Source: Vicinamibacterales bacterium (lineage in GTDB: Bacteria; Acidobacteriota; Vicinamibacteria; Vicinamibacterales; JAMQPK01). From it: a stretch of DNA of 64,000 bases. The notes below the pieces were generated by a model. That model was not told the DNA's origin and searched no databases. It saw only the letters and a program-made list of their open reading frames with translations. Made by a program: the position numbers and the translations under genes. Positions 1 to 64,000 of this stretch are shown in pieces (positions within the stretch are counted from its first letter, which is position 1; each line of letters opens with the position of its first letter). The stretch spans positions 344,786-408,785 of the forward strand of contig CAVZIS010000006.1 of the NCBI GenBank assembly GCA_963775345.1, in the 5' to 3' direction.

Positions 1-159
1 GTCGTCGCTTTTGTGCGCGACCGACGGTTACACGCGCGGGGTATCGGCTGGGTCGATGCGCACCTGCTGGCGTCCGCGCTCGTTGGGCGCTTGAAACTGT
101 GGACCGGCGATCCGCGCCTGGCGGCGGTGGCTCAGGAGCTGGGCATCGCGTACGACTGA
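1..159 (+). CDS. PIN-domain (VapC-like) toxin, C-terminal fragment entering from upstream
   Basis: Frame 1 is open from base 1 to TGA at 157-159. The translation ...RGIGWVDAHLLASALVGRLKLWTGDPRLAAVAQELGIAYD resembles the C-terminal part of PIN toxins. There is no start in the window. Confidence 0.45.
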   Translation, partial: VVAFVRDRRLHARGIGWVDAHLLASALVGRLKLWTGDPRLAAVAQELGIAYD

Positions 160-263
160 GCGATCGGCAGGATTGGGAACTGATAGACTGTGCGCTCAGT
201 TTCCACCCACCAATCGTCGCGCGGATGTAATCCCGTCACAGAATTCAACCGAGGAGGGCATGC

Positions 264-597
264 GTGGCACTCTCCCCCGGCGGCAGGCTTGGTCCGTATG
301 AAGTTCTGAGCGCACTCGGTGCGGGCGGAATGGGGACAGAAGACCAGGTCCTGATGGTGGCCGGCTACACGCTGGCAGGCGGCTCATTCGTTGCGGGCAA
401 GCCACGGTTATGGTCCCGAACACACCTCTTCGATACTGGTCTGAGTCAGAACTTTGGTCTTGCTCCTGACAGTCAACGATTCGCCGTGCTGATGCCCGGC
501 GGAGGGCCCCGAACCGGGAGCTCCCCAACTGCAGACGATGCTTGTCTTGAATTTCTTCGACGAAGTGCGACGGCGAGTGGCCGCTGGACGGGAATGA
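264..597 (+). pseudogene. Internally deleted Ser/Thr kinase relic (N-terminal glycine loop joined to extreme C-terminus, plus frameshift)
   Basis: MALSPGGRLGPYEVLSALGAGGMG matches the start of the intact kinase at 1499 (MALTSGTRVGPYEIVSALGSGGMG), but no catalytic domain follows. The next residues (FVAGKPRLW..APDSQRFAVLMP) look like the last blade of kinase-TolB proteins. After a frameshift near 510-535 the typical tail MLVLNFFDEVRRRVAAGRE* is read in another frame (TGA 595-597). Confidence 0.6.
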
Positions 598-649
598 GCG
601 GCAAGAAGCCAGAACGTGCGCGCGACCTATAATTCGGTGGTCGAATGAG

Positions 650-931
650 ATGACCGCTCCCGACGCACGATCGGTGCTCGCCTCCGACACCTCTGCAGCC
701 GCCGAAGAGGTACAGGTCCGCCGCTGGCGTGCCATGACCGTCGCCGACAAGGCTCGGCTCGTGACGGGGCTGTCGCAGACAGCCGACGCGATGGCGCTCG
801 CGGGCATCCGCCATCGGCATCCCACCGCATCGGCGCGCGAGTGTTTTCTCCGTTTAGCCGCCCTCAAGCTGGGCGTGGAGCTGGCCGTTCGCGCGTATCC
901 TGAAATCGCCAATCTCGCCGACCCGCTGTGA
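650..931 (+). CDS. Hypothetical 93-aa protein, translationally coupled to the downstream nucleotidyltransferase-fold gene
   Basis: ORF whose stop overlaps the next start (ATGA-type overlap at 928-931). I recognised no motif. Its position suggests the partner of a two-gene module. Confidence 0.4.
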   Translation: MTAPDARSVLASDTSAAAEEVQVRRWRAMTVADKARLVTGLSQTADAMALAGIRHRHPTASARECFLRLAALKLGVELAVRAYPEIANLADPL

Positions 932-1422
932 CGCAGGAAGTGGCCGACCCGCTTCGGGTGGCCGCACGAGTGGCCACGGTGCTCGAAGCCCTCGGCTTGC
1001 CATACTCGATCGGCGGCTCCGTAGCGAGCTCGTTCAGCGGTGAACCTCGGGCCACGCTCGATATCGACATGCTCGTGTCACTCGACGAATCGCACGTCGG
1101 GGCGCTCATCGCGGCGCTCCAGGATGAGTTCTATGTCGATCGCGATGCGCTCGCGCGCGCTGCACGCGACCACTCGTGCACCAATCTGATTCACCTGGGC
1201 ACATCGGTGAAGGTCGATCTGTTTGTCGCGGAAGACATCCTGCTGCAGAAGTTGCGCTGGTATCGGCTTGGCGGCGATGTGTCCGATCGGCAGTGGCGCG
1301 ACGTGTTGGGCATTGTTCGAGTGCAAGGTGTGCGGCTTGACCGTGAGTATCTCGACGAGGGTGCCAGGCGATTGGGCGTGGAGGCGCTGTTGGCGCGGGC
1401 ACTGCACGAGGGTGCGGCCTAG
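928..1422 (+). CDS. Minimal nucleotidyltransferase-fold protein (MNT/AbiEii-like)
   Basis: Pol-beta-type NTase signature G[GS]-x9-13-DxD is present: IGGSVASSFSGEPRATLDIDMLV. It is 164 aa and overlaps the upstream small ORF. Confidence 0.55.
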   Translation: MTQEVADPLRVAARVATVLEALGLPYSIGGSVASSFSGEPRATLDIDMLVSLDESHVGALIAALQDEFYVDRDALARAARDHSCTNLIHLGTSVKVDLFVAEDILLQKLRWYRLGGDVSDRQWRDVLGIVRVQGVRLDREYLDEGARRLGVEALLARALHEGAA

Positions 1423-1498
1423 TCGGTTCACGTCACAGGCGCCCACTCAGATGTAATCCGGCCGCGGCGACTTCCAGCCTCTATAATCCAGATACTCA

Positions 1499-4177
1499 AT
1501 GGCGCTTACCTCCGGCACCCGCGTGGGCCCGTACGAGATCGTCTCCGCCTTGGGATCGGGCGGGATGGGCGAGGTCTACAAGGCCCGCGATACGCGCCTC
1601 GATCGACCGGTCGCCATCAAGGTGCTGCCGAGTGAGGTTGCCTCTGATCCCGATCTGCGGGCACGCTTCGAGCGCGAGGCCCGCGCGGTCGCCGCGCTGG
1701 ACCATCCGCACATCTGCGGCATCTATGACGTCGGCGAGAGTCACGGCACGCACTACCTGGTCATGCCGCATCTCGAGGGCCAGACGCTGGCCGCTCGGCT
1801 CGAGAAAGGACCGCTCCCGCTCGATCAGGCCCTGAAAATCGCCACCGAGATCGCCGACGCGCTCGACAAGGCACACCGCCAGGGCATCATCCATCGCGAT
1901 TTGAAACCCGCGAACATCATGTTGACGAAGGCGGGGTCGAAGCTGCTCGACTTCGGCCTCGCGAAGTTGCGAGGGACGACGGGACCCATTTCGATGTCGG
2001 ACATGTCACGGCTCGCCACCCGCGCGCCAGAAACTGCGCACGGGATGATTCTCGGCACCGTGCAGTACATGGCGCCCGAGCAGGTCGAGGGCAAGGACGC
2101 CGACGCGCGCAGTGACATCTGGGCGCTCGGTGCCGTGATCTACGAGATGGTCACGGGCACACGGCCATTCCAAGGCGACACGCCCGCGAGCGTCATCGGC
2201 GCCATCCTCAAGGACGAGCCGCCTCCAGTTTCCTCCCGGCAGCCGTTGTCACCGCCGATGCTCGATCGCGTCGTCGCAGGGTGTTTCGAGAAGGACCCGG
2301 ATGCTCGATGGCGATCGGCTGGCGATCTTCTGCTGATGCTCAAATGGGTTGGCGATGGTCGGGTCGTTTCGACCGCGGCCTTGCCGCGTCGATCGTCTGG
2401 ACTTCGTGTGTGGCTGCCGCTCGCAGCAGCCGGCGTGCTGCTTATCGGCGTTCTCACGCTGCTGCCCGGATGGTGGGCACATCGTGGTGAAACGCCGCCC
2501 GCCGTGATTCAGCTTTCAGTGCTGCCGCCGCCGGGCACCACGCTCTCGAGTCCTCCGGCCTCTATCGTCGCACCGCAGCTTGCGATATCGCCCGACGGGC
2601 AGCGAGTCGCCTTTGTGGCAGAAGCGCCGCGCGGACGGCCAAGCCTGTGGGTCCGAACGCTGGGCGACTCGGAAGCGCAGCTGCTTCGTGGAACCGAGGA
2701 CGCGATTTATCCCTTCTGGAAGCCCGACAGCCGATCTCTCGGATTTTTCGCGCAGGGGAAGCTGAAAACGATCGAGATCGGAGGAGGGCAACCTCGAACC
2801 TTAAGCGATGCGCCGCTCGATTCACGGGGAGGTACCTGGGGCCCGGACGACACGATCCTATTCGCTCCAAATGCGATGAGCGGCATTTTCCGGATCGCCG
2901 CGAAAGAGGGCACGGCTTCGCAGGTGACGAAGTTCGATGCGTCGCGCGCCGAGAATTCGCATCGGTTCCCTTCGTTTCTGCCCGATGGAAAGCACTTCTT
3001 GTACACGACCCGAAGCGAGCGTCAGGAGCACTGGGGCGTCTCGATCGCCTCCCTGGATTCGCCAGTGGGAACGCCTTTGATCGATCGAACCGAGTGGAGC
3101 GCACAGTTTGCACCGCCCGGCTACATTCTTTTCGTACGAGCCGGAACCTTGATGGCGCAACCGTTCGATCTCGATCGCATGTCGACAACCGCGGAAGCTG
3201 TCGAGATTGCCAGCGACATCGGGGTGACCGCCACAGGCTATGCAGCGTTCTCGGCATCACACACCGTCATTGTGCACGCGAGGCATATCGGACTCCCGGG
3301 TGAGCTACGGTGGTTCGATCGGTCCGGTAACCATACAGGATCGGTCGGCACAACCGCCGAGTACCTCGATTTCGAGCTTTCGCCGGACGAGCGGACTGTT
3401 GCTGTCAGCCCTGTGGATCCCAAACTCAAATCGGCAGATGTCTGGTTACTTGATCTCGCGCGCAACGTTCCAACGAAATTTACCCGTGACCCCCAGAACG
3501 ACGCCAGCGCGTTGTGGTCGCCCGATGGCGGAAGCATTGTCTTCAGGAGCAACCGCCATGGATACTCGGAGCTCTACCGAAGACGATCGAGCGGGACCGA
3601 AGCTGAGCTGGCCATTCTGAGTAAAGAGGCTAATGTAGTAGGCAGCGATTGGTCATTGGACGGCAAATCCATCGTGTACACAAAGACTTCGTCAAGCTCC
3701 GGATTTGATATCTGGGTGTTGCCCACTGACGGCGACATGAAACCGCGGCTCGTCGTGCGTAGTGCTCTGAATGCCATGCACGGCCGCCTGTCACCCAATG
3801 GACGATGGCTGGCCTACGCGTCAGACGAATCCGGCGAGCTGCAGGTATATGTCCAGCCGTTTCCAACGACAGGGGATAAGCGGACGATTTCGCCGGACGG
3901 TGGATCCGAGCCGCGATGGCGGCGCGATGGCAACGAGCTCTTCTATCTCGCGCCCAGCAACAAGCTAATGAGCGTCCCGATACCTGGAGGCAGCGCGTTC
4001 GACTTCGGTACACCCAGGGCACTATTCGACGTCCACGTGCCGCTGACGGGAAATCCCTACCGCTCAAATTACACGGTCACCGCCAACGGTCAGCGATTCC
4101 TCATCAACACGCGGATCGAAGACACTCCGTCGCCCATCAACATCATCCTCAACTGGACTTCGCTCCTCAATAAGTGA
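1499..4177 (+). CDS. Ser/Thr protein kinase with TM segment and C-terminal TolB/PD40-like beta-propeller
   Basis: Hanks motifs are present: GSGGMGEVYKA, AIKVL, HRDLKPANIML, DFGLAK, MAPE. A hydrophobic segment (LPLAAAGVLLIGVLTLL) follows, then repeated SPDG/LPDG blades (ISPDGQRVAF, FLPDGKHFLY, WSPDGGSIVF, LSPNGRWLAY). The end is NIILNWTSLL. Confidence 0.93.
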   Translation: MALTSGTRVGPYEIVSALGSGGMGEVYKARDTRLDRPVAIKVLPSEVASDPDLRARFEREARAVAALDHPHICGIYDVGESHGTHYLVMPHLEGQTLAARLEKGPLPLDQALKIATEIADALDKAHRQGIIHRDLKPANIMLTKAGSKLLDFGLAKLRGTTGPISMSDMSRLATRAPETAHGMILGTVQYMAPEQVEGKDADARSDIWALGAVIYEMVTGTRPFQGDTPASVIGAILKDEPPPVSSRQPLSPPMLDRVVAGCFEKDPDARWRSAGDLLLMLKWVGDGRVVSTAALPRRSSGLRVWLPLAAAGVLLIGVLTLLPGWWAHRGETPPAVIQLSVLPPPGTTLSSPPASIVAPQLAISPDGQRVAFVAEAPRGRPSLWVRTLGDSEAQLLRGTEDAIYPFWKPDSRSLGFFAQGKLKTIEIGGGQPRTLSDAPLDSRGGTWGPDDTILFAPNAMSGIFRIAAKEGTASQVTKFDASRAENSHRFPSFLPDGKHFLYTTRSERQEHWGVSIASLDSPVGTPLIDRTEWSAQFAPPGYILFVRAGTLMAQPFDLDRMSTTAEAVEIASDIGVTATGYAAFSASHTVIVHARHIGLPGELRWFDRSGNHTGSVGTTAEYLDFELSPDERTVAVSPVDPKLKSADVWLLDLARNVPTKFTRDPQNDASALWSPDGGSIVFRSNRHGYSELYRRRSSGTEAELAILSKEANVVGSDWSLDGKSIVYTKTSSSSGFDIWVLPTDGDMKPRLVVRSALNAMHGRLSPNGRWLAYASDESGELQVYVQPFPTTGDKRTISPDGGSEPRWRRDGNELFYLAPSNKLMSVPIPGGSAFDFGTPRALFDVHVPLTGNPYRSNYTVTANGQRFLINTRIEDTPSPINIILNWTSLLNK

Positions 4178-4208
4178 AACGGTTGGCTTTGCGATCGACA
4201 AGAGCGCC

Positions 4209-5195
4209 TTATCGACTCCCCAGTCGCTCCAGCACCGCGGGGTTCACCACGTTGATTGGACGCCCCCCGGCGTACGCCACGATCTGATCGAAGACATCGG
4301 CAAACTGGATTTCGTATTCGTCTCTTGTGACATAGCCGATGTGCGGCGTGCAGACGACGGTGTCCATCGTGAGCAGCGGGTGGTTTGGATCGCGCAGCGG
4401 CTCTTCTTCGTAGACGTCGACCGCGGCCAGCCGGGGGCGTCCCTCACGCAGCGCGCGCACGAGAGCGCCCGGCTCGATGAGTTGAGCGCGGCTGGTGTTG
4501 ATCAACAGGGCGGTCGGCTTCATCCGCGAGAGGTCCGCCGCGGTAACGATGCCCCTGGTTTCCTGGACCAGTCGCAGGTGCAGCGACACGATGTCGCACT
4601 GTTCGTAGAATGTGTCCTTGCCCGGCGCGACGTCGTAACCGTCAGCCTTCGCACGCGCCAGGGACAGTTCACGCGCCCACACCACCACCTTCATCCCGAA
4701 CGCCTTTCCGTAGCCTGCAACGGTGCTGCCGATTCGTCCGTAGCCGTGGATTCCCAGGGTCCTGCCGCGCAGGGTGTTCCCGACGCCAATCTGCCAGTGC
4801 CCTGCCTGCAACGAGCGCATCTGCTGCGGAATCTGTCGCATGGCGGCCAGGATCAGCCCCCACGTGAGTTCCGCCGCTGCGTAGGACGGGGTGCCGGCGT
4901 GCTGGTCCGACGACACAATCACGCCGCGCCGGGTGCAGGCGTCGATATCGATGTGCGGATATACGCTGCGCTGGCTGATCAGTCTGAGCTTGTCCAAATG
5001 GTCGAGCAGCGGAGCTTGGATCTGCGTCCGCTCGCGGATGAGCACGAGTGCCTCCGTGTCTTTCAGGCGCTCGGCAAGCGCGTCGGTGTCCTGCACATGA
5101 TCATTCCAGACTTCGACCCGATGCCCGTCCAACTTCCGGAAACACGAAAGCGTCCTCAGTGTGTCGAAGTAGTCGTCGAGAATCGTGATCTTCAT
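4209..5195 (-). CDS. D-isomer-specific 2-hydroxyacid dehydrogenase family, NAD-binding
   Basis: 328 aa. Rossmann motif [23 protein letters not shown] is present, together with the conserved [10 protein letters not shown] and TPHIGY catalytic-region motifs of this family. Confidence 0.9.
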
Positions 5196-5288
5196 GACCC
5201 AGTTCCAAGACGGGGTGCCACCGGCGGCCGGTCGAGTTCAGCAGAATTCCACGCCGCTGCCTTCGGAGGTCAAGGAAAGCTTAGCTTT

Positions 5289-5594
5289 CTACTCAACGAT
5301 AGAGAACACCTCACGATAGCCCGACTCCACGAGCGGCGCCATCTTCTGATAGTTCGCCTGCCATTCCTTGTCACCGAACAGCTTGGGCACGTTGCTTTCA
5401 AAGGTCGCCAGAGTGGGCGCGGTGATCTCCAAAACCAGCGTGTAGAACGGCCCGGTGACATCGGTGAGGACGCGGGTGGAAAACTGCTGACCAGCCATCA
5501 CGCGATTGTGGACAGCCAGCCCTTCCTTCATGAGAGCGACGGCCTCGCGGGCTTTTCCGAATTTCAGTCGAAACACGTTGCGGATGACGATCAT
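5289..5594 (-). CDS. Small ferredoxin-like (NIPSNAP/dimeric alpha-beta-barrel type) protein
   Basis: 101-aa ORF on the same strand as, and upstream of, the dehydrogenase. Size and pattern (MIVIRNVFRLKFGK...YTLVLE...REVFSIVE) fit NIPSNAP-like proteins. The assignment is from memory of the family. Confidence 0.5.
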   Translation of the reverse strand: MIVIRNVFRLKFGKAREAVALMKEGLAVHNRVMAGQQFSTRVLTDVTGPFYTLVLEITAPTLATFESNVPKLFGDKEWQANYQKMAPLVESGYREVFSIVE

Positions 5595-5782
5595 GACGGC
5601 TCCTCTCGTCGGGCGGAATTGCCTTTTGGTAGACCATCCTAATTCAGATCAGGGTCATGCCGACCGACGTGCCGCTGATCGGAAATCCTGCGCTCCTCAA
5701 CAAGTGATCAACACCCTGCGCACTTCAGTTCGATTGATCGCCGAAACTCCGAGTCGTTAGCGTATAGTCGACTGAATTCGCA

Positions 5783-7492
5783 GTGTCGCTGAAAGCCGGC
5801 GCCCGCTTGGGACCGTACGAGATCCGCACGCCGCTCGCCGCGGGCGGAATGGGCGAAGTCTACAAAGCCCGCGACACGCGTCTCGATCGAACGGCTGCGT
5901 TCAAAATTCTGCTCACATTCGTTGCCGCGCTGCTGGCGGGGACGTTCACGCCTGTCTCCGCTCAAAAAGCAATTGACCTCGATTCGGCGACCATCGCCGA
6001 GGTCAACGCTGCGTTCAACGCCGGCACGCTCACGGCCGAGAAGCTGACGCAGATGTGCCTGGCGCGCATCGAGGCCTACGACAGGAAGGGTCCGCGCCTT
6101 CGCGCAGTGATTACCGTGAATCCCAAGGCGCTCGAAACAGCCCGAGCGCTCGATGGGGAGCGCAAGACCAAAGGACCGCGCTCACCGCTGCATGGCATCC
6201 CCGTCGTGCTGAAGGACAATTTCGACACCGCAGACATGGCAACCACCGGCGGCTCCGTTCTGCTCGAGGGCTCCGTCCCCAGTGATGATGCGTTCCTGGT
6301 AAAGAAACTTCGGGCGGCCGGGGCCATCATCGTCGCCAAAGCCAACATGTCCGAGTTTGCCTCCGGTTCCGCCCACAGCTCGCTGGGCGGGCAAATCCTG
6401 AATCCGCACGATCTGACGCGCACGCCATTGGGCTCGTCCGGCGGCACCGGCGTTGCTATTGCGTCGGCATATGCAATCGTGGGACTGGGCAGCGACACTG
6501 GTGGCTCGATTCGCAGTCCGTCCACGGCGAACGGCATTGTCGGTCTCAAGCCTACGCACGGATTGCTCAGCCGCGACGGCATCATCCCGCTCGCGCTGAC
6601 CTTCGACACCGGCGGCCCGATGGCGCGCAGCGTCTACGACGTCGCGGCCGCGCTCGGCGTGATGACGGGCGTAGACGCTGCCGATGCGGCGACAAAAAAG
6701 AGCGAGGGCCGTTTTGAAACCGACTATACGAAGTATCTCAAGGCGGACGCCCTGAAGGGCGCTCGCATCGGCATCGCACGCGACTTTCTCGGCCAGGACC
6801 CCGAGGCGGACTGGGTCGTGGACTCAGCGCTCGACGCCATGCGACGCGAAGGGGCGACGGTGGTGGATGTGCGGCTTCCCAAATGGCTCCTCGACGCAAA
6901 GGGTGAGTTCTACAACGCCATCCGGTATCCGGAATTCAGAGCGCAGATTGCCAACTATCTCGCTACCATCGGCCCTGGCTACCCGAAGACCCTCGATCAG
7001 CTCATCGAACGCGCCACCCGCATGAACGCTCTGCGTGCCGATGGCGCAGGTCCGAACCCGGGCCGGTGGGGAGTGATGAGGCGCGAGGCTGGGAGCGGAA
7101 CGCTGGACGACTACCGCTACACGTCGGTCCGTGATCACGCGCTGCCGATGGTGCGTGCAGTCATCGATGGCATCTTCGCTGCGGAAAAGCTCGACGCTAT
7201 CGTCTATCCGACATCGCCGCGCCGGCCGCCGCTCATCACAGCGCCGCCCGAGGTCCCCGGGGGCGGGCCCGCGTCCCCTACCAACATCGCCAACCTCACG
7301 GGCTTCCCCGATCTCATCGTGCCGGCGGGATTCACGGGAGATGATCTGCCGGTGGGACTCTCGTTCCTGGGTCCGGCCTTCAGTGAAGGGAAGCTGCTGG
7401 CGCTCGGTTACAGCTTCGAGAAGGCCACACGCGCGCGACGACTGCCAGTGCACACGCCGCGACTGCAAGACGAGAGCATCACGGTCCCATAG
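5783..7492 (+). CDS. Amidase (amidase-signature family) with chimeric N-terminus copied from a Ser/Thr kinase 5' end
   Basis: AS-family motifs: GIPVVLKDNFD, TTGGS, LGSSGGTG, GSDTGGSIRSPS. The first about 38 codons (GTG start) read LGPYEIRTPLAAGGMGEVYKARDTRLDR, a kinase glycine loop plus Lys. A signal-like h-region LLTFVAALLAGTFTPVSAQ follows. Confidence 0.88.
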   Translation: MSLKAGARLGPYEIRTPLAAGGMGEVYKARDTRLDRTAAFKILLTFVAALLAGTFTPVSAQKAIDLDSATIAEVNAAFNAGTLTAEKLTQMCLARIEAYDRKGPRLRAVITVNPKALETARALDGERKTKGPRSPLHGIPVVLKDNFDTADMATTGGSVLLEGSVPSDDAFLVKKLRAAGAIIVAKANMSEFASGSAHSSLGGQILNPHDLTRTPLGSSGGTGVAIASAYAIVGLGSDTGGSIRSPSTANGIVGLKPTHGLLSRDGIIPLALTFDTGGPMARSVYDVAAALGVMTGVDAADAATKKSEGRFETDYTKYLKADALKGARIGIARDFLGQDPEADWVVDSALDAMRREGATVVDVRLPKWLLDAKGEFYNAIRYPEFRAQIANYLATIGPGYPKTLDQLIERATRMNALRADGAGPNPGRWGVMRREAGSGTLDDYRYTSVRDHALPMVRAVIDGIFAAEKLDAIVYPTSPRRPPLITAPPEVPGGGPASPTNIANLTGFPDLIVPAGFTGDDLPVGLSFLGPAFSEGKLLALGYSFEKATRARRLPVHTPRLQDESITVP

Positions 7493-7511
7493 GGTTCAAC
7501 AACCGCTTTCA

Positions 7512-7570
7512 GGTTCCCGGTTCCAAGTTCCAAGTTCCAAGTTCCGGTTCGGGTTCCGCGTTCCGGGTCC
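7512..7570. repeat. GGTTCC-type simple tandem repeat array
   Basis: ggttcccggttccaagttccaagttccaagttccggttcgggttccgcgttccgggtcc lies directly after the amidase stop. The same motif family recurs at 54634-54672 and, inverted, within 53494-53674. Confidence 0.85.
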
Positions 7571-7604
7571 CTCTCCTGCCGCATCATTGAAGCCGCGCCG
7601 GGCC

Positions 7605-7638
7605 AAAAAAAGGGGCAGGGAAGCTTGCTCCCCGCCCC
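7605..7638 (-). terminator. Rho-independent-type terminator for the minus-strand TBDR
   Basis: GC-rich hairpin GGGGCAGGGAAGCTTGCTCCCCGCCCC. On the minus strand it is followed by a run of 7 T (complement of A 7605-7611). Confidence 0.6.
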
Positions 7639-7693
7639 TTCGTGGATCTTCGTGCTCTTCGTGGACCTTCGTGTCCTTCGTGGATCTTCGTGT
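7638..7693. repeat. CTTCGTGGA-type 9-nt tandem repeat (about 6 units)
   Basis: cttcgtggat cttcgtgct cttcgtggac cttcgtgtc cttcgtggat cttcgtgtt lies between the TBDR stop (7694-7696) and its terminator hairpin. The same family recurs at 62408-62442. Confidence 0.85.
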
Positions 7694-10600
7694 TTAGAAC
7701 TTGAAATTCATCGCCAGTCTCGGGAACCGCCCCAGCATGATCGTCGTCGCGTTGCCGAGGCTGCCGCCGACGCTGTTGTTGGCGGCGCGGATCGCGTTCT
7801 GGTTGAGCACGTTGAAGATGTCGAACTGGAACGTCAGCACCTTGTTGTTGTGCCTGAAGTTCTTCTTCACGTTGATGTCGAGCTGGTTCCACCGATCGTA
7901 GAAGATCGATCCCGGCGGGTTCAAAATGAACGTCTGCGCCTGCGTGCGCTGGCCGTTCGGGAATCGCGCGGCCTCCGGCGCCCACGTAATGACGCGCTCC
8001 TGACCACCGTAGCTCTGCAGGATCGCGCCGAAGTCGATGCCGTACGGGAACGTGTAGTTTCCCGCGAACTTGAACTCCTGCAGGAACGGGAAGTCGAATT
8101 GCGTCTGATCGCAGTAGCGACCGCCCAGCGGCGCGTCCACTCCCGTCGTGGCGCTCGTCGGGTTGAACTGGCCTGTCGTCGTCGGGCCGTTCGGGTCGTC
8201 GTCGTTGTCGCACCACCGCTGGAGTGTGTGCTCGGCCGTCCAGCTTCCAAACAGCATCGCGCCGCCCGGGAGCCTGGTGTTGAACGACAACTCGAATCCC
8301 GTGTACAAGCGTGTCGTTGGTCGTATCGCTGCGATCGACGACGCCGACGTTGAAGACGCCCAGCTTCGCGGGATTCAGGTTGTAGACCGGAACCATTTCA
8401 CCGGCTTTCAGGACAGCCGCGACATCCGGGTCTCTCGAAACGTCGGGCATCGGCGTTTCGAAGCGCGTGTAGTCGTGACAGCGTGATGTTCGTCCGATCC
8501 TGGAACGCCAGATCCGCGATCTTGCGCTTGTAGAACATCGCGCCTACTGCCAGCCGCGGCGTCATCTGATGCTGCACGCCCGCCGTGAACTCGTCATTGT
8601 ATTGACGTGCGAGGTTCAGCGGCCTGCGGTCGGGGCGGTCGGGGTTGGCGAACGCCCCGCCGCTCGGGCTGAGGCCGATCTCGTTATCCTGCGCGACGCC
8701 GTCGCAGTCGGTCGGAAGGACGCGAATGCCAGGGCATAGGCCCGCGGCCCCGGACGGGTTATTGCTGCCTGCAACCAGATTGCGGTCGAGCCATGTCCGC
8801 ATCTCGCTGCGCTCGCCGGCCCTGCCGTACGCATTGGCCGCGATGTCGCCGTCGTAGTTCCGGTAGTACTTGCTCCAGCTCGTCTTCAGCGCCGTGCGGC
8901 CGTCGCCGAAGAGGTCGTACACCGCGCTGAACCGCGGCGAGTAGTCGGCGCCGAAATCAATCAGCCCCTTCTCCTCTTCGATGAATCGCGCCGGTGCAAA
9001 CCGGCCGGCCGCCATGCTGCTCTCATACATGCCTGTTTCGACCCACTGGACACGAAGGCCGGGGTTGATCGTCAGGCGCTGGATCGTCCAGCTGTCCTGC
9101 GCGAAAATGCCGATGTCGTAGGCGACATACGCAGGCTGGATGACCGGATTGTTGAAGACTTCCACCGTCGTGGGCTGATTGTTCACGTAGCGCTGCTGAA
9201 GGTGGCCGTTGCGCGTGTTCTTCCGCTGCCGTCCCGGCCCCCAGTCGTTCTCGATGCCCACTTTGATGTTGTGAGACCCGGTCACGTACGACGCGGCAAA
9301 CTTCGCCTCGTTGTGGACGCTTTCCTGCCGCTGCTCGCGGGTGGCATTCCACGTCGTGCAGCCGTTTGGCGCGGGCAGGTACGCATAGATGCACTTGTCG
9401 GGAAAGTTGCGATTGAGCGCCGTATCGCTCGTGGGCGCCGTCGCATACCATTCCGGGGTAAACGGAAAGTCGTGTGCCGTTCCTGCCGGCGTGCCGGACG
9501 GACTGCCGCCTCTCCAGTAGAACTGCGACCACGACCAGCCGGCTTCGACCAGCCATCGGTTGGTGACCGGCGCGGTCAATTTCATGTTGCCGATCGAGTG
9601 ATGTGCGTTCTTCGGGTCCCGCTGTTCGCCGGCGCGCGGGTCTGTGCCGGCGCCGATCGAGTGACCCTTCTTGTGCCACCACCGCTCGAGGAATCCGGCA
9701 ATCTTGTACTTCTCGGCGGCCTGCCACGTGAGACGGGTCGTCAGGCTGCGCACGTAGAGATCGTTGGTCGCTTTGTAGGTTGTGCCGTCGGGAGCCGTCA
9801 CGAACTTCGGCACGTTGGCAATAGTCGTCTCGGTCGACTGATGCCGCGCCGAGAAGATCCACCACAACTTGTCTCTCAGAATCGGACCGCCCAGCGATCC
9901 GGTGAAGGCCTCGAGGTGATCGATCCCGTTGGCGACGCTCAAGCTGCGCGCACGCAGCTCGTCATCGATGTTATCGGCGACCCATGTGCCCTTGGTTCCA
10001 CCCATGAAGGCCGAGCCGCTGAAGTTGTTGCCGCCGTCCTTCAGAATGCTGTTCAACCTGATGCCGCCGCCGCCCGTGTCCGCCGGAATGGCGGCCGTGC
10101 TGACCGTCATCTCCGACTGGATGGTGTCGTCCAGGAAGCTCAGCGATGTCCCCTCGTAGCTCTGGATCGACATGCCTTCGACGAGCTGATCGCCGTCGAG
10201 ACCACCGAGCCCGCGCGCGCGCAGGCCCACCTGTTCGGTCGTCTGCACGCCGCCCATGTCGGGCGTTCCAGGGCGCACCCCCGGGACGATGACGGCCAGC
10301 CCCATGACGTTGCGTGAAATCGGCAGCGAGTCGATGACATCGCGCGAGATGACCTGCGTGCGCGTTGCCTGCTGCACGTCGACCTGCGGCGCAGTGCCGG
10401 AGACGTTGATCGTCTCTTCAATCGAGCCGACCCTCATCTCGGCATTCACGGTTGCGGTGAAGTTCGACGGGAGAGTGATGCCTTCGCGCACCACGGTACC
10501 GAAGCCGGCGAGCGAGAAGGTGAGCTTGTAAGTGCCGGGCCGCATTTCAACGAACCGGTATCGTCCCTGGTTGTCGGTCACCGTTGTCATGGACCCTTCA

Positions 10601-10761
10601 ATCATCACGGGACTGGTGACTTCAACGCTGACGCCTGGAAGCACGCCGCCCGAGTCGTCCGTGAGCAGTCCAACAATCGCGCTCTGAGCCGAGGAAACCG
10701 CCGGCACCATGAGAAGCATGGCCAGACCGAGCAGGATCCCCAGACCGAGTCTCTGCTTCAT
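7694..10761 (-). pseudogene. TonB-dependent receptor (CarboxypepD_reg N-domain) with two frameshifts near the 3' third
   Basis: GGAGG lies just upstream of ATG 10761. Signal peptide, then GLLTDDSGGVLPGVSVEVTS...RYRF..PGTYKLTFSLAGF (CarboxypepD_reg), a plug/barrel and the terminal ...RLAMNFKF. The reading frame changes at about 8475-8482 and about 8305-8311; the middle piece DYTRFETPMPDVSRDPDVAAVLKAGEMVPVYNLNPAKLGVFNVG is in a third frame. Confidence 0.85.
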
Positions 10762-10925
10762 AACTCCTACCTCCGTAGTCGAGCTCATTGGAAAGGGTTG
10801 TGACCGGAAATTCTAGCGCGTCGCTTTTTGAAGTCAAACTAAACTGTCGTGTTTTCGCGAGCTTTACCGGTAACGGAATTTTGGATTTTATACGGTTTTT
10901 TGGGTTGGCCAGGCGGGGTGTCGTG

Positions 10926-11567
10926 ATGGGTTTCTATTCCCAGTATGTGCTACCTCGACTTATCGACTGTGTGATGAGCCATGAGGAAGCGATGCGGTTG
11001 CGGGCAGCGCACGTGCCTCCCGCGGCCGGTATCGTGCTCGAGGTCGGCATCGGCTCCGGCCTGAACCTTCCGTTCTACACGAGGGCCGTAACCCGTCTGT
11101 ACGGAGTGGATCCGTCAGCCGAGCTTCTTGCGATGGCCAGGCCGAAAGCAGACGGCGTCGGGTTTCCCGTCGAATGGCTGCAGCAGAAAGCCAACCACCT
11201 TCCGCTGAGCGATGACAGCGTCGACACCGGCGTCGTGACGTGGTCGTTGTGTTCGGTCGACGATCCCGCGGCGACACTCAGCGAGGTGCGACGCGTGCTC
11301 AAGTCCGGCGGCGCACTCATCTTTGTCGAGCACGGCCTGTCGCCTGACATCAGCGTTCGAACATGGCAGAATCGCCTCACGCCGGTCTGGCGTCATGTCG
11401 CCGGCGGCTGCCATCTCAATCGCAGGATCGATGATCTGATTCGCGATGCAGGTTTCCAAATCACCGAGTTACGCAAGGGTTATGTTCCGGGTCCCAGGGT
11501 CGGGGCTTACATGTATGCGGGAGTGGGGAAGAAAGGAAAAAGGAAGAAGGAACAAGGAAAAAAGTAG
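10926..11567 (+). CDS. Class I SAM-dependent methyltransferase (type 11-like)
   Basis: SAM motif VLEVGIGSGLNL plus LKSGGALIFVEH. The likely start is ATG 10926 (MGFYSQYVLPRL); the upstream ORF extension overlaps the divergent TBDR start. The C-terminal tail KKGKRKKEQGKK* is encoded by the polypurine repeat. Confidence 0.85.
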   Translation: MGFYSQYVLPRLIDCVMSHEEAMRLRAAHVPPAAGIVLEVGIGSGLNLPFYTRAVTRLYGVDPSAELLAMARPKADGVGFPVEWLQQKANHLPLSDDSVDTGVVTWSLCSVDDPAATLSEVRRVLKSGGALIFVEHGLSPDISVRTWQNRLTPVWRHVAGGCHLNRRIDDLIRDAGFQITELRKGYVPGPRVGAYMYAGVGKKGKRKKEQGKK

Positions 11568-11618
11568 AAAGTGAAAAGGAAAAAGGAAAAAGGAAAAGTG
11601 AAAAAAAGATTGGGAAGG
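11524..11618. repeat. Polypurine (GGAAAAA-type) mirror-repeat tract
   Basis: About 95 nt that is almost exclusively A/G on the + strand (ggaaaaaggaagaaggaacaaggaaaaaag...gaaaaggaaaaaggaaaaaggaaaag...). A second tract lies at 13479-13540. Confidence 0.9.
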
Positions 11619-11629
11619 CGGCGAGTGCG

Positions 11630-12229
11630 ATGGCGACGATTCGACTGGCAAACGAGGAAGACGCGGCTGCCATAGCGGCGATTTATGCGCCGTATTGCGA
11701 AACCAGCGCGATCTCGTTCGAGATGGTCGCCCCATCACCGGAAGAGATGGCGAAGCGGATCCGCGCGATAGGCGCGATCCGGCCGTGGTTGGTGCTCGAG
11801 GACGCCGCGACCCTGGCCGGCTACGCGTACGCCTCACCCCATCACGAGCGAGCTGCCTATCAGTGGTCTGTCAGCACGGCGATCTACGTGAGCAGTGCGC
11901 AACAGCGGCGTGGTGCCGGGCGGGCGCTCTATACGACGCTTTTCGAAGTGCTCCGCCTGCTCGGTTACTTCAGGGCGACCGCCGGCATCACGTTGCCCAA
12001 CCCCGCGAGCGTTGGCCTGCACGAAGCGTTTGGATTCACTCGGGTCGGCGTGTATCGTCACATCGGCCACAAGCTCGGGGCCTGGCATGACGTCGCCTGG
12101 TTCGAGGCCGAAATCCAGCCGGTGACACAGAATCCTGCACCGCCACGTTCGATTGCATCTCTGACGGAGGGAGCGGACTGGCGGGCGGCAGTCACCAAAG
12201 GGCTCGCGTGGTATGTCGAACATCCCTGA
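11630..12229 (+). CDS. GNAT N-acetyltransferase, phosphinothricin/methionine-sulfoximine acetyltransferase-like
   Basis: IRLANEEDAAAIAAIY...ETSAISFE...QQRRGAGRALYTTLFEVL...GLHEAFGF..VG is the typical PAT-subfamily pattern with the Q/RxxGxG/A acetyl-CoA motif. Confidence 0.8.
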   Translation: MATIRLANEEDAAAIAAIYAPYCETSAISFEMVAPSPEEMAKRIRAIGAIRPWLVLEDAATLAGYAYASPHHERAAYQWSVSTAIYVSSAQQRRGAGRALYTTLFEVLRLLGYFRATAGITLPNPASVGLHEAFGFTRVGVYRHIGHKLGAWHDVAWFEAEIQPVTQNPAPPRSIASLTEGADWRAAVTKGLAWYVEHP

Positions 12230-12854
12230 TGAGTTATCGGACTTCGTGCAGTCCGCTCTCATGCGGAGTGTGCCTCGCACCGAGGTCGAGACCGTTCTTC
12301 TGAAGGCAGGGTGGACGAAAGAGCAGACACGGAGCGCGCTGGCGGCCTTCGCCGATACGGATTTTCCGATTCCAGTTCCAAGACCCCGCCCGTATCTCGA
12401 CGCACGCGAAGCGTTCATGTACCTCGTGATGTTTTCCACACTGTATGTGAGCGCCTATCACCTTGGCAGCCTGCTCTTCGACATCATCAATACGACATTT
12501 CCCGATCCAGCGGATCCCTCCAGATCTGCTCAGTACGAGCGGCTGTCGATGCGCTGGTCGATTGCGTCGCTGATCGTGGCGTTTCCCGTCTTTCTCTACA
12601 CGTCGTGGCTGGTGGCGCGCGACCTGACGGCCGATCCGAACAAGCGGCACTCGAAAGTGAGGCGCTGGCTCACCTATCTGACGTTGTTCGTCGCGTCGAC
12701 CGTGCTCGTTGGCGACGTCATCACCTTGGTGTACAACCTGCTCGGCGGGGAGATCACGACGCGATTCCTCCTGAAGGTGCTCGTCGTCGCCTTCATCGCC
12801 GGCACCGTTTTTTGGTATTACCTGTCCGACATCAGGACCACTGAGAGGGATTAG
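12213..12854 (+). CDS. Integral membrane protein (DUF5671-like, 4 TM)
   Basis: A soluble N-domain is followed by four hydrophobic helices (FMYLVMFSTLYVSAY, WSIASLIVAFPVFLY, LTYLTLFVASTVLVG, LLKVLVVAFIAGTVFWYY). It overlaps the upstream GNAT by 17 nt. Confidence 0.6.
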   Translation: MSNIPDELSDFVQSALMRSVPRTEVETVLLKAGWTKEQTRSALAAFADTDFPIPVPRPRPYLDAREAFMYLVMFSTLYVSAYHLGSLLFDIINTTFPDPADPSRSAQYERLSMRWSIASLIVAFPVFLYTSWLVARDLTADPNKRHSKVRRWLTYLTLFVASTVLVGDVITLVYNLLGGEITTRFLLKVLVVAFIAGTVFWYYLSDIRTTERD

Positions 12855-12896
12855 GGACTAGGGATTAGGGATTGGGGATTGGGGATCAGGGATTAG
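12847..12896. repeat. TTAGGGA-type heptamer array (G-quadruplex motif)
   Basis: gggattagggactagggattagggattggggattggggatcagggattag: seven G3-4 tracts separated by 3-4 nt. The gene's TAG stop (12852-12854) is part of the array. A near-identical array lies at 55913-55951. Confidence 0.9.
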
Positions 12897-12995
12897 TTCA
12901 GCGACGGGTCCGGTTGAAACCGGACACATCGTAATGCTGCACTAAGCGGAAAGTCGTTACGAGATTGCACCGAGCGCGAAGCGCGAGGTGGCAGG

Positions 12996-13070
12996 CTGCG
13001 GGGGTGGGGCCCCGCAGCGAAACGCAAACAACGTCGCGAGATACGGGTCGCGGGGGTGGGGCCCCGCGAC
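12996..13070. repeat. Two copies of a GC-rich palindromic element
   Basis: CTGCGGGGGTGGGGCCCCGCAG (12996-13017) and GTCGCGGGGGTGGGGCCCCGCGAC (13047-13070). Both form 8-9 bp GC stems. Confidence 0.8.
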
Positions 13071-13083
13071 AACTGAAAAAACA

Positions 13084-13539
13084 ATGCGAAATACCGTCAT
13101 CGTTGTCGCCGTTCTCGCCGTGCTCGGTGCGCTCGGGGGCGGCTTCTATCTCGTGGGCCCGCCCGCCGAAGAACGTGCCCGCCGGCTCGACGCGCGGCGC
13201 GAAAGCGATTTGCAGAGACTCCGGTTGGCGGCCGATTTGTACTGGACGCGCAACAGACGCCTTCCGGCCACGCTGGACGAGCTGGCAAAGGAAGCGGGGA
13301 CCCACGTCTTCTCTCGCGACCCGGAGACGGCCGAGACCTACGAGTACGCGGTGAAAGGCGCGAACTCGTACGAGCTGTGCGCGAGGTTTTCCCGCGAGTC
13401 GGAACTGCGCGGGGATTTCTGGTCTCATGCGTCAGGGAGGCACTGTTACGCGATTACCTGCCAGGGAAATAAAGCCGTAGGGAAGGGGAAAAGGAAAAAG
13501 GAAAAAAAGGAAAAAGTAAGAAGGAAAAGAAAGGGAAGA
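13084..13539 (+). CDS. Small membrane-anchored protein; no stop codon before the downstream amidase (in-frame through the polypurine tract)
   Basis: ATG 13084, TM helix VIVVAVLAVLGALGGGFYLV, then a domain of about 100 aa (..LPATLDELAKEAG...YEYAV...YELCARF). The frame stays open through GKGKRKKEKKEKVRRKRKGR into the amidase. Other frames of the tract contain TAA/TAG. Confidence 0.5.
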
Positions 13540-13540
13540 G
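13479..13540. repeat. Polypurine (GGAAAAA-type) tract bridging two ORFs
   Basis: tagggaaggggaaaaggaaaaaggaaaaaaaggaaaaagtaagaaggaaaagaaagggaagag includes an A7 run. It is related to the tract at 11524-11618. Confidence 0.9.
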
Positions 13541-15165
13541 TGTCACGTTTGCATCTGACGCTGATTGCGATTGCCGTCAGCGCTCTACAATTTTCGATGA
13601 TTGGACAAGCGCCGTCATTTTCGGTGGTCGAAGCGACCATTCCCGACATGCAGTCGGCGATGCGGCAGCAGCGCACGACCTCGCGCGCCATCGTTGAGCA
13701 GTATCTGGATCGCATCGCGACCTACGAGGCCGGTCTCAACGCCATCATCACTCTGAATCCGAAGGCGCTCGAGGAGGCGGACGCCCGTGACCGGGAGCGA
13801 CGCCAGGGGAAGGTTCGCGGGCCACTGCACGGCATCCCTATTGCGCTCAAGGACAACATCCACACGACCGACATGCCGACGACGGGAGGTGCGCAGGCCT
13901 TCGATCGATTCGTCCCTCCGTACGAGGCGACGCTGACACGGCATCTGCGCGAGGCGGGCGCCATCATCATTGCGAAAACCAACATGACCGAGCTCGCCAA
14001 CTGGGTGGCGTCCGGCATGCCGGCCAACTACAACTCGCTCGTCGGCTACGGGCTCAACCCGTACGATCCGCGACGGGATCCGCGCCCGGGGACCGATGAT
14101 GGACGGCCTGCTCTCAGCACCGGCGGGTCGAGCTCGGGTACGGGCACCGCCGCGAACTTCTGGGCAGCCAACGTCGGCACCGAGACGTCCGGATCGATCC
14201 TCAGCCCTGCCAACTGGAACAATCTCGTGGGCATCAAGCCGACCGTGGGCCGAATCAGCCGTCATGGAGTGATTCCGATCACTGCAGATCAGGACACCCC
14301 GGGGCCCATGGCCCGGACGGTGATCGATGCGGCGATCCTTCTCGGCGTGCTCGAAGGGCGAAACCCGGATCCCGACGATCCCGCAACGCGATTGTGCCCG
14401 CGCGTGCCGGACGGGGATTACGCGAAGTTCCTCGATCAAAAGGCGCTGGCCGGTGCGCGAATCGGCATCCCGCGAAGCGCCTTCTACGAGTTGCTGTCCG
14501 CAGACCGCGCACGGGTGATGGCCGACGCCATCGACGTGCTGAAGCAGAACGGCGCAATCGTCGTCGATCCCGTGTCGTTGTCTGCGGAGTTGCCTCCTGC
14601 GTGCTCGGGGCCGCCCGGTGCCAAAGGCGCGGACGAGAAGTGCTCTGTTGTGATGAAGTACGGCATGAAGCGCGACTTCGACAAATGGCTTGCCTCGCTC
14701 GGGCCAGGGGCGCCGGTGAAGACGCTGACAGAGTTGCGAAGATGGAACACCGACCACCAGTCCTCTGGTGCGCTCAAATACGGTCAGGCACAGCTCGACA
14801 ATTCCGATGAGATGGACCTCTATCGCGACAGAGCCCGATACCTTGCCGATCGAGAGCGCGACCTGAGATTGAGCGCGACCGAAGGCATCGATGCGGTCTT
14901 CAACGGTCATAAGCTCGATGCGCTGTTTGTGCCGGCCATGAACTACGACATGGCTGCCCGCGCCGGGTACCCTACGGTGATCGTGCCGTTCGGCTTTGTG
15001 CCGAATGCGCCGACACCGGCGTTTCCGGATGGATTCGCGGCGAAGCCCGCGCCTTTTGGCGTCAGCTTCACGGGAACCTCATGCAGCGAGCCACGGCTGA
15101 TCGCGCTGGCGTACGCGTTCGAGCAGGCGACCAAACGTCGCGTGCCGCCCGCAGATTTTCCGTGA
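13540..15165 (+). CDS. Amidase (amidase-signature family), secreted
   Basis: A candidate GTG 13540 is preceded by a purine-rich SD-like sequence. Signal-like VSRLHLTLIAIAVSALQF, then GIPIALKDNI, TTGGA, GGSSSGTG, GTETSGSILSPA. Paralogous to the amidase at 5783. Confidence 0.85.
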   Translation: MSRLHLTLIAIAVSALQFSMIGQAPSFSVVEATIPDMQSAMRQQRTTSRAIVEQYLDRIATYEAGLNAIITLNPKALEEADARDRERRQGKVRGPLHGIPIALKDNIHTTDMPTTGGAQAFDRFVPPYEATLTRHLREAGAIIIAKTNMTELANWVASGMPANYNSLVGYGLNPYDPRRDPRPGTDDGRPALSTGGSSSGTGTAANFWAANVGTETSGSILSPANWNNLVGIKPTVGRISRHGVIPITADQDTPGPMARTVIDAAILLGVLEGRNPDPDDPATRLCPRVPDGDYAKFLDQKALAGARIGIPRSAFYELLSADRARVMADAIDVLKQNGAIVVDPVSLSAELPPACSGPPGAKGADEKCSVVMKYGMKRDFDKWLASLGPGAPVKTLTELRRWNTDHQSSGALKYGQAQLDNSDEMDLYRDRARYLADRERDLRLSATEGIDAVFNGHKLDALFVPAMNYDMAARAGYPTVIVPFGFVPNAPTPAFPDGFAAKPAPFGVSFTGTSCSEPRLIALAYAFEQATKRRVPPADFP

Positions 15166-15221
15166 CCCTGCGAACCGAAGAGATGGATATTGAACAGGGA
15201 AACACGAGCTCAGGAGGGCCT

Positions 15222-16295
15222 ATGAAGAGAGTCGCGCTGATACTGACCGTACTTTGGGGCGTGACTGCAGTGGCGCCGTTCACCGGCGCAAGGGTGCGTT
15301 TGGTCGCAGCGCAGGCGCCATCATCGGCAGACGCCGCGAAGCGGGCGGCATTTCTGAAGCTGGTCGAGCGGCCGGCGGTGGATCCGAAGCCCGAGGTGCG
15401 TCCTGTGACCGCGAACGGGCTGCGGTTGGTCGTCGAGCAAATTTCGTTCTCGGTTGAGGGAACCAACCGCGTGACGGGCCTCTTGATCAAAAGCCTCGAC
15501 GGGAGCGGTCGCAAGCCGGTCGTCATTCAACTGCACGGGACCGGCGGAAACAAAGAGCAGCTGCGTCCACGGTTGACGCTGCTGGCCAATAGAGGCTTCG
15601 TCGCAGTTGCCATCGACGGGCGGTACCACGGCGAGCGCGCAGGGAACGCGCCTGGACTTTCGACACCGTACTCGACGGCGATCTTCGATTCGTACAAGAC
15701 CGGTCGCGAACACCCGTTCTTCTACGACACCGTTCTCGATGTCAGGCGGCTGATCGATTATCTCGAAACGAGGCCTGACGTCGACCCGGCCCGCATCGGC
15801 CTCGGAGGCTTTTCGAAGGGCGGTATCGAGACCTATCTTGCGGCAGCCGTCGAACCCCGGATTGCGGCAGCCGTGGCCGGTCATGGCGTCCAAAGCTTCG
15901 GCTGGGCGCTCGATCATGGAGCGTGGGATTCGCGCGCCTGGACGATACGCGACGTCATCGAAGCGACCGCCGACGAAACGAAGACGCCCGTCACCGCAGC
16001 GTTTGTGCGGCAGTTCTACGACCGTGTGGCTCCCGGTATCTACAACGAGTACGACGGTCCCGCGATGTTGCCGTTGATCGCGCCGCGCCCGCTGCTCGTC
16101 ATCAACGGTGATTCCGATCCGCGCACCCCGCTTGCCGGGGTCAAGGAGAGCGCCGCTGCCGCAGAACGCGCGTACAAGGCGGCCGGCGCTGCGGACAAAT
16201 TCGTCCTGAAGATTTTGCCGAACGTCGGTCACGAGCAGACACCCGAGTACGAGCAGGCGTTGGTGGAGTGGTTTGCGCGCTGGCTGAAACCGTAG
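15222..16295 (+). CDS. Secreted alpha/beta hydrolase (dienelactone hydrolase / S9-like)
   Basis: AGGAGGG lies upstream of ATG 15222. Signal peptide MKRVALILTVLWGVTAVA, nucleophile elbow GLGGFSKGG, then late D (NGDSDPRTP) and H (NVGHEQ) consistent with a Ser-Asp-His triad. Confidence 0.8.
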   Translation: MKRVALILTVLWGVTAVAPFTGARVRLVAAQAPSSADAAKRAAFLKLVERPAVDPKPEVRPVTANGLRLVVEQISFSVEGTNRVTGLLIKSLDGSGRKPVVIQLHGTGGNKEQLRPRLTLLANRGFVAVAIDGRYHGERAGNAPGLSTPYSTAIFDSYKTGREHPFFYDTVLDVRRLIDYLETRPDVDPARIGLGGFSKGGIETYLAAAVEPRIAAAVAGHGVQSFGWALDHGAWDSRAWTIRDVIEATADETKTPVTAAFVRQFYDRVAPGIYNEYDGPAMLPLIAPRPLLVINGDSDPRTPLAGVKESAAAAERAYKAAGAADKFVLKILPNVGHEQTPEYEQALVEWFARWLKP

Positions 16296-16337
16296 ATCGT
16301 CCATCGTCCATCGTCCATCGTCCATCGTCTCGATCGT
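16296..16337. repeat. CGTCCAT heptamer tandem repeat (4+ units)
   Basis: atcgtccatcgtccatcgtccatcgtccatcgtctcgatcgt fills the whole spacer between the hydrolase stop and the OsmC start. Confidence 0.9.
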
Positions 16338-16748
16338 ATGCCTAGAACCGTCACCGTCGAAATCGTTCAGGTCGGCCCGTCGACCAGTCAGGCCTCGGCG
16401 CGGACGCATTCGTTGCTCGTCGACCGGCCGGTGGAGAAGGGCGGGGAGGACCGCGGTCTGCTCGGAGGCGAGCTGCTGCTGATCTCCCTCGGCGGATGTT
16501 TCATGAGCACCCTGCTGGCCGCGGTGAGAACACGCGACTCCGACGTCTCTGACGTCCGCGTCTCGGTCGCCGGTACAGTTGGCGGTGTGCCGGAGCGGTT
16601 TGAATCAATGGCGCTGCAGGTCTCGGCGAAGTACAGCGATGCTGAATTGATGCGCAAGCTCGTCGCGATGGCCGAGCGCGGGTGCCTCGTCACCAACACG
16701 CTTAAAGATGCCGTGCTGATTTCGGTGGAGATTGAGCCGTCGAAATGA
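16338..16748 (+). CDS. OsmC/Ohr family protein
   Basis: 136 aa. The two conserved Cys contexts of OsmC-like proteins are present (ISLGGCFMSTL and AERGCLVTNTL). Confidence 0.85.
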   Translation: MPRTVTVEIVQVGPSTSQASARTHSLLVDRPVEKGGEDRGLLGGELLLISLGGCFMSTLLAAVRTRDSDVSDVRVSVAGTVGGVPERFESMALQVSAKYSDAELMRKLVAMAERGCLVTNTLKDAVLISVEIEPSK

Positions 16749-17239
16749 GATACGGTCGACTGTTCGCCCTTGCCTGCCGCGCCCTGGCGGCAGCGGTCGG
16801 GCTCGCCGGCGTCACTACGGCTGCGCAAACGCCGAAGGGCGTGCAGCGGGTTGCGTGGTTGCAGGGTTGCTGGGAGCTGACAACCCCCGAGCGCGTTGTC
16901 GAAGAGCAGTGGATGGCGCCGCGTGCTGGCAGCATGATGGGCATGAGCCGCACCGTGCGCGGAGGCAAACTCGCGGCCTACGAGATGGTGGTGATTCGAG
17001 AGGAAGGCCAGGGACTGGCGTACGAAGCGCATCCATCCGGCCAGCCTGTCGCGACGTTCCTGTCCACGGCAATCAGCGGATCACGAGTCGTGTTCGAGAA
17101 TCCGTCGCACGACTTTCCCCAGCAGGTTGGGTATGAGCTGAAAGAGGCGACGCTCGTAGGGTGGATCGCCGGCACGCAGAATGGAAAACCGCGCCGGGTG
17201 GAGTTTCCCTACAGGCGCGGTCGCTGCGCCGGCCTGTAG
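16745..17239 (+). CDS. Secreted DUF6265-like protein
   Basis: Overlaps the OsmC stop (ATGA). Signal peptide, then WLQGCWE...EEQWM...VFENPSHDFPQQVGY, a pattern I associate with DUF6265. The assignment is from memory. Confidence 0.55.
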   Translation: MRYGRLFALACRALAAAVGLAGVTTAAQTPKGVQRVAWLQGCWELTTPERVVEEQWMAPRAGSMMGMSRTVRGGKLAAYEMVVIREEGQGLAYEAHPSGQPVATFLSTAISGSRVVFENPSHDFPQQVGYELKEATLVGWIAGTQNGKPRRVEFPYRRGRCAGL

Positions 17240-17249
17240 TTATGCCGCC

Positions 17250-17400
17250 ATCGACGGCCGCTGGACGATCGACGCAGGACGATCGACGACAGCCGATCGA
17301 CGATCGACCATGGACGATGAACGGTCGACGATGGACGCTGGACGCTGGACGATCGACGATGGACGATGGACGATGGCCGATCGCCGATCAACCGTCCATC
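17250..17400. repeat. Degenerate ATGGACG/GATCGAC repeat block (reverse complement of the 16296 array), ending in an internal inverted copy
   Basis: ...ctggacgatcgacgcaggacgatcgacgac...gatggacgctggacgctggacgatcgacgatggacgatggacgatggccgatcgccgatcaaccgtccatcc. ATGGACG is the reverse complement of CGTCCAT. Confidence 0.85.
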
Positions 17401-17586
17401 CGGGAGACTCGTACCCGCACGAGACACACGCCAGATACACCCTGTTGGCCTCGAAGTGCATGTAGTCTTCGTGCCCGCGGATTGCACAGAGAACGCGTTG
17501 CAGAGAAACCATCTCGCCATATAAGACGCTGGTCGGGCACCTGAAGTTCCGTATCCCGAGGTTCCTATCCGCAATACACTGATTCG

Positions 17587-18066
17587 GTGGAGGTTGCCAT
17601 TCGCGAAGCGCTGCCGGATGAATCGCCGGCGCTGTTGCGCCTGATGCACGCCGCCTTCGAGGAATACTCCGGTGTGCTCGATCCGCCCTCGGCAGCGCAC
17701 ACAGAGACGTTGGAATCCGTGAACAGGCGCCTGTCCAGGGGCGGCGCTGTACTTGCCCTGTTGAACGATGACCCTGTAGGGTTCGCATTCTATGAGCCAC
17801 AGGGCACACATCTGTACTTCTGTCGTCTTTCCGTGCTGCCGGCTTTCCGCAGGCGAGGCATCGGACGTGCGTTGATCGAGCACGTCGAGTCACGCGCTCG
17901 GGAGACCGGCTTCTCTGGCGTGCGGCTCGGCGTACGCGCTCAGTTGCCTCAGATGCAGGCGACATACGAACGCCTGGGATATCAGGTGACGAAGTACATG
18001 ACGCACGAGGGGTACGAGAAGCCCACCTACATGTTCATGGAGAAGGCGGTAGCTGGTAGCCGGTAG
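17587..18066 (+). CDS. GNAT family N-acetyltransferase
   Basis: 159 aa with the acetyl-CoA motif LSVLPAFRRRGIGRALIEHVE. The last codons (AVAGSR*) and the stop lie inside the GGTAGC repeat. Confidence 0.85.
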   Translation: MEVAIREALPDESPALLRLMHAAFEEYSGVLDPPSAAHTETLESVNRRLSRGGAVLALLNDDPVGFAFYEPQGTHLYFCRLSVLPAFRRRGIGRALIEHVESRARETGFSGVRLGVRAQLPQMQATYERLGYQVTKYMTHEGYEKPTYMFMEKAVAGSR

Positions 18067-18115
18067 CCGGTAGCGAGGGTATCCGGCCACCGGCTACCAG
18101 CTACCAGCTACCAGC
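18048..18115 (+). terminator. Long hairpin built from GGTAGC / GCTACC repeats
   Basis: The left arm ggtagctggtagccggtagccggtagc pairs imperfectly with the right arm cggctaccagctaccagctaccagc. The stem is about 25 bp and the loop about 16 nt, with no clear T-tract. Confidence 0.5.
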
Positions 18116-18133
18116 TAGTATGCTAGTCGCATC

Positions 18134-19114
18134 ATGACATTTGCCGGCGTCATCCCCATCCTGCCGACTCCCTTTCACGATGACGAGACCCTCGATCTCG
18201 ATTCATGGAAGACGTTACTGGAGTTCATGGTCGGGCTGGGAGTAGAGGGTGTGACGATTCTCGGTGTGCTTGGCGAATCGAATCGATTGAGCGATCGAGA
18301 ACGTGAGCGGCTAGTCGAAACTGCTGTCGACACCGTGCAACAGCGCATCCCGATTATCGTGGGCACGAGCCACGCAGGCACACATGCCGCCACGTACCTT
18401 TCGCGCAGGGCGCAAGATCTGGGAGCGAGTGCGGTGATGGTGACCGCCGCAAAAGAGCCCGTGCCCAACGACGATCGAATTCTCGAGCTCTATCGCCGGA
18501 TTGGCGACGAAGTCTCTATCCCCATCGTCCTGCAGGATCACCCGACGTCGAGCGAGGTTCATCTCCCGGTCGCCCTTATCCTGCGGGTGCTCGAGAAGGT
18601 GCCGTCGATTGCCTGCGTGAAAGAAGAAGCGGTTCCGACGGCGCCAAAGATCCGGCAGCTGCGCGATGCCTCGATCGGCCGGCGCATCGCAATACTCACC
18701 GGGCTCGGCGCTCTCTATGCTCCGTTCGAGCTCGAGGCGGGCTCCGATGGCTTCAACACCGGCTTCGCGTTTCCGGAGATTCTGCAGGAGATGGTGGCGG
18801 CCGCGCGGGATGGCGACTGGGCGAGGGTCCATGCGATCTATTCGCGGTTCGCGGCGCTGATCGTTCTCGAGCAACAGCCCGGTTTGGCAATCCGCAAGGA
18901 GCTGTTTCGAAGGAGGGGCCTGCTCGAGTCGGCTCGCGTGAGACATCCCGGCGGCACCGTATCGCCGATGCAGTCGAAACAGATCGATGCGCTGCTCAGT
19001 CTGACGCTCGCCGGCACGGACATCACTCGTCCGATCGCTTCTGATAACGTGCCTTCGTTTCCGCATTCGGCGGGTACAGCCCGGTCAGCTTCTCGCCTCG
19101 CTCAATCTCCCTGA
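18134..19114 (+). CDS. Dihydrodipicolinate synthase/N-acetylneuraminate lyase family (DapA-like) aldolase
   Basis: VIPILPTPF, GVTILGVLGESNRLS, IIVGTSH and ACVKEE (Schiff-base Lys context) are typical of the DHDPS family. The 3' 92 nt overlap the convergent RraA-like gene. Confidence 0.8.
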   Translation: MTFAGVIPILPTPFHDDETLDLDSWKTLLEFMVGLGVEGVTILGVLGESNRLSDRERERLVETAVDTVQQRIPIIVGTSHAGTHAATYLSRRAQDLGASAVMVTAAKEPVPNDDRILELYRRIGDEVSIPIVLQDHPTSSEVHLPVALILRVLEKVPSIACVKEEAVPTAPKIRQLRDASIGRRIAILTGLGALYAPFELEAGSDGFNTGFAFPEILQEMVAAARDGDWARVHAIYSRFAALIVLEQQPGLAIRKELFRRRGLLESARVRHPGGTVSPMQSKQIDALLSLTLAGTDITRPIASDNVPSFPHSAGTARSASRLAQSP

Positions 19115-19724
19115 CGACCCACGCTTCGAAACGTTCCTGTTCCGGAGCGGTGGCGAGGACGTCCTCGAGCATGGCCTGCGGAATCACGACCGCGCCGTCA
19201 TCGTCGCTGACGATGATGTCGTTCGGAAAGACCGCCACGCCGCCGCAACCGATCGGTTCCTGCCAGTTGACGAACGTGAGACCGGCAACTGACGGCGGAG
19301 CGGCGCATCCCTGACACCAGACTGGAAGTCCGGTCGCCAGCACGCCCGCCACATCCCGCACGACGCCGTCGGTCACGAGCGCGCTTACCCCCCGCTTCTT
19401 GATTCGAGCGCAGAGAATGTCGCCAAAGATCCCGGCGTCGGTGATGCGCATCGCGTCGATCACGGCAATGCATCCTTCTGGCATTTCTTCGATGGCCGCT
19501 CGCGTCGAACGTGGCGACGACCAGGATTCAGGCGTCGCCAGATCTTCGCGTGCCGGGACGAAGCGCATCGTAAATACCGGACCTGCGACACGCGGCTGAC
19601 CTGACCGAAGCGGCCGCGTGCCTCGAATCCAGACGTTCCGCAGCCCCTTCTTGAGCAGGATTGTCGTGATGGTAGCCGTCGACACGGCAGAGAGTGTTTC
19701 GATCCCTTTCGCATCCAGCGTCAT
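19023..19724 (-). CDS. RraA family protein (4-hydroxy-4-methyl-2-oxoglutarate aldolase-like)
   Basis: 233 aa starting at MTLDAKGIE (ATG 19724). It carries the RraA-like core ...AVIDAMRITDAGIFGDILCARIKKRGVSALVTDGVVRD. The longer 545-aa ORF upstream overlaps the transporter gene and is not credible. Confidence 0.8.
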   Translation of the reverse strand: MTLDAKGIETLSAVSTATITTILLKKGLRNVWIRGTRPLRSGQPRVAGPVFTMRFVPAREDLATPESWSSPRSTRAAIEEMPEGCIAVIDAMRITDAGIFGDILCARIKKRGVSALVTDGVVRDVAGVLATGLPVWCQGCAAPPSVAGLTFVNWQEPIGCGGVAVFPNDIIVSDDDGAVVIPQAMLEDVLATAPEQERFEAWVVREIERGEKLTGLYPPNAETKARYQKRSDE

Positions 19725-19739
19725 TGATTGAGTCCTCTT

Positions 19740-19790
19740 GGCAGGGCTGAAGCCCTGCGCTACTGCGTTGTGCTGAAGCCCTGCGCTACC
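19740..19790. repeat. REP-like palindromic element, two units
   Basis: GGCAGGGCTGAAGCCCTGCGCTAC followed by a truncated unit GCTGAAGCCCTGCGCTACC. The same family, in both orientations, occurs at 51931-52085. Confidence 0.8.
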
Positions 19791-19804
19791 GCATCCGCTT
19801 CCCG

Positions 19805-21277
19805 CTACCAGAGTCCCAGCAGCTTCCACCACGCGAGCCCGACGGTCCCCCAGATCGCCAGGTGCACGAACGAGATGAGGAATCCGACCTTCCACCAGGG
19901 CCCGACCGACACATATCCGGTCGAATACAGAATCGGACCTGGTGTCGTGCCGAAATGGGTGAGACACGCCGACAGGTTCACGTAGATCGCCAGGGAAAAC
20001 ACGACGAGCTCCGGTGGCGCGCCCGCTGCGACCAGCATCGTCGAGAAGGGAAGGAACATCGCCACCATATGCGTCGTGTTGCTCGCGAAAAAATAGTGCG
20101 CATAAAAGTACACGATGACGATGGCCGTCATGAGAGCCGGCCAGGCCCAGCCGCCGAACGCGCCCGAGGCGGCGGTGGCGAATGCCGTCGTGAGGCCGTA
20201 CTCGTTGATGGCCTCGCCCATTCGAACGACACCCCCGAACCAGATGAACACGTCCCACGCCGTGTGTTCGTGGACGATGTCGGTCCAGGTGAGCGTTCCG
20301 CTCAGAAGAAGGAGAATCACGCCCAGCAGTGCGACCGTGACGGTCGCGATGCCATGCAGCGACGCGCTTGCCCAGAGACCGCACACGAGAACGAACACCG
20401 CGATGACTTTCATCTCGGCGACGCTCAGCGGGCCGAGCGCCGTCAGCTCTTCGCGGGCCATCGTTGCAGCCTCCGGTGTGCGCCGGATGCCCGGCGGACA
20501 CAGCAGGTAGACGAACCACGGAATCACCACCAGCGAGACCAACCCCGGCACGATCGACACCTGCAGCCACCGCGACCACGACATCGAGACGTCGAACGCT
20601 TTCAGCGCGAGCCCGGCCGCGATTGGATTGCTCACCTGTCCGGTGAGGTACATGGCACACGCCAGCATGTCGCCCTGATAGAGAACGAGCATGAGGTAGG
20701 TCCCGAGCAGTCCCGCCGTGGGTCCAGGGGTCGACTGATAGATGCCCGACAGCGTTCTGCCGATCGGCATCAGGATTCCGCCGATACGCGCCGAGTTGCC
20801 TGGGATGACCGAGGCAAGCACGACATCACATGCAACAAGCGAATAGCCGAGACCCAGCGAGGTATGACCAATCGATCGGATGAACCAAAGCGCCAGCCGT
20901 CGAGCGAGTCCGCTGTTGATGACCGCTCGCGAAAACAGGAACGCCGCAATCACGAGCCAGACTGCGGCGTTGCTGTAGCCGGCCAGCGCCTGGGCGGGTG
21001 TCAGGACACCCGTCAGCATCGTGATGGTGATGCCAATCAAGACGGCGGCTCCACCAGGCAGCGGCCGGAGCATCAGCGCCAGTACTGTACAGACGAAGAT
21101 CGCGAACATCCGCCAACCCTGGACGGTCACCGATGCGGGCCGTGGAATTACATATAGGATTCCCAGCGCGACGACCGAAAGGATGAGCACCGAGAGCACT
21201 GGGGGAATTGCCGGAGCGTCGGTTGGCTTCGGGTGCGTGAGCGTGTCTGGCACGAGTTCCATCAATTCATGAGGCAA
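19805..21277 (-). CDS. DASS-family (SLC13-like) anion/dicarboxylate transporter
   Basis: 490 aa and polytopic. Conserved DASS motifs are present, such as VIPGNSARIGGILMPI and FFASNTTHMVAMFLPF. Confidence 0.85.
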   Translation of the reverse strand: MPHELMELVPDTLTHPKPTDAPAIPPVLSVLILSVVALGILYVIPRPASVTVQGWRMFAIFVCTVLALMLRPLPGGAAVLIGITITMLTGVLTPAQALAGYSNAAVWLVIAAFLFSRAVINSGLARRLALWFIRSIGHTSLGLGYSLVACDVVLASVIPGNSARIGGILMPIGRTLSGIYQSTPGPTAGLLGTYLMLVLYQGDMLACAMYLTGQVSNPIAAGLALKAFDVSMSWSRWLQVSIVPGLVSLVVIPWFVYLLCPPGIRRTPEAATMAREELTALGPLSVAEMKVIAVFVLVCGLWASASLHGIATVTVALLGVILLLLSGTLTWTDIVHEHTAWDVFIWFGGVVRMGEAINEYGLTTAFATAASGAFGGWAWPALMTAIVIVYFYAHYFFASNTTHMVAMFLPFSTMLVAAGAPPELVVFSLAIYVNLSACLTHFGTTPGPILYSTGYVSVGPWWKVGFLISFVHLAIWGTVGLAWWKLLGLW

Positions 21278-21300
21278 TGAGTTCCATCAATGGCCTGAAA

Positions 21301-21341
21301 AGAATTACTGATTTGCACGCTGCCATTGCAATGACTATATT
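21301..21341 (+). promoter_or_regulatory. Conserved upstream element with sigma70-like promoter (copy a)
   Basis: AGAATTACTGATTTGCAC... contains -35 TTGCAC (21313-21318), a 17-nt spacer and -10 TATATT (21336-21341), just upstream of the TBDR start. The motif is shared with 24918 and 32055. Confidence 0.4.
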
Positions 21342-21363
21342 CGGGTCAAGCCAGCATCCGTCT

Positions 21364-24300
21364 ATGATGGTGAATCTTAGGCGATCCAACCGCCTCGCCT
21401 TCTCTGCGGCCATTTGGGCGCTTCTGGTGATCCCCGCCGCGGCTCAGTTCAATACTGGAGAGATTGTCGGCGTTGTACGCGACAGCTCCGGAAGCCTGTT
21501 GCCCGGAGCCACGGTGACGGCCCGGCACCTCGCGAACAATTTCGTCATCGAACGCACGACGGATTCCGCCGGACGCTTTTTCCTTCCATCCCTACAAACG
21601 GGGCACTGGGATATTGCGGCTTCGTTGCCCGGGTTTTCGCCTCACACGCATAAGGGGGTTGTGGTCGAGATCGGTCGAACGCTTCATCTCGAGTTCACGC
21701 TGGGCGTCGGCGGGATCAGTGAAGAGATCACGGTCGCCGGGAATGCTCAGTTGTTGCAAACGACAACCGCGGAGATTAGCGATGTGATCGAAAACCGCGA
21801 GGTCGTTCAGCTTCCTCTCAACGGACGGAACTTCATCGCCCTGGCGCAACTGAGCGACGCTGTGGTGCTTCCACCCGGGGGCACGCGGGGCGAGGCGTTA
21901 CAGCAGGCGGGACCCTTGCCGAATGTGGGAGGACAGCGGTCCGGTCACAACATCTACCTGCTCGATGGGGCGAAGGTGACCGACGAGTTGTTCAACAATC
22001 TGGTGATCAACCCGTCGGTTGATTCGATACAAGAGTTCACGATAAAGAAGTCGCTCTACCCGGCGGAATTCGGTGGAAAAGCCTCGGCACTGATTAACGT
22101 GTCGACCAAATCGGGGGCGAATATCTTTCACGGCAGCGCCTTCGAGTTCCACCGCAACGACGCGTTCGATTCAGCCAACTATTTTCAGCCAAAAGGGGAG
22201 CGGACTCCTCCCCTCCGCCAGAACCAGTTCGGCGCGACGCTCGGCGGTCCGCTTCTGCGAAATCGGTCCTTCTTTTTTGCCAGCTTTGAGGGGCTGCGGA
22301 TGAAGCGCTCTCTGACACAGACTTTCTCCGTGCCAACAATAGGGGCGCGCGCCGGTGACTTCGCCGGCCTGGGTCCGATCTGCGATCCCTTGACGATCCC
22401 GACGACGGGGATTTGTGCGCCGTTCCCGAACAACTTGCTTCCGGCCAGCCGCATCGATCCACTCGCGACAGCTTTGCTCCAGCACGTGCCGCTGCCGACC
22501 TCCGGCGCATCGCTTCAGAACCTGACTTCCGTGGAGCAGCAGGACCGCGATCTCAATCAGTTCAGCGCGCGTGTTGACCATCGCCTGGGGGTGAGCGACG
22601 AGTTGTTCAGTCGTTTCAGCACGTTCGACGCGGAGGAGCTCCAGCCGTTCGGCACCAGTGCGCTTCAGGAAACGCTCGTCCCCGGGTTTGGGCGTTCATT
22701 GACGACGAAAGCAAGAAGCCTGGTGGCGAGCCACACGCATGTCTTCGGCACCGCTCTCCTCAACGAGTTGCGCGCCGGATGGATGACGGTGGAAGGCGGT
22801 CAAATCAGCCTGAACCGCGGCAACCCGTTCGCACAGCAGGTAGGCCTCCTGGGCGTGACGAGCGACGTTCGCGACATGGGCTTCCCTCAGATTTCGACGG
22901 GCGGTCTCTACAACACGTTCGGCGATCCAACGGTTTTCACGACGCGCGACAACCAGCATTTCGAGCTCTTCAACAACGTGACGCTGGATCGTGGAGCGCA
23001 CCGGCTGAAGTTTGGCGCCTATTACTTTCATTTACAGTTGCGCCCTGAGCAGCCCGACAACGCGCGGGGTGCGTTTACCTACACCGGACAGTTCACCGGG
23101 AACGCGTTTGCCGACTTCCTCCTGGGTTACCCGACGTCGGCCGTGTCCGGCATCGGTCGCGGCGACGAGGACGGCCGGACGAACTGGTTGCACCTCTACG
23201 CGCAAGACGATTGGCGGGCTCGCAATAACCTGACCTTCAATCTCGGCCTGCGTTACGAGTTCAACCAGCACATGTACGACGTGAACAATCGATTGTCGTC
23301 GATCGACTTGTCGGTGCCCGGGGGGCGGTTTGTCATCGCGGCTGACGACAGCGGCACAATTGATTCGAGCGCGGGCGAGCTGCTGCCTTTGATCCCGCTT
23401 CCGTATGTGACGTCAGAATCGATTGGCTGGGGACGCGGCCTGTTGGATCCAAGCACAGTGCGCCTGGCGCCGCGGTTGGGCTTCGCTCTCACCCTGGACG
23501 ACTCACGCGCGGTGATTCGCGGGGGCTATGGCATTTTCCTCAATCAATGGGCCTATAGCGTTCAGACAGCGTTCGCGCGCAATCTGCCGTTCTTTTTCAC
23601 CAAGCAGGTCGATGTACCAGCTGACGTGCGCGTCCCCACGCACCAGACCCGAAACATGCTGACGAGCGACGCCACGGGGACGGTCGGCGGCAGCATCATG
23701 GACCATGAATACAACGTCGAGTACAGCCAGACGTGGAGCGGCGGACTCCAATACCAGCTCCGGCCGACGACCATGGCGGAGATCTCATACATGGGGACGT
23801 GGACGCTCGGAGCCGACAATGCCACGATTCACAACGTACCCGAGCCCGGCCCCGGCGCGCTGCAGGCTCGCAGACCGATCCCGCAGTTGAGCCGGATCAA
23901 CGCGATCCGCTTCGACGGAAAGTCCATCTATCACGGCGTGACGTTCAGGCTGGAGCGCCGACTTGCCGACAGTTTCGCCTACAACATCAGCTACACGCTC
24001 TCACACTCGAAAGACGACGCGTCGAGCCCCGGCGCCACCGAGTCGGAGGCAAACGTGCCGCAGAATGTGCGGAACATCTTCGACGAGACCGGCGAGTGGG
24101 CGCTTTCGAGCTTCGATCATCGCAACCAGTTCATCGCGAGCGGGGTCTACCAGTTTCCGTTCTTCAGCGGCGCGGGCGGCATGAAAGAGAGCGTGTTGGC
24201 CGGCTGGCGTGCCAACGCGATCCTGACCGTGCAGGCGGGCGCACCATTCACCGTCAACCTCGGCGTTGATCGCGCCAACATCGGAGCCGGGCCGGCGCAG

Positions 24301-24642
24301 CGCCCGGATCAGCTTCGAGACCCGAATCTCTCGGGGGACCAGCGCTCGCCCGAGCGCTGGTTCGACACGTCGGCGTTTGCGCTCCAGCCGCAGTACATGT
24401 TTGGAAGCGCCCCTCGGAACAGCGTGCTCGGACCTGGTTATGCGAACGTGGACTTCGCGTTGGCCAAGACGTGGGCGATGCGAGGCACATCTCAGCTCGA
24501 GATCCGATGGGAAATCTTCAATCTGTTGAACAGAGCCAACTTCGATCTACCAAACCGGACGTTCGGAAATCCGAACTTCGGCCGCATCTTCAGCGCGAAG
24601 AATCCACGTGAGATGCAGATAGGCGTGCGTTTCGCTTTCTAG
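21364..24642 (+). CDS. TonB-dependent receptor with CarboxypepD_reg N-domain (intact)
   Basis: Likely start MMVNLRRSNRLAFSAAIWALLVIPAAAQ. Then GVVRDSSGSLLPGATVTA...GRFFLPSLQTGHWDIAASLPGF, a plug (LPLNGRNF) and a barrel ending ...MQIGVRFAF. Confidence 0.9.
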   Translation: MMVNLRRSNRLAFSAAIWALLVIPAAAQFNTGEIVGVVRDSSGSLLPGATVTARHLANNFVIERTTDSAGRFFLPSLQTGHWDIAASLPGFSPHTHKGVVVEIGRTLHLEFTLGVGGISEEITVAGNAQLLQTTTAEISDVIENREVVQLPLNGRNFIALAQLSDAVVLPPGGTRGEALQQAGPLPNVGGQRSGHNIYLLDGAKVTDELFNNLVINPSVDSIQEFTIKKSLYPAEFGGKASALINVSTKSGANIFHGSAFEFHRNDAFDSANYFQPKGERTPPLRQNQFGATLGGPLLRNRSFFFASFEGLRMKRSLTQTFSVPTIGARAGDFAGLGPICDPLTIPTTGICAPFPNNLLPASRIDPLATALLQHVPLPTSGASLQNLTSVEQQDRDLNQFSARVDHRLGVSDELFSRFSTFDAEELQPFGTSALQETLVPGFGRSLTTKARSLVASHTHVFGTALLNELRAGWMTVEGGQISLNRGNPFAQQVGLLGVTSDVRDMGFPQISTGGLYNTFGDPTVFTTRDNQHFELFNNVTLDRGAHRLKFGAYYFHLQLRPEQPDNARGAFTYTGQFTGNAFADFLLGYPTSAVSGIGRGDEDGRTNWLHLYAQDDWRARNNLTFNLGLRYEFNQHMYDVNNRLSSIDLSVPGGRFVIAADDSGTIDSSAGELLPLIPLPYVTSESIGWGRGLLDPSTVRLAPRLGFALTLDDSRAVIRGGYGIFLNQWAYSVQTAFARNLPFFFTKQVDVPADVRVPTHQTRNMLTSDATGTVGGSIMDHEYNVEYSQTWSGGLQYQLRPTTMAEISYMGTWTLGADNATIHNVPEPGPGALQARRPIPQLSRINAIRFDGKSIYHGVTFRLERRLADSFAYNISYTLSHSKDDASSPGATESEANVPQNVRNIFDETGEWALSSFDHRNQFIASGVYQFPFFSGAGGMKESVLAGWRANAILTVQAGAPFTVNLGVDRANIGAGPAQRPDQLRDPNLSGDQRSPERWFDTSAFALQPQYMFGSAPRNSVLGPGYANVDFALAKTWAMRGTSQLEIRWEIFNLLNRANFDLPNRTFGNPNFGRIFSAKNPREMQIGVRFAF

Positions 24643-24808
24643 CCTGAGGCGTGAGCCAGCTGAGGCGAGCGTGGATGTCGGAGGGCCTTCAATACGGTGG
24701 TGGGACCCCGCGGAGGCTCGTGGCGGGGCAGCCACGCTTGCCAATTGAACAGCTCGATCACACCTTCGGCGACCGCTAGAAAGTGTTCCAGCTGCAATAG
24801 ATCCATTC
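24639..24808 (-). pseudogene. Internally deleted LysR-family relic (first 14 codons joined to C-terminal tail)
   Basis: MDLLQLEHFLAVAEG equals the start of the LysR at 42672 (MDLLQLEHFLAVVEEG). The continuation IELFNWQAWLPRHEPPRGPTTVLKALRHPRS parallels that gene's C-terminal tail (VKQFNWVGWLPHSTESPVPRSVLRAVRQTRV). The HTH and effector domains are missing. Confidence 0.6.
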
Positions 24809-24917
24809 TCCGTTCCCGTTGGACTGCAATCCCCGAACGCAGTTGATATCGGAATCGCCAGCCCACGATCCAAATCGTTGGTCGTCAACCCCCAGCAAGA
24901 GTGCTTATGACCCAAGA

Positions 24918-24958
24918 AGAATTACTGATTGGCGCCGGCTATTTGCCCGCCATAGACT
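24918..24958 (+). promoter_or_regulatory. Conserved upstream element with sigma70-like promoter (copy b)
   Basis: AGAATTACTGATTGGCG contains -35 TTGGCG (24929-24934), an 18-nt spacer and -10 TAGACT (24953-24958). It lies upstream of the OCD-TBDR operon. Confidence 0.35.
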
Positions 24959-25043
24959 CCGGCAATAGTTCCGGTCTTTGCGCCGCGAGTTCGTCGTCAC
25001 GCGTCGCCTGCTCAGATAGATCGTGATCACTGAGGTGATGTTG

Positions 25044-26081
25044 ATGATTCTGTTGCTGTCTGAAACCGACGTGGCGGGCATCCTGTCGATGACCGACGGG
25101 ATTCGAGTGGTGGAGCAGGCATTTCGACACCATACCGTGAACCGCGGTGCGGTTATTCCGCGAATCAGTACCGAGATACCGGGGACGGGTGGAGCTTTTC
25201 GCGTGATGCCGGCAGTACTGCCTGAGATGGGATTTTTTGGTTTGAAAACGCTGACTGGATACCCCGGTCGTCGACTTCCTGGTGAAACCTACTTTGCGAT
25301 TCTGTTGTTCAGCTGCGACACCGGTGCGCTGCGCGCCATCATCGCCGCCAACAGGCTGACTGGGATTAGGACCGGCGCCGCAACGGGCGTCGCGGCCAAA
25401 TATTTGTCTCGCGCCGACTCGTCGGTGCTCGGAATCATCGGTGCCGGCGTTCAAGCTCGCTATCAGGTCTCGGCTCTTAAAGAGGTGAGGCCGTTGACGG
25501 AGGTGCGAATCTTCGATATCGACTCGGCGAAAGCCGAAGTGTTTGCGAGTGAAATCGAATTGGAGCTGCAGATTGCTGCGTGCGCTGTCGCGGATGCACG
25601 CGAAGCCGTGACTGGATGCGACCTGGTGGTGACAGCTACCGCCGCTAAAGCTCCGGTGTTTGACGGTCAGTGGCTCGATGATGGCTCACACGTGAGTGGA
25701 GTGGGGTCGAACTCTCCGAACAAGAAAGAACTCGACACGTGTGTTTTCCAGAGGAGCAGGATCGTCGTCGATTTCAGGGATCAGGCGCTTCAAGAAGCCG
25801 GAGATCTTCAGCAAGCTCTCCAAATGGAGGCTATTCAAGAAGACGCGATCTATGCCGAACTTGGTGAAGTGATTACCGGGACGAAGCCCGGACGACAGAA
25901 CGACGACGAGATCACCCTATTTAAGTCGGTTGGAATGGCGATTGAAGACATCGCGACGGCCACGTTCGTCTACCAGCAGGCGCTCGCAGCTGGAGTTGGT
26001 GCACGCGTCGAGTTAGAGGGCGCCGGCGCGCCTGTTGCTGCTCCGCTGAGCTTGCCGCATCTGGTCGTTCCAGCCCGATGA
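25044..26081 (+). CDS. Ornithine cyclodeaminase / mu-crystallin family enzyme
   Basis: MILLLSETDVAGILSM..., RTGAATGVAAKYL, Rossmann GIIGAGVQARYQ and SGVGSN are typical of the OCD family. The ORF opens at 25023; ATG 25044 has the better GAGG spacing. Confidence 0.85.
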   Translation: MILLLSETDVAGILSMTDGIRVVEQAFRHHTVNRGAVIPRISTEIPGTGGAFRVMPAVLPEMGFFGLKTLTGYPGRRLPGETYFAILLFSCDTGALRAIIAANRLTGIRTGAATGVAAKYLSRADSSVLGIIGAGVQARYQVSALKEVRPLTEVRIFDIDSAKAEVFASEIELELQIAACAVADAREAVTGCDLVVTATAAKAPVFDGQWLDDGSHVSGVGSNSPNKKELDTCVFQRSRIVVDFRDQALQEAGDLQQALQMEAIQEDAIYAELGEVITGTKPGRQNDDEITLFKSVGMAIEDIATATFVYQQALAAGVGARVELEGAGAPVAAPLSLPHLVVPAR

Positions 26082-26113
26082 ACTGAATTTGGTAGCCCGA
26101 AAGGAGCACCACA

Positions 26114-29100
26114 ATGCCTCGGTACAGCAAGTTGTTCGTAACGGCGCCCGGCGTGCTTCCGATGATTCTCGTCAGATTGTCGCTAGTGTTGTTGGGCCTG
26201 CTCGCAACGGTAACCGTCGCTGAAACGGGCCAAGGAGGAGATTCGGCAGTCCGGGGACGTGTTGTGGACGATCAACAAGCCGCTGTCCCAGGTGCGGCGA
26301 TTGTCGTCACCAATCAAGAGACTGGTGCCGTCAGGGAAACCGTCTCTGGAGGGGACGGCTCATATTTCGTGACGAGCCTTCCCCCGGCCCCATACCGCAT
26401 TACGGTTGAGCTCGCAGGCTTCAGGTCACTCACGCGGGACAACGTGGTCTTGCGGCTTGGAGAAACCTCGACTGTGGATCTCCAGCTCGCATTGAGTGGA
26501 ATTGCGGAGAGCGTGACGGTGACGGGAGAGGCAGCGCAGGTCGACCTCACGTCGTCGCAAGGGGGAGGGAGCATTGCGCCGGGAGAGCTGCAGGACTTAC
26601 CGTCGGCGAATCGGGGATATGTGTCGTTGGTGGCATTGCTGCCCGGGGTCCAGTACGTTGCTGATTCGGGTGGAGACCCCTCGGTCAACATCAACGGCCA
26701 GCATGATAGCCAAGTCACCTACGTGCTCGACGGCGGCAATAACAACGATGACTCACAAGGCGGCGCCGGCGGCGCTCAGACTCGTGTCAACATTGAATCG
26801 GTTCAAGAGTTTCAAGTCATCACCAACCAGTTCGACGCTGAACATGGCCGCTCAACCGGCGGAATCGTGAACGCGATCACCAAGAGCGGCACAAACAATT
26901 TCCGTGGGAGCGGCTTCGGCTTCTTCACGGATGCGAACTATACTGCCATGGATCCCTTTGTAAAGGGGTCCGATGGCAGGATCGCAAAGCCAGATTCGCG
27001 GAAATATCAGTGGGGAGGCACCTTTGGCGGCCCGATCGTAAGGGACAAGACTCATTTCTTCTTGAGTCTCGAGCGGGTTGAGCTCGACTTCGCGAAAACG
27101 TTTGTGTATCCGACGAGGCCCGGGCTGAGTCACTCGTCGGTCGAAGATATTACTTTCACGAACCTTCTGGGGCGCGTGGACCATCAGTTGAATCCCGACA
27201 ACACACTCTCGTTTCGGTGGGTGCAGGAGCCAGCGCCGAACCGCGGTCAGATGAACGGCAGGGTGACGGAGACGGCAAAAAATCACGAGATTGACAAGGA
27301 TATTGCTGCAAATGCGTCGTACAACGTGGTCCTCAGCAACACCCGTGTGAACAGCATGCGGGCCTCGTTTACACGAGAGGATATCAAGCGGGGACCCGAG
27401 ACTGACTCGTACTGGGAGAACCAATACAGCGGTCCAAGGGATGGAACGGCCTTGCAGAGCGAGCTGCCGATGCTTCGTTTCCTCAGTTTCGACGACCAGA
27501 ATACTCAGCAAGGACAAGACAAGATCTTGGACAATTACTCCTTCGACAATACGTTCAGTTGGTTCGTGCCTGGGAAACGAGGCGACCATGATCTGAAGTT
27601 CGGTGCGCAATATGTGCTTGGAACGCACGACTACGTAGAGGCTGGCAGTTCCAACGGGATTTTTACGTTTGCTGGCGACGCAGCGTTCAGCGCTGCCAAC
27701 CCGTCAACCTATCCCGAGCGTCTGACAATTCGTGTGCCGGGGGCGCAACTTTTCATCCCGTTCTCTCATGCCCTGGGCCTCTTCGCGCAGGACAAATGGC
27801 GTCTGACCCCAAAACTCACGATGAGTCTGGGACTCCGCTGGGACATCGACGTCATCCCAATCTCATCGGGGGATTTCAATCCTCTCTTTTCTGATCGGGA
27901 CGATTATCCAGTCGATAAGAACAACTTCCAGCCGCGCGTGGGATTTGCCTACAACCTCGACGGAAAGTCGGTCCTCCGTGGCGGAGCAGGGATTTTTCAC
28001 TCGAGAATGTGGTTCAATCACTTCCAAAACGCCATGACGCAAGGGGTATACACGAGTTCCTTCATCGCCAACTTCCCGGTCAGCGGGCCAGACCCCGGAC
28101 CGAGTCGGGGACAGTTCCCGACCGACCCACTGCTCGTCAATGGGCCTTTTGTGAATCGCGATCTGCTGCAAACGCTCGTTCCTTACCCCATCCGTAACTC
28201 CGCTGCCGTGGTCCTGGACAACCCTGACCGTATCAACCCCTCGACGCGTCAGGTTTCGCTCGGGTACGAACGCCAACTGCGATCAATGTTGTCGTTCGGG
28301 GCCGACTACGTACACAATTGGGGGAAAAATGAGGGCATCCAATACGATTTGAATCCGGCTGTGCGGGCAAGCATAGCCCGGACGGCACCGATCGTTCGCA
28401 CGGATTTGCTGGGGATTGCTAATCAATTGGGAATCTCACCATTTCTCAACTCGGTCAGGGTCGGCGAGTACATTGGTGAATCCCAGTACGATGGCCTTAA
28501 CCTCCAGTTGGAAAAGCGATTTGCGAATGCGTGGCAAGGGCGCGTATCGTACACGCTGGGTTATGTCCGCGGGAACACCGGTGGTGCGCCAATTCCCGTC
28601 AATAACTTCCAGGTGCTCGGCGAGCGGAATCTTGATCTGAACTATGGCCCGAACGATGCCGACCGCCGTCACATCCTCAGCATTAGTGGCCGATTTGAGG
28701 TGCCAGGGATTCAGGGCCTGAACATCAGCGGCGTGTTCCGAGCGATGACTGGGCGGCCGTTCACCATTCACGACAGTAATTTCGATCTCGATCGAAACGG
28801 CATTCTCTTTGACCCACTTCCGGCCGGGGAATATAGCGGCACGGGAGTCAATGCTTGGACGGTCGAAAACAAGGGCGGCCGCAACGGCGCGGTTGGGCAT
28901 GGCTACGCCAATCTTGATGCGCGCATCAGTTACCGTTTTCGTGTCGCAACGGAGAGAACTCTCGATGTGTTTGGTGAGATCTTCAACGTCACGAACGAAC
29001 CGAACTACGCCAACCCCACTGGCGACCGCCGCTCGCCGGACTTCCTGGTTCCAACCGACTTCGAAGGCGGCGGAGCGGTTCCACGGCAAGGACAGATTGG

Positions 29101-29119
29101 TATTCGGCTCGGCTTCTGA
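26114..29119 (+). CDS. TonB-dependent receptor with CarboxypepD_reg N-domain (intact; cassette type I, copy 1)
   Basis: AAGGAG lies upstream of ATG 26114. Then GRVVDDQQAAVPGAAIVVTNQETGAVRETVSGGDGSYFVTSLPPAPYRITVELAGF, a plug and a barrel ending QGQIGIRLGF. Confidence 0.92.
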   Translation: MPRYSKLFVTAPGVLPMILVRLSLVLLGLLATVTVAETGQGGDSAVRGRVVDDQQAAVPGAAIVVTNQETGAVRETVSGGDGSYFVTSLPPAPYRITVELAGFRSLTRDNVVLRLGETSTVDLQLALSGIAESVTVTGEAAQVDLTSSQGGGSIAPGELQDLPSANRGYVSLVALLPGVQYVADSGGDPSVNINGQHDSQVTYVLDGGNNNDDSQGGAGGAQTRVNIESVQEFQVITNQFDAEHGRSTGGIVNAITKSGTNNFRGSGFGFFTDANYTAMDPFVKGSDGRIAKPDSRKYQWGGTFGGPIVRDKTHFFLSLERVELDFAKTFVYPTRPGLSHSSVEDITFTNLLGRVDHQLNPDNTLSFRWVQEPAPNRGQMNGRVTETAKNHEIDKDIAANASYNVVLSNTRVNSMRASFTREDIKRGPETDSYWENQYSGPRDGTALQSELPMLRFLSFDDQNTQQGQDKILDNYSFDNTFSWFVPGKRGDHDLKFGAQYVLGTHDYVEAGSSNGIFTFAGDAAFSAANPSTYPERLTIRVPGAQLFIPFSHALGLFAQDKWRLTPKLTMSLGLRWDIDVIPISSGDFNPLFSDRDDYPVDKNNFQPRVGFAYNLDGKSVLRGGAGIFHSRMWFNHFQNAMTQGVYTSSFIANFPVSGPDPGPSRGQFPTDPLLVNGPFVNRDLLQTLVPYPIRNSAAVVLDNPDRINPSTRQVSLGYERQLRSMLSFGADYVHNWGKNEGIQYDLNPAVRASIARTAPIVRTDLLGIANQLGISPFLNSVRVGEYIGESQYDGLNLQLEKRFANAWQGRVSYTLGYVRGNTGGAPIPVNNFQVLGERNLDLNYGPNDADRRHILSISGRFEVPGIQGLNISGVFRAMTGRPFTIHDSNFDLDRNGILFDPLPAGEYSGTGVNAWTVENKGGRNGAVGHGYANLDARISYRFRVATERTLDVFGEIFNVTNEPNYANPTGDRRSPDFLVPTDFEGGGAVPRQGQIGIRLGF

Positions 29120-29144
29120 CAGTCCAACTCGAGATGGAGGATTT

Positions 29145-30300
29145 ATGAGATTGCGACAGTTCACGCGTGCGCTCATGCTCGTTGCGCTGGGGACGTTCAC
29201 AGTTCTGAGCGTCCATGCCCGAGCCATCGACCCCTATCTGCTGGTGATGGGCAACAAGCTCAAGCCCAACAAGGCGACCCACCAGGAGAAGCTCTACATC
29301 TCGAACGAGCAGTCCAACACGCTGACGGTCGTGGATGTCGCGACCAACAAGGTCATCAACACGATCGTGATCGGAGAAACTCCGCACGGCCTTGCTGCCG
29401 CACCATCGGGGGAGCTTCTGTATGCCGGGAGCGAGGGAGATGGCTCGGTCAGAGTCATCGACACGATCACCGACAAGGTCGTGAAGACGTATCCTTTCTT
29501 CGGCTACGAGCCCAACGAGTTCGACATCTCGGAAGACGGACGGTATCTCGTCGTCCCCTCTGTACATGGGCTACTACCAGATATTCGACACCCAGAAGGA
29601 AGAAATCGTGGAGTACGTTCACACCAAGGGGGTGCCGCACAACACGATCGTCGCGGAGGGCAACGCGTATCTGTTTCCGACATTCACAAACGAAGGGCAT
29701 TTGAAACGGCAAGCAGGGCTGCCGACTACCCAGCCGCGTGAGATCACCATCGTGTCATTGAAAACCCTCAAAGTCGTCGGGGCCATCCCGATTCCAGCTG
29801 CGTCGCGGCCGCCCACCATCAGTCCCGACGGCAAGCGCCTCTACGTGCAAACTGGAGGTCCTACCGTTTACGGCAACCTGATGGGGTTCCTCGTCATCGA
29901 CATTCCGTCGAGGAAGGTGATCTCGCAGGCTGAGCACATGCTGACCCCCGAGGAAAAGGCGGGGCCGGGACGGTCGCACGGGATAACGGTCGCGGCTGGC
30001 GGCCGGGAAGTCTGGTCTGCGGATGTGAACCACAAGGCGACGTTCGTATTCGACGTCACCGTGCTTCCACCCAAGCAGATCGCGCGAATTCCGATGGATG
30101 GGCAACCTTACTGGGCGACATCGTCATTGGACGGCAATATCGTGTACGTCGCGGCTTCTCCGGATCACTTCGTCGTTGCGTACGATGCCGCGACGAAAAA
30201 GCAGATTGCACGGTTTGATCTTCCCAAAATGGGACCGAAGCGGATGCTTGCCGTGAACGTGCCGCGCAAAGCGTCGACGACGACCACGACGTCGCGATGA
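29145..30300 (+). pseudogene. YVTN/YncE-like 7-bladed beta-propeller, secreted (copy A; single frameshift)
   Basis: GGAGG, then ATG 29145 and a signal peptide MRLRQFTRALMLVALGTFTVLSVHA. YVTN-type repeats follow (LYISNEQSNTLTVVDVATNKVINTI..PHGLA). The frame breaks at about 29553, where one extra t is present relative to copy B (ccctcTgtacatggg); the protein continues as SYMGYYQIFDTQKEE... to 30300. Confidence 0.75.
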
Positions 30301-30348
30301 CCGATCTCGGAGTGCACTGAAGCGATCGGCCCCCTGGCAGAGTAGGGA

Positions 30349-30879
30349 ATGATTCGAAGGACGTTTCTGGGGTATGGGCTCATGCTCCTCGGTCGGAGCC
30401 GGCGGGTGTGGGCCCAGGCCGCCAGCGAGTCGGTGCGCTACAGCCCGCTGGCCTCGTCAGTCCGAATTCCACTCAGTGACTTGACTGCTCCACTGAGCCC
30501 TGTACCGTTCACGGCCGAAGCCGTTCTCCCGCCCGCGGCGTCTGTGCCCGGTCAGCGTGTGCGGTTGAGCGGGATGCTCTTCCGCAAGTCGACCGGCGAT
30601 GACACCGCGGAGCGGTTCACCGCCCTCTGCACGATCTGCCCTCATGAATCCTGCCTGGTCAAGTTCGTTGATGACCCGACAATGGCGTCTGAGCTGAGCG
30701 AGGGCGCCACCTCGAGTCCGGTCTTTTCCTGTGGGTGCCATCACAGCGCCTTCCATGGCGTGGACGGGAACAAGATCAACGGTCCGACGCACCGCGGCTT
30801 GTACCGCTTTCGAGTGACCGATGTCAGTGAAGGAGCCGTCGTGATCGGCGAAGTGGAAGAGGCTTTGCTCCTCGCATGA
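30349..30879 (+). CDS. Tat-exported Rieske [2Fe-2S]-type protein (copy A, intact)
   Basis: Twin-arginine leader MIRRTFLGYGLMLLG...VWAQA. Rieske box I C97-P-H-E-S-C102 and box II C128-G-C-H-H-S-A-F. 176 aa. Confidence 0.8.
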   Translation: MIRRTFLGYGLMLLGRSRRVWAQAASESVRYSPLASSVRIPLSDLTAPLSPVPFTAEAVLPPAASVPGQRVRLSGMLFRKSTGDDTAERFTALCTICPHESCLVKFVDDPTMASELSEGATSSPVFSCGCHHSAFHGVDGNKINGPTHRGLYRFRVTDVSEGAVVIGEVEEALLLA

Positions 30880-31990
30880 TAGTCAGGATAGCGGTACTCG
30901 TTCTCTCCACGCTGATCATTCCGGCTTCTGTCTCGCACTCGGTCTTCGATTGGCCGGGGCGGGGCGTGCTGCCCAGCAGCGAGCGAACGCACCCGCACAC
31001 GTTTCAAATCAATCGCGCCTGGCTGAAATTACCTGGGAAATGGAAGCTGGGAGACGCCTCCAGCGTCGCAGTCGATGCACGGGATCATGTCTGGGTGCTT
31101 CATCGCCCGCGAACCCTTCCCACCGACCAGATCGCGAGCACCGCGCCGCCCGTGCTGGAGTTCGATGCGGCCGATAACTTCATTCAAGGCTGGGGCGGAC
31201 CGGGGAATGGATACCAGTGGCCGGAGAGGGAGCACGGCCTCTATGTGGACTACAGGAACCACGGGCTGGTGGATCGGAGCCAACTAATTGCCCGCGACAG
31301 CAAGCTTCCTGGACTCAAGCCCGTCGCAGATGACCAGCTCGTCAAGTTCACCACAACTGGCAAATTTGTGATGCAGGTCGGCCGGAGTAATGCGAGCGGT
31401 GGTAACAGCGATACACGCAATCTACACAGGACCCGCAGACGTATCTGTGTATCGGAAGACGAACGAGGTGTTCGTGGCAGATGGGTACGGCAACCACCGC
31501 GTGATTGTTTTCGATGCAGAGACCGGCGTATTCAAACGGGCATGGGGCGCCTTTGGCAACAAACCGATAGATGACGACCACTGTCCTGCGTAAATCGCTC
31601 CTCCAACCACAAAAGATGGGAGCTCTGGTCCTCAACAGTTCGCCATTGTCCACGCGGTTCGCGTGTCGAATGATGGGTTGGTCTACGTCGCCGATCGAGA
31701 AGAGAACAGACGGGTCCAAGTGTTCAGCATCGAGTGGTAAGTTCATCGATCAGGTCTTTGTGGGCCGCCAGCCAGAGACCGGAGGGGCGTCCGTCGTCGC
31801 CTTCTCGTCGGCCCCGCAGCAGCAGTTTCTCTACGTCGGAGGTGGTTCGCTTAGATAACAGTTCTCGATCACAAGACACTCGCGCCCAGAAGCGTCCTTT
31901 GGCGGCAAAGGAGTCTTGTGTGGATCCACCACATGGCGGTCGACACGAAAGGTAACGTTTACGTAGCAGCGCTTAGTCAAGGCATCAAAG
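30876..31990 (+). pseudogene. PAL-like NHL-repeat propeller (copy A; frameshifts plus in-frame stop)
   Basis: Homologous to the intact copy at 46015, and its start overlaps the Rieske stop (ATGA). There is a scrambling +6 nt indel cluster near 31255-31300, an extra g near 31428 and a nonsense codon (cac tgt cct gcg TAA, about 31590) where copy B reads HCPAAPAPP. Confidence 0.8.
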
Positions 31991-32054
31991 GTACTTTTCA
32001 GAGGGTTTTCAGCGGCTCTGAACCAATAACCCTTCCTCTCCTTATAAGCCCAGA

Positions 32055-32096
32055 AGAATTACTGATTGGCGTGCGACTCCCAGAGATAACTAGACT
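32055..32096 (+). promoter_or_regulatory. Conserved upstream element with sigma70-like promoter (copy c)
   Basis: AGAATTACTGATTGGCG contains -35 TTGGCG (32066-32071), a 19-nt spacer and -10 TAGACT (32091-32096). It lies about 50 nt upstream of the decayed TBDR at 32145. Confidence 0.3.
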
Positions 32097-32144
32097 CGGG
32101 TTCAATCCCAGGACGAATTCAAGAATTGAAGGAAGGAGTGGCCA

Positions 32145-35071
32145 ATGAGTCTCGTCAGGTTTTCAGGTACGGCGGTCGGTCTGCTGATGGCCGCAACGCT
32201 AGCGGAAGCGCAGCAAGGCGGGGGCTCCGCCATTCAGGGTCGGGCGGTAGACCAGCAACAGGCTGTTCTTCCCGGAGTGACGATCGTGATCACACACCAA
32301 GAAACTGGGACATTTCGTGAAACGGCCACTGGGCCCGAAGGCACGTACTTCATTACCGGCCTTCCTCCTGGCCCTTACCGTGTCACGGCCGATCTTGCAG
32401 GGTTTCAAGAGACTTACCCGTGAGAACGTTCGCCTCCAGCTGGGAGCCACGCAGACGCTTGAGCTGACGCTCGAAGTCGGGGCAGTAGCGGAGACTGTGA
32501 CAGTCTCAGGTCAGGCGGCTCTGGTCGACCTCACTTCCGCCCAGGTCGGAGGGACCTTGGAACCGCTGAGTTAACGGAACTACCTACGCCCTCCCGCAAC
32601 ATCGTCGGCTTCGTCGCGATGTTACCTGGAGTTCAGCTCAACCCCGATCCAGGGTCCGATCGGTTAACGTCAACGGACAACGCGATAGCAAGTCAATTTT
32701 GTGCTCGACGGTGGGAACAACACTGACGACGTCGCAGGATCCCCTGGAGGCTCGCAGGCACGGGCGCCATTGGAGGCAATTCAAGAAATGCAAGTGGTGA
32801 CCAACCAGTTCGACGTGGAATTCGGCCGAACGACCGGCGGCATCGTGAACGCAATCACAAAGGCTGGGACCAACGTCGTGCGCGGGTCCGCGTTCGGCCA
32901 CTTCACCAACTCAGGCATGACGGTGCCAACGATCTTCGTTGAGCAATCGGGAGGGCGTCTCGAGGAGGCGGATACGGCCAAGCGCCAATGGGGGGGCACG
33001 GTCGGCGGGCCAATTGTGCGTGACAAACTTCACTTCTTCTCAAGTTTCGAGCGGTAGTCCTGGGCACTGGTATATCGAATGTGTTCCCGACGAGACCGGA
33101 GTTGAGCTTCTCCGAGACACAGGGCAACAATGCGTACAACGTCCTAGTTCGCGTGGATCACCAGATAAACGCGAATAACACCTATAGTGTCCGGTACCTA
33201 ACCGAACGTCAGCCGAATCGCAACCTGATACCGGCTCCCGCGCCACGCTCACCACCTCGATTACGAGCTGGACTACGACACGACTGCCGTTGTCGCCCAT
33301 AACTGGGTCCTTGGCAACACGCAGTTAAATACGTTCCGGGTTTCGTTCGTGCAGGAAGACATCGAGCGCGGAGCCGAACCTGGGACCTTTCTGGAAACCC
33401 GTCGAAAGGATCTCGAGCCTCCCGTGCTCCGGTTCCTCAGCTTTGACGAGCAAGGGCATGTCAACGGCCAGCCGCAAAGCAAAGGCCCAGGGATTGATGA
33501 CTCGTTCAGCTGTTCGTGCCAGGGAAGCCGGCGACCACGATCTGAAGTTCGGATTTCAGTACTCGTATGCCAAGAACGACCTGTCCGAACAGGGCAGCAT
33601 GAACGGTGTCTTCACGTTCCCCGGCGATCGCCCCTTCAATGCCGCTGATCCTTCGACCTACCCGGAACGACTGTCGATTCGCGTACTGGATACCGCCGTA
33701 GCCGTCCATACAAATTCGTTGGGTACTTCGGTCAGGACAAATGGCGATCGACGAGTAAACTGACGCTGAGCCTTGGCTTGCGCTACGACGTCGACATCGT
33801 TCCGTTCCTTCAACCTGAATCCTCTTCTCGGATCCGAGCGAATATCCGGTCGACAAGAACAATTTCCAACCGCGCGCCGGCTTTGCCTACAACATGGATG
33901 GAAGATCGGTCATTCGCGGCGGCGCCGGCCGCTATTATGAAAAACTCATGATTGGTCTTTACCAGCCCCTTGCCCTGAACGGCGTATTCGGCGATTCGTT
34001 CATCGTGAACTTCCCGGTCAGGTACGCCAGACCCAGGACCGAGTCAGGGGCGCGTAGTTCATACCGATCCGATGCTTGTAAACGGCCCCGTCGTGAACCG
34101 GGAGCTGCTTAGTCAGCTTTACCCTTCGGGCACAGTAGTCCGCAACACGAGCACTGTTCAGATGGATTCCCCTGATCGCCAGCTTTCGAGATTGACTCAG
34201 GTGTCATTTGGCTATGAGCGCCAGCTTGGGCAAACATTGTCTCTTGGGCTGGATTACGTCCAGAACCGGGCCGCGGTTGGCTTGCCTACAACCTGAATCC
34301 CGGTCTCCGCGTTGACACCAGCCGAACGGGGCCGATAGTTCGCACGGATTTGTTGGGGCTAGCTCAGCAATTAGGGATTCCGCCATTTGCAAACAACGTG
34401 TATTTGAGAGCGGACTATACCGGCGGAACGCAGGGACGACGGACTCAATCTCCAATTCGAGCGGCGCTTTGCCGGATTCTGGGGGAGCCCGCGTCAGCTA
34501 CACGTTGGGCAATGCCCAGGGCAACAACGATGGAAACCCTGCGCCAGTTAACAATCTCCAGGTTTTGGAGGAGCGCAATCTCGATCTGAACTGGGGTCCG
34601 TTAGATACACTCAACAGGCGGCACAATTTGGTGCTGAGCGGTCGCCTGGAAGTGCCACAACTTAAAGGGGTGACTGTCAGCAGCGTATTCCGAATTATGA
34701 GTGGCAGGCCACTCAGTATCACGAACTCTAATGTGGATGCGGATCGGAACGGCATTCTTTTCGACCCGTTACCAGCCGGTACCTACACTGGCGTGGGCAA
34801 CAACGCGATTACGGTGAAGAACAAGGGCGGGCGCAACGGCGCTTACGGCCCGAACTATGCTCAACTTGATCTCCGGATTGGCTACCGTTTGAGGGCGGGT
34901 GGAAGCAGAACGCTCGACGCGTTCGGCGAGGTCTATAACCTTACCAACGAAACAAACTTTTTAAACCCATCTGGCGATCAAAGATTGCCGGAATTCCTGG
35001 TGCCGACTGCTCTCTTCGCCGGTGGGTTTCCCAGGCAACTGCAACTCGGCCTCCGGTTTCTGGGATTTTGA
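32145..35071 (+). pseudogene. TonB-dependent receptor (cassette type II, copy 2), heavily frameshifted
   Basis: Fragments in all three frames align in order with the TBDR at 47298: QGRAVDQQQAVLPGVTIVITHQETGTFRET..., VTNQFDVEFGRTTGGIVNAITKAGTN, RYLTERQPNR, DHDLKFGFQYSYAKNDLSEQGSMNGVFTFPGDRPFNAADPSTYPERLSIRV, and the end ...FPRQLQLGLRFLGF*. There are at least 8 frame changes. Confidence 0.85.
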
Positions 35072-35109
35072 TTGAAGGAGCATACTGAGGACGAATCATT
35101 TCGTTGAGA

Positions 35110-35350
35110 AGCTGAACATCCTGTACAGCCGCTCAGATACCATGTCGATTGTTGGTGTGACGACCAACAAGGTCATCAGGACAATCGAGGTTGTCAAGCA
35201 ACGGAAGGTATGGCCACGCCCAAAGTCGCGCTATCTGATGCCGTTCTCGACGAAGGAAGATGGTGGTCTGACAGTGGTTGACACGAACCGCGACGACGTC
35301 GTGAAGAAGTGCGGAGGCATGGAGCTTCGCCCCCACGAGGGCGATACTTC
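35110..35350 (+). pseudogene. Truncated relic of the YVTN propeller (type II)
   Basis: MSIVGVTTNKVIRTIEVVKQ...EDGGLTVVDTNRDDVVKKCGGMELRPHEGDTS aligns with residues of about 40-112 of copy D (MSVVDVATNTIIKTVEVGKQPHG...GDGGLTVVDTSRDEVVKKYGGMGLRPQEGDIT). The signal peptide and the C-terminal two-thirds are absent. Confidence 0.7.
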
Positions 35351-35443
35351 CGAGGGGCACGCAGCCCACTTCGGCTCGCTGATATGCGTTAGAGTCCCGC
35401 GCATAGCAAGGGAACCAATGCCAGACTCAAGAGGGGCAAGTTT

Positions 35444-38400
35444 ATGCGGTCCTTTGCCACAAGAAACAACCTTCGAGTTCGGGGTTGGTGGGTGCGCTCG
35501 GGCTGCTCTGTGCGACGCTGATGCGGTCGCGCAGGCGGCGCCCAAGGCGCGCCGCAGGAGGCGCTGCCCGCAGACGATCGAATTCAATCGGGACATCCGG
35601 CCGATCCTCTCGGACAAGTGCTTCCAGTGCCACGGGCCGGGGACGCAGCATGGCGACCCTGCGGTTCGACCTGGAAGACGGGGCCAAGCACGCGCTGCGC
35701 GGCGGACGGTTTGCCATCGTGCCGGGCGACCCGGACAAGAGTCAGATGATCCAGCGCATCACCGCGACCAATCCGGCCGTGCGGATGCCGCGGAGTCAGG
35801 AGGGCAGGCGCGCCGGGGCAGCCGCTCACCGAGCGGGAAATCGCGCTGCTGCGGCGATGGATCGAGCAAGGCGCCACCTGGCAGAAACATTGGTCGTTCA
35901 TTCCGCCGACGCGCCCGGCGCTGCCCACGGTGAAAGATGCGAAGTGGGTGCGGAATCCGATCGACGCCTTCGTGCTGCAGCGGCTGGAGCGCGAAGGCCT
36001 GAGGCCCTCGCCGGAAGCGGACCGGGCGACGCTGCTGCGGCGGGTCACGCTCGATTTGACGGGGCTGCCGCCGACGCCCGCCGAACTCGATGCGTTCCTG
36101 GCGGACAAATCGCCGAACGCGTACGAGAAGGTCGTGGATCGCTTGCTGCGGTCGCCGCGGTACGGGGAGCGCATGGCGTTCCCGTGGCTGGACGCGGCCC
36201 GATACGCCGACAGCAACGGCTACCAGATCGACGGCGCAGCGATTCATGTGGCGGTGGCGCGATTGGGTGATCGAGGCGTTCAATCGCAACATGCCGTACG
36301 ACCAGTTCACGGTCGAGCAGCTGGCGGGCGACCTGTTGCCGAACGCGACGCTGGATCAGCGGATCGCGACCGGGTTCAATCGCAATCACCGCGGCAATGC
36401 CGAGGGCGGCATCATTGCGGAAGAGTATGCGGTGGAATACGTCGTCGATCGCGTCGACACGACCGCGACCGTGTTCCTGGGCCTGACGCTGGGTGTGCGC
36501 GGTGCCACAACCACAAGTACGACCCGGTCACGCAGAAAGAGTTTTATCAGCTCTTTGCGTACTTCAATAACGTGCCCGAGCACGGGAGGGCCCGCCGAAT
36601 CGGCAACTCGCCGCCGTTTATCGCCGCGCCGACGCCCGAGCAACAGGCGCAGTTGAAGCAGCTCGATGATCAGCTGGCGGCGGCCAACGACGCATTTGCC
36701 AAGCTGCAGCCGGACTTGGCGCAGGGCGCAGCGGGAATGGGAACGGTCGCTGGACGGTCACGCCGATGTCGTGGGCCCCGGCTCGCGGGCTGGTCGCGCA
36801 CTATCCGCTCGACGGCGACCTGAAGCGCTCCGATTTCCGTGCCTCCGCACCCGAGACCGAGACTCGCCCGCTTCCTGCAACGCAAGCACTAGCCGGCAAC
36901 GTCGGCGACCGCGACGGCGCACCGAAGCGCCCACCGCTCGCAGGCCAGAACGAAGTGCGCTTTGTGCCCGGTCCGCTCGGCCAGGCGGCGAGCTTCGATG
37001 GCAAGGGCTTCATTCAAGGCGGCGACATCGTTGGGTTTGGCAGCCATATCGACGAGCCGCACCGTGGCTTACGACGACCCGTACACGATGGCCGCGTGGA
37101 TCTATCCCACGGCGGCGACTGGCGCGATTGTCACCAAGGTCGAGGATGATGCGGCCAAGGTCGACGAGCCAGACCCCATCGGACACGGGCTGAACCTGAA
37201 AGATGGAAGGTTCATTACAACTACGTGGCCGACAGTTGATGAAGGGATCCGCCTCAGACCGAGAAGACGGTCAGTCTGAACCAGTGGCATCACGTCACGC
37301 TGACCTACGACGGCTCGCGCTGGGCGAGCGGTTTCAAGGTCTACGTGGACGGTGAACAGTGGAAGTGGGGAAAGATTCTCCTGGATGACATGAACAACCC
37401 CGCTCCGCAGGCGCGAGGCGGGAGCCTCTGCGGATCGGCGCCGGCGGCGGGCCGGAGAACCGGTTCCAGGGCAGGATCGACGAGGTGCGGATCTACAACC
37501 GGGCGCTGTCACGCGGCGGAGGCCGCGGATGCTGGCCGATCTCACACCGGTGACCGAGATCGCGGCGCTGGCTGAGAACCAGCGGAGCTCCGGCCCAGGC
37601 CGACAAGATTCGCGATTACTTCCTCGAACACGCGGCGCCGGCGAACATCCGCAGACGCCTGGACGCAGTTGATGAGGCGCCAGGAACGACGGGATGAGTT
37701 CTATGACGGCCTCCCACGGTCATGGTGATGCAGGAGATGCCGACGCCGCGCGAGTCGCACGTGCTGATCCGTGGGCGTACGACAAGCCGGGCGAAAAGGT
37801 CACGCCCGGCGCTGCCGGCGGTGTTGGCGTCGTCGCCCACGGCGTATCCGCCGAATCGGCTGGGGCTGGCCCGGTGGCTGGTCGATCCGTCCAATCCGCT
37901 GATGGCGCGCGTGACGGTGAACCGGTTCTGGCAGATGTACTTCGGGGTCGGGATCGTGAAGACCGCCGAGGATTTCGGGTCGCAGGGCGAGGCGCCTTCG
38001 CATCCGGAGCTGCTGGATTGGCTCGCGACCGAATTTATTCGGACCGGCTGGAATGTGAAAGCCCTTCAGAAGACGATCGTGATGAGTGCGACGTACCGGC
38101 AGGCGTCGAGCATACCGCCGGACATGCTGGCGAAGGATCCCGAGAACCGGCTGCTCGCGCGCGGGCCGAACGTGCGGCTCTCGGCCGAAATCGATCCGCG
38201 ACCAGGCGTTGGCCTCGCGGGGCTGTTGGTGGACAAAGTCGGAGGTCCGTCGGTCAAGCCCTACCAGCCGGAAGGGCTCTGGAATGAGGTGGGCGGCGGG
38301 TCGACGTTACGTGCAGGACCATGGAGACAGCCTGTATCGCCGCAGCATGTATCTCTTCTGGAAGCGCACCGTTCCGCCGCCGACGATGGCGAACTTCGAC

Positions 38401-38797
38401 GCCTCGAGCCGCGAGAGCGCATGTGGTCAAGCCCGTGGTGACCAATACGCCGCTTGCAGGCGCTCAATCTGATGAACGATGTGACGTATCGTCGAAGCGG
38501 CGCGGGTGTTTGCGCAGCGCGTGATGAAGGAGGGCGGCACGACGCCCGCTGGAGCGCATCGCCTACGCGTTTCGCCTGGCCACGGCCCGGCAGCCGAAAC
38601 CGGCGGAGAGCGCGATTCTGCTGGATGCGTTCGGGCAGAACCTTGAAGTGTTCAAGACGAAGCCGGACGCGGCGCTGAAGTATGTGAGCCACGGCGAGTA
38701 TCCGCGGGACGACCGCTGGACGTCGAGCGAGTTGGCCGCGTACACCAGTGTGACTAGCCTGATTCTCAACCTCAACGAAACGGTCATGAAGGAGTAG
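35444..38797 (+). pseudogene. PSCyt1-PSCyt2(DUF1549)-LamG-PSD1(DUF1553) multidomain protein, heavily frameshifted
   Basis: Ordered fragments: IEFNRDIRPILSDKCFQCHGP (heme-c motif); [48 protein letters not shown] (DUF1549); [24 protein letters not shown]; a LamG-like segment (NQWHHVTLTYDGSR...IDEVRIYNRALS); NRFWQMYFGVGIVKTAEDFGSQGEAPSHPELLDWLA (DUF1553). These are spread over all three frames. Confidence 0.85.
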
Positions 38798-38800
38798 CGA

Positions 38801-40283
38801 TGGATCCGCGCTTGGACGCATCGCCTGAATCTGACTCGGCGGCATTTCCTTCGGCCGGGCCGGCGTGATCGGCGCTGCTGCGCTGGCGGAGCTGCTCCAG
38901 AGCCGATCTGCTGGCGCAGACCCCGCCCAGAGCGCGACCGGCGGGCTGCCGGAGTCTGCCGCACTTCGCGCCGAAAGCCAAGCGGGTGATTTATCTGTTC
39001 CAGGGGGCGGGCCGTCGCAGATCGATCTGTTTGATTACAAGCCGCAGCTCGACGAAACGGCAGGGCACCGATCTGCCCGATTCGATCCGCGACGGGCAGC
39101 GCTTGACCGGCATGACCGCGGGCCAGACGAGCTTTCCCGGTGGCGCCGCTCGATTTTTCAGTTCGCGCAACACGGGCAATCGGGCGCCTGGGTCAGCGAA
39201 CTGATGCCGCACACCGCCAAGATGGTGGACGACTTGTGCTTCATCAAGTCGATGCATACCGAGCAGATCAATCACGATCCGGCGGTGACATTCGCGCAGA
39301 CGGGCTTTCAGCTCGCGGGCCGGCCGAGCCTGGGAGCGTGGGTGACTTACGGGCTGGGGACGATGAACCAGGACCTGCCGGCCTTTGTCGTGATGATTAC
39401 CGGGCAGCGGCCAATCGCTTGGCGGAGCGGCAGTGGGGCACCGGGTTTCATTCCGAGCCGGTATCAGGGGATCAAGCTGCGGTCGGTGGGCGATCCGGTG
39501 CTGTACATCTCGGACCCGGCGGGCTTCGAGCAAATCGCAACGGGCGCGCTTCATCGAGGATCTGGCGAAACTGAACCAGCTCGAATTCGAGGCGGTGAAC
39601 AATCCCGAGATCAGCACTCGAATCGCGCAGTATGAAATGGCGTTCCGGATGCAGACGTCGGTGCCCGAGTTGACCGATCTGTCGAAGGAACCGGAGCACA
39701 CCTTCGAGCTGTACGGTCCGGATTCGCGAAAGCCCGGGACGTTCGCGGCGAATTGTCTGATGGCCCGGCGGCTCGCCGAGCGCGGCGTGCGCTTTATTCA
39801 GCTGTATCATCGCGCGTGGGACCATCACAGCAACCTGCCGAAGGACATCCGGACGGCGTCGCCAGCAGATCGATCAGCCGAGCGCCGGCGCTGATCCAGG
39901 ATTTGAAGGAACGGGGCATGCTGGACGAGACGCTGGTGATCTGGGGCGGGAGAATTCGGGCGCACGGTGTACTCGCAGGGCAAACTGACCGCCGACGATT
40001 ATGGCCGCGACCATCACCCGCGTGCTTCACGATCTGGATGGCAGGCGGCGGCATCAAGCCCGGGATCACGATCGGCGCCACCGACGACTACGGCTACAAC
40101 ATCGCGCAAGATCCCGTGCACATTCATGATTTGAATGCCACGATCCTGCGGTGCCTGGGGATCGATCACACGCGCCTGACCTACAAGTATCAAGGGCGGC
40201 ATTTCCGCCTCACGGACGTCGAAGGGCATGTGGTTCAGAAAGCGTTGACTTTTGATGCCGCCGCCGGCCCTGCGCTAAGGTGA
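38801..40283 (+). pseudogene. DUF1501 (sulfatase-like) protein, frameshifted partner of the PSCyt/PSD1 gene
   Basis: Fragments RRHFLR (Tat-like), [69 protein letters not shown] and [22 protein letters not shown] occur in the right order but in different frames. Confidence 0.85.
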
Positions 40284-40337
40284 TCGTTCCGATCTATGCT
40301 GGGCTTTTCAGGCGGATAATGCGAAAGGGAGAATTCC

Positions 40338-41475
40338 ATGAAGCTACGACATTTGATGCTCGTTCTTGCGGTTCCAGTGCTGGCGACCGTCGCCTTGACG
40401 GCGCAGCATGAATCATCACACGAGAAGCTCTACATCCTTCATAGCCGCTCCAACACCATGTCGGTCGTTGATGTTGCGACCAACACGATTATCAAAACCG
40501 TGGAAGTGGGGAAGCAGCCGCACGGGATTTCCACGCCCAAATCTCGGGCGCTCCTCTACGTCTCGACTGAAGGCGATGGTGGTCTGACCGTGGTCGACAC
40601 GAGCCGCGACGAAGTTGTGAAGAAGTATGGGGGCATGGGCCTTCGTCCGCAGGAGGGCGATATCACTCCAGACGGACGCTTTCTCTATCTGCCCTCATAT
40701 AGTGGCTACTGGCAAGTCTTCGATACTCAGAGGGAGGAGATCGTCGAACGCATTTTCACCAAGGGGCTGGGACACAACACACTTATCTCGCCGGACGGAC
40801 GGCATGCTTATCTGTTCCCGATAGCGCCGGGGCCCGGGCACTGGCAGTTAGGGTTGGGTTTGCCCACGACACAGCCGAGAGAAATTACCGTTGTCGACAC
40901 GGGCACGCACAAGGTCGTGGGGACCATTCCGTAGAGAACGCATCGCGGCCGCCGGCCTTCAGCACTGATGGCAAGCGGATCTATTCGCAGACTGATAACT
41001 TGCTGGGGTTCGTTGTGGTGGACGTCGCATCGCGCAAAGTGATCTCGAAGGCCACCTATGAATTGACTCCGGATGAACAGGCTGTCCGCAGCCGGTCGCA
41101 CGGTATCGCTGCACTGGCTGGCGGAAAGAAGTGTGGTCGAATGATGTGAACCACAACGTGACATTCGTGTTCGACGTTACTGTCGATCCGCCAAAGCAAA
41201 TTGCACGGCTCGCGTTGGGTGCGTCGCCATATTGGGTCGCCAGCTCGAAGGATGGGAAGACCGTCTATGTGTCGTGTCCGACTGATGACGTCGTCATCGC
41301 CTTCGACGCCGCCACGAAGACAGAAAAAAAGCGATTCAGCCTCCCGGGCATGGGGCCGAAACGCATAATCGTCGTGGATACCCCCCGGTTGTCCCGACAA
41401 GAATCGATCCGGATCCTGAAAACTCCTTGGGATCTGTCGGACATAGGTCCAGGAACCTATCCCGATGCCCGGTAA
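40338..41475 (+). pseudogene. YVTN/YncE-like beta-propeller (copy D, type II), stop/frameshift-disrupted
   Basis: The first 198 codons are intact (MKLRHLMLVLAVPVLATVALTAQ...YSGYWQVFDTQREEIVERIF...VVGTIP*). Homology then continues in other frames (FSTDGKRIYSQTDNLLGFVVVDVASRKVISKATYELTPDEQAV; VWSNDVNHNVTFVFDVTVDPPKQIARL...GMGPKRIIVVDTP). Confidence 0.8.
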
Positions 41476-41582
41476 GCCTCATCGCTCATGCGAGAACGGC
41501 AGGCTCGGCGGCAGGCCGACGGCCACGGCAGATGGACATGAACCTGAAAGGGAACTGGGAGGAGGTAGTCGCAGAGATTAAC

Positions 41583-42672
41583 TCAGCGCGTGACCGTGAC
41601 AACAAATTTCAAGGAACGGCTGGCGCTCGATATGCCTGATCGTCGCGAGCCTCTTACCTGGCCCTGGGGATGCGGGTCTTTCGTCCCCCTCGTTGGAGCG
41701 ACGCGACATAAGATCCCGGCCTTGACGCGGGTCTGTCTGACGGCCCTCAGGACGGAACGTGGCACGGGAGACTCTGTCGAATGCGGAAGCCACCCGACCC
41801 AATTGAACTGCTTGACGACATCGATGAACCGTTGTGCCGAATCCGAGACATAGCCGTGGTCGCGGTACACCATGAATGTCCGGCGCGCCATATCGATCCC
41901 TTTAACGGGAATCCCGACAGCGTCCCGGCAGCGAGTCCTGCAGGACCGTCACCCGCGGGACGATCGCCAGCCCGATATCCTGCTGCACGAAGTGCTTGAC
42001 ATTCTCGAAGCTCCACAGCTCTGCGGCGATGTTGCAATGCATGCCGTGTGCCTCGAATAAACGAAGGATCTTCTGCTCGGTAGTCGAGCACGATATGCAC
42101 CACGAAAGGTTCGGTACCGATATTTTTGATCTCGACCCGCTCGCGCGCGGTGAGTGGATGGCGCGGCGAGGCGATCAGAGTCATCTCATCCGAGTACACG
42201 ATTACTGATTTGAGCTCATGAAAGACTGGTTGGTCTTCACGAAACCCACATCGATTTCACGGTCCATGACCTGACGCGGGATTTCATCCAGCCGACTACG
42301 ATAAATACCGACTTTGATTCCTGGAAATTGATGGAAGTACCGGCGCAGCGGACCAGGCAGCAGATACACTGCCGCTGACTCGTAAGCGCCAATAGTCAGA
42401 TTGCCGAAATTCAGGTTGTGTATTTCTCCTACTTGACGCATTGCGTCGTCACGGAGTTTCAAAATACGCCGGGCGTAATCGACCAACGCGCGGCCTGCCC
42501 GTGAGCGGATACCCGGCATGTCGCGGGCAAACAACGGTACACCAATCGACTCCTCCAGTTTCTTGACAATCTGGCTCACCGCGGGCTGGGTGCGGTACAC
42601 CCGTTCGGCCGCACGCGTAAAGCTGCCCTCTTCGACCACGGCGAGAAAGTGTTCAAGCTGCAGCAAATCCAT
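41583..42672 (-). pseudogene. LysR-family transcriptional regulator, frameshifted
   Basis: HTH MDLLQLEHFLAVVEEGSFTRAAERVYRTQPAVSQIVKKLEESIGVPLF. The effector domain is split over at least 3 frames (VGFVKTNQSF / YSDEMTLIASPRHPLTARE / IPVKGIDMARRTFMVYRDHGYVSDSAQRFIDVVKQF). Confidence 0.8.
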
Positions 42673-42767
42673 AGATCCTCCGTTGCCGGGGCCAACTACC
42701 AGGGCGCAGACTGTTGCCGAAGTCGTAGCTTCCTGCCAAAGAGCGCCTCCGTGCAACAAGATTTTTC

Positions 42768-43556
42768 TTATGTCTCGATAAGCCTTAACGCGGCTTCTTG
42801 GTTTTCTCGTATTCCTCGTTCAATGCCGGTGACAGCGGATACATGTTGCGGAACCTGTATTTCTACGAGCAGAAGCTCACGCTGATAGGCTTCGCGCCTC
42901 TCTGCCTCGCTGGCACTCTTCAGCACGGCATCGAGCATTTCTGGCGGGAAGAACAGGACACCCTCGTCCTCACCGACGATCACGTCTCCGGGCAGCACTG
43001 TCGCGGTCCCGATGCGGACGGGAGTGTTGAACTCTACGCCCACCCACGCGGTAGTCGTTGCATGGAAGAACTTGGCGAGTACTGGGAAGCCCTTGAATGC
43101 ATCGGCTTGCAGCTCCGCAAAGTCGCGGCTGCCACCATCGATCACGGCGCCGGTGACACCTCGCGGCTTGATGCCGGTCGCCGCCATAGCGCCGAAGAAA
43201 TTGTGGCCATCGACGCCTCCTAACTCAGCGACCACGACATCGCCAGGCTGCGCTTCCTCTGCGACGCGCGCATAATAGCGGCGGTCCCAGTCGCCTTCCT
43301 TCGCCAGCGTTTCGGCCGCTTGGATCAGGTCCGGTCGCGGCGGGAGGAATCGCGTGCTCAGCGCGCGCCCCACAACGCGCTCACCGGGTCTCGTATTGGT
43401 GAACCCGCGAGCGTAGTTCGGGCGATAGTCGCCGAGCGTCCCGAATATGCTCTCGAGCGGCAGCGTCTGAGCTGATCGAGTTGGGCTTGGGTCGCGCGGG
43501 GCCGAATGGACCGAAGAACATCCATGATTGCTGAGTACGATGTTCGGTTCGTGCAA
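42768..43556 (-). CDS. RraA-like family protein (second paralog)
   Basis: The core GDVVVAELGGVDGHNFFGAMAATGIKPRGVTGAVIDGGSRD and VLPGDVIVGEDEGVLFFP are typical of the RraA/aldolase fold. The N-terminal boundary is uncertain because it abuts the TBDR relic. Confidence 0.7.
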   Translation of the reverse strand: MHEPNIVLSNHGCSSVHSAPRDPSPTRSAQTLPLESIFGTLGDYRPNYARGFTNTRPGERVVGRALSTRFLPPRPDLIQAAETLAKEGDWDRRYYARVAEEAQPGDVVVAELGGVDGHNFFGAMAATGIKPRGVTGAVIDGGSRDFAELQADAFKGFPVLAKFFHATTTAWVGVEFNTPVRIGTATVLPGDVIVGEDEGVLFFPPEMLDAVLKSASEAERREAYQRELLLVEIQVPQHVSAVTGIERGIRENQEAALRLIET

Positions 43557-43639
43557 ACCGTGCTGGCGCTGGCAGTATGGCGAAAAATCTGGTCAAATGG
43601 TTTCTGCGCTTGCCAGCGAAGGGCCCATGAACATCATCA

Positions 43640-44234
43640 CGAGCGCCAGAGTTTTCCAGACCGAGTTTCGTATACGCTCGGATATGCTCGCGGCAACACT
43701 GGCGGTGAGCCGGCTCCAGTCAACAACTTCCAGATGCTGGCAGAGAGGAATCTGGATCTGAACTAGGGCCGAAACGATGCCGATCGCCGTCATATGTTGA
43801 GCGTAAACGGCCGGTTCGAAGTGCCAAGATACCGGCTTCAACATCAGCGGGGTGTTTCGCGCGATGACGGGTCAGCCGTTCACCATCCACGACACCAACT
43901 TCGATGTGAATCGGAACGGGATTCTCTTCGACCCGCTCCCGGCCGGCACTTATAGTGGGACGGGGAAGGGGCGATGACGGTGGAGAACGAGGGGGGACGC
44001 AATGGTGCGACGGGACCTGGTTATCGCCAGTTTGATCTGCGCGCCAGCTACCGCATGCGGCTCGGGTCGGTGAGAACGCTGGATCTTTTCGCCGAGATAT
44101 TCAACGTGACCGACGAGCCGAACTTTGCCAATCCGACCGGCGATCGTCGCTCGCCGGAGTTCTTGAATCCCACGGCTCTGTTAGGCGGCGGGGTTCCGCG
44201 GCAAGGGCAGTTTGGTGTGCGATTGGGTTTCTAA
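43640..44234 (+). pseudogene. 3' relic (last about 200 codons) of a type I cassette TBDR
   Basis: RVSYTLGYARGNTGGEPAPVNNFQMLAERNLDLN, then TAG where the 26114 gene has TAT (aac tat ggc). Frameshifted pieces follow, ending ...TLDLFAEIFNVTDEPNFANPTGDRRSPEFL...VPRQGQFGVRLGF*. There is no 5' part of the gene. Confidence 0.8.
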
Positions 44235-44280
44235 TGCGGTGAGTAGAATAGAGCATGGGACTTTAAAGGATGGAGGACGT

Positions 44281-45438
44281 ATGAGACTGAGACAGTTCAC
44301 GATTGTGCTCATGCTCGTTGTGCTGGCGACGTTCACGTTCTGACGGTCCGTGCCCGAGCCATCGACCCCTATCTGCTGGTGATGGGCAACAAACTAGCCC
44401 CGAACAAGGCGACCCACCAGGAGAAGCTCTACATCTCGAACGAGCGGTCCAACACGTTGACGGTCGTGGATGTCGCGACCAACAAAGTCATCAACACGAT
44501 TGATAGGTGCGAGGGAAGCACTCCGCATGGCCTTGCTGCCCCACCATCAGGAGAGCTTCTGTACGCTGGGAGCGAGGGAGATGGCTCGGTGAGGGTCATC
44601 GACACCATCACCGACAAGGTCATCAAGACGTATCCTTTCTTCGGCTATGAGCCCAACGAGTTCGACATCTCGGAAGACGGCGGTATCTCGTCGTCCCCTC
44701 GTACATGGGCTACTACCAGATATTCGATACCCAGAAGGAAGAGATCGTTGAATACGTTCACACCAAGGGGGTGCCGCACAACACGATCGTCGCAGAGGGC
44801 AACGCGTATCTGTTTCCGACATTCACAAACGAAGGGCATTTGAAGCGGCAAGCAGGGTTGCCGACCACGCAGCCGCGTGAGATCACCATCGTGTCATTGA
44901 AAACCCTCAAAGTCGTCGGGGCCATTCCGATTCCAGCTGCGTCGCGGCCGCCCACCATCAGTCCCGACGGCAAGCGGCTCTACGTGCAAACGGGAGGTCC
45001 GACCGTGTACGGGAACCTGATGGGGTTCCTCGTCATCGACATTCCGTCGAGGAAGGTGATCTCGCAGGCCGAGCACATGCTGACCCCCGAGGAAAAAGCA
45101 GGGCCAGGACGGTCGCACGGGATAACGGTCGCGGCTGGCGGCCGAGAAGTCTGGTCGGCGGATGTGAACCACAAGGCGACGTTCGTGTTCGACGTCACCG
45201 TGCTTCCACCCAAGCAAATCGCGAGAATTCCGATGGATGGGCAGCCTTACTGGGCCACCATCTCACTGGACGGCAATACCGTGTACGTCGCGGCTTCTCC
45301 GGATCATTCGTCATCGCGTACGATGCCGCGACGAAAAAGCAGAATGCACGGTTTGATCTTCCCAAAATGGGACCGAAGCGGATGCTTGCCGTGAACGTGC
45401 CGCGCAAAGCGTCGACGACGACCACGACGTCGCGATGA
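44281..45438 (+). pseudogene. YVTN/YncE-like beta-propeller (copy B, type I), at least 3 frameshifts
   Basis: Near-identical to copy A, with 2 aa differences over the roughly 200 residues I compared by eye. There is a 1-nt deletion in the signal peptide (about 44335, giving a premature TGA), a 1-nt deletion at about 44684 (gacggCggtat versus gacggAcggtat in A) and a frameshift at about 45305. Confidence 0.85.
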
Positions 45439-45485
45439 CCGATCTCGGAGTGCACTGAAGCGATCGGCCCCTGGCAGAGTAGGGA

Positions 45486-46018
45486 ATGATTCGAAGGACG
45501 TTTCTGGGGTATGGGCTCATGCTCCTCGGTCGGAGCCGGCGGGTGTGGGCCCAGGCTCGCCAGCGAGTCGGTGCGCTACAGCCCGCTGGCCTCGTCGGTC
45601 CGGATTCCACTCAGTGACTTGACTGCTCCACTGGAGCCCTGTACCGTTCACGGCCGAAGCCGTCTTGCCGCCCGCGGCGCTGTGCCCGGTCAGCGTGTGC
45701 GGTTGAGCGGGATGCTCTTCCGCAAGTCGACCGGCGATGACAGCCGCGGAGCGGTTCAGCGCCCTCTGCACGATCTGCCCTCATGAATCCTGCCTGGTCA
45801 AGTTCGTTGATGACCCGACAACGGCGTCTGAGCTGAGCGAGGGCGCCACCTCGGGTCCGGTCTTTTCCTGTGGGTGCCATCGCAGCGCCTTCCATGGCGT
45901 GGACGGGACCAAGATCAACGGTCCGACGCACCGCGGCTTGTACCGCTTTCGAGTGACCGATGTCAGTGAAGGAGCCGTCGTGATCGGCGAAGTGGAAGAG
46001 GCTTTGCTCCTCGCATGA
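45486..46018 (+). pseudogene. Tat-Rieske protein (copy B), frameshifted
   Basis: It starts identically to copy A (MIRRTFLGYGLMLLGRSRRVWAQ) and retains CPHESC...CGCHRSAF, but is read in at least 3 frames (breaks at about 45555, about 45640 and about 45740). Confidence 0.8.
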
Positions 46019-47139
46019 TAGTCAGGATAGCGGTACTCGTTCTCTCCACGCTAATCATTCCGGCGTCTGTCTCGCACCCGGTCTTCGAGTTGGCCGGGGC
46101 GTGGCGTGCTGCCCAGCAGCGAGCGGACGCACCGCCAACGTTTCAAGTCGATCGCGCCTGGCTGAAATTACCCGGGAAATGGAAGCTGGGAGACGCCTCC
46201 AGCGTCGCAGTCGATGCACGGGATCATGTCTGGGTGCTTCACCGCCCACGAACCCTTCCCCCCGACCAGATCGCGAGCGCCGCGCCGCCCGTGCTGGAGT
46301 TCGATGCGGCCGGTAACTTCATTCAAGGCTGGGGTGGACCGGGGAATGGATACCAGTGGCCGGAGAGGGAGCACGGCCTCTATGTGGACTACAGGGACCA
46401 CGTGTGGATCGGAGGCAACAATTGCCCCGGCAGCAAGCTTCCTGGACTCAAGCCCGTCGCAGATGACCAGCTCGTCAAGTTCACCACAACTGGCAAATTT
46501 GTGATGCAGGTCGGCCGGAGTAATGCGAGCGGTGGTAACAGCGATACACGCAATCTACACAGACCCGCGGACGTATCTGTGTATCGGAAGACGAACGAGG
46601 TGTTCGTGGCAGATGGGTACGGCAACCACCGCGTGATTGTTTTCGATGCAGAGACCGGCGTATTCAAACGGGCCTGGGGCGCGTTTGGCAACAAACCGAT
46701 AGATGACGACCACTGTCCCGCGGCCCCCGCTCCTCCAATCACCAAAGATGGGAGCCCTGGTCCTCAACAGTTCGCTATTGTCCACGCGGTTCGCGTGTCG
46801 AATGATGGGCTGGTCTACGTCGCCGATCGAGAGAACAGACGGGTCCAGGTGTTCAGCATCGAGGGCAAGTTCATCGATCAGGTCTTCGTGGGCCGCCAGC
46901 CAGAGACCGGAGGGGCGTCCGTCGTCGCCTTCTCGTCGGACCCGCAGCAGCAGTTTCTCTACGTCGGAGGCGGTTCGCTGATAACAGTTCTCGATCGCAA
47001 GACACTCGCGCCCAGAAGCGCCTTTGGCGGCAAAGGAGTCTTGGTTGGAATCCACCACATGGCGGTCGACACCAAAGGCAACGTTTTCGTTGCGGCGCTC
47101 GGCCAAGGCATCCAAAAACTTGTTCCTGACGGCCGTTGA
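46015..47139 (+). CDS. PAL-like (peptidyl-alpha-hydroxyglycine lyase-like) NHL-repeat beta-propeller, secreted (copy B, intact)
   Basis: 374 aa with an N-terminal hydrophobic anchor/signal. NHL-type blades: SSVAVDARDHVWVLHR, HGLYVDYRDHVWIGG, PADVSVYRKTNEVFVADGYGNHRVIVFDAETG, HAVRVSNDGLVYVADRENRRVQVFS, HHMAVDTKGNVFVAA. The start overlaps the Rieske-B stop. Confidence 0.75.
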   Translation: MIVRIAVLVLSTLIIPASVSHPVFELAGAWRAAQQRADAPPTFQVDRAWLKLPGKWKLGDASSVAVDARDHVWVLHRPRTLPPDQIASAAPPVLEFDAAGNFIQGWGGPGNGYQWPEREHGLYVDYRDHVWIGGNNCPGSKLPGLKPVADDQLVKFTTTGKFVMQVGRSNASGGNSDTRNLHRPADVSVYRKTNEVFVADGYGNHRVIVFDAETGVFKRAWGAFGNKPIDDDHCPAAPAPPITKDGSPGPQQFAIVHAVRVSNDGLVYVADRENRRVQVFSIEGKFIDQVFVGRQPETGGASVVAFSSDPQQQFLYVGGGSLITVLDRKTLAPRSAFGGKGVLVGIHHMAVDTKGNVFVAALGQGIQKLVPDGR

Positions 47140-47297
47140 TGTAGATCCTCACCATCTCACGATATGAACGTCATTGACGCTTGAGAGGCCGCATGCTACA
47201 AGTGGCCGCTCCATAACAATTAGACAGTCTATCGGCGTCCGCCGTCGGTGGGGCACTTGAACACCATGGCGCCCACAGATTTCGCAAGGAGGTCCCA

Positions 47298-50226
47298 ATG
47301 TCCCGATCCGCATGGTTACCGGCGGCGCTCGGCGTGGTCCTGGCAACGGCGATTGTGGGCGCGCAAGGTGGCGGATCCGCCCTTCAAGGCCGCGTGACCG
47401 ACGAGCAGCAGGCCGTCCTTCCCGGTGTCACCATCACCGTCACCCATCAGGAGAGCGGAACGTTTCGCGAAACGGTCTCGGGTCAGGACGGTGCGTACTT
47501 CGTGCCGGGCCTTGTTCCCGGGCGCTATCGTGTCGCGGCCGATCTCGCGGGATTCAAGAAATTCCTGCGCGAAGACGTGAATCTGCTTCTGGGAAACACG
47601 CAGACGCTCGATCTTCGGCTCGAGGTCGGCGGCGTGACCGAGACGGTCACGGTGACCGAGGAGGCGCCGGCCGTCGACCTGACCTCGGCGCGCGTCGGCG
47701 GAAACGTGGCATCGCGTGAGCTGCTCGATCTGCCATCTCCCACCCGCAACTTCATTTCGTTCGTGGCCATGGTGCCGGGCGTGCAGCTGAATCCGAGCGC
47801 TGAAGGATCCGATTCGATCAGCGTCAACGGTCAGAGCAGCAATCAGGTCACCTTCGTGCTGGACGGCGGCAACAACACCGACGACAACTCTGCCTCGCCA
47901 TCGGGTGCGCAGGCGCGAACGCCGCTCGAGACAGTCGAAGAATTCCAGGTCCAGACCAATCAGTTCGACGTCGAGTTCGGGCGAACGACCGGCGGCGTCG
48001 TCAATGCCATCACCAAGCGGGGGACCAACGCGTTCAGAGGCTCGGCCTTCGGGTACCTGACGAACTCGGCGATGACAGCGCCGACAATCCTGGCCGAGCT
48101 GGCGGGCGAAGGCGAATCGGATACCGACAAGCATCAGTATGGCGTCACCTTTGGCGGTCCCATCATCCGCGACAAGCTGCATTTCTTCGGGAGCTTCGAG
48201 CGGTATGTCGTCGGCACGGGTCTCACCAATGTGTTTCCGACCAGACCGGAGCTCAACTGGAGCGCGAAGGAGGGGTTGAACGGCAGAAATTATATGGTTC
48301 GCGTCGACCATCAGATCAACGCGAACAACACATATACGGCGCGATATCTGACCGAACGCCAGCCCAATCGCGACCTGTTGACCGGCGAGCGCGCGACGCT
48401 CAGCACTGGGAACTACGAGCTGGACACCGACCAGACTGCAAGCGTGGCATATAACCGCGTGATCGGCACGAGGGCGCTGAATACGGTCCGGGCGTCAATC
48501 GAGACCGAAGACATCCAGCGCGGGGCCGAGCCAGGCACTTTTCTTGAAACGAACCGGAAAGATCTGGAGGCTCCCGTCCTCCGGTTCCTGAGCTTTGACG
48601 AGCAGGGGCACACCAACGGCCAGCATCGCAACGCCCAGGCGCCAGGCATTGATGACACGTTCAGTTTGTTCGTGCCGGGCAAAGCGGGCGATCACGATCT
48701 GAAATTCGGATTCCAGTATTTGTACGCCAAGAACGAGCTGTCCGAGCAAGGCAGCATGAACGGCGTGTTCTCGTTCCCCGGCGATCGCCCGTTCAATGCC
48801 GCTGATCCTTCGACCTACCCCGAACGTCTGTCGATTCGCGTGCCGGTTCCCGCCGGCGTGACGTCGTTCACCCATTCGTTCGGGTATTACGCTCAGGACA
48901 AGTGGCGGATCACACCGAAGCTGACGCTGAACTTTGGACTGCGCTACGACGTCGACATCTTTCCGTTCCTTCAGCCGCTGAATCCTCTTCTCGAATCCGG
49001 CGAATATCCGGTAGACATGAACAATTTCCAGCCGCGCGCCGGCTTTGCCTACAACATCGATGGACGATCGGTGATTCGCGGCGGCGTCGGCCGCTATTAC
49101 GAGAAATTCTTCATCGGTCAGGGCTCGCCGCTTCAGGAAACGGGCGTGTTATGGCAGATCCCTGATCGTCAACTTCCCCGTGAGTCAGCCCGACCCCGGT
49201 CCGAGCAACGGACGGCTTCCGACCGATCCGATGCTCGTGAATGGCCCCGTCGTGAATCGCGCACTGCTCAATCAGCTCTATCCCGCGGACGTTCTGACGC
49301 GGAACACGGGGACCGTGCAGATGGATTCGCCCGATCGGCAGATGCCGAGCTCGACGCAGTTCTCGACCGGCTACGAGCGCCAGCTCGGAGCGACGATGTC
49401 CTTCGGGCGTCGACTACATCCACAACGAAGGCCGTAACTGGATCGGTTACGACTTGAATCCCGCTCTGCGGGTCAATACCACCCGAACGGGAGCGGTGAA
49501 CCGCACCGATCTGTTGGGGCTTGCAAACACGCTCGGGATTTCTCCTTTCGCGAACTCGGTCAATCTTCGGTTCGACTACACTGGCAAAACCAGGTACGAT
49601 GGCCTCAACCTTCAGTTGGAGCGGCGGTTCGCGGGGTTCTGGAGCGCCCGGGCCGGTTACACGCTCGGCTACGCCCGCGGCAACAACAGCGGCGCCGCAT
49701 TGGCCAATAACAATTTTCAGCTGCTGGCCGAGAAGAATCTCGACCTGAATGAAGGGCCGCTGGATACCGATCGGCGCCACAATCTTATTCTGAACACCCG
49801 CGTGGAAGTGCCGCAGCTGCAAGGGCTTGACCGTCAGCGCGCTGTTCAGGTACATGAGCGGCAGACCGTTCAGCATCATCGACACGAACGTCGACCCGGA
49901 CAGGAACGGAATCCTGTTCGATCCGCTGCCGGCCGGCGAATACAGCGGCGTCGGTGAGACAGCGATCACGGTGAACAACAAGGGAGGTCGTAACGGCGCC
50001 TATGGACCCGATTACGCGCAACTGGATGCCCGGGTGGGGTATCGTCTTCGCATGCCCGGCTCGCGAACGCTCGACGTGTTCCTCGAGTGCTTCAATGTGA
50101 CCAACAGATCGAATTTCACGAATCCGTCGGGAGACAGAAGGCTGCCGAACCTTCCTCGTCAACAACGGGTTGGTCGCGGGCGGGTTCCCGCGACAACTGC
50201 AGGTCGGGACCCGGCTCGGCTTTTAG
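47298..50226 (+). pseudogene. TonB-dependent receptor (cassette type II, copy 5), 3' third frameshifted
   Basis: AGGAGG lies upstream of ATG 47298. The gene is intact for about 615 codons (QGRVTDEQQAVLPGVTITVTHQESGTFRETV...). Frame changes then occur at about 49150, about 49410, about 49830 and about 50150. The true end FPRQLQVGTRLGF* is at 50226. Confidence 0.85.
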
Positions 50227-50235
50227 GAGGAATCT

Positions 50236-51346
50236 ATGAGATTGCGATATGTCGATGCTTGTGCTCGGGCTAGTAGTGACTCGCGACCTTCGCGTCGACC
50301 GCCCAGAATGCCGCGGTTCACGAGAAGCTCTATGTCTCGCTCCAAGGCTTCGAGAAGGAGAGCCTGGCGGTCGTCGACACGGCGACCAACAAGGTCATCA
50401 AGACCCTGTCGGCCGGGGCGCACCCGCACGGCATGGCCTCGCCCCAGTCCCAGTCAATCCTCTATGTCGCAAGTGAGACCGAAGGCACCATAACGACGGT
50501 CGACACCACCCGGGACCAGGTCATCAAGACGCTGGATGTCGGCTTTGGCGTGGAACCTCAGGAGGGCGATATCACCCCGGATGGCCGCTTCCTGTATTGG
50601 CCCTCGTACGCCGGCTACTACCAGGTCTTCGATACCCAGAAGGAAGAGATCATCGAATACATCCACACCCTGGGCATCGGGCATAACACCGTGATGTCGC
50701 CCGATGGGCGATTTGTCTATCTGCTTCCCATCGCCGGCGGCGCCGGGTCACTGGCGGCGGCCTTCGCTGGGTCTGCCGCGGACGCAGCCGAAGGAAGTGA
50801 CCGTCGTCGATGCGAAAACCCATAAGGCCGTGGGGACGATTCCTCTCGGCTCGGGACCAAGGCCCGGGACCATCAGCCCCGACGGCAAGCGGATCTACAT
50901 GAACGTGGACAACCTGCTGGGATTCCTCGTCATCGATACCGCCGCGCGAAAGGTGATCTCGAAGGCGACCTACACGCTGACGCCGGATGAACAGGCCGTG
51001 CAGAGCCGGTCCCACGGGATCGCGGTTGCGAATGATGGCAAGGAAGTGTGGTCGACTGACGTCGTCCACAGCCTGGTCTTCGCATTTGACGTCACGGTGA
51101 CTCCGCCGAAGCAGATCGCACGGTTCCCGGTGGGGCGGCAGCCGTATTGGATTGTCACCATCGAAGGACACCAAGACCGTTTACGTGGCCAATCCGAGCA
51201 GTGACGAGGTGATCATCTTTGATGTGGCCACCAAGAAGGAAAAGGCGCGCATCCAATTTCCACCGAAGTCGCATCCCACGCGCATGCTGATGGTGGCCGC
51301 TCCGCGCACAGCGCGACCACAACTCTCGATGACGACAGTACACTGA
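50236..51346 (+). pseudogene. YVTN/YncE-like beta-propeller (copy C, type II), multiple frameshifts
   Basis: RBS taGGAGG, then ATG 50236. Ordered fragments: HEKLYVS..ESLAVVDTATNKVIKTL; ILYVASETEGTITTVDTTRDQVIKTL...YAGYYQVFDTQKEEIIEYIH; GHWRRPSLGLPRTQPKEVTVVDAKTHKAVGTIP...; TVYVANPSSDEVIIFDVATKKEKARI. Confidence 0.8.
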
Positions 51347-51372
51347 GGACTGGCGGCTCCGAGGACTGGACA

Positions 51373-51914
51373 ATGCTTCGGCGGGTGTTCGTTCGTCTAC
51401 GGGCTCATGCTCGTCGGCTTTGGCCGACGGGTATGGGCCCAGTTAGTCGAACCGGTCAGTCAAATACTTTCCGCTGACACATCCGATTCGCATCCCGCTC
51501 GCCGAGGTGAAGACGCCGTGGCAACCCGTGCCGTTTACTGCCGAAGCGATGGCGCCTGCCACCTCGACCACTGCAAGACGGCGAGTGCTCATCAGCGGGG
51601 TGTTGTTTCGACGATCAGAGTCGGACGACAACGCAACAAAAAACCTGAGCGCGCTTTGCCTCACCTGTCCGCATGAGCAATGTAAGGTCGATCTCGTCAC
51701 CGATCCCGCCCAACTGGCTCAGATGATCGGCCGGCCGGCGACGCATCCGCTCTTCGAATGCGCCTGTCATCAGAGCGTCTTCGATGCGTTGCAGGATGGT
51801 GAGCGGATATCGGGCGAAACGCCGCGCGGCTTGTACCGCTTTCGAATCACCAATGTCAGCGACAGTGCGGTCGAGATCGGTGAAATCGAAGAAATAGCGC
51901 TATTTGAGGTGTGA
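51373..51914 (+). pseudogene. Tat-Rieske protein (copy C); the Rieske domain is intact but the leader is separated by two frameshifts
   Basis: The 135-aa ORF 51507-51914 keeps CPHEQC...CACHQSVF. The twin-arginine start MLRRVF (ATG 51373) and the h-region YGLMLVGFGRRVWAQ lie in two other frames. Confidence 0.65.
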
Positions 51915-51930
51915 CCGTATACTGATGACA

Positions 51931-52085
51931 GTAGCGGACTTGGGCAGGCCTGAAAGGCCTGCGCTACCGATGTCGGCTTCTAATCGGGCAGGCCTAAAAG
52001 GCCTGCGCTACCGAGGTCCTTCACCGGTAGCGCAGGGCTTCAGCCCTGCCGCCGATCTGCGGTAGCGCGGGGCTTCAGCCCTGCC
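51931..52085. repeat. Cluster of four REP-like palindromic units (two forward, two inverted)
   Basis: GGGCAGGCCTGAAAGGCCTGCGCTACC (51942-51968), GGGCAGGCCTAAAAGGCCTGCGCTACC (51986-52012), GGTAGCGCAGGGCTTCAGCCCTGCC (52026-52050) and GGTAGCGCGGGGCTTCAGCCCTGCC (52061-52085). Confidence 0.85.
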
Positions 52086-52128
52086 ATCAGGCCGAACGCG
52101 ATAAGGAGCAATCCGATGCGGCGAGTAC

Positions 52129-53478
52129 TTGTTCCCGGCGGTGTTCTTGTTCATCATCGCTCTCGCGATAACCCTGCCTTCCGGTGTTGCCGTATCCGCC
52201 GCAGTGCCCGAGACGCCCACTTTCAACAAGGACGTTCTGTCGATTCTTCAAAAGAACTGTCAGGAGTGTCATCGGCCCGGCGCGATTGCCCCGATGTCCT
52301 TCATGACCTACCAGGAGACCCGCCCATACGCCCGGGCGATCTCCAAGGCGGTCGTCAGCAGGACGATGCCGCCGTGGTTTGCAGATCCGACGGTTGGTCA
52401 TTTTGAGAACACCAAGCTGCTGAGCGATGAACAGATCGCTACGTTGGTCGCGTGGGCCGACAAGGGCGCGGTTGAGGGCGATGCGAAGGACAAGCCTGCG
52501 CCTGTCGATTTTGCCGACGGATGGACGATTGGCAAGCCCGACATCATCGTGCAGATGCCGAAGACCATCGAGCTTCCGGCGACCGGCATCATCGATCAGT
52601 CAAATGTGCTCGTCTACGCGCATTTCGAAAAGGACATGTGGGTGAAAGCCGCCCAGGTGCTGCCCGGCAACGCGAAGGTCGTGCATCACATGAAGGCGTG
52701 GATCCGTCCGCCCGGTTCCGCGTGGATGGCGGATGCTCCCGAAGGGGTTCTCTACAATCCACCGCGTGGCGCGGGAGGACCGGCGCCGCAACCGGTCGCA
52801 CTGTCGGCGACGGGATATAAACCCGCTCAGGACATTCTTGCGAAGTACAACCCCGGTGTTGCGGGCCAGGAGTTCACAACGGGAAACGCCGCCAAATTCA
52901 TCGCCGCCGGCTCCGACATCGTCTTCGAGGCGCACTATACGACGACGGGGAAACCCGAAACAGATAGATCGTCGGTCGGCATCGTGCTGGCCGATGGACC
53001 ACCGACGCAACGGCATCTCACGACGACGGCGATCAGCGAGAGGAATTTCGAGATTCCGGCGGGCGATCCGCACTATGAAATCAGAGGCGAAGTCACCGTC
53101 GAGGAGCCCGCGAAGCTCGTCTGGATCCAGCCGCACATGCACTATCGCGGCACGTACTACGAGTTGAAGGTCGTGTACCCGGATGGTAAGGAAACGATGA
53201 TCGTGCGCGTTCCGAACTACCGGTTCGATTGGCAATTGGGTTACGAGCTGGCCGAGCCGGTGGATTTGCCGAAGGGCTCGAAGCTGATGACCGTTTCGTA
53301 CTACGACAATTCATCAGCCAACAGATTCAATCCCGATCCCGCCAGGAACGTGCGGTACGGTGCCCAGAGCTGGGATGAGATGAATGTCAGCTTCATCGGT
53401 ATTTTGATCGACGCGAAAGGAGACCCCGGGAGAGCGTTCCGCCGACGAGGGGCGCCGGTTCGCCAGGAGGTGGAGTAG
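52129..53478 (+). CDS. Cytochrome-c-domain / PHM-like (copper type II ascorbate-dependent monooxygenase-like) fusion protein, secreted
   Basis: Heme-c motif C44-Q-E-C-H48 in an N-domain (ILQKNCQECHRPG..MPPWFADP). PHM-type ligand pattern H186-H187, H269, H336-x-H338, M418. The ORF opens with TTG 52129. A better-placed ATG 52116 (AAGGAG at 52103-52108) is in another frame, which implies either a 1-nt indel at 52119-52129 or the TTG start. Confidence 0.75.
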   Translation: MFPAVFLFIIALAITLPSGVAVSAAVPETPTFNKDVLSILQKNCQECHRPGAIAPMSFMTYQETRPYARAISKAVVSRTMPPWFADPTVGHFENTKLLSDEQIATLVAWADKGAVEGDAKDKPAPVDFADGWTIGKPDIIVQMPKTIELPATGIIDQSNVLVYAHFEKDMWVKAAQVLPGNAKVVHHMKAWIRPPGSAWMADAPEGVLYNPPRGAGGPAPQPVALSATGYKPAQDILAKYNPGVAGQEFTTGNAAKFIAAGSDIVFEAHYTTTGKPETDRSSVGIVLADGPPTQRHLTTTAISERNFEIPAGDPHYEIRGEVTVEEPAKLVWIQPHMHYRGTYYELKVVYPDGKETMIVRVPNYRFDWQLGYELAEPVDLPKGSKLMTVSYYDNSSANRFNPDPARNVRYGAQSWDEMNVSFIGILIDAKGDPGRAFRRRGAPVRQEVE

Positions 53479-53493
53479 ACCGATCCGAGAATA

Positions 53494-53674
53494 GCGGTTC
53501 TAGGTTCTGCGTGCTGGGTTCCTGGTTTCTGGGTTCTGTCGGCGCCGTCGCGCGAGCCGCTAACCCGAACCGTAGAACCCCGACCCGCCGAACCCTGAAC
53601 CCCGAACCGTAGAACCCCGAACCGGCGAACCCCGAGCCGGCGAACCCAGCACTCCAGAACCCAGCACTCAGAAC
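53494..53674. repeat. About 180-nt inverted simple-repeat structure (GGTTC arrays facing GAACC arrays)
   Basis: The left arm gcggttctaggttctgcgtgctgggttcctggtttctggguuctg-like (53494-53538) faces a long right arm of gaacc/gaaccc units (53563-53674) that includes cagaacccagcactcagaaccag. Confidence 0.8.
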
Positions 53675-53676
53675 CA

Positions 53677-54633
53677 GTGAACCGTATGCTAGGATGCCGC
53701 CCACTTATGAGAACCATGAGAGTTGCGGTGCTTGCGGCGCTGTTCATGACCACGCTTACCGCGCGCCAGGCGATTCCGCAGGCGACGGGTCCGAACGTCG
53801 CACGCGATTTGCGTGGGGCGGTCGATATCCACGTTCATTCCGACCCCGACAAGGTTCCGCGCTCCCTGGACGGGCTCGAAGCGGCCCGGCTGGCCAAAGA
53901 GAAAGGCATGCGCGCGATCGTACTGAAGAGCCACTACGATCCGACAGCGGGTCTGGCTCTGCTGGCCCGCAAGCAGGCGCCCGGCATCGAGGTGTTCGGC
54001 GGAATCGATCTGAATCTTCCCGTCGGCGGCATGAACGTTCATGCGGTCGAGAACATGGTCCAGACCAACGGCCACTGGGGGCGGGTCGTGTGGATGTCTA
54101 CGTTCGATTCCGAGAATCAGGCTCGCGCGGGCAAGACGCCGCGTCCGTTCGTGCGCGTCTCGGCAAACGGCGAGCTGCTGCCGGAGACGAAGGCAGTCAT
54201 CGCGGCGATCGCCAAGCACAACCTGGTCATGGCGAGCGGTCACGTCTCGGCTGCAGAGACGCTGATGATGTTCGAAGAAGCCCGCAAGCTCGGCGTCCGC
54301 GGCATGGTCGCCACTCACGGAATGTCCCCGCCGACCTCGCTCACGGTGGAACAAGCCAGGAAGGCGACAGCGCTCGGCGCATTCATCGAGTTCTGTGGCG
54401 GAACGCTCGAAACGCCCACCGGGCAAGCCAAGGTCGATCGCTTCGCGGATGACATCCGTCAGGTTGGCGTCGATCACGCGATTATCTCTTCGGATCTCGG
54501 TCAGGGAGGCAATCCGCTGCCTGCCGACGGGCTCGCGACATTCATCGACGCGCTGCGAAAGAAAGGCTTTACCGATCAGGAGCTCGATCGGATCGCGAAG
54601 CAGAACCCTGCCAGGCTTCTCGGTCTTCCATAG
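53677..54633 (+). CDS. Secreted TIM-barrel metal-dependent hydrolase-like protein (amidohydrolase superfamily / DUF6282-like)
   Basis: Signal peptide MRVAVLAALFMTTLTA. Then DIHVHSDPD (HxH metal motif), later SGHVS and ATHG His motifs, and SSDLGQ (Asp). The family name is from memory. Confidence 0.5.
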   Translation: MNRMLGCRPLMRTMRVAVLAALFMTTLTARQAIPQATGPNVARDLRGAVDIHVHSDPDKVPRSLDGLEAARLAKEKGMRAIVLKSHYDPTAGLALLARKQAPGIEVFGGIDLNLPVGGMNVHAVENMVQTNGHWGRVVWMSTFDSENQARAGKTPRPFVRVSANGELLPETKAVIAAIAKHNLVMASGHVSAAETLMMFEEARKLGVRGMVATHGMSPPTSLTVEQARKATALGAFIEFCGGTLETPTGQAKVDRFADDIRQVGVDHAIISSDLGQGGNPLPADGLATFIDALRKKGFTDQELDRIAKQNPARLLGLP

Positions 54634-54672
54634 GTTCCCGGTTCCCGGTTCCGGGTTCCGGATTCCAGATTC
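54634..54672. repeat. GGTTCC-type simple tandem repeat
   Basis: ggttcccggttcccggttccgggttccggattccagattc starts at the upstream gene's TAG stop. Same family as 7512-7570. Confidence 0.9.
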
Positions 54673-54686
54673 GAGGAGAGTTGCTG

Positions 54687-55915
54687 ATGAGGCGAAGGAT
54701 ATTCCTGCTTTGCGTTGTCGTCGCAGTGTCGGCTGGCATGAGCGCGGCGCAGCATGCTGTCGATCGCCTTGTCCTGTATGCAGCGCTCGGTTCAGATCTG
54801 GCGACCTATGATGTAGACCTCGCTCATGCGGCGCTGGCCAGGCGATCGAGCGTCACGCTGCCGTTTGCGGTCCAGTATGCGTGGCCGCATCCGTCGAAGA
54901 AATTCCTGTATGTCGCCTGGAGCAACGGCATGCAGGGCGATCGTCACGGCATCACGGTCTATCGAGTTGATGCCGCTGGAGCCCTCGCGCCCCATGGACC
55001 ATCGATCGAGATTCGCCATCGGCCCGTGCATCTGACTCTGGACGCCAACGCGACGCATGTGCTCGTCGCCTACAACAACCCGAGCGGCCTGAGCGTGCAC
55101 AGCCTCAACGCCGACGGCACGCTCGGCAGCGAAGTCAAACAACCCGGATCGATCGATGGCGGGATCTACGCGCATCAGATCCGCGTGCATCCATCGAACA
55201 AGATGGTCGTCATGGTCACGCGCGGGAACGGCCCGACGCCAGCCGCCCGGAGGATCCGGGCGCGCTCAAGATTTTCGGCTACAACGATGGAATTCTCGAA
55301 AGCCGTCAGTCCATCGCCCCCAACGGCGGATTCGGATATCAGCCCCGGCACGTCGACTTTCACCCGTCGCAGCCGTGGATGTATCTCAACCTCGAACGGC
55401 AGAATCAGCTGCAGGTTTATCGCACCGTCCGCGGGGAATCCGTAGAGCCCGCTGCGCTCTTTACAAGGGACACGCTCGACAATCAGGCTGCCAGCAAGCC
55501 CGCTCAAATGACCGGCGCCATTCACGTGCATCCAAACGGGCGGTTCGTCTATGTCAGCAATCGCGCCAGCGGCACGATCGACGTCGGGGCAAAGCCAATC
55601 TGGGAGGGCGGTGAAAACACCATCGGTGTCTACGCCGTGGATCAGAAAACGGGCGAGCCGACGAGAATCCAGAACATCGACAGCGGCGGGATGCATGCGC
55701 GAACGTTCGCGCTCGATGATGGCGGCCGCATTCTCGTTGCTGCGAATCAGAACGCCGTGACCAGGCGTGACGGTGCGACCGAAACCAGAGTGCCTGCGTC
55801 GCTCGCGGCGTTCCGTATCGCGGCGGACGGCAAGCTGTCGTTTGTGCGGAAGTACGATGTGGAAACGGGGCAGGGGCGGAGTCTCATGTGGGTCGGACTC
55901 CTGACGCTGAACTAG
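54687..55915 (+). CDS. Lactonase-family 7-bladed beta-propeller (6-phosphogluconolactonase-like), secreted; one frameshift
   Basis: GAGGAG, then ATG 54687 (MRRRIFLLCVVVAVSAGMSAAQ). The N-half (to about 55245) and the C-half (EDPGALKIFGYNDGILESRQSIAPNGGFGYQPRHVDFHPSQPWMYLNLER...HVHPNGRFVYVSNR) are in different frames. The break is near gccgcccgg at 55240-55250. Confidence 0.75.
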
Positions 55916-55951
55916 GAACTAGGGATTAGGGATTAGGGATTGGGGATTAGG
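55913..55951. repeat. TTAGGGA-type heptamer array (G-quadruplex motif), second locus
   Basis: taggaactagggattagggattagggattggggattagg begins with the lactonase TAG stop. Same family as 12847-12896. Confidence 0.9.
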
Positions 55952-55954
55952 TGA

Positions 55955-56587
55955 ATGATGCTGAAACGTTTGTGGTTCGCTGGGGTCTCGGTGCTCGCCC
56001 TCGCTGCGGTTACCATTCCGGTCATGGCTCAAGATCGGATGCCGCCGATTCCGGCGGAGAAGCAGACTCCCGAGCAGCGCAAGGCGGCTGAGGCGTTTCG
56101 CGCCAGCCGGAAGCAGGATGTCTTCGGGCCGTTCGTACCGTTGTCCCGCAGTCCCGAAGTCATGCTGCGGACGATGGCGATGGGGGATTACCTCCGGTAT
56201 CGGACGGTGTTTCCGACCAGGCTCAACGAGCTCATCATCCTCATCACGGCGCGCCACTTCACGCAGCAATATGAATGGTACGTGCACTATCCGATTGCAC
56301 TCAAAGAGGGGCTGAGCCGGGAGATCGCCGACGCGATCGCCGATGGCCGCCGACCGGCAGGCATGCCGTCGGACGAAGAGCTCATTTACGACTTTTGCAC
56401 CGAGCTGCTGCACAACCACAGCGTGAGCGATGCGACCTACGCTCGCGCCGTTGCGAGATTCGGGGAGAAGGGAACGATTGAAATGGTCGGCGTGACCGGC
56501 TACTACACGTTTCAGTCGATGGTGTTGAACACGGCGCGGACGCCCGTCCCACGAGGTGCGCCCGCGCTCGCGCCGTTCCCGAAGTAG
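55955..56587 (+). CDS. Carboxymuconolactone decarboxylase (AhpD-like) family protein, secreted
   Basis: 210 aa with a signal peptide. The core ELIILITARHFTQQYEWYVHYPIALKEGL is typical of the CMD family. Confidence 0.75.
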   Translation: MMLKRLWFAGVSVLALAAVTIPVMAQDRMPPIPAEKQTPEQRKAAEAFRASRKQDVFGPFVPLSRSPEVMLRTMAMGDYLRYRTVFPTRLNELIILITARHFTQQYEWYVHYPIALKEGLSREIADAIADGRRPAGMPSDEELIYDFCTELLHNHSVSDATYARAVARFGEKGTIEMVGVTGYYTFQSMVLNTARTPVPRGAPALAPFPK

Positions 56588-56611
56588 GTTCCGGAGCCCG
56601 GAGCCTGACGT

Positions 56612-57415
56612 CTAAACGAGCTTACACATCCATCCAGTACCTGCGTCGCAATACCACAGAACGCCGTTGCGATCCATGTCGAGCCCGTGCGGGACGGGGT
56701 CTTCTTTGCTCAGCTGAATCCTCGACAGCACCGCGCCGTCCTTCGTATCGATCTTGAAGATTGCGCGATCGTCCGAGTTGATCACCCACAGCGCGCCTTT
56801 GTCGATGGCCATCCCGTGCGTTCGCGGTGTGCTGCCGGGGCCCGGAATGCTTCGGACGATAGCGCCGGTCTCTGGCTCCATGAGGAACACCTTGTTGGCC
56901 GCCGGCACCGCCATCCAGTATTGCCCATCGATCCATTTCAGGCCGTGTGCGCCAGAGGGCGTATCGCCGCGCTCGGCGCTCATGCGGCCGTATAACCCTG
57001 AACCGGGGGTGACAAAAGTTTTGAGTGTCTTGCCGGTCTTTGGATCGACCTTCAGCGTCTTGGGTGGATCCTGAGCGTTCTTTCCCTTCGTCGATCCGAT
57101 CCACAGCGCCCCGTTGCCGTAGGTGATGCCGCTCGAGTGCAACCCTTCTGTGAGGATCTCTCTCAGGATGGTGCCGTCTTCCGGCTTCACAAGGAATGCC
57201 TTGTTGGTCGGCTGGTCGACCTGGTCGAGCACCCAGAGACCTTCGGGCACGAACTGCAGGTCGTTCGGTTGCGTGCTCGCCGGAATCTTGTAGAGCTTCT
57301 CGACCCGTTTGGTGACTGTTGGAACCTCCTGCGCGAACGTCAGCCGCGACGCGGCCGCGGCACCTGCAACGCCTGCGAGAAACGCGCGCCGCGAAACTGG
57401 TCGATCTGTCGCCAT
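56612..57415 (-). CDS. Tat-exported beta-propeller protein (Vgb-lyase / glutaminyl-cyclase-like fold)
   Basis: Likely start MATDRPVSRRAFLAGVAGAAAAS (twin-arginine motif). Repeated blade patterns follow (HSSGITYGNGALWIG, HGLKWIDGQYWMAV, HGMAIDKGALWVIN, HGLDMDRNGVLWYCD). The fold assignment is tentative. Confidence 0.5.
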   Translation of the reverse strand: MATDRPVSRRAFLAGVAGAAAASRLTFAQEVPTVTKRVEKLYKIPASTQPNDLQFVPEGLWVLDQVDQPTNKAFLVKPEDGTILREILTEGLHSSGITYGNGALWIGSTKGKNAQDPPKTLKVDPKTGKTLKTFVTPGSGLYGRMSAERGDTPSGAHGLKWIDGQYWMAVPAANKVFLMEPETGAIVRSIPGPGSTPRTHGMAIDKGALWVINSDDRAIFKIDTKDGAVLSRIQLSKEDPVPHGLDMDRNGVLWYCDAGTGWMCKLV

Positions 57416-57533
57416 ACGGCCTCCTGTCAGAACCATGGAGGCGGGTCTTGCTGAGAGACCCGCCCTACTCAAGACGAAGTGCAAGGCCCGCCCTGCGCGA
57501 TATGCCCGGGAAGTATAGCGCTATACTCCACGC

Positions 57534-59529
57534 ATGTCGCGATATGCAACCTACTGGTCCTTGTTCATGGTTGCCGTCGGTCTCCTGATTTGCAATCCGC
57601 CGGCAGCGGGGCAGCACGGCGCGAAAAACGGCGAGTGGCGCGCATACGCCGGCGAGCCGGGCAGCACGAAATACTCACCGCTCGATCAAATCAGCAGAGA
57701 CAACGCGAAAAACCTCAGGGTCGCGTGGCGCTTCAAGGCGGACAACCTCGGTCCGCTGCCCGACTACAACATGCAGGCCGTTCCCCTCATGGTGGGTGGA
57801 GTTCTCTATTCGCAGGCCGGGTCACGCCGTGCTGTTGTTGCCCTGGATCCAGCGACGGGCGAGATGCTGTGGATGTGGCGGATGGACGAAGGCGAGCGGG
57901 GCCGCAACGCTCCGCGTCAGGGATCCGGACGCGGCCTTGCCTACTGGACAGACGGCAAGGGCGACGATCGCATCTACACGATCACGCCGGGCTACCACCT
58001 GGTTGCCCTGAGCGCGAAGACCGGTGTTCCCGTTTCATCGTTCGGCAGTAGCGGTGTCGTCGACCTGAAGACCGAGCTCGACCAGACGATCGATCCGATC
58101 ACCGGCGAGATCGGCCTCAACTCGCCGCCCGTCATCGCCAACAACGTGCTCGTCGTCGGCGCGGCGCATTTGTCGGGAGCGGCGCCGAAGACCAAAGAGC
58201 ACATCAAAGGCTACATACGCGGCTACGACGTGCGGACCGGTAAGCGTTTGTGGATCTTTCATACGATTCCGCAACCAGGAGAATTCGGCAACGACACGTG
58301 GCTGAACGACTCCTGGGCCTATACGGGGAACGCCGGTAACTGGGCTCCTATCACGATCGACGAGCAGCTCAACCGCGTGTATCTCACGATTGAGGACGGG
58401 ACCGGCGACTACTACGGGGGGCATCGACCGGGCAATAACCTCTTCACTGCCAGCATCGTCTGCGTCGATCTCAACACGGGCAAGCGCTACTGGCATTATC
58501 AGCTCGTCCACCATGACATCTGGGACTGGGACATCCCCGCCCCGGCGGTGCTGATGGACATCACCGTCGGCGGCAAACCCATCAAGGCCGTTGCCGTCAT
58601 CACCAAGCAGGCGTGGGTGTACACCTTCGATCGCGTGACAGGGGCGCCGGTGTGGCCAATCGAGGAACGGCCCGTGCCCGCAGGGCAAGGTGCCGAGCGA
58701 GTGGTACGCGCCGACACAGCCGCATCCCTCTAAGCCCGCGCCCTTCGACCGGCAGGGCATTACAGAGAACGACGTCGTTGACTGGACTCCTGAAATCAAG
58801 GCGGAGGCCCTGCGCGTGCTGAGCCTTCATAAGCATGGTCCCAGCCCGTTCGTACCGCCGGCGGCGGTCGGCGAAGACTTCAAATTCGGAAGCCTGCAGG
58901 TGCCCGGGAACAACGGCGGAGCAAACTGGGAAGGTGGCACATTCGATCCCGAGACCGGGATCCTCTACGTTTTCTCATCCACGCAGCCGAGCCGGCGTGC
59001 TCTCATCAACGATCCAAAAGCTTCGAACATGAACTTCATCGAGGGACGCGGCCGCAATCCTCATGGCGTCGGTGATATCCCGGCTGGCACACCGGTTCCT
59101 CCACCAACGGTTTTCGGCCTGCCGCTGATCAAGCCGCCATACGGGCGCATCACGGCGATCAACATGAATACCGGCGAACATGTCTGGCAAGTGCCGAACG
59201 GCGGTACACCCGACAACATCGCCAACCATGAAAAGCTGAAGGGCATCGAGATCCCACGGACCGGACGTCCGGGACGAACAGGGACGATGGTCACAAAGAC
59301 GCTGCTGTGGGCGGGAGAGCGAGGGCCCCTTGTGAACGTCAACGGCCAGGAGGGATCGTGGTTTCGTGCGTATGACAAAGCAACGGGCGCGATCGTGGCC
59401 GAGATTCTCGTGCCCGCGAACGTGAGCAACGTCCCGATGACCTACATGCACAACAACAAGCAATACATCATCGTGGCCGTGTCGGCGACCGGCCATCCGT
59501 CAGAGCTCGTGGCGTTGACGCTGCCGTAG
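57534..59529 (+). CDS. PQQ-dependent dehydrogenase (8-bladed quinoprotein), secreted; one frameshift
   Basis: GEWRAYAGEPGSTKYSPLDQI, LVALDPATGEMLW, DVRTGKRLW, YWHYQLVHHDIWDWD are typical quinoprotein motifs. The frame changes at about 58683 (..ERPVPAG|KVPSEWYAPTQPHPSKPAPFDRQG..), linking ORFs 57534-58733 and 58690-59529. Confidence 0.8.
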
Positions 59530-59580
59530 CACTCGTTATTGCGCAACTGAAGGTGCGCGTGGGGCGGTAACATCAAATCG

Positions 59581-61748
59581 ATGCAATCGATGTTTCGAAG
59601 ACTGCCGTTGGTCTGCCTCGTCGGGCTGGTGGCAGCCGTCGCACTCACCCGTGCGCAGGCGCCAAGTCCCGAGATCACGTTCAAGGTCGAGGTGAACTAC
59701 GTCGAAGAGGATGTCCGCGTTGTCGACGCGAGCGGCCGCTTCGTCCGCGGATTGAAACAGGAGGATTTTCAGATTTCAGAAGATGGAAAGCCGCAGAGGA
59801 TTCAGACGTTCGGCATGGTCGACATTCCCGTCAGACCCGCGCGCCCGCCGCTCTATCTCGGGCCGGAGGCGATCCCCATCGATCCCGACGTGTCATCGAA
59901 CAGGCAGGCACTCGATGGGCGGCTCTACCTGATTGTGCTGGACGATTACCACGTCGCGCCTTTGAGGACGCAGAACGCCAGGAACCTCGCGCGACGGTTT
60001 GTTCTCGAAAAGCTGGGCCCCGACGACCAGGCCGCCGTCGTGGTCACCAGCGGGCTGCTCGACGCGACACAGGAGTTCACGTCCAATCGCCGGCTGCTCC
60101 TCGAGGCCATCGAACGCTTCACCGGCCAGAAAGTCCCTCTGCGGCCGTCGAGAAGCTGACGCGCCGCGCGCGGGAAGAGGTGGGCGAGCGCGCGAGACTC
60201 CAGGAAGGTCAGCAGCCCAAAGACACCATCACGCTGCAGGTCGACGACCCGTACGCCACCGAGCGCACCTTCAAAGCGCGCGCCTCCTTGAACTCGTTGC
60301 GCCGCATCGCCGAGTGGATGGCGGCCGTGCAGGGGAGACGGAAGGCGGTCGTCTTCATCAGCGAGGGCGTCGATTTCAATATCTACGACATCTTCGTCGG
60401 GGCCGATCGGACGGCGTTTCAAATGGAGAACTTCAACCTGATGCAGGAGGAGACCTGGGAAGCCATTTCGGCCGCCTCTCGCAGCAACGTCCAGATCTAT
60501 CCGATCGACCCGCGCGGTCTCTACACCATGGCTCCCGAGCAGATTGAGCTTCAAGGGATGCCCCTCGGCGGCGGCATGCGACTCGGTCCCAACACGCTGC
60601 AGCAGGAGCTGCAGACCTCGCAAATGAATCTTCGACAGCTTGCGGAGCAGACCGGCGGAGTTGCCGCGGTAGGCGCTGCCGATCTCGACCGGGCTCTGGA
60701 CCGCATCGTCGATGAGAACAGCTCGTACTATGTCCTCGGCTACTACTCGAGCAACGAGCGGCGCGACGGACGGCTCCGGAACATCGCCGTGAAAGTTGCG
60801 GGGTATCCCGACGCGCAGGTGAGCTACCGCAAGCGCTATGCCGCGCCGCGCGGGCGCGCGTCGCGATCGACGGCAGAACGCAAGGGAACTGACGCTGCCG
60901 CCGGGTTGACCGCCGAGCTCATGCAGGCGATGGCGACGCCGCTGCCGAGAACGGGCTTGCAGCTGCGAGTCACAGCGGTTCCGCGAAAAGGCGTCGTCGA
61001 CAGATCGAGCAGTCTCGATGTCCTCATCGATATCGCTGGCAGGGATCTCACGTTTGTACGCAAAGGCGATGTGTTCGCCAACCGCCTTTCGTTCTCAGTT
61101 GGCGTGTTCAACAAGGAAGGCAAGGCTGTCATCACCGAGCGTCCGGATGCGGCGCTGAATCTCCGACCCGAGACCCATGCGCGGGTCGCCGAGCATGGCG
61201 TACGGGTGTTGGTGCCGCTTTCAATCCGCCCGGGGCGCTATCAGCTTCGAGTAGCGGCCCAGGACAGTTCAAAGACCCGTCAGGGAACCGTACATCTCGA
61301 TCTGGACGTGCTCGACTTCACACAGCCGGCGCTCGCACTCAGCGGCATCGCGTTGGCCTCGTCGGCCGATCGTTCGATGTACATTCCGCCCCGGCCCGGA
61401 TTCGATCCGTTTGACGGCTTCCTGGCCGGCACGCTGACGACGCTCCGTGAATTTCCCGCCAGGAGTGAAGTGGCCGCGTTCGTGGAAGTGTACGTGAACC
61501 GGCCTGCGCCGGTACATCGTCTCGATATCACGTCGACGGTGAGAACCGATGACGGTCGCATCGTATTTGCCGACAGCGAAGAGCGATCGACCGAAGACTT
61601 GCACGGAACGGCAGGTGCGTTCGGCTACGCCGTGCGTGTTCCGATCGCCGACTGGGCTCCCGGACGATACACGCTCACGATCGACGCGAAAGCCCGTCTG
61701 GAGACTGGGAGCCAGGTTTCGCGAGTGATCGAATTTCGCGTTATTTGA
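59581..61748 (+). CDS. VWFA-related (acidobacterial-type VWA) domain protein with long C-terminal extension; one frameshift
   Basis: TFKVEVNYVEEDVRVVDASGRFVRGLKQEDFQISEDGKPQRIQTF, then LYLIVLDD...DQAAVVVTS...FT, continuing across a frame change at about 60134-60138 into GRRKAVVFISEGVD. The VWA fold spans the two ORFs. Confidence 0.75.
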
Positions 61749-62208
61749 TTCTGAACGTTCCGTCCGGTCGTTTTTCGCGATGAGCTGCATGGCAGCTGCT
61801 GCAGATCTTGTTGAGGCGTTCCTGCGCGAGGGTGGCTGCGCTCGGGGAGTGCAGATCGATCACTGCGAGCGCCTTCGAAATGTTTGCCGCCTCCGCCAGC
61901 GCTTCGCGGGACAACGCGATCGCGCCCTTCGTTTTCTTCTCCTCCCAGAACGCGAGGACGTTCGCAAGGATCTCCTCGAGGCGCGCCGCCTCGTCGCGGG
62001 CTTTCATCGTCGTCTCGAAGAGAAGGACGCGCTCGAGATCTGCGCGCGCAACCTCTTCGATGTTGTTCCGGAGGCTGGTGTCGAGCGCGTTCAGCTCGCG
62101 CATCGCCTTGGCGTAATCCTGCTCGGTCTTCAGGGGCGCCGATCCCTGCTGCGCCGACACTCCGCTCACAAGAGTCAGAATGATTATCACGGAGCGCATA
62201 ATGCGCAT
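61741..62208 (-). CDS. Cytochrome c' (class II, four-helix-bundle) -like protein
   Basis: Signal peptide MRIMRSVIIILTLVSGVSAQ, a helical body and a C-terminal heme motif C-S-S-C-H (KICSSCHAAH). It overlaps the VWA gene's stop by 8 nt (convergent). Confidence 0.7.
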   Translation of the reverse strand: MRIMRSVIIILTLVSGVSAQQGSAPLKTEQDYAKAMRELNALDTSLRNNIEEVARADLERVLLFETTMKARDEAARLEEILANVLAFWEEKKTKGAIALSREALAEAANISKALAVIDLHSPSAATLAQERLNKICSSCHAAHREKRPDGTFRIK

Positions 62209-62407
62209 TGTACAGTCGTGCCGGCCCACACAGAAACAGGAGAGAGGAGCTTAGGAGCCCGAACGCCCATAACCGTTCATCACAGAGACCACCGAGCAAC
62301 GACATCGACTTCGCGCCGTCGGCCGCTCGCGGCCCACGAAGTCGATGCACGACTTCACAGAGTCTTCTGACGCAATCCACGGAGCGCATCACATAGCCTT
62401 CGTGCTT

Positions 62408-62442
62408 CGTCCTTCGTGGACCTTCGTGTGGGTTTCTGTATC
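62408..62442. repeat. CTTCGTG-type tandem repeat, second locus
   Basis: ccttcgtgcttcgtccttcgtggaccttcgtgtgg lies in the divergent spacer between the cytochrome c' and SnoaL-like genes. Same family as 7638-7693. Confidence 0.85.
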
Positions 62443-62517
62443 CGCCGTGGCCTCTGTGGTTTGGTTCAAGTCAGAAAAACTTGCGCGATTCGCTGAACTG
62501 CTGCTAAAAGCATCTCC

Positions 62518-63130
62518 ATGAAACAGACGGCGGTCATTGTTCGTGGTGGTCGTGTCCCTGCTCCCGGCACTGCTCGGGGCGCAACAGAAACCGGCACCGA
62601 AACCCGCACAGAAGCCAACAGAGAAACCAAAGACGGCCGACGTTGTGACACCCGGCGTTGCCGAGCAAAGCGCACCCGAGGCGATTACCAAAATCGTTCA
62701 GACGTGGCTCGAAGCCTGGAACAGACTCGATGGTTCGGAAGCCGCCACCGAGCGGTTCGTCGATCTGTACTCGCCGGACGCGCGTCATGACACGGGCCCT
62801 TCGAACAAGCCGATCGGTCCTGAATTTTTCGCTGCACCCGACGGCATCCGGAAGCTCGCGGAGGACTTCGGAAAGTCGCACACGGAGCTCGCTTATCGCC
62901 TCGAGACGGCCACGGCCAATGAAAGAGCGTTCGAGCTCATTTATCACACCGACGGGCCGTGGGGCGGCAAGGCGATTGCCGTTCCTTATACCGGCGCCTA
63001 CACCGTGCGGGCCACCAAACGCCGATACTTCTATCCCGGTGTGGCGGTCTTTTATTTGAACAAGGCCGGGAAGATTACCTATGCGCGCTTCTACTCCGGG
63101 CGCGATCAGGTCGCCGAAGTCAGACCGTAA
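62518..63130 (+). CDS. Secreted SnoaL/NTF2-like protein (start region ambiguous)
   Basis: The body (IVQTWLEAWNRLDGS...FVDLYSPDARH...) is NTF2-like. The long ORF opens at TTG 62537 (FVVVVSLLPALLGAQQ). ATG 62518 (MKQTAVI) would supply the signal n-region but is 1 nt out of frame. Confidence 0.6.
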
Positions 63131-63258
63131 GGCAAAAAGGCCTGATTTTCTGGAAAATGGCCCTGTCTGATACAAGTTGACACAATCCGCCCGGGTCCAG
63201 TTCTGTTACCGTAAAGTCATCTTTTGACCGGTAACCCACGCGACGTGGAGGCTCCGCT

Positions 63259-64000
63259 ATGAGATTCACTGGGGCGTCAATATTGGTGACCGCAATGGGT
63301 CTGGCGTTGAGCATCACGACCCTGGCGCAGCAGAAACCGCAACCGCCGAAAACCCCGGAAGCGATGAGCGATTTCGATAAAGCTCACGAGGCGTGCCTTC
63401 ACAAAAGACAAAGCCGAAGAAGCGAGCCGTCTCACCGAGGAAGCCGCGCGCATTCTTCCGGCCGGACCAGGAGCGGCCGGTGAGGTTCGGCGGAATAACT
63501 ACATAGACGACTACGTGTTCGACCGGATGAAGCGCGATGGAATCCGTCACGCGCCGCTCTCCTCCGATCAGGAGTTTCTCCGCCGGGCGTATGTCGATGC
63601 GACGGGCACGCTGCCGACCGCCGACGAAGTTCGCGCATTTGTCGCCAGCACCGATCCGGCCAAGCGAAACAAGCTGGTGGACAAGCTGGTTGAGAGCGAG
63701 GAGTTCGCCGAGCAGTTCTCGTGGCTGTGGGGCGACATGCTGAACCAGCAGGATCCCGCCTACAACTACTGGATCAAGGAATTCCTGCGCGCCGATCGTC
63801 CCTACAACGAAGTCGTCACCGACATGATGTCGGGCGTCGCAAAGACGCACACGACGATCCCCGCGCTCGGGCTGTTTTCCGATGCATATGTCGGCACAAA
63901 CAGCAGTCCCATGAACATGGACGACTACCGCGGGCTCAACCGGCTGGATACGCTGGATTACTTCGCGATCGCGTCATCGCGCGTGTTGCTTGGCATGAAC
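63259..64000 (+). CDS. DUF1549 (PSCyt2)-domain protein, 5' part, runs off the window; frameshift near the start
   Basis: Signal peptide MRFTGASILVTAMGLALSITTLAQQ (frame 1). From about 63390 the coding signal continues in frame 2: NNYIDDYVFDRMKRDGIRHAPLSSDQEFLRRAYVDATGTLPTADEVRAFV...EEFAEQFSWLWGD (DUF1549 hallmark). It is still open at 64000. Confidence 0.7.

Follow-up and report, generated by a model that had tools for sequence, protein, structure and literature searches.

Tandem arrays of mostly 7-nt units occupy gene spacers across a clade of Vicinamibacterales

The locus considered here, from a soil acidobacterium of the order Vicinamibacterales, raises a simple question: what are the short tandem repeats that occupy so many of its gene spacers, and how did they come to be there? 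A preliminary description of the window (the whole 64,000-nt stretch of DNA that was analysed) listed families of 6–9-nt tandem repeats between intact genes, recurring at distant positions. TRF and direct reading recover every array named there, and all of them sit in spacers or on gene 3' ends, confirming the observation. Counting units of 5–11 nt in at least three copies, the window holds 16 short-unit arrays, whereas 100 dinucleotide shuffles averaged 0.8 and never exceeded 4; the arrays are thus long SSRs in the usual sense of head-to-tail 5–11-nt units commoner than chance. The unit size needs correction, since 13 of the 16 arrays are built on a 7-nt unit. The supposed hexamer GGTTCC is properly GGTTCCN, and CTTCGTGGA, the family noted near 7638 and 62408, is a compound unit of 19 nt. 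Reuse of families within the window holds up: three pairs of arrays have the same canonical 7-mer, where 0.11 would be expected (P=0.0005); with all loci of the wider sample pooled, within-locus pairs number 15 against 0.29. The arrays are not CRISPRs, which have 24–48-nt repeats separated by unique spacers, as their units are contiguous and 7–8 nt long. An Rfam scan of the window and four relatives returned no known RNA family, and no tRNA genes were found.

The arrays abut their neighbouring genes closely. In the first, convergent spacer, about 8.7 copies of the GGTTCCN heptamer (7510–7568, plus strand) begin 18 nt past the TAG stop of an amidase gene (5783–7492), and three copies of the 19-nt-period compound repeat CACGAAGATCCACGAAGG (7638–7692, minus strand; CTTCGTG(GA) on the plus strand) directly follow the stop of a minus-strand outer-membrane protein gene (7694–8308 plus 8398–10788). 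Between the two arrays lies a GC-rich hairpin, AAAAAAAGGGGCAGGGAAGCTTGCTCCCCGCCCCTT (7603–7637, no strand assigned), preceded by an A-run and followed by TT, which looks like a two-way intrinsic terminator and is not itself an array; the same array-then-terminator layout recurs in relative L047. Eleven copies of GGAAAAA (11527–11605, plus) overlap the 3' end of a methyltransferase gene, encode its tail VGKKGKRKKEQGKK and provide its stop, and end 24 nt short of the GNAT gene start at 11630. An AGGGATT array, also readable as (T)TAGGGA (12846–12896, plus; 7.3 copies), takes up a whole spacer including the TAG stop of the DUF5671 gene (12213–12854), and its G-rich sense strand has seven GGG or GGGG runs. 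Adjoining it is a small palindrome, GTCCGGTTGAAACCGGAC (12908–12925, no strand assigned), related to a dispersed GTAG-headed hairpin of relatives. A second GGAAAAA-type polypurine array (13482–13541, plus) lies 5' of a second amidase gene, whose homology begins near 13690. The 4.9 perfect copies of ATCGTCC (16296–16329, plus) start right after the TAG stop of an AXE1-like esterase gene and end 8 nt before the OsmC ATG; their reverse complement, TGGACGA/TCGACGA, recurs in 17 copies (17262–17388, plus) 3' of the DUF6265 stop, where a small minus-strand zinc-ribbon reading frame runs through the array. An inverted pair (18047–18117, plus) comprises four copies of GGTAGCN, also readable as GGTAGCC (18047–18074), and four of GCTACCA (18089–18117), its first arm containing the TAG stop of gene 17587–18066.

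The next arrays lie some 35 kb downstream. Inverted arrays (53496–53683, plus) of six GGTTCTN copies, in a GGTTCC(N)-family arm (53496–53538), and about eleven GAACCSC/CCGAACC copies, in a complementary GAACC arm (53562–53683), stand between the stop of gene 52129–53478 and the promoter-like TGCTAGGAT of a DUF6282 gene. Five to six copies, approximately, of GGTTCCS (54633–54672, plus) begin on the last base, G, of the DUF6282 TAG stop and end 14 nt before a lactonase ATG. Two GAACTAG copies followed by 4.6 of TAGGGAT (55909–55951, plus; the (T)TAGGGA part 55920–55951) contain the lactonase TAG stop and end 3 nt before a CMD-family gene start, and relatives L015, L007, L012 and L022 have the same array at this spacer. 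A weak CCGGAGC repeat (2.1 copies; 56591–56605, plus) lies in a 25-nt convergent spacer at which relatives carry long repeat-built hairpins. Finally, a CTTCGTG array (62398–62428, plus) of the same family as 7638–7692 occupies the divergent spacer between 61741–62208 (minus) and 62518/62537 (plus), and L047 has this family at the orthologous spacer. The window also carries several split genes suggestive of indel errors.

The gap in this series is real, and wider than the 21–51 kb first described: no 6–9-nt array occurs in 18.2–53.4 kb. The inverted pairs at 18047–18117 and 53496–53683 form the left and right borders of this 35-kb block, which is absent from the same position in relatives. This bordering, together with inverted arrays that flank some genes, is suggestive of the proposed role as recombination substrates and goes no further. 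TonB-type receptor cassette DNA totalling 68 kb in three genomes contains zero arrays despite many spacers, an absence that a uniform mutational process does not predict. The idea that the block is a recent foreign island finds no support: these cassettes recur, again free of arrays, in contig L045 (98.5% identical) and in relative L046 (83% identical), the latter retaining a CAGCTAC array upstream of its DHDPS gene.

To place the window in its lineage, we surveyed about 35 related contigs, 344 kb in all, for arrays, with genes called by a simple codon-bias caller whose start positions are approximate. The trait is lineage-wide across a clade of Vicinamibacterales (Acidobacteriota): the sample holds 118 arrays. 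Of ten MAG loci from Vicinamibacterales, eight carry 2.4–7.2 arrays per 10 kb, with L003–L007 counting as array-rich and L008 and L010 as array-poor, and the density is close to zero in L013 and L014, the two distant outgroups. Units of 7 nt (78 arrays) and 8 nt (27) dominate, and the period mode is likewise 7 nt in 79 of 129 arrays with at least three copies. The 118 arrays comprise 78 distinct units, and families are again reused across dispersed loci within the 344 kb.

The census also shows where arrays settle. All but 11 of the 118 (107) lie in spacers or at gene edges, and most of the few assigned to gene cores are weak, have 6-nt units or owe their place to a mistaken start call. Coding DNA excludes unit lengths not divisible by three, and arrays that do enter genes change a short C-terminal tail only; several genes here gain such array-encoded tails. 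Tandem (61/175) and convergent (11/29) spacers carry arrays more often than divergent ones (4/32; p=0.013), an occupancy of 35–38% versus 12%. In the 61 array-bearing tandem spacers an array begins a median of 2 nt from the stop codon, with overlap in 26 cases, bearing out the earlier remark that many arrays start at or contain the upstream stop codon; arrays lie nearer the stop than the start in 46 cases versus 15. In this 344-kb sample, arrays gather at gene 3' ends. The stop itself is TAG before 32 of 54 arrays compared with 96 of 281 other genes (p=0.0007), and TAG is the most enriched triplet in array units. The GTAG head of REP elements was rejected as the driver, the enrichment being of TAG generally (TAGG, TAGA, TTAG, GTAG) and not of GTAG specifically.

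How the arrays arise is best seen at orthologous spacers. The DUF6282–lactonase spacer is filled by GGTTCCS in the window and L001, by ten copies of TAGGTTC in L027, by GATCGTGGG in L006, by GATTGGSA in L017 and by TAGTTTC in L019, and is array-free in L007, L015 and L020. The L006 unit GATCGTGGG has its match in TAGGAGATCGC, from the array-free spacer of L020, and another L006 unit, AGAGCAG, has one in GGTGAGAGCTGC, from a spacer of L005 that is likewise array-free. Copy number also varies among relatives: near-identical contigs carry three (L016) and five (L043) copies of ATGGTCA, the GGTTCC array at 54633 has about six copies in the window versus about three in 94%-identical L001, and the GGGATT array at the lactonase–CMD spacer differs in copy number across five genomes. 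Exact-protein look-ups with five window proteins, made in search of same-strain contigs, gave no match on record, so this polymorphism is measured against 94%-identical and more distant relatives. Because orthologous spacers differ in motif, copy number and presence, and units can be traced to local seeds, most arrays appear to arise in place by slippage.

Local slippage needs an additional ingredient, since motif families recur at sites that are not orthologous. Four different spacer types contain the 17-nt compound unit CACGAAGATCCACGAAG, and at a pair of outer-membrane protein genes with only 37% identity it lies between stop codon and terminator. From such sharing we infer that some copying between sites, or a motif bias, also acts.

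Together, these comparisons favour the interpretation, to which we assign a probability of roughly 0.6, that the arrays are lineage-typical long SSRs of 7–8-nt units, an acidobacterial counterpart of the cyanobacterial STRR and the Xanthomonas and Nostoc heptamers. A short local seed would duplicate and then grow or shrink by slipped-strand mispairing that strongly favours 7-nt steps; the seed would often be a stop codon together with a few bases beyond it, a run of purines resembling an RBS, or an arm of a hairpin already present. Arrays would survive only in the uncoded zone bounded by the stop codon on one side and the next promoter or ribosome-binding site on the other, and extension into a gene 3' end would yield a short repetitive encoded tail and its stop codon. 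Where both arms of a hairpin expand, a long repeat-built stem-loop would result, and such stem-loops appear to be selectively kept as 3'-end structures, for insulation or mRNA 3'-end protection, while single arrays are probably near-neutral filler. Reuse of motifs at unrelated spacers could reflect copying between arrays, by gene conversion or template switching, or a few highly expansion-prone motifs. The preference for TAG over TGA is not accounted for by slippage.

Could the arrays instead be functional RNA or DNA cis-elements in 3' or 5' UTRs, acting as multivalent platforms for single-strand-binding proteins or as G-quadruplex formers (GGGATT), with families that mirror a small lineage-shared set of binding specificities? 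The GGGATT array of the lactonase–CMD spacer invites the idea, because six of its seven unit positions are kept at dS ~1, a retention that hints at constraint. In all but one spacer seen, GGGATT is G-rich on the sense strand directly past the stop, the orientation of the reported G4-forming GGGGAYT and GGGAATC repeats; a GGGNATC/GGGGAYT unit with at least four G-tracts is, however, found only at 12846–12896 and 55920–55951 and not in the other families. Members of the CACGAAG family are mostly oriented so that the mRNA carries CACGAAG, and the same families occupy non-orthologous spacers of different genomes, yet orthologous spacers freely exchange families or drop the array, and many families occur in both orientations. 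Array sense strands have more G than C in 48 cases versus 22, but this is no stronger than in array-free spacers (66 versus 42). A sense-strand purine bias (47 versus 28) was likewise set aside, array-free spacers being biased alike, and CsrA-type GGA sponges were rejected because GGA is absent from the enriched triplets. We know of no protein that binds these array units, and on balance judge a cis-element role, binding specificities included, to be unlikely.

A more active version of events is distinctly doubtful but deserves mention, because passive slippage leaves the TAG preference, the sharing of CACGAAGATCCACGAAG and the array-free 68 kb unexplained. A Vicinamibacterales clade might possess a motif-aware process that seeds 7–8-nt families, copies them from spacer to spacer and builds self-renewing hairpins at gene ends. 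Array length would then be inherited yet quickly adjustable, and would tune insulation, the stability of 3' ends or the translational coupling of neighbouring genes, instead of being passive slippage debris.

That the arrays in general are transcription terminators or insulators, as the preliminary description proposed, is an improbable reading. Their gathering at gene 3' ends and depletion between divergent genes would suit such a role, as would the conserved promoter-like element that the DUF6282 gene has just downstream of its arrays. Inverted pairs fold into very stable hairpins, the segment 18040–18125 reaching −56.7 kcal/mol (z = −7), and at the convergent CMD/g56612 spacer relatives retain a hairpin made from three unrelated repeat motifs, with compensatory changes in 4 of 25 pairs within one motif type. 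Only 17 of the 118 arrays (~15%) have an inverted partner, however, and the rest fold no better than shuffles (z −0.6 to −1.9; 0 kcal/mol for GGAAAAA). No U-tract follows the array-built hairpins, a consensus scan found no intrinsic terminators in array-bearing spacers, and the arrays lack the GC-rich stem-loop plus U-tract of such terminators; the sole canonical-looking window case, 7603–7637, is like that of L047 a separate element beside an array. Rho-loading sites are C-rich and the array sense strand is G-rich, and this candidate was also set aside. The proposal finds support only in the hairpin-forming minority. The further thought that single arrays are selected as structure-free linkers was dropped, their folding z-scores being ordinary. 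Nor is a role as contingency loci in the classical sense supported: the arrays lie after stops and not in reading frames or between promoter hexamers, though their copy number varies.

Very improbable is that ready-made repeat blocks were inserted into the spacers by a small mobile element, whether MITE- or REP-like or served by a dedicated enzyme, with the arrays as its cargo or footprint. An identical 17–19-nt compound unit at unrelated spacers, GTAG-headed REP-like palindromes in the same spacers and the excess of within-locus family sharing would be expected of one, but comparison of occupied with unoccupied orthologous sites shows units that grow out of local sequence with no clean insertion, the arrays have no conserved flanks or terminal repeats in common, and no transposase or RAYT-like gene was seen among the window genes scanned. 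Sequencing or assembly artefact, to which the split genes with their suspected indel errors might point, is almost certainly not the cause, because arrays are also present in independent metagenome contigs (JGI, ENA and NCBI collections), with the same orthologous spacers filled in independent assemblies from different samples (L001, L015–L027 and L043 versus the MAG loci).

Vicinamibacterales rank with the most abundant bacteria of soils and are nearly all uncultured; were a third of their intergenic spacers to hold unstable 7–8-nt arrays, these would be ready strain-typing markers for metagenomes, and would also cause assembly breaks and mistaken calls of starts and stops. Hairpins made of repeats, in which structure persists through sequence turnover, would offer a natural experiment on the sequence needs of 3'-end stem-loops.

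Among known elements, REP/BIME sequences are intergenic, often 3' untranslated or intercistronic, and consist of dispersed, hairpin-forming single imperfect palindromes of 20–40 nt that have a GTAG head and are linked to a RAYT transposase, and mycobacterial MIRUs have units of 40–100 bp that overlap neighbouring stop or start codons and vary in copy number. The window arrays resemble both in lying between genes near 3' ends, and MIRUs in stop overlap and copy-number variation, but they are direct 7-mers, unlike REPs, with units far shorter than those of MIRUs; what is REP-like here is the separate GTAG-headed palindromes beside arrays. The cyanobacterial STRR sequences, reportedly the subject of work by Mazel et al. 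in 1990, are closer. They are heptanucleotides of several families at many intergenic loci, some forming hairpins between genes, with proposed roles in transcript stability or translational coupling (PMC2670836). The window arrays share the heptamers and some hairpins, with family reuse seen within the 344 kb sampled, but none of the 78 distinct units is one of the STRR units CCCCAGT, TTGGTCA and CAACAGT, and the host is one of the Vicinamibacterales. The TAACTGA direct repeats of marine Beggiatoaceae, in sets of 2–6 copies numbering hundreds per genome and also scattered in cyanobacteria and Bacteroidetes (MacGregor, 2015; PMC4679880), are likewise intergenic heptamers, but with one dominant motif mainly just 5' of start codons, whereas the window has many motifs at stops. 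The survey of long SSRs of 5–11 nt by Mrazek et al. (2007), in the part of it relayed by later papers (PMC4679880, PMC4692102), describes a heptanucleotide excess for which slippage was proposed, exclusion of non-multiple-of-3 units from coding DNA, and top genomes among Burkholderia, cyanobacteria, actinobacteria and Xanthomonas; to that extent, the heptamer excess and coding exclusion are shared.

The nearest likeness is to the G-rich intergenic heptamers GGGAATC of Xanthomonas and GGGGA(T/C)T of Nostoc, 7-nt tandem units of typically ~4 copies that favour spacers between same-direction genes, are depleted in coding DNA and between divergent genes, often form inverted pairs, and keep their positions while varying in length between related species, their excess being attributed to polymerase slippage (Rehm et al., 2015; PMC4692102). 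Unit length, spacer preference, inverted pairs and length variation all recur here, and the AGGGATT/GGGGATT arrays at 12846 and 55920 match the Nostoc unit. The preliminary remark that such arrays are unusual for bacterial intergenic DNA was therefore overstated, like arrays being published for cyanobacteria and Xanthomonas. The acidobacterial case is apparently new, as our literature search found no report of repeats of this type in Vicinamibacteria or Acidobacteria. It differs from those of Xanthomonas and Nostoc in phylum, in that 8-nt units are common, and in the coexistence of many unrelated families, most without G-tracts, and it would provide a third lineage, far from the other two in phylogeny, for asking why heptamers in particular multiply beside stop codons, a question as old as the description of STRR.

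The window contains 16 tandem arrays with units of 5–11 nt in at least three copies, whereas 100 dinucleotide-preserving shuffles average 0.8 and never exceed 4. Tandem Repeats Finder and direct reading of the sequence recovered arrays at every position listed in the preliminary description, although its unit size of 6–9 nt has to be corrected, since 13 of the 16 arrays have a 7-nt unit. Likewise, the repeats it read as GGTTCC and CTTCGTGGA are arrays whose true units are GGTTCCN and a compound of ~19 nt. Canonical heptamers used twice within the window are GGAAAAA (11527 and 13482), AGGGATT (12846 and 55920), and ATCGTCC/TGGACGA (16296 and 17262), while GGTTCCN (7510, 53496, and 54633) and CTTCGTG (7638 and 62398) recur with small differences. 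The reported reuse of families within the window therefore stands, with three identical heptamer pairs where random intergenic 7-mers would give 0.11 (P = 0.0005).

The genes of the window are typical of Acidobacteriota (a Ser/Thr kinase with PD40 repeats, CarboxypepD_reg outer-membrane barrels), and in a species-representative genome set the relatives of its DUF6282 protein (53707–54633; 56–80% identity) are nearly all from MAGs named "Vicinamibacterales bacterium". Array density is 2.4–7.2 per 10 kb in related MAG loci, and arrays are almost absent from L008 and L010, which are more distant Vicinamibacterales loci, and from the distant outgroup loci L013 and L014. The comparison, to which 30 further metagenome contigs were added, covers 344 kb of non-redundant sequence (about 35 related contigs; loci and contigs of relatives carry L numbers) and yields 118 arrays, with a median length of 31 nt, a median of 4.1 copies, and units of 7 nt (78 arrays), 8 nt (27), 6 nt (8), and 9 nt (5). 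The array phenomenon is real, highly significant, and lineage-wide. Assembly artefacts are ruled out because arrays lie at the same orthologous spacers in MAG contigs and in independently assembled metagenome contigs of several collections.

Array positions were set against gene calls from a simple caller that uses codon bias and was trained on the window; its stops are reliable and its starts approximate. Spacers or gene edges hold 107 of the 118 arrays. Arrays occur in 61 of 175 same-direction spacers, in 11 of 29 convergent ones, and in only 4 of 32 divergent ones (Fisher p = 0.013). One divergent spacer, that separating the outer-membrane protein (OMP) and methyltransferase genes, is conserved in sequence and lacks arrays in the window and in the relatives compared. 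A perfect 10-bp palindrome within it, TTACCGGTAA (window 10864–10873), is kept in seven genomes, where the spacer is well conserved at 160–230 nt, and is likely a regulator binding site. Arrays were said often to start at or contain the upstream stop codon, and in same-direction spacers 26 of 61 indeed overlap it; the median gap there is 2 nt, 34 of 61 lie within 5 nt, and arrays nearer the stop than the next start outnumber the reverse by 46 to 15. Genes preceding an array end in TAG more often than other genes (32/54 vs. 96/281, p = 0.0007), the unit contains TAG on the sense strand in 18 of 54 arrays and on the antisense strand in 6 of the 54, and TAG/CTA is the top enriched triplet among 78 distinct units (22 observed vs. 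6.7 expected). Some arrays extend into genes, supplying short repetitive C-terminal tails and the stop codon for three: the methyltransferase (tail VGKKGKRKKEQGKK plus stop, 11527–11567), the gene at 17587–18066 (AVAGSR plus stop, 18047–18066), and a small minus-strand zinc-ribbon frame (17240–17590) that reads through the 17262–17388 array, with ~48 array-encoded residues in place of the ~25-residue C-terminus found in relatives.

Along the gene order common to the relatives, which is OMP, methyltransferase, GNAT, DUF5671, amidase, (esterase), OsmC, DUF6265, GNAT, cyclase, DUF6282, lactonase, CMD, a spacer-by-spacer comparison finds differing motifs, or no array, at the same orthologous spacer. 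Downstream of the DUF6282 stop, the window has TAG(GTTCCS)n and L001 (protein 94% identical) has the same motif in about half the copies, while other relatives carry (TAGGTTC)10 (L027), (GATCGTGGG)6 (L006), (GATTGGSA)6 (L017), or (TAGTTTC)3 (L019), or 10–17 nt without an array (L007, L015, and L020). Two arrays of L006 are traceable to local sequence: the unit of (AGAGCAG)6 matches GGTGAGAGCTGC in the array-free spacer of L005, and that of (GATCGTGGG)n matches TAGGAGATCGC in the array-free spacer of L020. Copy number differs even between near-identical contigs with identical flanks (ATGGTCA three times in L016 vs. five in L043). The GGGATT array of the lactonase–CMD spacer persists, being present in the window, L015, L007, L012, and L022 despite a neighboring-gene dS of 0.7–1.05; L003, L005, L021, and L041 have other repeat families there.

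Identical-unit pairs number 15 inside single loci (0.29 expected) and 94 in the whole set (4.0 expected), the latter partly through orthology. Motif families also recur beyond the window, with CTACCAG/GGTAGCC, TGGACGA, GGAAAGT, CGAAAAA, GAGTCNNN, and CACGAAG turning up in different genomes at spacers that are not orthologous. Most clearly, the 17-nt compound unit CACGAAGATCCACGAAG occupies four kinds of spacer (window 7638–7692 and 62412; L001; L006; twice in L047), where chance would give 0.01 occurrences per 64 kb. In the window and L047 it lies between an OMP stop codon and a canonical terminator, and those OMPs are just 37% identical. Because this unit sits at unrelated spacers, local slippage alone is insufficient; reuse points either to copying between arrays or to a few motifs being far more expansion-prone or selected. 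Two kinds of GTAG-headed REP-like palindrome are dispersed: GTAGCGCAGGGCTTCAGCCCTGCC, close to either end of the array-free receptor-cassette block (window 19740–19763, 52027–52050, and 52059–52091), and GTAGTGTCCGGCTTTAGCCGGAC, often sharing spacers with arrays in several relatives (L005, L012, L015, L016, L022, and L043), with a related small palindrome at window 12908–12925. Among the window genes scanned, no RAYT-type transposase was seen.

Folding against shuffles predicts very stable hairpins for inverted array pairs, at window 18040–18125 (−56.7 kcal/mol, z = −7.0), upstream of DUF6282 in L001 (−58.5 kcal/mol, z = −6.9), and at window 53490–53639 (z = −2.8). An inverted partner within 200 nt (strict test) accompanies 17 of 118 arrays; with displaced positions as the control, the figure is 4 of 118. 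Hairpins upstream of DUF6282 differ in motif by genome (GGTTCY/GAACC, GACGCAGA/TCTGCGTC, TCGTAGG/CCTACGA). The arrays there end just upstream of a conserved extended −10-like element, TGCTAGGAT (TGTTAGCAT in relatives; window 53687–53698), whose end is 12–13 nt 5' of the start codon, which would imply an almost leaderless mRNA. In the spacer between CMD and its convergent neighbor g56612, a hairpin of (NNCAGGAG)3 and (CTCCTGNN)3 is common to six genomes, with compensatory double changes in 4 of 25 pairs; other relatives have unrelated repeat-built hairpins there (z = −4.0 in L015, −3.9 in L038), and L048 has one in another spacer (z = −3.0). The suggestion that arrays act as terminators or insulators survives for a minority, in conserved gene-end hairpins, but not generally: no array hairpin has a U-tract, a consensus scan of array spacers yields no intrinsic terminator, and single arrays, without an inverted partner, fold no better than shuffles (z −0.6 to −1.9; GGAAAAA 0 kcal/mol). 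Canonical hairpin plus T-run terminators are separate elements beside arrays (window 7603–7637; L047). Inverted GAAAGTA and TACTTTC arrays flank a ~470-bp segment that seemingly holds a small minus-strand gene inside an otherwise plus-strand cluster, in L006 (14726–15297), L012 (14738–15292), and L003 (14710–15154), and inverted ATCGTCC and TGGACGA arrays flank the OsmC and DUF6265 genes of the window; such gene-bracketing arrays may record inversion or insertion events between arrays.

Set against the gene order that relatives share, the window carries a 35-kb block (18.1–53.5 kb) between the second GNAT and DUF6282. It contains TonB-type receptor, beta-propeller, and Rieske cassettes in repeated copies, and arrays border it on both sides. 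The array-free region, first described as 21–51 kb, is in fact wider, with no 6–9-nt array in 18.2–53.4 kb, whereas flanking DNA has about one per 1–3 kb. The same cassettes in L045 (98.5% identical, 12 kb) and L046 (83% identical, 21 kb) are also array-free, so that this absence is a conserved property of the region and not simply recent import; across 68 kb of cassettes (window 18134–53478, L045, and L046) there are no 6–9-nt arrays vs. ~23 expected at 118 per 344 kb. A (CAGCTAC)4.9 array lies upstream of the DHDPS gene in L046, as in the window. G+C is ~58% in the cassettes vs. 61–64% in the flanks. The block also contains a segmental duplication (29200–31700 and 44340–46830, 15.1 kb apart, 93–98% identity) and older paralogous cassette copies at ~6-kb spacing. 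Genes intact in relatives are split in two frames at 59581–61748, 7694–10788, 54687–55915, and 28809–30300 (respectively the VWFA-like protein, whose homologues have 717 aa; an outer-membrane barrel; the lactonase; and a beta-propeller that is intact in L045). The frames suggest indel sequencing errors or recent pseudogenes, and such splits may explain why 21–51 kb looked decayed.

We hypothesize, with a probability of roughly 60%, that slippage within the unconstrained stretch following a stop codon creates 7–8-nt arrays in situ and turns them over, that some copying between arrays or motif bias acts on top of slippage, and that a minority of arrays would have been drawn into conserved gene-end hairpins built from repeats. 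For Vicinamibacteria or Acidobacteria, full-text searches turned up no literature on repeats of this kind. Elsewhere, as summarized in later papers, Mrazek et al. (2007) ascribed the prokaryotic excess of heptanucleotide repeats to polymerase slippage (PMC4679880; PMC4692102), and Beggiatoaceae carry TAACTGA repeats (PMC4679880). The cyanobacterial STRR are 7-bp repeat families able to form intergenic hairpins, and they have been suggested to act in transcript stability or translational coupling (PMC2670836). The GGGAATC repeats of Xanthomonas and GGGGA(T/C)T repeats of Nostoc (Rehm et al., 2015; PMC4692102) are heptamers that favor spacers between same-direction genes and are underrepresented between divergent genes and in coding DNA, with many inverted pairs and with positions kept while lengths vary across species. 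This is the anatomy of the arrays described here, and the AGGGATT/GGGGATT arrays of the window match the Nostoc unit; the arrays thus belong to an already described kind of heptamer repeat, that of Xanthomonas, Nostoc, and the cyanobacterial STRR.

Follow-up and report, generated by a model that had tools for sequence, protein, structure and literature searches.

A tandem array of TonB-dependent receptor, YVTN propeller and Tat-Rieske genes in an acidobacterium points to a candidate periplasmic propeller-Rieske oxidoreductase

In Escherichia coli, the TonB-dependent receptor (TBDR) YncD is now called PqqU and imports PQQ, and deletion of yncE in this bacterium gives no PQQ phenotype. BtuG, a B12-binding propeller that partners BtuB, acts as a surface lid, and AztD is a propeller metallochaperone. 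In animals, peptide amidation is carried out by an enzyme of two halves, PHM and PAL. In this study, we analysed a 64,000-nucleotide stretch (the window) in which relatives of these proteins are encoded side by side, together with small Rieske proteins predicted to act between the inner and outer membranes, in the periplasm. The source of the array is a soil acidobacterium. A preliminary description of the locus had drawn a parallel to the E. coli yncD-yncE pair; the TBDR and propeller of the window fall outside the PqqU and YncE equivalogs (19 bits against a cut-off of 1200, which rules out TBDR-A as PqqU, and 41 against 400). Our literature search found no description of a system with such a composition, in agreement with the earlier view that it is undescribed in bacteria.

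The array lies between 26 and 53 kb, with its cassette genes on the + strand, and consists of three old paralogous cassettes of TBDR, YVTN propeller and Tat-Rieske genes, arranged as TBDR-propeller-Rieske-NHL, TBDR-propeller and TBDR-propeller-Rieske and followed by a PHM-like gene. The type I cassette starts with TBDR-A (26114-29119), an uninterrupted CarboxypepD_reg-type receptor of 1001 aa with Pfam matches to OMP_b-brl_4 (318 bits), CarboxypepD_reg (72 bits) and Plug and with 90.5% amino acid identity to its orthologue in the related locus L003. Propeller-A (29145-30300) is a seven-bladed YVTN beta-propeller, 384 aa in its orthologues, that carries one +1 frameshift near 29561 and matches the orthologue of the relative L001 in two frames, at 98.6% and 99.2% identity (tblastn). 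Rieske-A (30349-30879) is an uninterrupted 176-aa Rieske [2Fe-2S] protein with a Tat leader (Pfam Rieske, 25.9 bits against a cut-off of 20.3). The PAL-like gene NHL-A (30876-32020), which has at least four frameshifts, overlaps the Rieske stop with its start as ATGA, and the same overlap is seen in the second type I copy, as described before.

Window self-BLAST revealed 90% identity between 28541-31989 and 43662-47115, with 64-72% identity among the older cassette paralogues. The repeat structure is thus a product of duplication and not of chance, and 43662-47115 is a recent 3.45-kb partial re-duplication of 28541-31989. It comprises a TBDR 3′ remnant of about 570 bp (43662-44231), Propeller-B (44281-45435; three frameshifts), Rieske-B (45486-46018; at least two frameshifts) and NHL-B (46015-47139), an uninterrupted six-bladed NHL propeller of 374 aa with a signal peptide and a Pfam match to the NHL repeat. 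Consequently, the order TBDR, propeller, Rieske reported at 26114-30879, 43640-46018 and 47298-51914 does recur, but the TBDR of the copy at 43640-46018 is truncated to its 3′ end. The array is also disturbed by a 5-kb insertion of PSCyt/PSD and DUF1501 genes, and what had been taken for two partial copies, at 32145-35350 and 40338-41475, is a single TBDR-propeller cassette split by this insertion, as the two pieces are contiguous in the relative L002. The left piece holds TBDR-mid (32138-35071), which is heavily frameshifted, is matched by L002:5960-8896 across several frames (tblastn) and shows 93% nucleotide identity to L001, itself fragmented there, and a propeller 5′ fragment (35106-35378) with 75% nucleotide identity to 40422-40662 and 61% identity to the L002 mid propeller (tblastn). 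On the right lies Propeller-mid (40338-41475), the partner of TBDR-mid, which has no Rieske gene, two frameshifts, Pfam matches to YNCE and Cytochrom_D1, and 84-88% amino acid identity to L002:8952-10031 in three frames.

The type II cassette contains TBDR-C (47298-50226; four frameshifts, 88% amino acid identity to L002:10515-13448 over five frame segments), Propeller-C (50280-51346; two frameshifts, 89-98% amino acid identity to L002:13458-14552) and Rieske-C (51374-51914; one frameshift near the leader, 83% amino acid identity to L085:5180-5719, Pfam Rieske 22.9 bits). Four REP-like hairpin elements, two forward and two reverse (51942-52085), separate Rieske-C from the haem-c/PHM-like dicopper monooxygenase gene (52111-53478), which is the next gene downstream of the Rieske gene, as noted earlier, at a distance of about 200 bp; its ORF of 449 aa starts at TTG 52129, in a different frame from the orthologous ATG at 52111. 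The component identities proposed in the preliminary description were borne out by Pfam matches for the TBDR, propeller, Rieske, NHL and 449-aa proteins, and its observation was largely correct, with the truncated TBDR at 43.6 kb and the indels in most cassette genes as caveats.

Most cassette genes are broken by single-base indels, of which at least 40 fall within 23 kb, against about one per 8-10 kb in the flanks; frameshifts are about 15 times denser at 29-52 kb than there. Interruption spares only TBDR-A, Rieske-A and NHL-B, while all propeller copies, NHL-A, Rieske-B, Rieske-C, TBDR-mid and TBDR-C have 1 to 8 or more frameshifts each. Uniform sequencing error is by itself insufficient to account for this excess, and the array in this genome could be decaying and non-functional, with real, pseudogenising frameshifts, a reading that bears on gene integrity alone and can be combined with each of the functional models. 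It agrees with the position of the indels outside homopolymers and with the instability of the locus between strains (insertions, tandem duplications and NHL loss in L001). Nevertheless, dN/dS indicates purifying selection, at 0.04-0.14 in the interrupted genes (Propeller-C 0.04, TBDR-C 0.05-0.10) against 0.08-0.12 in the intact ones (TBDR-A 0.12), and is low even between the two recent copies (Propeller-B versus Propeller-A, dN/dS 0.05, dS 0.24). Moreover, PSCyt/PSD, DUF1501 and LysR, single-copy genes of this stretch with no relation to the cassettes, suffer from indels to the same degree, intact orthologues are present in L001, L002, L003 and P0171, Propeller-A being intact in the 98.5%-identical L001 (5039-6193) and the 98%-identical P0171, the indels of the window and L001 differ, L001 having frameshifts of its own, and the contigs of the relatives bear names like those of metagenomes assembled from long reads with Flye. 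Given that dN/dS is equal in interrupted and intact genes and that intact orthologues exist, the 1-nt indels most probably stem from consensus errors in a long-read metagenome assembly, at a locus that varies between strains, and not from ancient pseudogenisation, and decay appears rather unlikely.

About 75 related species, mostly Vicinamibacterales, share the propeller-Rieske pair, and the propeller adjoins a Rieske gene in 64 of 75 GTDB species-level loci. A TBDR directly adjoins the module in 16 of them, as well as in L001-L003, L085 and L088, so synteny is conserved in other genomes; import coupling is not general, because the remaining 59 have no adjacent TBDR. The conserved unit is a YVTN propeller plus a small Tat-exported Rieske protein, although some close propeller homologues, such as that of L089 and that of the window's middle cassette, have no Rieske partner. 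At least 35 of the 75 loci have a dihaem cytochrome c next to the pair, and some further ones another c-type cytochrome; this cytochrome, which accompanies the propeller and Rieske genes in most other genomes and which the window cassettes lack, is novel. Loci L082 and L083 are among those with dihaem or c-type cytochrome neighbours. The three-gene module sits in varied surroundings (Band 7, histidine kinase, SSF transporter, GH88, peptidase S9), which offer no hint of a substrate.

The Rieske protein has the twin-arginine leader and both Rieske boxes reported earlier; the leader reads RRTFL, and the ligand boxes (CxHExC ... CxCHxS; C97xH99, C102, C128xC130H131, S133) are invariant, including the disulfide cysteines and the Ser after CxCH. 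The nearest solved relatives of Rieske-A are the bc1/b6f-type Rieske proteins and AioB. The propeller was confidently modelled with seven blades (AF2 pLDDT 87); fragments of it match YNCE, Lactonase and Cytochrom_D1 in Pfam, and its fold neighbours include the propellers of hydrazine synthase beta, QHNDH beta, NosZ, cd1, AztD and BtuG. H81, H165, H278, R221, W323 and R366 are invariant across 40-66 homologues of both architecture types and, judging from repeat register and conservation, would ring an axial pocket at the inner-strand starts. The propeller-Rieske pair looks like an undescribed periplasmic redox enzyme. The locus is best explained by a periplasmic oxidoreductase of propeller, Rieske protein and cytochrome c that is linked here to importers of its own, the indels being consensus errors; we hold this reading tentatively and rate it a little short of an even chance. 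The two proteins, associated here on the basis of gene adjacency only, would pair up as a soluble enzyme; the putative pocket may bind the substrate along with a metal or cofactor, and the bc1/AioB-type Rieske protein would shuttle single electrons between this site and c-type cytochromes leading to the respiratory chain. In this lineage the module would sit behind dedicated TBDRs, and its co-duplication with them hints at paralogues that differ in specificity, for imported compounds that are scarce or bulky.

The preliminary description had instead joined the genes into a bacterial analogue of peptide amidation, in which a TBDR-imported substrate is hydroxylated by the PHM-like protein and dealkylated by the PAL-like NHL protein, with haem c and Rieske replacing ascorbate. 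Its enzyme assignments held. NHL-B matches PAL 3fvz collinearly (E 2.9e-19, profile positions 66-303), FVADGYGNHR aligning with FVSDGYCNSR and VADRENRRVQ with VADRENGRIQ of PAL, and the positions of Tyr654, His690 and Arg706 are kept. The 449-aa protein, with weak Pfam matches to Cu2_monoox_C and cytochrome c, joins a haem-c domain to a fold of the PHM/DBH type (in Foldseek, 1phm at E 2e-12 with a target-normalised TM-score of 0.63, and DBH 4zel) in which all six copper-ligand positions are invariant (C44xxC47H48, H186H187M188, H269, H336xH338 and M418 are conserved throughout), and the fused haem-c domain might replace ascorbate. Both genes share an array in the window and in the relative L002/L085, and among 44 NHL-centred metagenome loci of at least 6 kb each, a PHM-like gene directly follows the PAL-like gene in two (L153, with overlapping ORFs, and L119) and lies within 8 kb in three; the adjacency in L153 and L119 is a weak independent hint of a PHM-PAL link. 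However, NHL adjoins the propeller-Rieske module in none of the 75 genome loci, its pairing with Rieske being confined to close relatives of the window and to L081, just 20 of the 75 have a PHM-like gene within 10 kb, and the 44 NHL-centred loci contain no Rieske or propeller gene. In the window the two genes belong to different cassettes, and the REP-like cluster stands between Rieske-C and the PHM-like gene. The PHM-like superfamily (more than 16,000 representatives) includes homologues without NHL, Rieske or propeller and mostly lacks the latter two; its members often carry an AhpC/TSA redoxin fusion, a pointer to other chemistry. A conserved four-gene import-hydroxylate-cleave module is thus contradicted, no link was found for Rieske as donor to the PHM-like protein, its constant partner being the propeller, and the PHM-plus-PAL pathway is weakly supported and, as a whole, distinctly improbable. 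From the retained catalytic residues we infer that the NHL protein, whose translation is coupled to that of the type I Rieske, and the haem-c/PHM-like protein are genuine periplasmic enzymes; they appear to be optional, lineage-specific accessories rather than core components and probably share periplasmic oxidative metabolism with the recurrent PQQ-type dehydrogenases and cytochromes c.

The propeller could also be non-catalytic, a periplasmic cargo-binding partner of the TBDR comparable to BtuG-BtuB or AztD, with Rieske redox-switching a cargo such as a metal chelate or corrinoid for release or trapping. Each TBDR paralogue has its own propeller paralogue, and the two are co-duplicated as in receptor/binding-protein pairs; AztD and propellers of the BtuG type rank high among the fold neighbours, and a putative pocket lined by three His, two Arg and one Trp suits a metal or an anionic aromatic ligand. 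We consider this improbable, given that most propeller-Rieske loci have no TBDR, that the pocket residues are invariant across paralogues, at odds with differing cargo specificity, and that bc1/AioB-type Rieske centres should be too oxidising to serve as reductants of typical ferric siderophores; unlike BtuG, the propeller has no lipobox and hence would form no surface lid. Very unlikely is a role in which the pair, echoing pqqU-yncE, binds PQQ after its import or maintains it in the oxidised state, to supply the 'empty' quinoprotein dehydrogenases of organisms that make none: YncD is indeed PqqU, and PQQ-type dehydrogenases resembling TIGR04528, the acido-empty-quinoprotein family, occur within 10 kb in 25 of 75 loci, but two thirds of the loci have none nearby, the equivalog scores are far under cut-off (also TIGR03866, 82 against 287), and the E. 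coli yncE phenotype speaks against it. For the oxidoreductase reading, these dehydrogenases, like the PHM-like genes, count in favour as recurrent periplasmic redox neighbours; one such dehydrogenase is encoded in the window at 57534-59529 (+ strand; one frameshift; Pfam PQQ, NCBIfam TIGR03074/04528/03075). In L055, such a gene lies directly upstream of the propeller, in the run TBDR-IclR-PHM-like-MFS-PQQ-DH-propeller-Rieske-TBDR.

The Rieske protein of the cassettes belongs to a small family that is almost confined to the Acidobacteriota. We found 50 protein clusters of this family; across 185,579 species genomes it was present at 77 loci, mostly from Vicinamibacterales, with a few from Bryobacterales, one each from Terriglobia and Gemmatimonadota, and a few from other or misassigned bins. 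The ORFs of all loci were clustered and neighbours were counted over 75 species-level loci; the ad hoc gene caller loses some genes, so that counts such as that of the adjacent dihaem cytochrome are lower bounds. A YVTN beta-propeller gene adjoins the Rieske gene in 64 of the 75 loci and a dihaem cytochrome c gene in at least 35; a TonB-dependent receptor (TBDR) gene is adjacent in 16 and lies within 10 kb in 28. Within the same distance, a PQQ-type dehydrogenase gene was present in 25 of the 75 loci, a gene for a haem-c/PHM-like protein in 20 and a gene for a PAL-like NHL propeller in six, the last adjoining the Rieske gene in none (0/75). PQQ-type dehydrogenases, c-type cytochromes, PHM-like and PAL-like NHL proteins recur as neighbours but are facultative.

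The commonest architecture is propeller, dihaem cytochrome c and Rieske protein, or a permutation of it, as in L082 and L083 (L numbers denote related loci in other genomes and metagenomes). The three genes have heterogeneous flanks and so behave as a module of their own. The dihaem cytochrome (270–290 aa; L082:9119–9931, L083:9114–9992), which lies between propeller and Rieske gene in about half of the loci, consists of two tandem units of the pattern RCxxCHSRGGGN ... LVVPG ... HWHxGGKHW, the last motif being rich in histidine; it matches no NCBIfam family and, above threshold, none in Pfam. The order seen in the window, TBDR–propeller–Rieske, also occurs in L005, L007, L017, L037, L049 and close relatives. 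In L055 a single run (132–13938) comprises TBDR, IclR regulator, PHM-like protein, MFS transporter, PQQ-type dehydrogenase, propeller, Rieske protein and a further TBDR. The TBDR–IclR–haem-c/PHM-like–MFS block is itself recurrent (L055 132–13938 and L086 3798–10735), and the PQQ-type dehydrogenase of L055 resembles the 'acido-empty-quinoprotein' family TIGR04528.

The Rieske protein matched Pfam PF00355 with 25.9 bits (cut-off 20.3). Its cluster ligands, C97 and H99 in box I (CxH) and C128 and H131 in box II (CxxH), were invariant in 21 sequences. The cysteines of the disulfide pair, C102 and C130, and S133 after CxCH were invariant as well, so that the boxes CxHExC and CxCHxS are kept in full, disulfide cysteines included. 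R3 and R4 of the twin-arginine signal were nearly invariant within MIRRTFLG...WAQ. The nearest solved sequences are Rieske proteins of the bc1/b6f type and arsenite oxidase AioB. These features suggest that the protein is a high-potential Rieske protein acting as an electron-transfer subunit. The TBDR has a Plug domain, a 22-strand barrel and an N-terminal CarboxypepD_reg domain.

The AF2 model of the propeller (pLDDT 87) has seven blades. Its top Foldseek match was the archaeal YVTN S-layer propeller 1l0q (E 9e-24); the other top fold neighbours included hydrazine synthase beta, 6-phosphogluconolactonase and the B12-binding propellers of BtuG, as well as NirF, NirN, cd1, NosZ, QHNDH beta and AztD. 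NCBIfam places the protein only in the generic YVTN repeat family TIGR02276 (77 bits, cut-off 27.85), the matches to TIGR03866, hydrazine synthase beta, L-NosZ, YncE and AztD all being sub-threshold. The residues that open the inner strands of the blades, H81, H165, H278, R221, W323 and R366, are invariant or nearly so in both types of architecture, and we infer that they may form a candidate axial pocket for a metal or cofactor. Membership of TIGR03866 was rejected (82.1 bits against a cut-off of 287.3), as was an N2O-reductase-like identity (L-NosZ; 46–51 bits against 700), with only three to four histidines conserved; the CuZ site requires seven. Orthology of TBDR and propeller to PqqU (YncD) and YncE was likewise rejected on scores, the TBDR reaching 19 bits against 1200 for NF041535 and the propeller 41.5 bits against 400 for NF052280. 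The propellers encoded beside a dihaem cytochrome gene (L008, L011, L045, L050, L051 and others) often have twin-arginine-like leaders, e.g. SRRGVAMLTIGL and RRFGLLVAP. In the window type, whose propellers are linked to a TBDR, the leaders are Sec-like (MRLRQFTRALMLVAL) and have no RR.

The reading best supported by these data is that propeller and Rieske protein would together form a soluble periplasmic oxidoreductase, in which the propeller would bind the substrate and a metal or cofactor, the Rieske protein would serve as electron-transfer subunit, and c-type cytochromes would connect the pair to the respiratory chain. In the lineage studied here, the module stands behind dedicated TonB-dependent receptors, together with which it has been duplicated. 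The mechanism is one that we infer; as a kind of system, we place it with the periplasmic oxidoreductases of several subunits, here in combination with TonB-dependent uptake. Since no counterpart of the conserved propeller–Rieske(–dihaem cytochrome c) unit has been described, the unit would extend the metabolism of Vicinamibacterales by a class of periplasmic redox enzyme and would give many propellers annotated as 'YncE-like' a first testable function. The Vicinamibacterales rank with the most abundant bacteria of soil, yet hardly any have been cultured.

Literature searches on bacterial PHM-like enzymes, on Rieske proteins with YVTN propellers and on YncE with Rieske and TonB found no description of this module or of the haem-c/PHM-like family, and by equivalog definition the system belongs to none of its closest analogues, AioAB, QHNDH/methylamine dehydrogenase (MADH)/hydrazine synthase, BtuB–BtuG and pqqU–yncE. 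Several known systems share features with it. In arsenite oxidase AioAB the Rieske subunit is likewise small (about 175 aa) and Tat-exported, with disulfide-type CxH..C and CxCH boxes; it is a soluble protein of the periplasm that hands electrons on from its catalytic partner to c-type cytochromes, as is proposed for the Rieske protein here. The partner in AioAB is a molybdopterin/[3Fe-4S] subunit, whereas the partner here is a seven-bladed YVTN propeller with a signal peptide of its own. Quinohaemoprotein amine dehydrogenase, methylamine dehydrogenase and hydrazine synthase beta/gamma resemble the module in that the gene for a seven-bladed propeller (about 350 aa) lies beside those for a small redox subunit and a dihaem cytochrome c, the three products being periplasmic, and HZS-beta and QHNDH-beta are neighbours of the module's propeller both in fold and in NCBIfam. 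In contrast to these enzymes, the small subunit of the module is a Rieske [2Fe-2S] protein rather than a quinone-cofactor peptide, and its dihaem cytochrome falls in no NCBIfam family and, above threshold, in no Pfam family; the equivalog scores all lie far below their cut-offs.

On the uptake side, E. coli pqqU (yncD) and yncE likewise place a TonB-dependent receptor gene beside that of a periplasmic seven-bladed YVTN-type propeller. YncD is PqqU, an importer of PQQ, and a yncE mutant has no PQQ phenotype. However, the E. coli genes are divergent and those of the window co-directional, the window TBDR is of the CarboxypepD_reg type and not PqqU, its propeller is not a YncE equivalog, and the E. 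coli pair has no Rieske partner. BtuB–BtuG, which serves B12 uptake in Bacteroides, also combines a TBDR with a seven-bladed propeller, and BtuG, a fold neighbour, binds the cargo. Unlike BtuG, a surface lipoprotein lid, the window propeller has no lipobox and is paired with a redox protein.

The gene of the PHM-like protein (ORF 52129–53478, + strand) lies downstream of one of the Rieske genes. The 449-aa protein has a CxxCH domain and reached 21.0 bits with Pfam PF03712 (Cu2_monoox_C; cut-off 23); it had no match to PF01082 (N-terminal Cu2_monooxygen), to NCBIfam, or, by sequence or profile, to the PDB, so that PHM was found by fold comparison only. In this comparison (Foldseek against the PDB) the model, with a mean pLDDT of 74 and 80–92 in its core, matched rat PHM (1phm; E 2e-12, probability 1.00, target-normalised TM-score 0.63, about 303 columns) and human DBH (4zel; E 2e-10). 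By its model, the protein is predicted to have the two-domain beta-sandwich catalytic core of the PHM/DBH type. C44xxC47H48, H186, H187, M188, H269, H336xH338 and M418 are invariant even at 28–41% identity. The putative ligands of CuH (H186, H187, H269) and CuM (H336, H338, M418), assigned by pattern and spacing rather than by residue-level superposition, are invariant in 27 close and five distant homologues. The protein thus resembles animal PHM and dopamine beta-hydroxylase in its fold and in the kept HH..H and HxH..M positions; it differs in its sub-threshold Pfam score, in having no N-terminal Cu2_monooxygen match and in its fused c-type haem domain, to which many relatives add an AhpC/TSA domain.

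The superfamily is large. A word-index search returned 4448 clusters, and an exhaustive HMMER search gave 16,289 representatives (50% identity) with E <= 1e-3, of which 2,541 had E <= 1e-30. Very often the haem-c/PHM-like module has an N-terminal AhpC/TSA (peroxiredoxin-like) redoxin domain fused to it, and sometimes esterase, GDSL lipase, MBOAT or M56 domains; P0291, P0310, P0320, P0342, P0347, P0353 and P0400 are relatives in which such fusions were seen. Homologues also occur without Rieske protein or propeller, in TBDR–IclR–PHM-like–MFS and PQQ-type dehydrogenase contexts. In the literature searched we found no characterised member. The preliminary description had proposed that Rieske and haem c proteins replace ascorbate as donors to the PHM-like enzyme. 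Nothing ties the Rieske protein to the PHM-like one; from the fused CxxCH domain, haem c is the suggested electron donor. A haem-c-fused PHM/DBH-like family with more than 16,000 representatives could show how copper chemistry runs without ascorbate.

The NHL protein appears from its sequence to be a six-bladed NHL propeller collinear with PAL. Its profile matched PAL (3fvz) in a single stretch (E 2.9e-19; profile 66–303 against chain residues 23–233), the only collinear match, over four blades. As in animal PAL, the Tyr, His and Arg motifs are kept: ADGYGNHR aligns with SDGYCNSR of PAL (Tyr654), VADRENRR with VADRENGR (Arg706), and H257 with the histidine of 'PHSL' (His690). Within the NHL family Arg272 does not vary, and six of seven members have the Tyr. 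Tentative candidates for the remaining Zn histidines of PAL (His585 and His786), by motif resemblance in a partial PAL alignment, are H76 or H120, and H347. On two unrelated metagenome contigs, L153 (7986–10552) and L119 (7983–9765), a PAL-like NHL gene is directly followed by a haem-c/PHM-like gene, the ORFs overlapping in L153, where a second NHL gene, a HupE/UreJ gene and a cytochrome P460 gene lie nearby. That the cassettes encode successive PHM and PAL steps, as proposed, is a less likely reading: catalytic residues are kept in both proteins and the genes abut in L153 and L119, but the pairing is not conserved with the cassette. In contrast to animal PHM and PAL, the window genes are separate and in different cassettes, and no PHM–PAL pairing is conserved across genomes.

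A broader picture, which we consider improbable on present evidence, is that soil Acidobacteriota possess a periplasmic oxygenase/oxidoreductase toolkit free of ascorbate and NAD(P)H. PQQ-type dehydrogenases would feed a c-type cytochrome pool that drives, on the one hand, a haem-c-fused PHM/DBH-like dicopper monooxygenase, sometimes with a PAL-like lyase, and, on the other, a metallo-propeller/Rieske enzyme, with substrates entering via dedicated TonB-dependent receptors. If true, this would be a respiratory-chain-driven bacterial counterpart of the animal amidating and hydroxylating enzymes, together with a new Rieske-dependent class of propeller enzyme.

In the window itself (G+C about 60%), nearly all coding sequence at 26–53 kb is on the + strand, as are all the genes listed here. 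Gene boundaries and states were obtained by mapping intact orthologues of a relative onto the window. The first type I cassette (A) has an intact TBDR gene (26114–29119; CarboxypepD_reg-type by Pfam), a propeller gene with one frameshift (29145–30300), an intact Rieske gene (30349–30879; Pfam Rieske) and an NHL gene with at least four frameshifts (30876 to about 32020). The middle cassette comprises a TBDR gene with many frameshifts (32138–35071), a propeller 5′ fragment (35106–35378) and a propeller gene with two frameshifts (40338–41475). The type I duplicate (B) retains a 3′ remnant of the TBDR gene (43662–44231), a propeller gene with three frameshifts (44281–45435), a Rieske gene with at least two (45486–46018) and an intact NHL gene (46015–47139; Pfam NHL repeats). 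The stop codon of the Rieske gene overlaps the start codon of the NHL gene (ATGA) in A as well as in B. The type II cassette (C) has a TBDR gene with four frameshifts (47298–50226), a propeller gene with two (50280–51346), a Rieske gene with one (51374–51914; Pfam Rieske at 51447–51914) and the PHM-like gene (52111/52129–53478), whose ATG at 52111 (orthologues begin MRRVLVPAV) is out of frame with its ORF. Several propeller fragments matched Pfam YNCE, Lactonase and Cytochrom_D1.

Self-comparison of the window revealed a recent duplicate, 28541–31989 against 43662–47115 (90% identity, 297 mismatches, 25 indels), and an older paralogy (64–72% identity) that unites the three TBDR genes and, likewise, the four propeller genes. 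The middle cassette is split by a 5-kb PSCyt/PSD and DUF1501 insertion. In the stretch 35106–40283, a PSCyt1/PSCyt2/PSD1 (DUF1549/DUF1553-type) gene and a DUF1501 gene thus stand between the 270-bp propeller 5′ fragment and the complete propeller gene; the insertion is also present in L001 (9944–14818) and absent in L002, where TBDR and propeller genes are contiguous. Each component identity claimed in the preliminary description was borne out by Pfam, that of the 449-aa protein at a sub-threshold score only. The repeat structure described there is real, but the second copy has no full TBDR gene and most genes are interrupted.

The frequency of indels is about one per 0.6 kb at 29–52 kb compared with about one per 8–10 kb in the flanks; at 29100–52200, with at least 40 in 23 kb, the density of single-base indels is about 15 times that in the rest of the window. 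Homopolymer-type sequencing errors were rejected as the cause, since the indels are not associated with homopolymers. Ancient pseudogenisation was rejected on dN/dS, which against orthologues was 0.04–0.14 for interrupted and 0.08–0.12 for intact genes and 0.05 between the two recent propeller copies; purifying selection on the interrupted genes is normal. Single-copy genes of this stretch that are unrelated to the cassettes (PSCyt/PSD, DUF1501, LysR) are hit equally. The propeller is intact in L001, a 98.5%-identical contig from another sample, and in P0171, a 98%-identical JGI protein, and L001 has its own set of frameshifts, differing from that of the window. Very recent decay of the genes is an alternative reading; the most likely one, which we favour with some reserve, is that the indels are consensus errors at a strain-variable locus. 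The window is part of a 764-kb contig, and the contig_N names of the relatives' contigs suggest long-read metagenome assemblies. The sequence of this copy of the locus is thus of poor quality, and as a practical warning, its many single-base indels, probably assembly errors, will cause automated annotation to miss or truncate most of the genes.

The locus is structurally polymorphic between strains. L001 has no NHL gene after the Rieske gene, L002 has three contiguous and intact cassettes, and L003 has a tandem type I duplication. Positions 1–547 of L001 resemble NHL-B (99% identity; window 46447–46993) and directly abut the sequence that lies upstream of the ornithine cyclodeaminase gene (window 24646), and in L003 a 3′ fragment of the cyclodeaminase gene sits between the two type I cassettes. 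From this junction and this fragment, the duplication unit apparently runs from the cyclodeaminase 3′ end to the NHL gene, with a strain-variable copy number.

The wider context of the window is catabolic, with amidases, an esterase, a DHDPS-family gene, an ornithine cyclodeaminase, an RraA-like aldolase, lactonases and a PQQ-type dehydrogenase. An ordinary-looking gene unrelated to the cassettes (1499–4177) encodes an 892-aa fusion of a Ser/Thr protein kinase with PD40 (WD40-like) propeller repeats. In either half of the array, scans for promoters and terminators gave counts no higher than those in shuffled sequences and say nothing on transcription units. REP-like palindromic elements of about 26–33 nt with the core AAGSCCTGCGCTACCG occur at 51942–52085 and 19750–19791: the four copies between Rieske-C and the PHM-like gene, two in forward and two in reverse orientation, form hairpins, and a further pair lies at 19.75 kb, giving six matches against 0.8 expected by chance.

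Follow-up and report, generated by a model that had tools for sequence, protein, structure and literature searches.

An NHL propeller gene at a Rieske-linked cassette locus of a Vicinamibacterales bacterium, encoding a probable periplasmic lyase of the PAL type

The stretch of DNA analysed (64,000 nucleotides, hereafter the window) contains three paralogous cassettes, A, B and C, in which genes for a receptor, a beta-propeller and a Rieske protein are followed by one further gene (Table 1). In cassettes A and B this is an NHL propeller gene and in cassette C a PHM-like gene, in agreement with an earlier note on this DNA, which had assigned the slot after the Rieske gene to the former in type I and to the latter in type II cassettes. 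The equivalence of the two positions is approximate. The Rieske stop and the NHL start overlap by 4 bp (ATGA, 46015–46018 in cassette B, and likewise in cassette A and in the relative L003), whereas the PHM-like gene starts about 215–280 bp past its Rieske gene. This 4-bp overlap within a receptor-propeller-Rieske cassette was seen in the window's lineage only. The Rieske protein has a Tat motif and boxes of the high-potential type. Its gene is consistently paired with the upstream propeller, even where no related gene comes after (L089–L092); at L090, the propeller-Rieske pair is followed by unrelated genes. Scanning metagenomes with the Rieske alignment yielded no more than seven short contigs.

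Table 1. Positions of the genes, and of the coding features of the cassette B NHL gene, in the window
Feature	Position	Strand	Evidence or remark
Cassette A receptor, intact	26114-29119	+	tblastn
Cassette A propeller, one frameshift	29145-30300	+	tblastn
Cassette A Tat-Rieske gene, intact	30349-30879	+	
Cassette A second NHL copy, broken	30876..~32000	+	95.3% nucleotide identity to 46015-47139
Cassette B TonB-dependent receptor, C-terminal remnant	43662..44234	+	Pfam OMP_b-brl_4, tblastn
Cassette B YncE / cytochrome-d1 / lactonase-like beta-propeller	44281..45411	+	four separate pieces, at least 3 breaks
Cassette B Rieske [2Fe-2S] gene, split over frames	45486..46018	+	Pfam Rieske, tblastn with intact L003 Rieske protein
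Cassette B NHL gene	46015-47139	+	intact
Putative N-terminal hydrophobic export signal and low-confidence linker	46015..46125	+	residues 1 to ~37, MIVRIAVLVLSTLIIPASVS
Codon R77 (LHRP), counterpart of rat PAL R533	46243..46245	+	hhalign, MAFFT; R in 80/82
Codon H120 (REHG), counterpart of Zn ligand H585	46372..46374	+	hhalign, MAFFT; H in 82/82
Blade-3 motif FVADGYGNHRVIVFD, residues 197-211	46603..46647	+	aligned to rat FVSDGYCNSRIVQFS
Codon Y202 (DGY motif), counterpart of catalytic Y654	46618-46620	+	Y in 81/82
Codon H257, counterpart of Zn ligand H690	46783..46785	+	profile, hhalign, MAFFT; H in 82/82
Codon R272 (ADRENRR), counterpart of R706	46828..46830	+	profile, hhalign, MAFFT; R in 82/82
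Codons H347 (counterpart of Zn ligand H786) and H348 (D787 position)	47053..47058	+	H347: H in 81/82
Cassette C receptor, three ORFs	47298-50273	+	Pfam, tblastn
Cassette C propeller	50280-51316	+	
Cassette C Rieske gene	51395-51914	+	
Cassette C PHM-like gene	52129-53478	+	slot after Rieske

In cassette B, the propeller piece at 44681–45307 shares 95% identity with the L003 propeller, which is intact (390 aa), and the other pieces share 74–88%. If the frameshifts in the neighbours of the NHL gene are real, the operon may be non-functional here. The NHL copy of cassette A contains in-frame stops, and the earlier note was literally correct in calling the cassette B gene the only intact one. However, the two copies are separated by 17 indel events against 52 substitutions at the identity given in Table 1, so that copy A may owe its breakage to the assembly and be no pseudogene.

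Translation of the cassette B NHL gene, from the ATG at 46015 to the stop codon at 47137–47139, gave a protein of 374 aa; start, stop and length were as previously described. The ORF is a real gene, because an identical protein is on record in the databases and at least 7,989 homologues were obtained at E≤1e-5 among 8,000 candidates scored (entries being clusters at 90% identity). Many of these share 58–82% identity with it; at 82% identity to its orthologue, the ORF is intact.

The Pfam NHL model (PF01436) matched the protein over two stretches, with 48.9 bits for a cut-off of 20 (E 4.6e-13). In the AF2 model (pLDDT 84.3, pTM 0.84), 27 strands are present, as would fit a propeller of six blades with four strands each, the first beginning near residue 40; of the “five or six” blades announced earlier, six is the number that these results favour. 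Foldseek comparison of the model with NHL domains gave TM scores of 0.7–0.8. Ahead of the propeller lies the segment MIVRIAVLVLSTLIIPASVS, in which no twin-arginine motif is present. It is variable across the family alignment (residues 1 to ~37) and modelled with a pLDDT below 50 (residues 1–36). From its sequence, we infer that it is a Sec signal and that the protein is exported, most likely to the periplasm. Residues C137 and C234, both present in 58 of 82 relatives (MAFFT), probably form a disulfide, as might be expected of a protein outside the cytoplasm.

Three independent comparisons (hhalign, MAFFT and Foldseek) designated rat PAL as the closest solved structure. The hhalign alignment covered 281 columns, with a probability of 99.3% and an E value of 3.6e-20; a profile search against the PDB retrieved rat PAL at E 6e-19; and the best Foldseek match of the model was 3fvz, the rat PAL structure (E 1.7e-17, TM 0.71). 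The rat sequences used were checked against PDB chains: the PAL core matches 3fvz_A, as well as residues 498–820 of PAM, at 100% identity, and the PHM core likewise matches its own PDB chain at 100%. The N-terminal blades align to PAL at profile level only: a phmmer search of the PDB with the first 130 residues did not match PAL, blades 1 and 2 being too dissimilar. When a fragment of rat PAL was used to search for homologues, the matches were exon-sized pieces only, and no full-length PAL was obtained.

In rat PAL, we take H585, H690 and H786 to be the zinc ligands, Y654 the catalytic residue, R533 and R706 the active-site arginines, D787 a calcium ligand, and M784 a residue lining the substrate site; a literature search found no open paper on the rat residue numbering or on bacterial PAL/PHM pairs. 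Rat PAL was aligned by MAFFT with 82 relatives of the NHL protein, down to 28% identity, and the resulting mapping agreed with that of hhalign. The zinc histidines, the tyrosine and both arginines all have identical counterparts, kept in 80 to 82 of the 82 relatives (Table 1). In the profile search and in hhalign, the blade motif FVADGYGNHRVIVFD matches rat FVSDGYCNSRIVQFS column for column, which confirms its likeness to the DGYxNxR(I/V) motif of PAL noticed earlier. The PAL-like nature that the earlier note had proposed for the protein is thus borne out, both by the conservation of these residues and by the rank of rat PAL in Foldseek. R77, H120, Y202, H257, R272 and H347 are predicted to converge on one metal site. 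Two further positions are not conserved among the 82 relatives: position 348, that of D787, is H, Q, G, L, E or A but never D (0/82), and position 345, that of M784, is G, A, P, T or W. The backbone-ligand positions of the calcium site, V520 and L587 in rat, align to V64 and L122.

Other differences from rat PAL were observed. Identity between the two proteins is only about 21–27%, and the NHL family has an additional stretch of some 20 residues inserted after blade 3 and before blade 4, along with a Cys pair specific to the family. Moreover, the bacterial protein stands alone, unfused to PHM, and its gene is coupled in this lineage to that of a Rieske protein, within a cassette that includes a TonB receptor. 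The two proteins have in common the six-bladed NHL propeller, aligned over its full length at profile level, the DGYxNxR and ADRENxR blade motifs, and an extracytoplasmic or secretory location, which is predicted for the NHL protein.

Bacterial PALs with demonstrated activity are already known, such as that of Exiguobacterium sp. (US patent 9,096,843; PMC10900485; PMC9155641), and Zn-dependent cleavage of alpha-hydroxyglycine amides into amide and glyoxylate has been shown for such proteins (PMC10900485, PMC9155641). Compared by published residues, the active Exiguobacterium enzyme (H95/H210/H309, Y178, R225; PMC10900485, PMC9155641) is likewise a stand-alone six-bladed propeller with the zinc His triad, Tyr and Arg. 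It differs by a calcium-binding Asp (D310) beside the third His, where the NHL family never has Asp. Intermediate relatives from Planctomycetia, Bryobacterales, Methylomirabilota and Bradyrhizobium score 80–134 bits against rat PAL, versus 27–61 bits for the family of the NHL protein, and link the latter to rat PAL. This family, with 568 representatives at E≤1e-30, forms a very large, divergent and unannotated branch of the PAL superfamily in soil bacteria. Its members are listed only as “YncE”, “NHL repeat” or “hypothetical protein”. Clustering of the neighbourhoods of 85 NHL loci revealed no conserved operon; the genes are mostly solitary or lie beside genes for DUF6152, Bug-family binding proteins or PQQ dehydrogenases. 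An identity with ScyF, a bacterial exported NHL propeller of scytonemin biosynthesis and the sole NCBIfam match (NF035926), was rejected, at 41.1 bits for a cut-off of 350 and over residues 150–227 only.

The product of the PHM-like gene combines a PHM/DBH fold with a cytochrome c domain (CxxCH) at its N terminus. Of the searches made, the fold search alone settled this assignment: the top 31 PDB matches of the model in Foldseek were all PHM or DBH. The Pfam Cu2_monoox_C score was 21 bits, under the cut-off of 23, phmmer and hmmsearch against the PDB gave no match, and hhalign with rat PHM aligned the C-terminal 55 columns only (E 0.36). Invariant residues in the family are C44/C47/H48 and, in an HH..H..HxH..M pattern, H186/H187, H269, H336/H338 and M418. 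Fold and copper-ligand pattern together uphold the PHM-like label of the earlier note.

Because the PAL fold and homology come with the full active-site set (three His, Tyr and two Arg), we favour, with moderate confidence, the view that the cassette B NHL gene encodes an exported six-bladed metalloenzyme, probably a periplasmic PAL-type lyase. The substrate would probably be an N-acyl-alpha-hydroxyglycine-type compound, made in or imported into the periplasm. A divalent metal held by the three His, zinc by analogy, would bind the carbinolamide hydroxyl, and Y202 would deprotonate it, like the Tyr base of rat PAL. R272 would tune Y202, and R77 would hold a neighbouring carboxylate. The N–C(alpha) bond would then break, giving an amide and glyoxylate or another aldehyde. 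Several observations speak against a lyase. The calcium-ligand Asp is absent from all 82 relatives though it is kept in the active Exiguobacterium enzyme, and the counterpart of Met784 is absent as well; the similarity to PAL in blades 1 and 2 is below the reach of phmmer; a lyase, being redox-neutral, would not be expected to be translationally coupled with a Rieske protein; and the operon of cassette B may not function here, if the frameshifts are real.

The Rieske coupling could mean that the protein is a redox metalloenzyme, in which the His3/Tyr site would hold Fe or Cu and receive electrons from the Tat-exported Rieske protein, acting as an oxygenase or oxidase on the substrate imported by the cassette. 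The 4-bp overlap is kept in cassettes A, B and L003, the Rieske protein is of the exported, high-potential type, and De et al. (J Biol Chem 2006) reportedly found some iron in rat PAL preparations, with a Tyr-to-Fe(III) charge-transfer band. However, none of the 80 other family loci has the Rieske link, yet the active-site residues are universal, so that the chemistry of the family cannot depend on the Rieske protein. The latter goes with the upstream propeller, and both conserved Arg fit the PAL mechanism; we therefore consider a redox enzyme very improbable. Even further from our preference is a propeller with no catalysis at all, either a binding module like TRIM, Thin or YncE-type proteins or a functionless gene in a decaying locus. 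TRIM and Thin NHL domains do outscore PAL by whole-sequence score in phmmer and hmmsearch, family members bear the name “DNA-binding beta-propeller fold protein YncE” in JGI, and frameshifts interrupt the partner genes upstream in cassette B. These scores, though, come from one query blade matched to repeated blades rather than from full-length alignment. Thin, TRIM2/3/71 and Brat share the NHL repeat motif and the six-bladed fold, but these modules bind RNA or protein and lack the His3/Tyr/Arg site, and PAL ranks above them in Foldseek; a TRIM-like module was rejected as the primary reading. Six PAL-specific catalytic residues are essentially invariant over 28–100% identity, the ORF is intact and close to its orthologue, and the frameshifts elsewhere could be assembly errors. 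A non-catalytic or dead gene is thus highly unlikely.

The equivalent slots of the PAL-like and PHM-like genes had been taken in the earlier note as a hint of a shared pathway. Such a bacterial PAM-like pathway would have two steps: the cytochrome-c-fused monooxygenase of cassette C would hydroxylate, in an imported substrate, the carbon beside an amide nitrogen, using electrons supplied through its cytochrome c domain and/or the Rieske proteins, and the NHL lyase of cassette B would cleave the carbinolamide. The PAL catalytic set and the PHM fold with its copper ligands are conserved in their families, and the two genes, which belong to paralogous cassettes arranged in tandem, share a strand and are separated by about 5 kb, as in L003. 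Outside the lineage, co-location was scored when a PHM-like gene lay within 10 kb of an NHL-family gene, the window and L003 being counted apart. It was found at one of 80 loci (L040, opposite strand, ~8 kb), which is about chance level, and none of five long PHM-like loci had an NHL or Rieske gene. No fusion with a copper monooxygenase was detected in ten longer-than-typical proteins picked from the 150 best NHL family representatives. Most family genes have the solitary or unrelated settings described above, and carbinolamides break down non-enzymatically as well (PMC10900485). The two genes fill one slot in different paralogous cassettes and are not partners in a single cassette, which makes them look like alternative add-ons, not consecutive steps. 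The hint of a shared pathway did not hold up beyond this lineage, and we regard the two-step pathway as unlikely.

The NHL family has a complete PAL catalytic set without the calcium site, under names that go no further than YncE, NHL repeat or hypothetical. Its placement in the PAL superfamily gives a concrete, testable chemistry to thousands of proteins that lack annotation. Few loci have PAL-like and PHM-like genes beside uptake and electron-transfer genes as this one does, which makes it a reasonable place to begin looking for the natural substrate, although the two kinds of gene are not generally linked. More speculatively, and in our opinion with rather little chance of being right, soil Acidobacteria would possess an equivalent of the peptide-amidating system of animals, located in the periplasm and independent of ascorbate. 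The TonB-dependent receptor may import a substrate that ends in glycine or resembles an N-acylglycine; this substrate may be hydroxylated by a dicopper monooxygenase of PHM fold, which would be fed by the cytochrome c domain fused to it and by Tat-exported Rieske proteins; and the PAL-like lyase may release the amide and glyoxylate. If true, this would provide a natural function for long-unexplained bacterial homologues of PAL and PHM, and would suggest that both PAM half-reactions arose in prokaryotes.

The plus-strand ORF for the NHL propeller of cassette B begins with ATG and encodes 374 aa. Minus-strand ORFs overlapping it were without support; chance ORFs are common in the window, because its G+C content is 61%. 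A protein identical to the predicted one is already on record, at least 7,989 of 8,000 scored candidates matched it at E<=1e-5, and many homologues are about 375 aa long with 58–82% identity. Among 1.84 billion representatives clustered at 50% identity, 568 proteins passed E<=1e-30 and 4,739 passed E<=1e-10. The ORF is a real gene. NHL repeats were detected by Pfam (48.9 bits, cut-off 20), and an AlphaFold2 model computed from alignment A1 (34 sequences) reached a pLDDT of 84.3 and a pTM of 0.84. In the model, residues 1–36 are disordered and hydrophobic, and the 27 strands after them fit six four-stranded blades. ORF, Pfam and model thus agree with the intact propeller of five or six blades described in the earlier note. 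The motif FVADGYGNHRVIVFD occupies residues 197–211.

By raw score, the top PDB sequence matches were the NHL domains of TRIM and Thin, scores that arise from a single query blade matched to their repeated blades. Rat PAL (peptidyl-alpha-hydroxyglycine lyase, 3fvz) gave one long alignment over blades 3–4, in which DGYGNHR stands opposite DGYCNSR, so that the DGYxNxR blade motif was rightly read as PAL-like. The rat PAL catalytic core used as query was 100% identical to 3fvz_A 7–329 and to PAM (PHM and PAL together) 498–820 in 5wm0_A, and residue numbering is therefore secure. Alignment of A1 to this core by hhalign had a probability of 99.3% (E 3.6e-20) over 281 columns, from blade 1 through blade 6. 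With Foldseek, 3fvz ranked first in the PDB (E 1.7e-17, TM 0.71), and non-enzymatic NHL domains followed close behind.

In the hhalign alignment, H120, H257 and H347 of the window protein correspond to rat H585, H690 and H786, reportedly Zn ligands, Y202 to Y654, reportedly the catalytic base, and R77 and R272 to the active-site arginines R533 and R706. An independent MAFFT alignment of rat PAL and 82 relatives from 82 loci gave the same mapping. The Zn-binding His and catalytic Tyr and Arg singled out by the earlier note were all aligned, and each was kept in at least 80/82 relatives (R77 80, H120 82, Y202 81, H257 82, R272 82, H347 81), down to 28% identity.

In contrast to rat PAL, the family is without both the Ca ligand Asp787 and Met784: in the MAFFT alignment, none of the 82 relatives had Asp at the first position (H/Q/G/L/E/A instead) or Met at the second (G/A/P/T/W instead). 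The active Exiguobacterium PAL has the same catalytic set (H95/H210/H309, Y178, R225) and binds Ca by V43, I97 and D310 (PMC10900485), whereas the family lacks the corresponding Asp. A1 also revealed an insertion between blades 3 and 4. Its nearly invariant Cys pair, C137/C234 (both present in 58/82 sequences), probably forms a disulfide within an exported protein.

A genome scan returned at least 590 relatives. Among the loci listed, those at 41–69% identity belong to Terriglobia, Vicinamibacterales, Bryobacteraceae and Alpha-, Beta- and Gammaproteobacteria, and those at 27–34% to Planctomycetia, Dehalococcoidia, Methylomirabilota, Bradyrhizobium, one Bryobacterales MAG and one betaproteobacterial MAG. 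Against rat PAL, most of these distant relatives scored 80–134 bits, versus 27–61 bits for the window's own family. The window protein is therefore part of a divergent branch, joined to PAL via more PAL-like bacterial proteins. Listed members of the family bear the source names "DNA-binding beta-propeller fold protein YncE", "NHL repeat" or "hypothetical protein"; NCBIfam has no model for the family, and ScyF was rejected as an identity (41 bits, cut-off 350). Some longer representatives (P0390, P0392, P0399, P0417, P0433, P0525) are domain fusions; the types seen were tandem NHL-NHL, SGL(gluconolactonase)-NHL, FAA_hydrolase-NHL and NHL-periplasmic-binding-protein.

Features of the cassettes and of related loci
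Feature	Sequence	Position	Strand	Remark
Receptor, cassette A	window	26114-29119	+	intact
Propeller, cassette A	window	29145-30300	+	split
Rieske, cassette A	window	30349-30879	+	intact
NHL copy, cassette A	window	30876-~32000	+	in-frame stops
DUF1501	window	38865-40283		split
Receptor tail, cassette B	window	43662-44234	+	
Propeller, cassette B	window	44281-45411	+	split
Rieske, cassette B	window	45486-46018	+	split
NHL, cassette B	window	46015-47139	+	intact
Receptor, cassette C	window	47298-50273	+	split
Propeller, cassette C	window	50280-51316	+	split
Rieske, cassette C	window	51395-51914	+	split
PHM-like, cassette C	window	52129-53478	+	
DUF6282	window	53677-54633	+	
Lactonase	window	54681-55915		split
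Rieske	L003	4157-4687		
DUF6152 protein	L035	2529-3596		
PHM-like	L040	19379-20806	-	34% identical

The coordinates agree with the gene order reported before, an NHL gene after the Rieske gene in cassettes A and B and the PHM-like gene in that slot in C; DUF6282, lactonase and CMD genes lie downstream of C. In the Rieske proteins, a Tat motif (RRTFL) is accompanied by CPHESC and CGCHHS boxes. Rieske stop and NHL start share ATGA in A, B and L003, a same-lineage locus with an 82%-identical relative and all cassette genes intact. Unlike this overlap, a gap separates the PHM-like gene from its Rieske gene. NHL copy A is 95.3% identical to copy B in nucleotides, with 17 indel events and 52 substitutions, an indel-to-substitution ratio unusually high for natural decay. 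Genes at 1–29 kb are intact and many at 29–56 kb are split, with no homopolymers at the split-gene junctions; either the cluster of paralogous genes is decaying, or polishing of a long-read MAG has left errors in its repeats. The description of copy B as the only intact copy is therefore right in that copy A is broken, but should carry no biological weight.

For the PHM-like (copper monooxygenase) protein, likeness in sequence was weak: Pfam Cu2_monoox_C scored 21 bits, under the cut-off of 23, phmmer and hmmsearch found no match in the PDB, and hhalign with the verified rat PHM core (E 0.36) reached no further than the SxDEM region at the C-terminus. In its family of at least 4,448 members (65–88% identity), C44-x-x-C47-H48, H186-H187, H269, H336-x-H338 and M418 are invariant, a haem-c motif together with the HH..H..HxH..M pattern of the two copper sites. 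The first 31 Foldseek PDB matches of its AF2 model (pLDDT 74.8) were all rat PHM or human DBH (E 1e-12 to 3e-10; TM 0.57–0.67 versus PHM), and the 32nd fell to 1e-6. By model and invariant residues it is therefore a protein of PHM/DBH fold, in line with the PHM likeness proposed before, and has a cytochrome c domain (CxxCH) fused at its N-terminus; the fusion suggests electrons from cytochrome c rather than ascorbate. The DUF6282 gene (205 bits), directly 3' of it, may be part of cassette C; the C-terminus of its product weakly matches Peptidase_M19 (membrane dipeptidase; 16.7 bits, cut-off 26).

The pathway that the earlier note had the NHL and PHM-like genes share was not borne out by co-location, searched with tblastn and a profile HMM in 80 genome loci outside the window's lineage, up to +/-10 kb each. 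A PHM-like gene lay near the NHL gene in 1/80 (L040, Vicinamibacterales chromosome OZ253664.1), on the other strand at a distance of about 8 kb, which is about chance level by our own estimate (20-kb windows, genomes of roughly 4–8 Mb). Neither an NHL nor a Rieske gene was found in the five long PHM-like loci (L086, L087, L095–L097), nor a Cu monooxygenase domain fused to NHL among 10 longer-than-typical proteins picked from the 150 best representatives. Outside the window's lineage this evidence is negative, and a genuine two-step PHM/PAL-like pathway is unlikely.

The cassette Rieske gene was absent from all 80 NHL loci, and the cassette propeller gave a weak match (~28% identical) in L018 alone. 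Metagenome relatives of the Rieske gene always had the propeller gene upstream, and downstream a PHM-like gene in L088 and unrelated genes in L090. The propeller being constant and the downstream gene changing, the conserved unit is propeller plus Rieske, and the next gene a variable add-on. The small Tat-signal Rieske gene always lay 3' of a YncE/cytochrome-d1/lactonase-like propeller (L003, cassette A, L088–L092). A Rieske-fed redox enzyme would draw on the Rieske link, but that link is lineage-specific and the active site universal, which argues against it and makes it quite improbable. A non-catalytic or stranded gene is more improbable still.

No conserved operon was found among 85 NHL-family loci, the commonest neighbours being a DUF6152 protein (18/85), Bug-family binding proteins (16) and PQQ dehydrogenases (14). 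The DUF6152 protein, in L035 and 17 other loci, is about 345 aa long, with DUF6152 N-terminal, at a median distance of 130 bp; that of L035 has 'HHS' immediately past a signal-like segment. It is possibly a metal-binding partner of the family.

The window protein has the propeller fold, is homologous to PAL and keeps its active-site residues; it is probably a periplasmic PAL-type metal-dependent lyase. We infer its metal, chemistry, substrate and location as follows. Its substrates would be carbinolamides (alpha-hydroxyglycine-like compounds), split into an amide and glyoxylate or another aldehyde; a metal held by the three His would bind the substrate hydroxyl, with Y202 as base and R272 and R77 in the roles of the PAL arginines. 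Bacterial PALs are already known and catalytically active (PMC10900485, PMC9155641). The window protein stands for a divergent, very abundant and unannotated PAL branch without the Ca site, and is here Rieske-coupled inside a TonB-receptor cassette.

Follow-up and report, generated by a model that had tools for sequence, protein, structure and literature searches.

The window, by which we mean the whole 64,000-nucleotide stretch of DNA analyzed, contains a forward-strand gene for a 449-amino acid protein that is predicted to combine a cytochrome c domain with a two-copper core of the PHM/DBH type. The gene directly follows a Rieske gene, and a REP cluster separates the two, as the preliminary description of this DNA had stated; the Rieske open reading frame (ORF) ends at 51914, and the hairpins lie within the 214 bp spacer. 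A REP pattern search returned three matches in the window against none expected. The features of the locus are given below.

51447–51914, plus strand: Rieske-type [2Fe-2S] protein with CPHEQC...CACH (Pfam Rieske, motif scan); upstream neighbor.
51937–52085, no strand: four REP-like GC-rich hairpin repeats, seen in the sequence, in the spacer between the Rieske and PHM-like genes.
52103–52108, plus strand: Shine-Dalgarno-like AAGGAG, 7 nt 5' of ATG 52116; conserved in the alignment with the ortholog at locus L001.
52116–52137, plus strand: conserved N-terminal start, ATG...MRRVLVP, in a different frame from the remainder of the gene.
52129–53478, plus strand: ORF of the cytochrome c/PHM-like protein, TTG start, 449 amino acids, stop included (ORF list).
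52129–52200, plus strand: hydrophobic signal-peptide region, residues 1–24, with putative cleavage between AVSA and AVPE (sequence, homolog N termini, low pLDDT).
52216–52482, plus strand: predicted mono-heme cytochrome c-like domain, residues ~30–118 (weak Pfam Cytochrome_CBB3 and Haem_bd matches).
52258–52272, plus strand: heme c attachment motif C44-Q-E-C47-H48, conserved in 284/284 aligned relatives.
52366–52377, plus strand: M80-P-P-W motif, candidate sixth (axial Met) heme ligand.
52531–53013, plus strand: first beta-sandwich, equivalent to the PHM N-domain, with the predicted CuH site (hhalign, Foldseek, conservation).
52684–52689 and 52933–52935, plus strand: predicted CuH ligands H186/H187 and H269, respectively, paired with PHM H107/H108/H172.
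53014–53424, plus strand: second beta-sandwich, equivalent to the PHM C-domain, with the predicted CuM site (Pfam, hhalign, conservation).
53134–53136, 53140–53142, and 53380–53382, plus strand: predicted CuM ligands H336, H338, and M418, respectively, paired with PHM H242/H244/M314.

Homologs of the protein begin with M[RQ]RVLVPAVF, and MRRVLVP is encoded in the window from the ATG at 52116. DNA alignment with the orthologous loci L001 and L002 located one extra G in the window, relative to L001, at approximately 52137/52138; positions 52134–52141 read CCCGGCGG as assembled and CCCGCGG without the additional base. This single G takes ATG 52116 out of frame. The start at 52116 given in the preliminary description is correct for the span of the biological gene, but this ATG lies in a different frame from the 449-amino acid ORF, which opens at TTG 52129. 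The length from 52116 to 53478 is not divisible by 3, and the description therefore combined the biological span with residue numbers from the TTG frame. If the extra base is real, this genome's copy could be a dead gene, in which a frameshift after codon 7 has eliminated the authentic start along with the basic portion of the signal peptide. The G does separate ATG 52116 and its ribosome-binding site from the reading frame of the gene, the alternative TTG is 20 nt from AAGGAG, and the resulting signal peptide lacks its basic n-region, which falls in the frameshifted piece. We nevertheless regard a dead gene as improbable. The rest of the gene, 449 codons, is unbroken and 88% identical to the intact ortholog at L001, and the 449-amino acid protein aligns over its full length with more than 4,400 homologs. 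The neighboring 4.6 kb contains approximately 15 further frame-breaking indels compared with the L001 locus, most of them one additional base, and across this region the genes at L001 are whole. Because of these nearby indels and the whole orthologous genes, assembly error is favored over decay of one gene, and the extra G is probably such an error. Attachment of c-type heme requires protein export, and the homolog N termini, which are basic and then hydrophobic, fit export to the periplasm.

Comparisons of profiles and of the AlphaFold model indicate that the protein is homologous to PHM and DBH, with the same predicted fold and an exact correspondence of copper ligands. Rat PHM aligned with the family profile in hhalign at 95.5% probability (E 1.5e-8, 235 columns). 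In this alignment, H186/H187/H269 coincide with the PHM CuH ligands H107/H108/H172, and H336/H338/M418 coincide with the CuM ligands H242/H244/M314 (PHM residue numbering from PDB 4e4z_A/5wm0_A); E267, Q369, and E417 are paired with PHM Q170, Q272, and E313, respectively. The six His/Met residues picked out in the preliminary description are thus the PHM copper ligands one-for-one, and the misalignment named beforehand as evidence against the proposal was not found. The spacings reported there were also correct, both for this protein (82, 67, and 80 residues) and for PHM (64, 70, and 70). The AlphaFold model (pLDDT 89.9, pTM 0.86) was compared with the PDB using Foldseek, and the 31 best matches were all PHM or DBH (E 2.1e-13 to 1.7e-9); no other strong matches were obtained. 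Alignments at E 2.1e-13 to 5e-11 spanned both domains over approximately 318 columns, with TM scores of 0.58–0.68 when normalized to PHM (0.64 for the best match).

The other outcome named beforehand as counting against the proposal, the lack of any significant match to the Cu2 monooxygenase profiles, did not occur either. Residues 309–423 matched Cu2_monoox_C (PF03712) with an E value of 2.5e-4 and 21.0 bits, but this is below the curated cut-off of 23, and no match to Cu2_monooxygen (PF01082) was obtained in the Pfam search, so the window protein is below the curated cut-offs for both catalytic domains. Its relatives matched both profiles, with 26/39 detected by Cu2_monoox_C and 3/39 by Cu2_monooxygen at E<0.01, and one relative, P0267, passes the curated PF01082 cut-off (31.3 versus 30). 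An NCBIfam search with the protein returned nothing, and neither the single protein nor a 30-sequence profile retrieved PHM or DBH from the PDB sequences. The kinship with PHM is visible only by sub-threshold Pfam matches, profile–profile alignment, and structure comparison.

The N-terminal domain contains the CxxCH motif (C44QECH48) with its residues as numbered in the preliminary description, and C44, C47, and H48 are each present in 284/284 relatives. C44 and C47 are also the sole cysteines of the whole protein. The MPPW motif is conserved as well (M80 285/285, P81 285/285, W83 284/285). Helices were placed at residues 32–43, 61–76, and 100–111 in the AlphaFold model, and the domain modeled alone again consisted of three helices (pLDDT 86.6); this lone model had no significant fold match in the PDB, the best being c-type cytochromes at E 0.25 or worse. 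Against Cytochrome_CBB3 (PF13442), the window protein scored 17.2 bits, with a curated cut-off of 27, and the relatives P0121, P0122, and P0143 scored 37.1, 34.1, and 29.5 bits, respectively; 29/39 relatives matched this profile at E<0.01. An hhalign comparison of the family with Pseudomonas cytochrome c551 gave a weak alignment (11%), too weak to place M80 at c551 Met61. The domain is read as a cytochrome c because the CxxCH motif and the Met of MPPW are invariant and because relatives exceed the Cytochrome_CBB3 cut-off. Ligand alignment, fold, and the invariant heme motif together support the original proposal of a PHM-like copper monooxygenase fused to a cytochrome c domain.

Conservation of the predicted cofactor sites was assessed in a 291-protein family alignment that reaches down to approximately 31% identity. 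The CuH columns are occupied by H186 in 284/285, H187 in 284/285, and H269 in 290/290 sequences, and the CuM columns by H336 in 291/291, H338 in 290/291, and M418 in 285/285. The ligand and heme columns are also kept in 108 gene copies at genome loci. Judged from these alignments, the motif pattern is far beyond what chance would produce. The domain on the CuM side has further invariant residues that are specific to the family (R340, W368, Y372, N394, and N401), and these look like a putative binding site. Approximately 19,000 clusters at 50% identity match the family, and ligand and heme conservation on this scale therefore points to selection on a working two-copper, one-heme machine. It could be argued that the copper domains are relics and that the protein is a non-catalytic electron carrier, or a copper-binding or trafficking protein, that has kept the PHM fold; homologs have no conserved pathway context, and the sequence falls under the curated Pfam thresholds. 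We consider this very unlikely, because both complete ligand sets and the heme motif are almost absolutely conserved across the family and the substrate-side residues are invariant too.

A genome scan with a closer alignment (A1) gave 80 best loci, all in Acidobacteriota. Tandem paralogs are frequent, with two to four copies per locus, and the large number of paralogs suggests that the substrates are diverse. Two main architectures were seen among 150 representatives. The plain form, in which the signal peptide leads directly into the cytochrome c domain, accounts for 85 and includes the window protein, in which no AhpC/TSA (redoxin) domain was found with Pfam. In 63 representatives, a one-Cys AhpC/TSA redoxin domain is located at the N terminus. 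These redoxin–cytochrome c–PHM-like fusions (for example P0143, P0170, and P0267) have the same cytochrome c domain and two-copper core and retain every ligand; they differ from the window protein in the N-terminal redoxin domain and, in some cases, in C-terminal hydrolase, TPR, or other modules. Family members are named "hypothetical protein" or "mono/diheme cytochrome c family protein" in the sources, and because of such names the copper enzyme part has mostly been missed in annotation. A full-text literature search, whose coverage left out most subscription journals, found no paper on a bacterial cytochrome c–PHM fusion.

The upstream Rieske gene is part of a repeated receptor–propeller–Rieske cassette and has paralogs in two other cassettes of the window. 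In those two cassettes the Rieske gene is followed by an NHL gene, and in the third the PHM-like gene takes that slot. A Rieske partnership was considered and rejected: in tblastn searches of 83 homolog loci, the neighbor is kept in L001 alone, the closest ortholog. The functional link hinted at in the preliminary description is accordingly unsupported, and the Rieske protein is probably not a dedicated partner of the PHM-like gene.

The NHL genes bear on whether the protein might be a genuine bacterial PHM ortholog, amidating peptides together with PAL-like NHL-repeat proteins of the window. Such an ortholog would be expected to have the fold and ligands found here. NHL beta-propeller proteins are encoded at 30876–31989 and 46015–47136, the latter matches the PAL domain of PAM (3fvz, E 3.4e-12), and NHL genes hold the equivalent post-Rieske slot in two cassettes. 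However, the 46015–47136 protein is matched better by generic NHL/TRIM propellers than by PAL, and NHL genes were found near homologs in 3/83 loci, with weak matches. PHM holds the carboxylate of its peptidyl-glycine substrate by R240, N316, and Y318 (PMC12164859). This anchor is missing here, where hhalign pairs the three positions with Q334, V420, and F422, respectively; the six most frequent residues in the R240 column of the 291 relatives (Q, M, F, T, S, and L) do not include Arg. Because the anchor is missing, peptidyl-glycine is not the expected substrate, and we regard peptide amidation by an orthologous enzyme as extremely improbable.

No universal operon partner emerged from neighbor clustering at 75 loci, in which the commonest neighbor was a paralog. 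Family genes sit among TonB-type receptors, lactonases, and PQQ or flavin dehydrogenases. PQQ/cytochrome c dehydrogenases occur near a homolog in six of the fetched loci, and a PQQ dehydrogenase is encoded 4 kb downstream of the gene in the window. In five Bryobacterales species, the homolog is directly upstream of genes for a Gluconate_2-dh3 small subunit and a GMC flavoprotein. Flavoprotein dehydrogenases of this kind usually have a cytochrome c subunit; the position of the homolog is consistent with that of the usual subunit and fits electron entry through the heme.

Taking the evidence together, our main reading, to which we assign a probability of roughly 0.6, is that the protein is a secreted periplasmic three-domain metalloenzyme in which the heme feeds CuH, and CuH then CuM, for O2-driven C–H hydroxylation of a small substrate. 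A mono-heme c-type cytochrome domain would precede the two beta-sandwiches of the PHM/DBH catalytic core, with heme bound to C44/C47 and axially coordinated by H48 and probably M80. Each sandwich would hold a single mononuclear copper: CuH would be bound by H186/H187/H269, and CuM by H336/H338/M418. The heme would be reduced by a one-electron donor in the periplasm, which could be a soluble cytochrome, a PQQ dehydrogenase, or a flavoprotein dehydrogenase, and the heme would pass single electrons to CuH in the role that ascorbate has in the animal enzymes. After transfer from CuH to CuM, O2 would be bound and activated at CuM and a C–H bond of the bound substrate hydroxylated. The substrate is probably a small organic compound that is taken up into the periplasm and metabolized there. 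From the correspondences described above, we infer the binding of metal and heme, the path of the electrons, the monooxygenase reaction, and the substrate class. Because an N-terminal cytochrome c domain is fused to the core, the enzyme presumably does not rely on ascorbate; together with the periplasmic location, the fusion points to a protein as donor instead, and the family as a whole probably takes its electrons through heme rather than vitamin C. The architecture, with some support from genomic context, suggests that the heme is a built-in electron donor replacing ascorbate.

The same cofactors could instead serve as an electron sink, with O2 or H2O2 reduced at the coppers by electrons arriving through the heme from periplasmic dehydrogenases or cytochromes. 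The protein would then be a cytochrome c oxidase-like or peroxidase-like outlet, or a protective enzyme. The redoxin domain fused before the same core in 63/150 representatives is peroxiredoxin or GPx-like and may indicate that the reaction involves peroxide or thiols and is not a hydroxylation; the gene in the five Bryobacterales species occupies a cytochrome-subunit slot, which suggests an electron-acceptor role; homologs have no conserved substrate-pathway genes around them; and the PHM substrate anchor is absent. We consider an electron sink possible but unlikely, because the full CuH and CuM set, including the CuM Met, is kept at 99.6–100%. In PHM, the same copper arrangement serves tightly coupled C–H hydroxylation (PMC12164859). 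The invariant residues on the CuM side resemble a binding site, and tandem arrays of paralogs are seen more typically with enzymes that have diversified in substrate than with an outlet for respiration. Both observations favor the hydroxylase reading.

Beyond the single protein, we see about an even chance that the following holds as a whole: the family is a large prokaryotic PHM/DBH branch that has never been studied, in which a fused cytochrome c replaces ascorbate as reductant; in Acidobacteriota and other bacteria, this branch is wired to periplasmic PQQ or flavoprotein dehydrogenases and has diversified via tandem paralogs; and its enzymes are hydroxylases of many small organic substrates in soil. 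Acidobacteriota are a dominant and poorly understood soil phylum, in which the family is huge and multi-copy. Because of its size, copy number, and neighbors, the family may be a class of periplasmic oxygenases whose part in turning over organic matter in soil has gone unrecognized.

PHM, DBH, and TBM are textbook animal enzymes. The mechanism of the PHM type is still debated, in particular how an electron crosses the ~11 Å between the coppers and whether ascorbate has a role beyond copper reduction (PMC12164859). A natural, ascorbate-free version with a spectroscopically visible heme by CuH would make it possible to trigger electron injection and monitor it directly, and bacterial expression of the heme-fused enzyme is probably feasible.

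In comparison with known systems, the protein appears to be a bacterial, periplasmic relative of the copper enzymes that amidate peptides and hydroxylate dopamine in animals, with a cytochrome c domain of its own. With the PHM catalytic core of PAM (PDB: 1PHM, 3MLL, and 4E4Z), it shares the two beta-sandwich domains, both copper ligand sets in the same order, and the local motifs VHHM, (V/A)HY, H-x-H, and DEM. The interdomain residues Q170 and Q272 also correspond, as Glu and Gln here, and identity in structural alignments is approximately 13%–17%. It differs from PHM in the missing carboxylate anchor, in an H187–H269 loop that is 18 residues longer and poorly conserved, and in disulfides, because none of the 10 Cys in the catalytic core of 4e4z_A is kept. 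PHM functions in the animal secretory pathway, whereas the window protein is bacterial and predicted to be periplasmic, and the N-terminal cytochrome c domain is an addition. DBH, tyramine beta-monooxygenase, and MOXD1 (PDB: 4ZEL) have the same catalytic core (Foldseek E 2.5e-11), and in DBH it is preceded by an extra N-terminal DOMON domain (PMC4846438, PMC12164859). Here, the extra domain is instead a c-type cytochrome with a predicted covalent heme, and there is no dimerization domain.

Fungal cellobiose dehydrogenase (CDH) consists of a GMC flavoprotein and a cytochrome, and the GMC flavoprotein gene adjoining the heme–copper protein in five Bryobacterales species recalls the route from CDH to LPMO. 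The bacterial c-type cytochrome domain CjX183 reduces LPMO and provides a precedent for a cytochrome-fed copper monooxygenase (PMC8981238). In both systems, a copper monooxygenase receives electrons one at a time from a heme domain instead of from ascorbate, as we propose for the window protein. LPMO, however, has a single histidine-brace copper, whereas the window protein is of the two-copper PHM type, and in LPMO systems the cytochrome is on the dehydrogenase or a separate carrier, whereas here it is fused to the copper enzyme itself. What is new is this fusion of a cytochrome c to the known PHM/DBH-type core, with chemistry and substrate as proposed above.

The gene under study is a single forward-strand reading frame:

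52129..53478, + strand, 449-aa ORF with a TTG start (mechanical ORF list)

The heme and copper motif residues named in the preliminary description (C44QECH48, H186H187, H269, H336-M-H338, and M418) are all present in its translation with exact numbering, and the only two cysteines in the protein are those of CxxCH. The start given there, 52116, is an ATG but lies in a different frame from the 449-aa ORF. This ATG encodes MRRVLVP, with AAGGAG seven bases upstream, and homologs begin M[RQ]RVLVPAVF.... After MRRVLVP, the window has one extra G (CCCGGCGG versus CCCGCGG in L001, the closest ortholog locus, 88% identical). Approximately 15 further frame-breaking indels, mostly single extra bases, were found against L001 in the adjacent 4.6 kb (window 47288-52138). 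They break the TonB-type receptor (47298-50273) and beta-propeller (50433-51346) genes into three frames each, whereas the L001 genes are whole; therefore, with modest confidence, the target frameshift probably reflects a mistake in the assembly and not decay of the gene. Pseudogene status of this copy, a question separate from function, is improbable.

Similarity to peptidylglycine alpha-hydroxylating monooxygenase (PHM) and dopamine beta-hydroxylase (DBH) was detected at the profile and fold levels. Pfam Cu2_monoox_C matched the target with E 2.5e-4 (21.0 bits, slightly below the curated cut-off of 23 bits). Among 39 relatives, Pfam matched Cu2_monoox_C in 26, Cytochrome_CBB3 in 29, and Cu2_monooxygen in three; one relative passed the curated Cu2_monooxygen cut-off and several passed that for Cytochrome_CBB3. 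Sequence searches of the PDB with the target or the family recovered no PHM or DBH. An AlphaFold2 model of the target, built from a diverse alignment (pLDDT 89.9, pTM 0.86), had PHM or human DBH as all of its 31 best PDB fold matches (E 2.1e-13 to 1.7e-9), spanning ~318 columns with TM ≤0.68 normalized to PHM. The rat PHM catalytic-core sequence was checked against PDB 4e4z_A/5wm0_A and then aligned to the family profile with hhalign (95.5%, E 1.5e-8, 235 columns). All six ligands paired, in agreement with the assignments of the preliminary description. Neither of the two refuting outcomes set out there, a mismatch of the listed residues with the PHM/DBH ligands and the absence of any significant Cu2 monooxygenase profile match, was observed.

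Residues paired by hhalign between the target and PHM
H186 and H187, PHM H107 and H108: CuH ligands in PHM
H269, PHM H172: CuH ligand in PHM
H336 and H338, PHM H242 and H244: CuM ligands in PHM
M418, PHM M314: CuM ligand in PHM
E267, PHM Q170: proposed CuH-to-CuM electron pathway in PHM
Q369, PHM Q272
E417, PHM E313

The family is large, with >4,400 homologs of the target among 90% clusters. Exhaustive HMMER searching found 18,988 50%-cluster representatives at E≤0.001, 3,857 of them at E≤1e-30. C44, C47, H48, M80-P-P, H186, H187, H269, H336, H338, and M418 are among the invariant columns of a 39-sequence alignment that extends down to 31% identity. An alignment of 291 proteins to the family HMM showed 99.6-100% conservation of the heme-motif, M80-P-P, and copper-ligand columns, and heme and ligand columns were equally conserved in 108 gene copies from 83 loci. 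Judged from these alignments, the motif pattern of the target exceeds chance. Set beside such conservation, a relic or a metal-binding role has very little probability.

The predicted structure places CxxCH amid three helices within residues ~30-118. Pfam Cytochrome_CBB3 and Haem_bd match the target weakly, and the cytochrome domain modeled in isolation gave non-significant fold matches, mostly to c-type cytochromes. The methionine of MPPW (M80), invariant in the family, stands out as the candidate sixth heme ligand; the family aligned too weakly with cytochrome c551 to prove that role. Because pTM is high for the full model and pLDDT is high across the linker (residues 110-200), the model suggests a fixed interface between the heme and CuH domains.

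We propose, with a probability of roughly 0.6, that the target is an exported heme-c two-copper monooxygenase in which heme, in place of ascorbate, feeds CuH and then CuM. Once exported, the protein would receive its heme c in the periplasm and take up two coppers. A periplasmic donor would reduce the heme, which would reduce CuH; CuM, reduced by CuH, would then activate O2 and hydroxylate a substrate other than peptidyl-glycine. There is precedent in a copper monooxygenase, LPMO, that is reduced by the c-type cytochrome CjX183 (PMC8981238).

Architectures were counted in the 150 best 50%-cluster representatives. The plain form of the target (signal peptide, cytochrome c, and two copper domains) accounts for 85, an N-terminal one-Cys AhpC/TSA (redoxin) domain is added in 63, and 34 carry a C-terminal extension of >100 aa. 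A Pfam scan of ten longer representatives found redoxin plus alpha/beta-hydrolase, GDSL lipase, TPR, EF-hand, DUF3471, or MBOAT modules. Homologous proteins carrying redoxin include P0121, P0143, P0162, P0165, P0170, P0239, P0261, and P0267; the domain precedes the cytochrome, its motif is G-T/S-x-C-P-L/I-x-x-x-Y, and some redoxin-type relatives have a second core copy as an extra module. The best 80 genome matches were all from Acidobacteriota (Bryobacterales, Vicinamibacterales, and Terriglobia), with several genomes multi-copy. Two to four copies lie within ~13 kb in 18 of 83 loci (L046, L043, L045, L078, L082, and 13 others), and all aligned copies in these tandem arrays keep the ligands.

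Neighbor clustering across 75 loci found no universal partner gene. Tandem paralogs were commonest (16 loci), followed by TonB-type receptors (9), SDRs (8), a 281-aa secreted protein (8), and MacB-type permeases (7); six loci have PQQ/cytochrome c dehydrogenases near the homolog, and five have GMC flavoproteins. Five Bryobacterales species share, on one strand and in this order, genes for a VOC/glyoxalase protein, the cytochrome c/PHM-like protein, a Gluconate_2-dh3 small subunit, and a GMC flavoprotein, preceded in two species by two PQQ-DH-cytochrome c genes:

L013, L014, L016, L017 (about 5000-9650), and L012: Bryobacterales operon

In three-subunit flavoprotein dehydrogenases of the Gluconate_2-dh3/GMC type, a cytochrome c subunit is usually the electron acceptor, and the heme-copper protein gene occupies its expected place. 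This acceptor-like position beside dehydrogenases and the frequency of redoxin fusion both favor an oxidase or peroxide-handling electron sink, which we consider unlikely as the function of the target; monooxygenation is preferred.

In the window, the gene directly upstream encodes a Rieske-type protein (Pfam); within the 214 bp that separate it from the target are four REP-like hairpins (51937-52085). One further copy of the hairpin GGTAGCGCAGGGCTTCAGCCCTGCC lies 32 kb upstream at 19740-19764 (-). The Rieske gene belongs to one of three paralogous cassettes (26228-31989, 43662-47136, and 47298-51914), each ordered as a TonB-type outer-membrane receptor (CarboxypepD_reg and OMP barrel), a YncE-like beta-propeller, and a small bc1-type Rieske protein (CPHxxC...CxCH). 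Two of the cassettes have an NHL-repeat gene that begins at the Rieske stop codon itself; in the third, the REP cluster and then the target gene follow. The cassette may be a periplasmic redox/uptake module. Only L001 among 83 homolog loci retains the Rieske neighbor; thus, the Rieske gene is probably a cassette component, not a dedicated partner of the target. Downstream lie a DUF6282 protein (53677-54633; amidohydrolase-like, with weak Peptidase_M19 similarity), lactonase-type propellers (54681-55912), and, 4 kb from the target, a PQQ-dependent glucose/alcohol dehydrogenase (57534-59526) that a frameshift divides between two ORFs. A Terriglobia genome likewise has a DUF6282 gene (L010, 7456-8259) 3' of a homolog that is 50% identical. 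Elsewhere, 35750-36817 (overlapping ORF 35076-35930) encodes a PSCyt2/DUF1549-type protein with CxxCH motifs, of a Planctomycete-style cytochrome family.

The NHL-repeat protein at 46015-47136 (also 30876-31989) matches PAL, the lyase domain of animal PAM (PDB 3fvz, E 3.4e-12), and generic NHL/TRIM propellers outscore PAL for it; the presence of a PHM-like gene in the same region as this PAL-like fold is curious. A true PHM partnered by such PAL-like proteins is the least probable reading, as the carboxylate-anchor residues are missing. In PHM, the peptidyl-glycine carboxylate is held by R240, N316, and Y318 (PMC12164859), which align to target Q334, V420, and F422; Arg was not among the common residues at the R240 column in 291 relatives. 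PHM has ten cysteines, and the target keeps none of them. Because the anchor residues are replaced and the PHM cysteines lost, the target is predicted to be a two-copper enzyme with the PHM fold, as distinct from a PHM that amidates peptides. R340, W368, Y372, N394, and N401, family-specific invariant residues in the CuM-side domain, are candidates for a substrate site unlike that of PHM.

Strong PDB fold matches comprised animal PHM and DBH, with no solved bacterial relative among them, and a full-text literature search found no paper on the cytochrome c/PHM-like family. Relatives are named "hypothetical protein" or "mono/diheme cytochrome c family protein." For a few members, precomputed Pfam matches already show part of the domain combination, so databases do not miss it altogether; as an enzyme type, it is a form of a familiar one that has gone unstudied.
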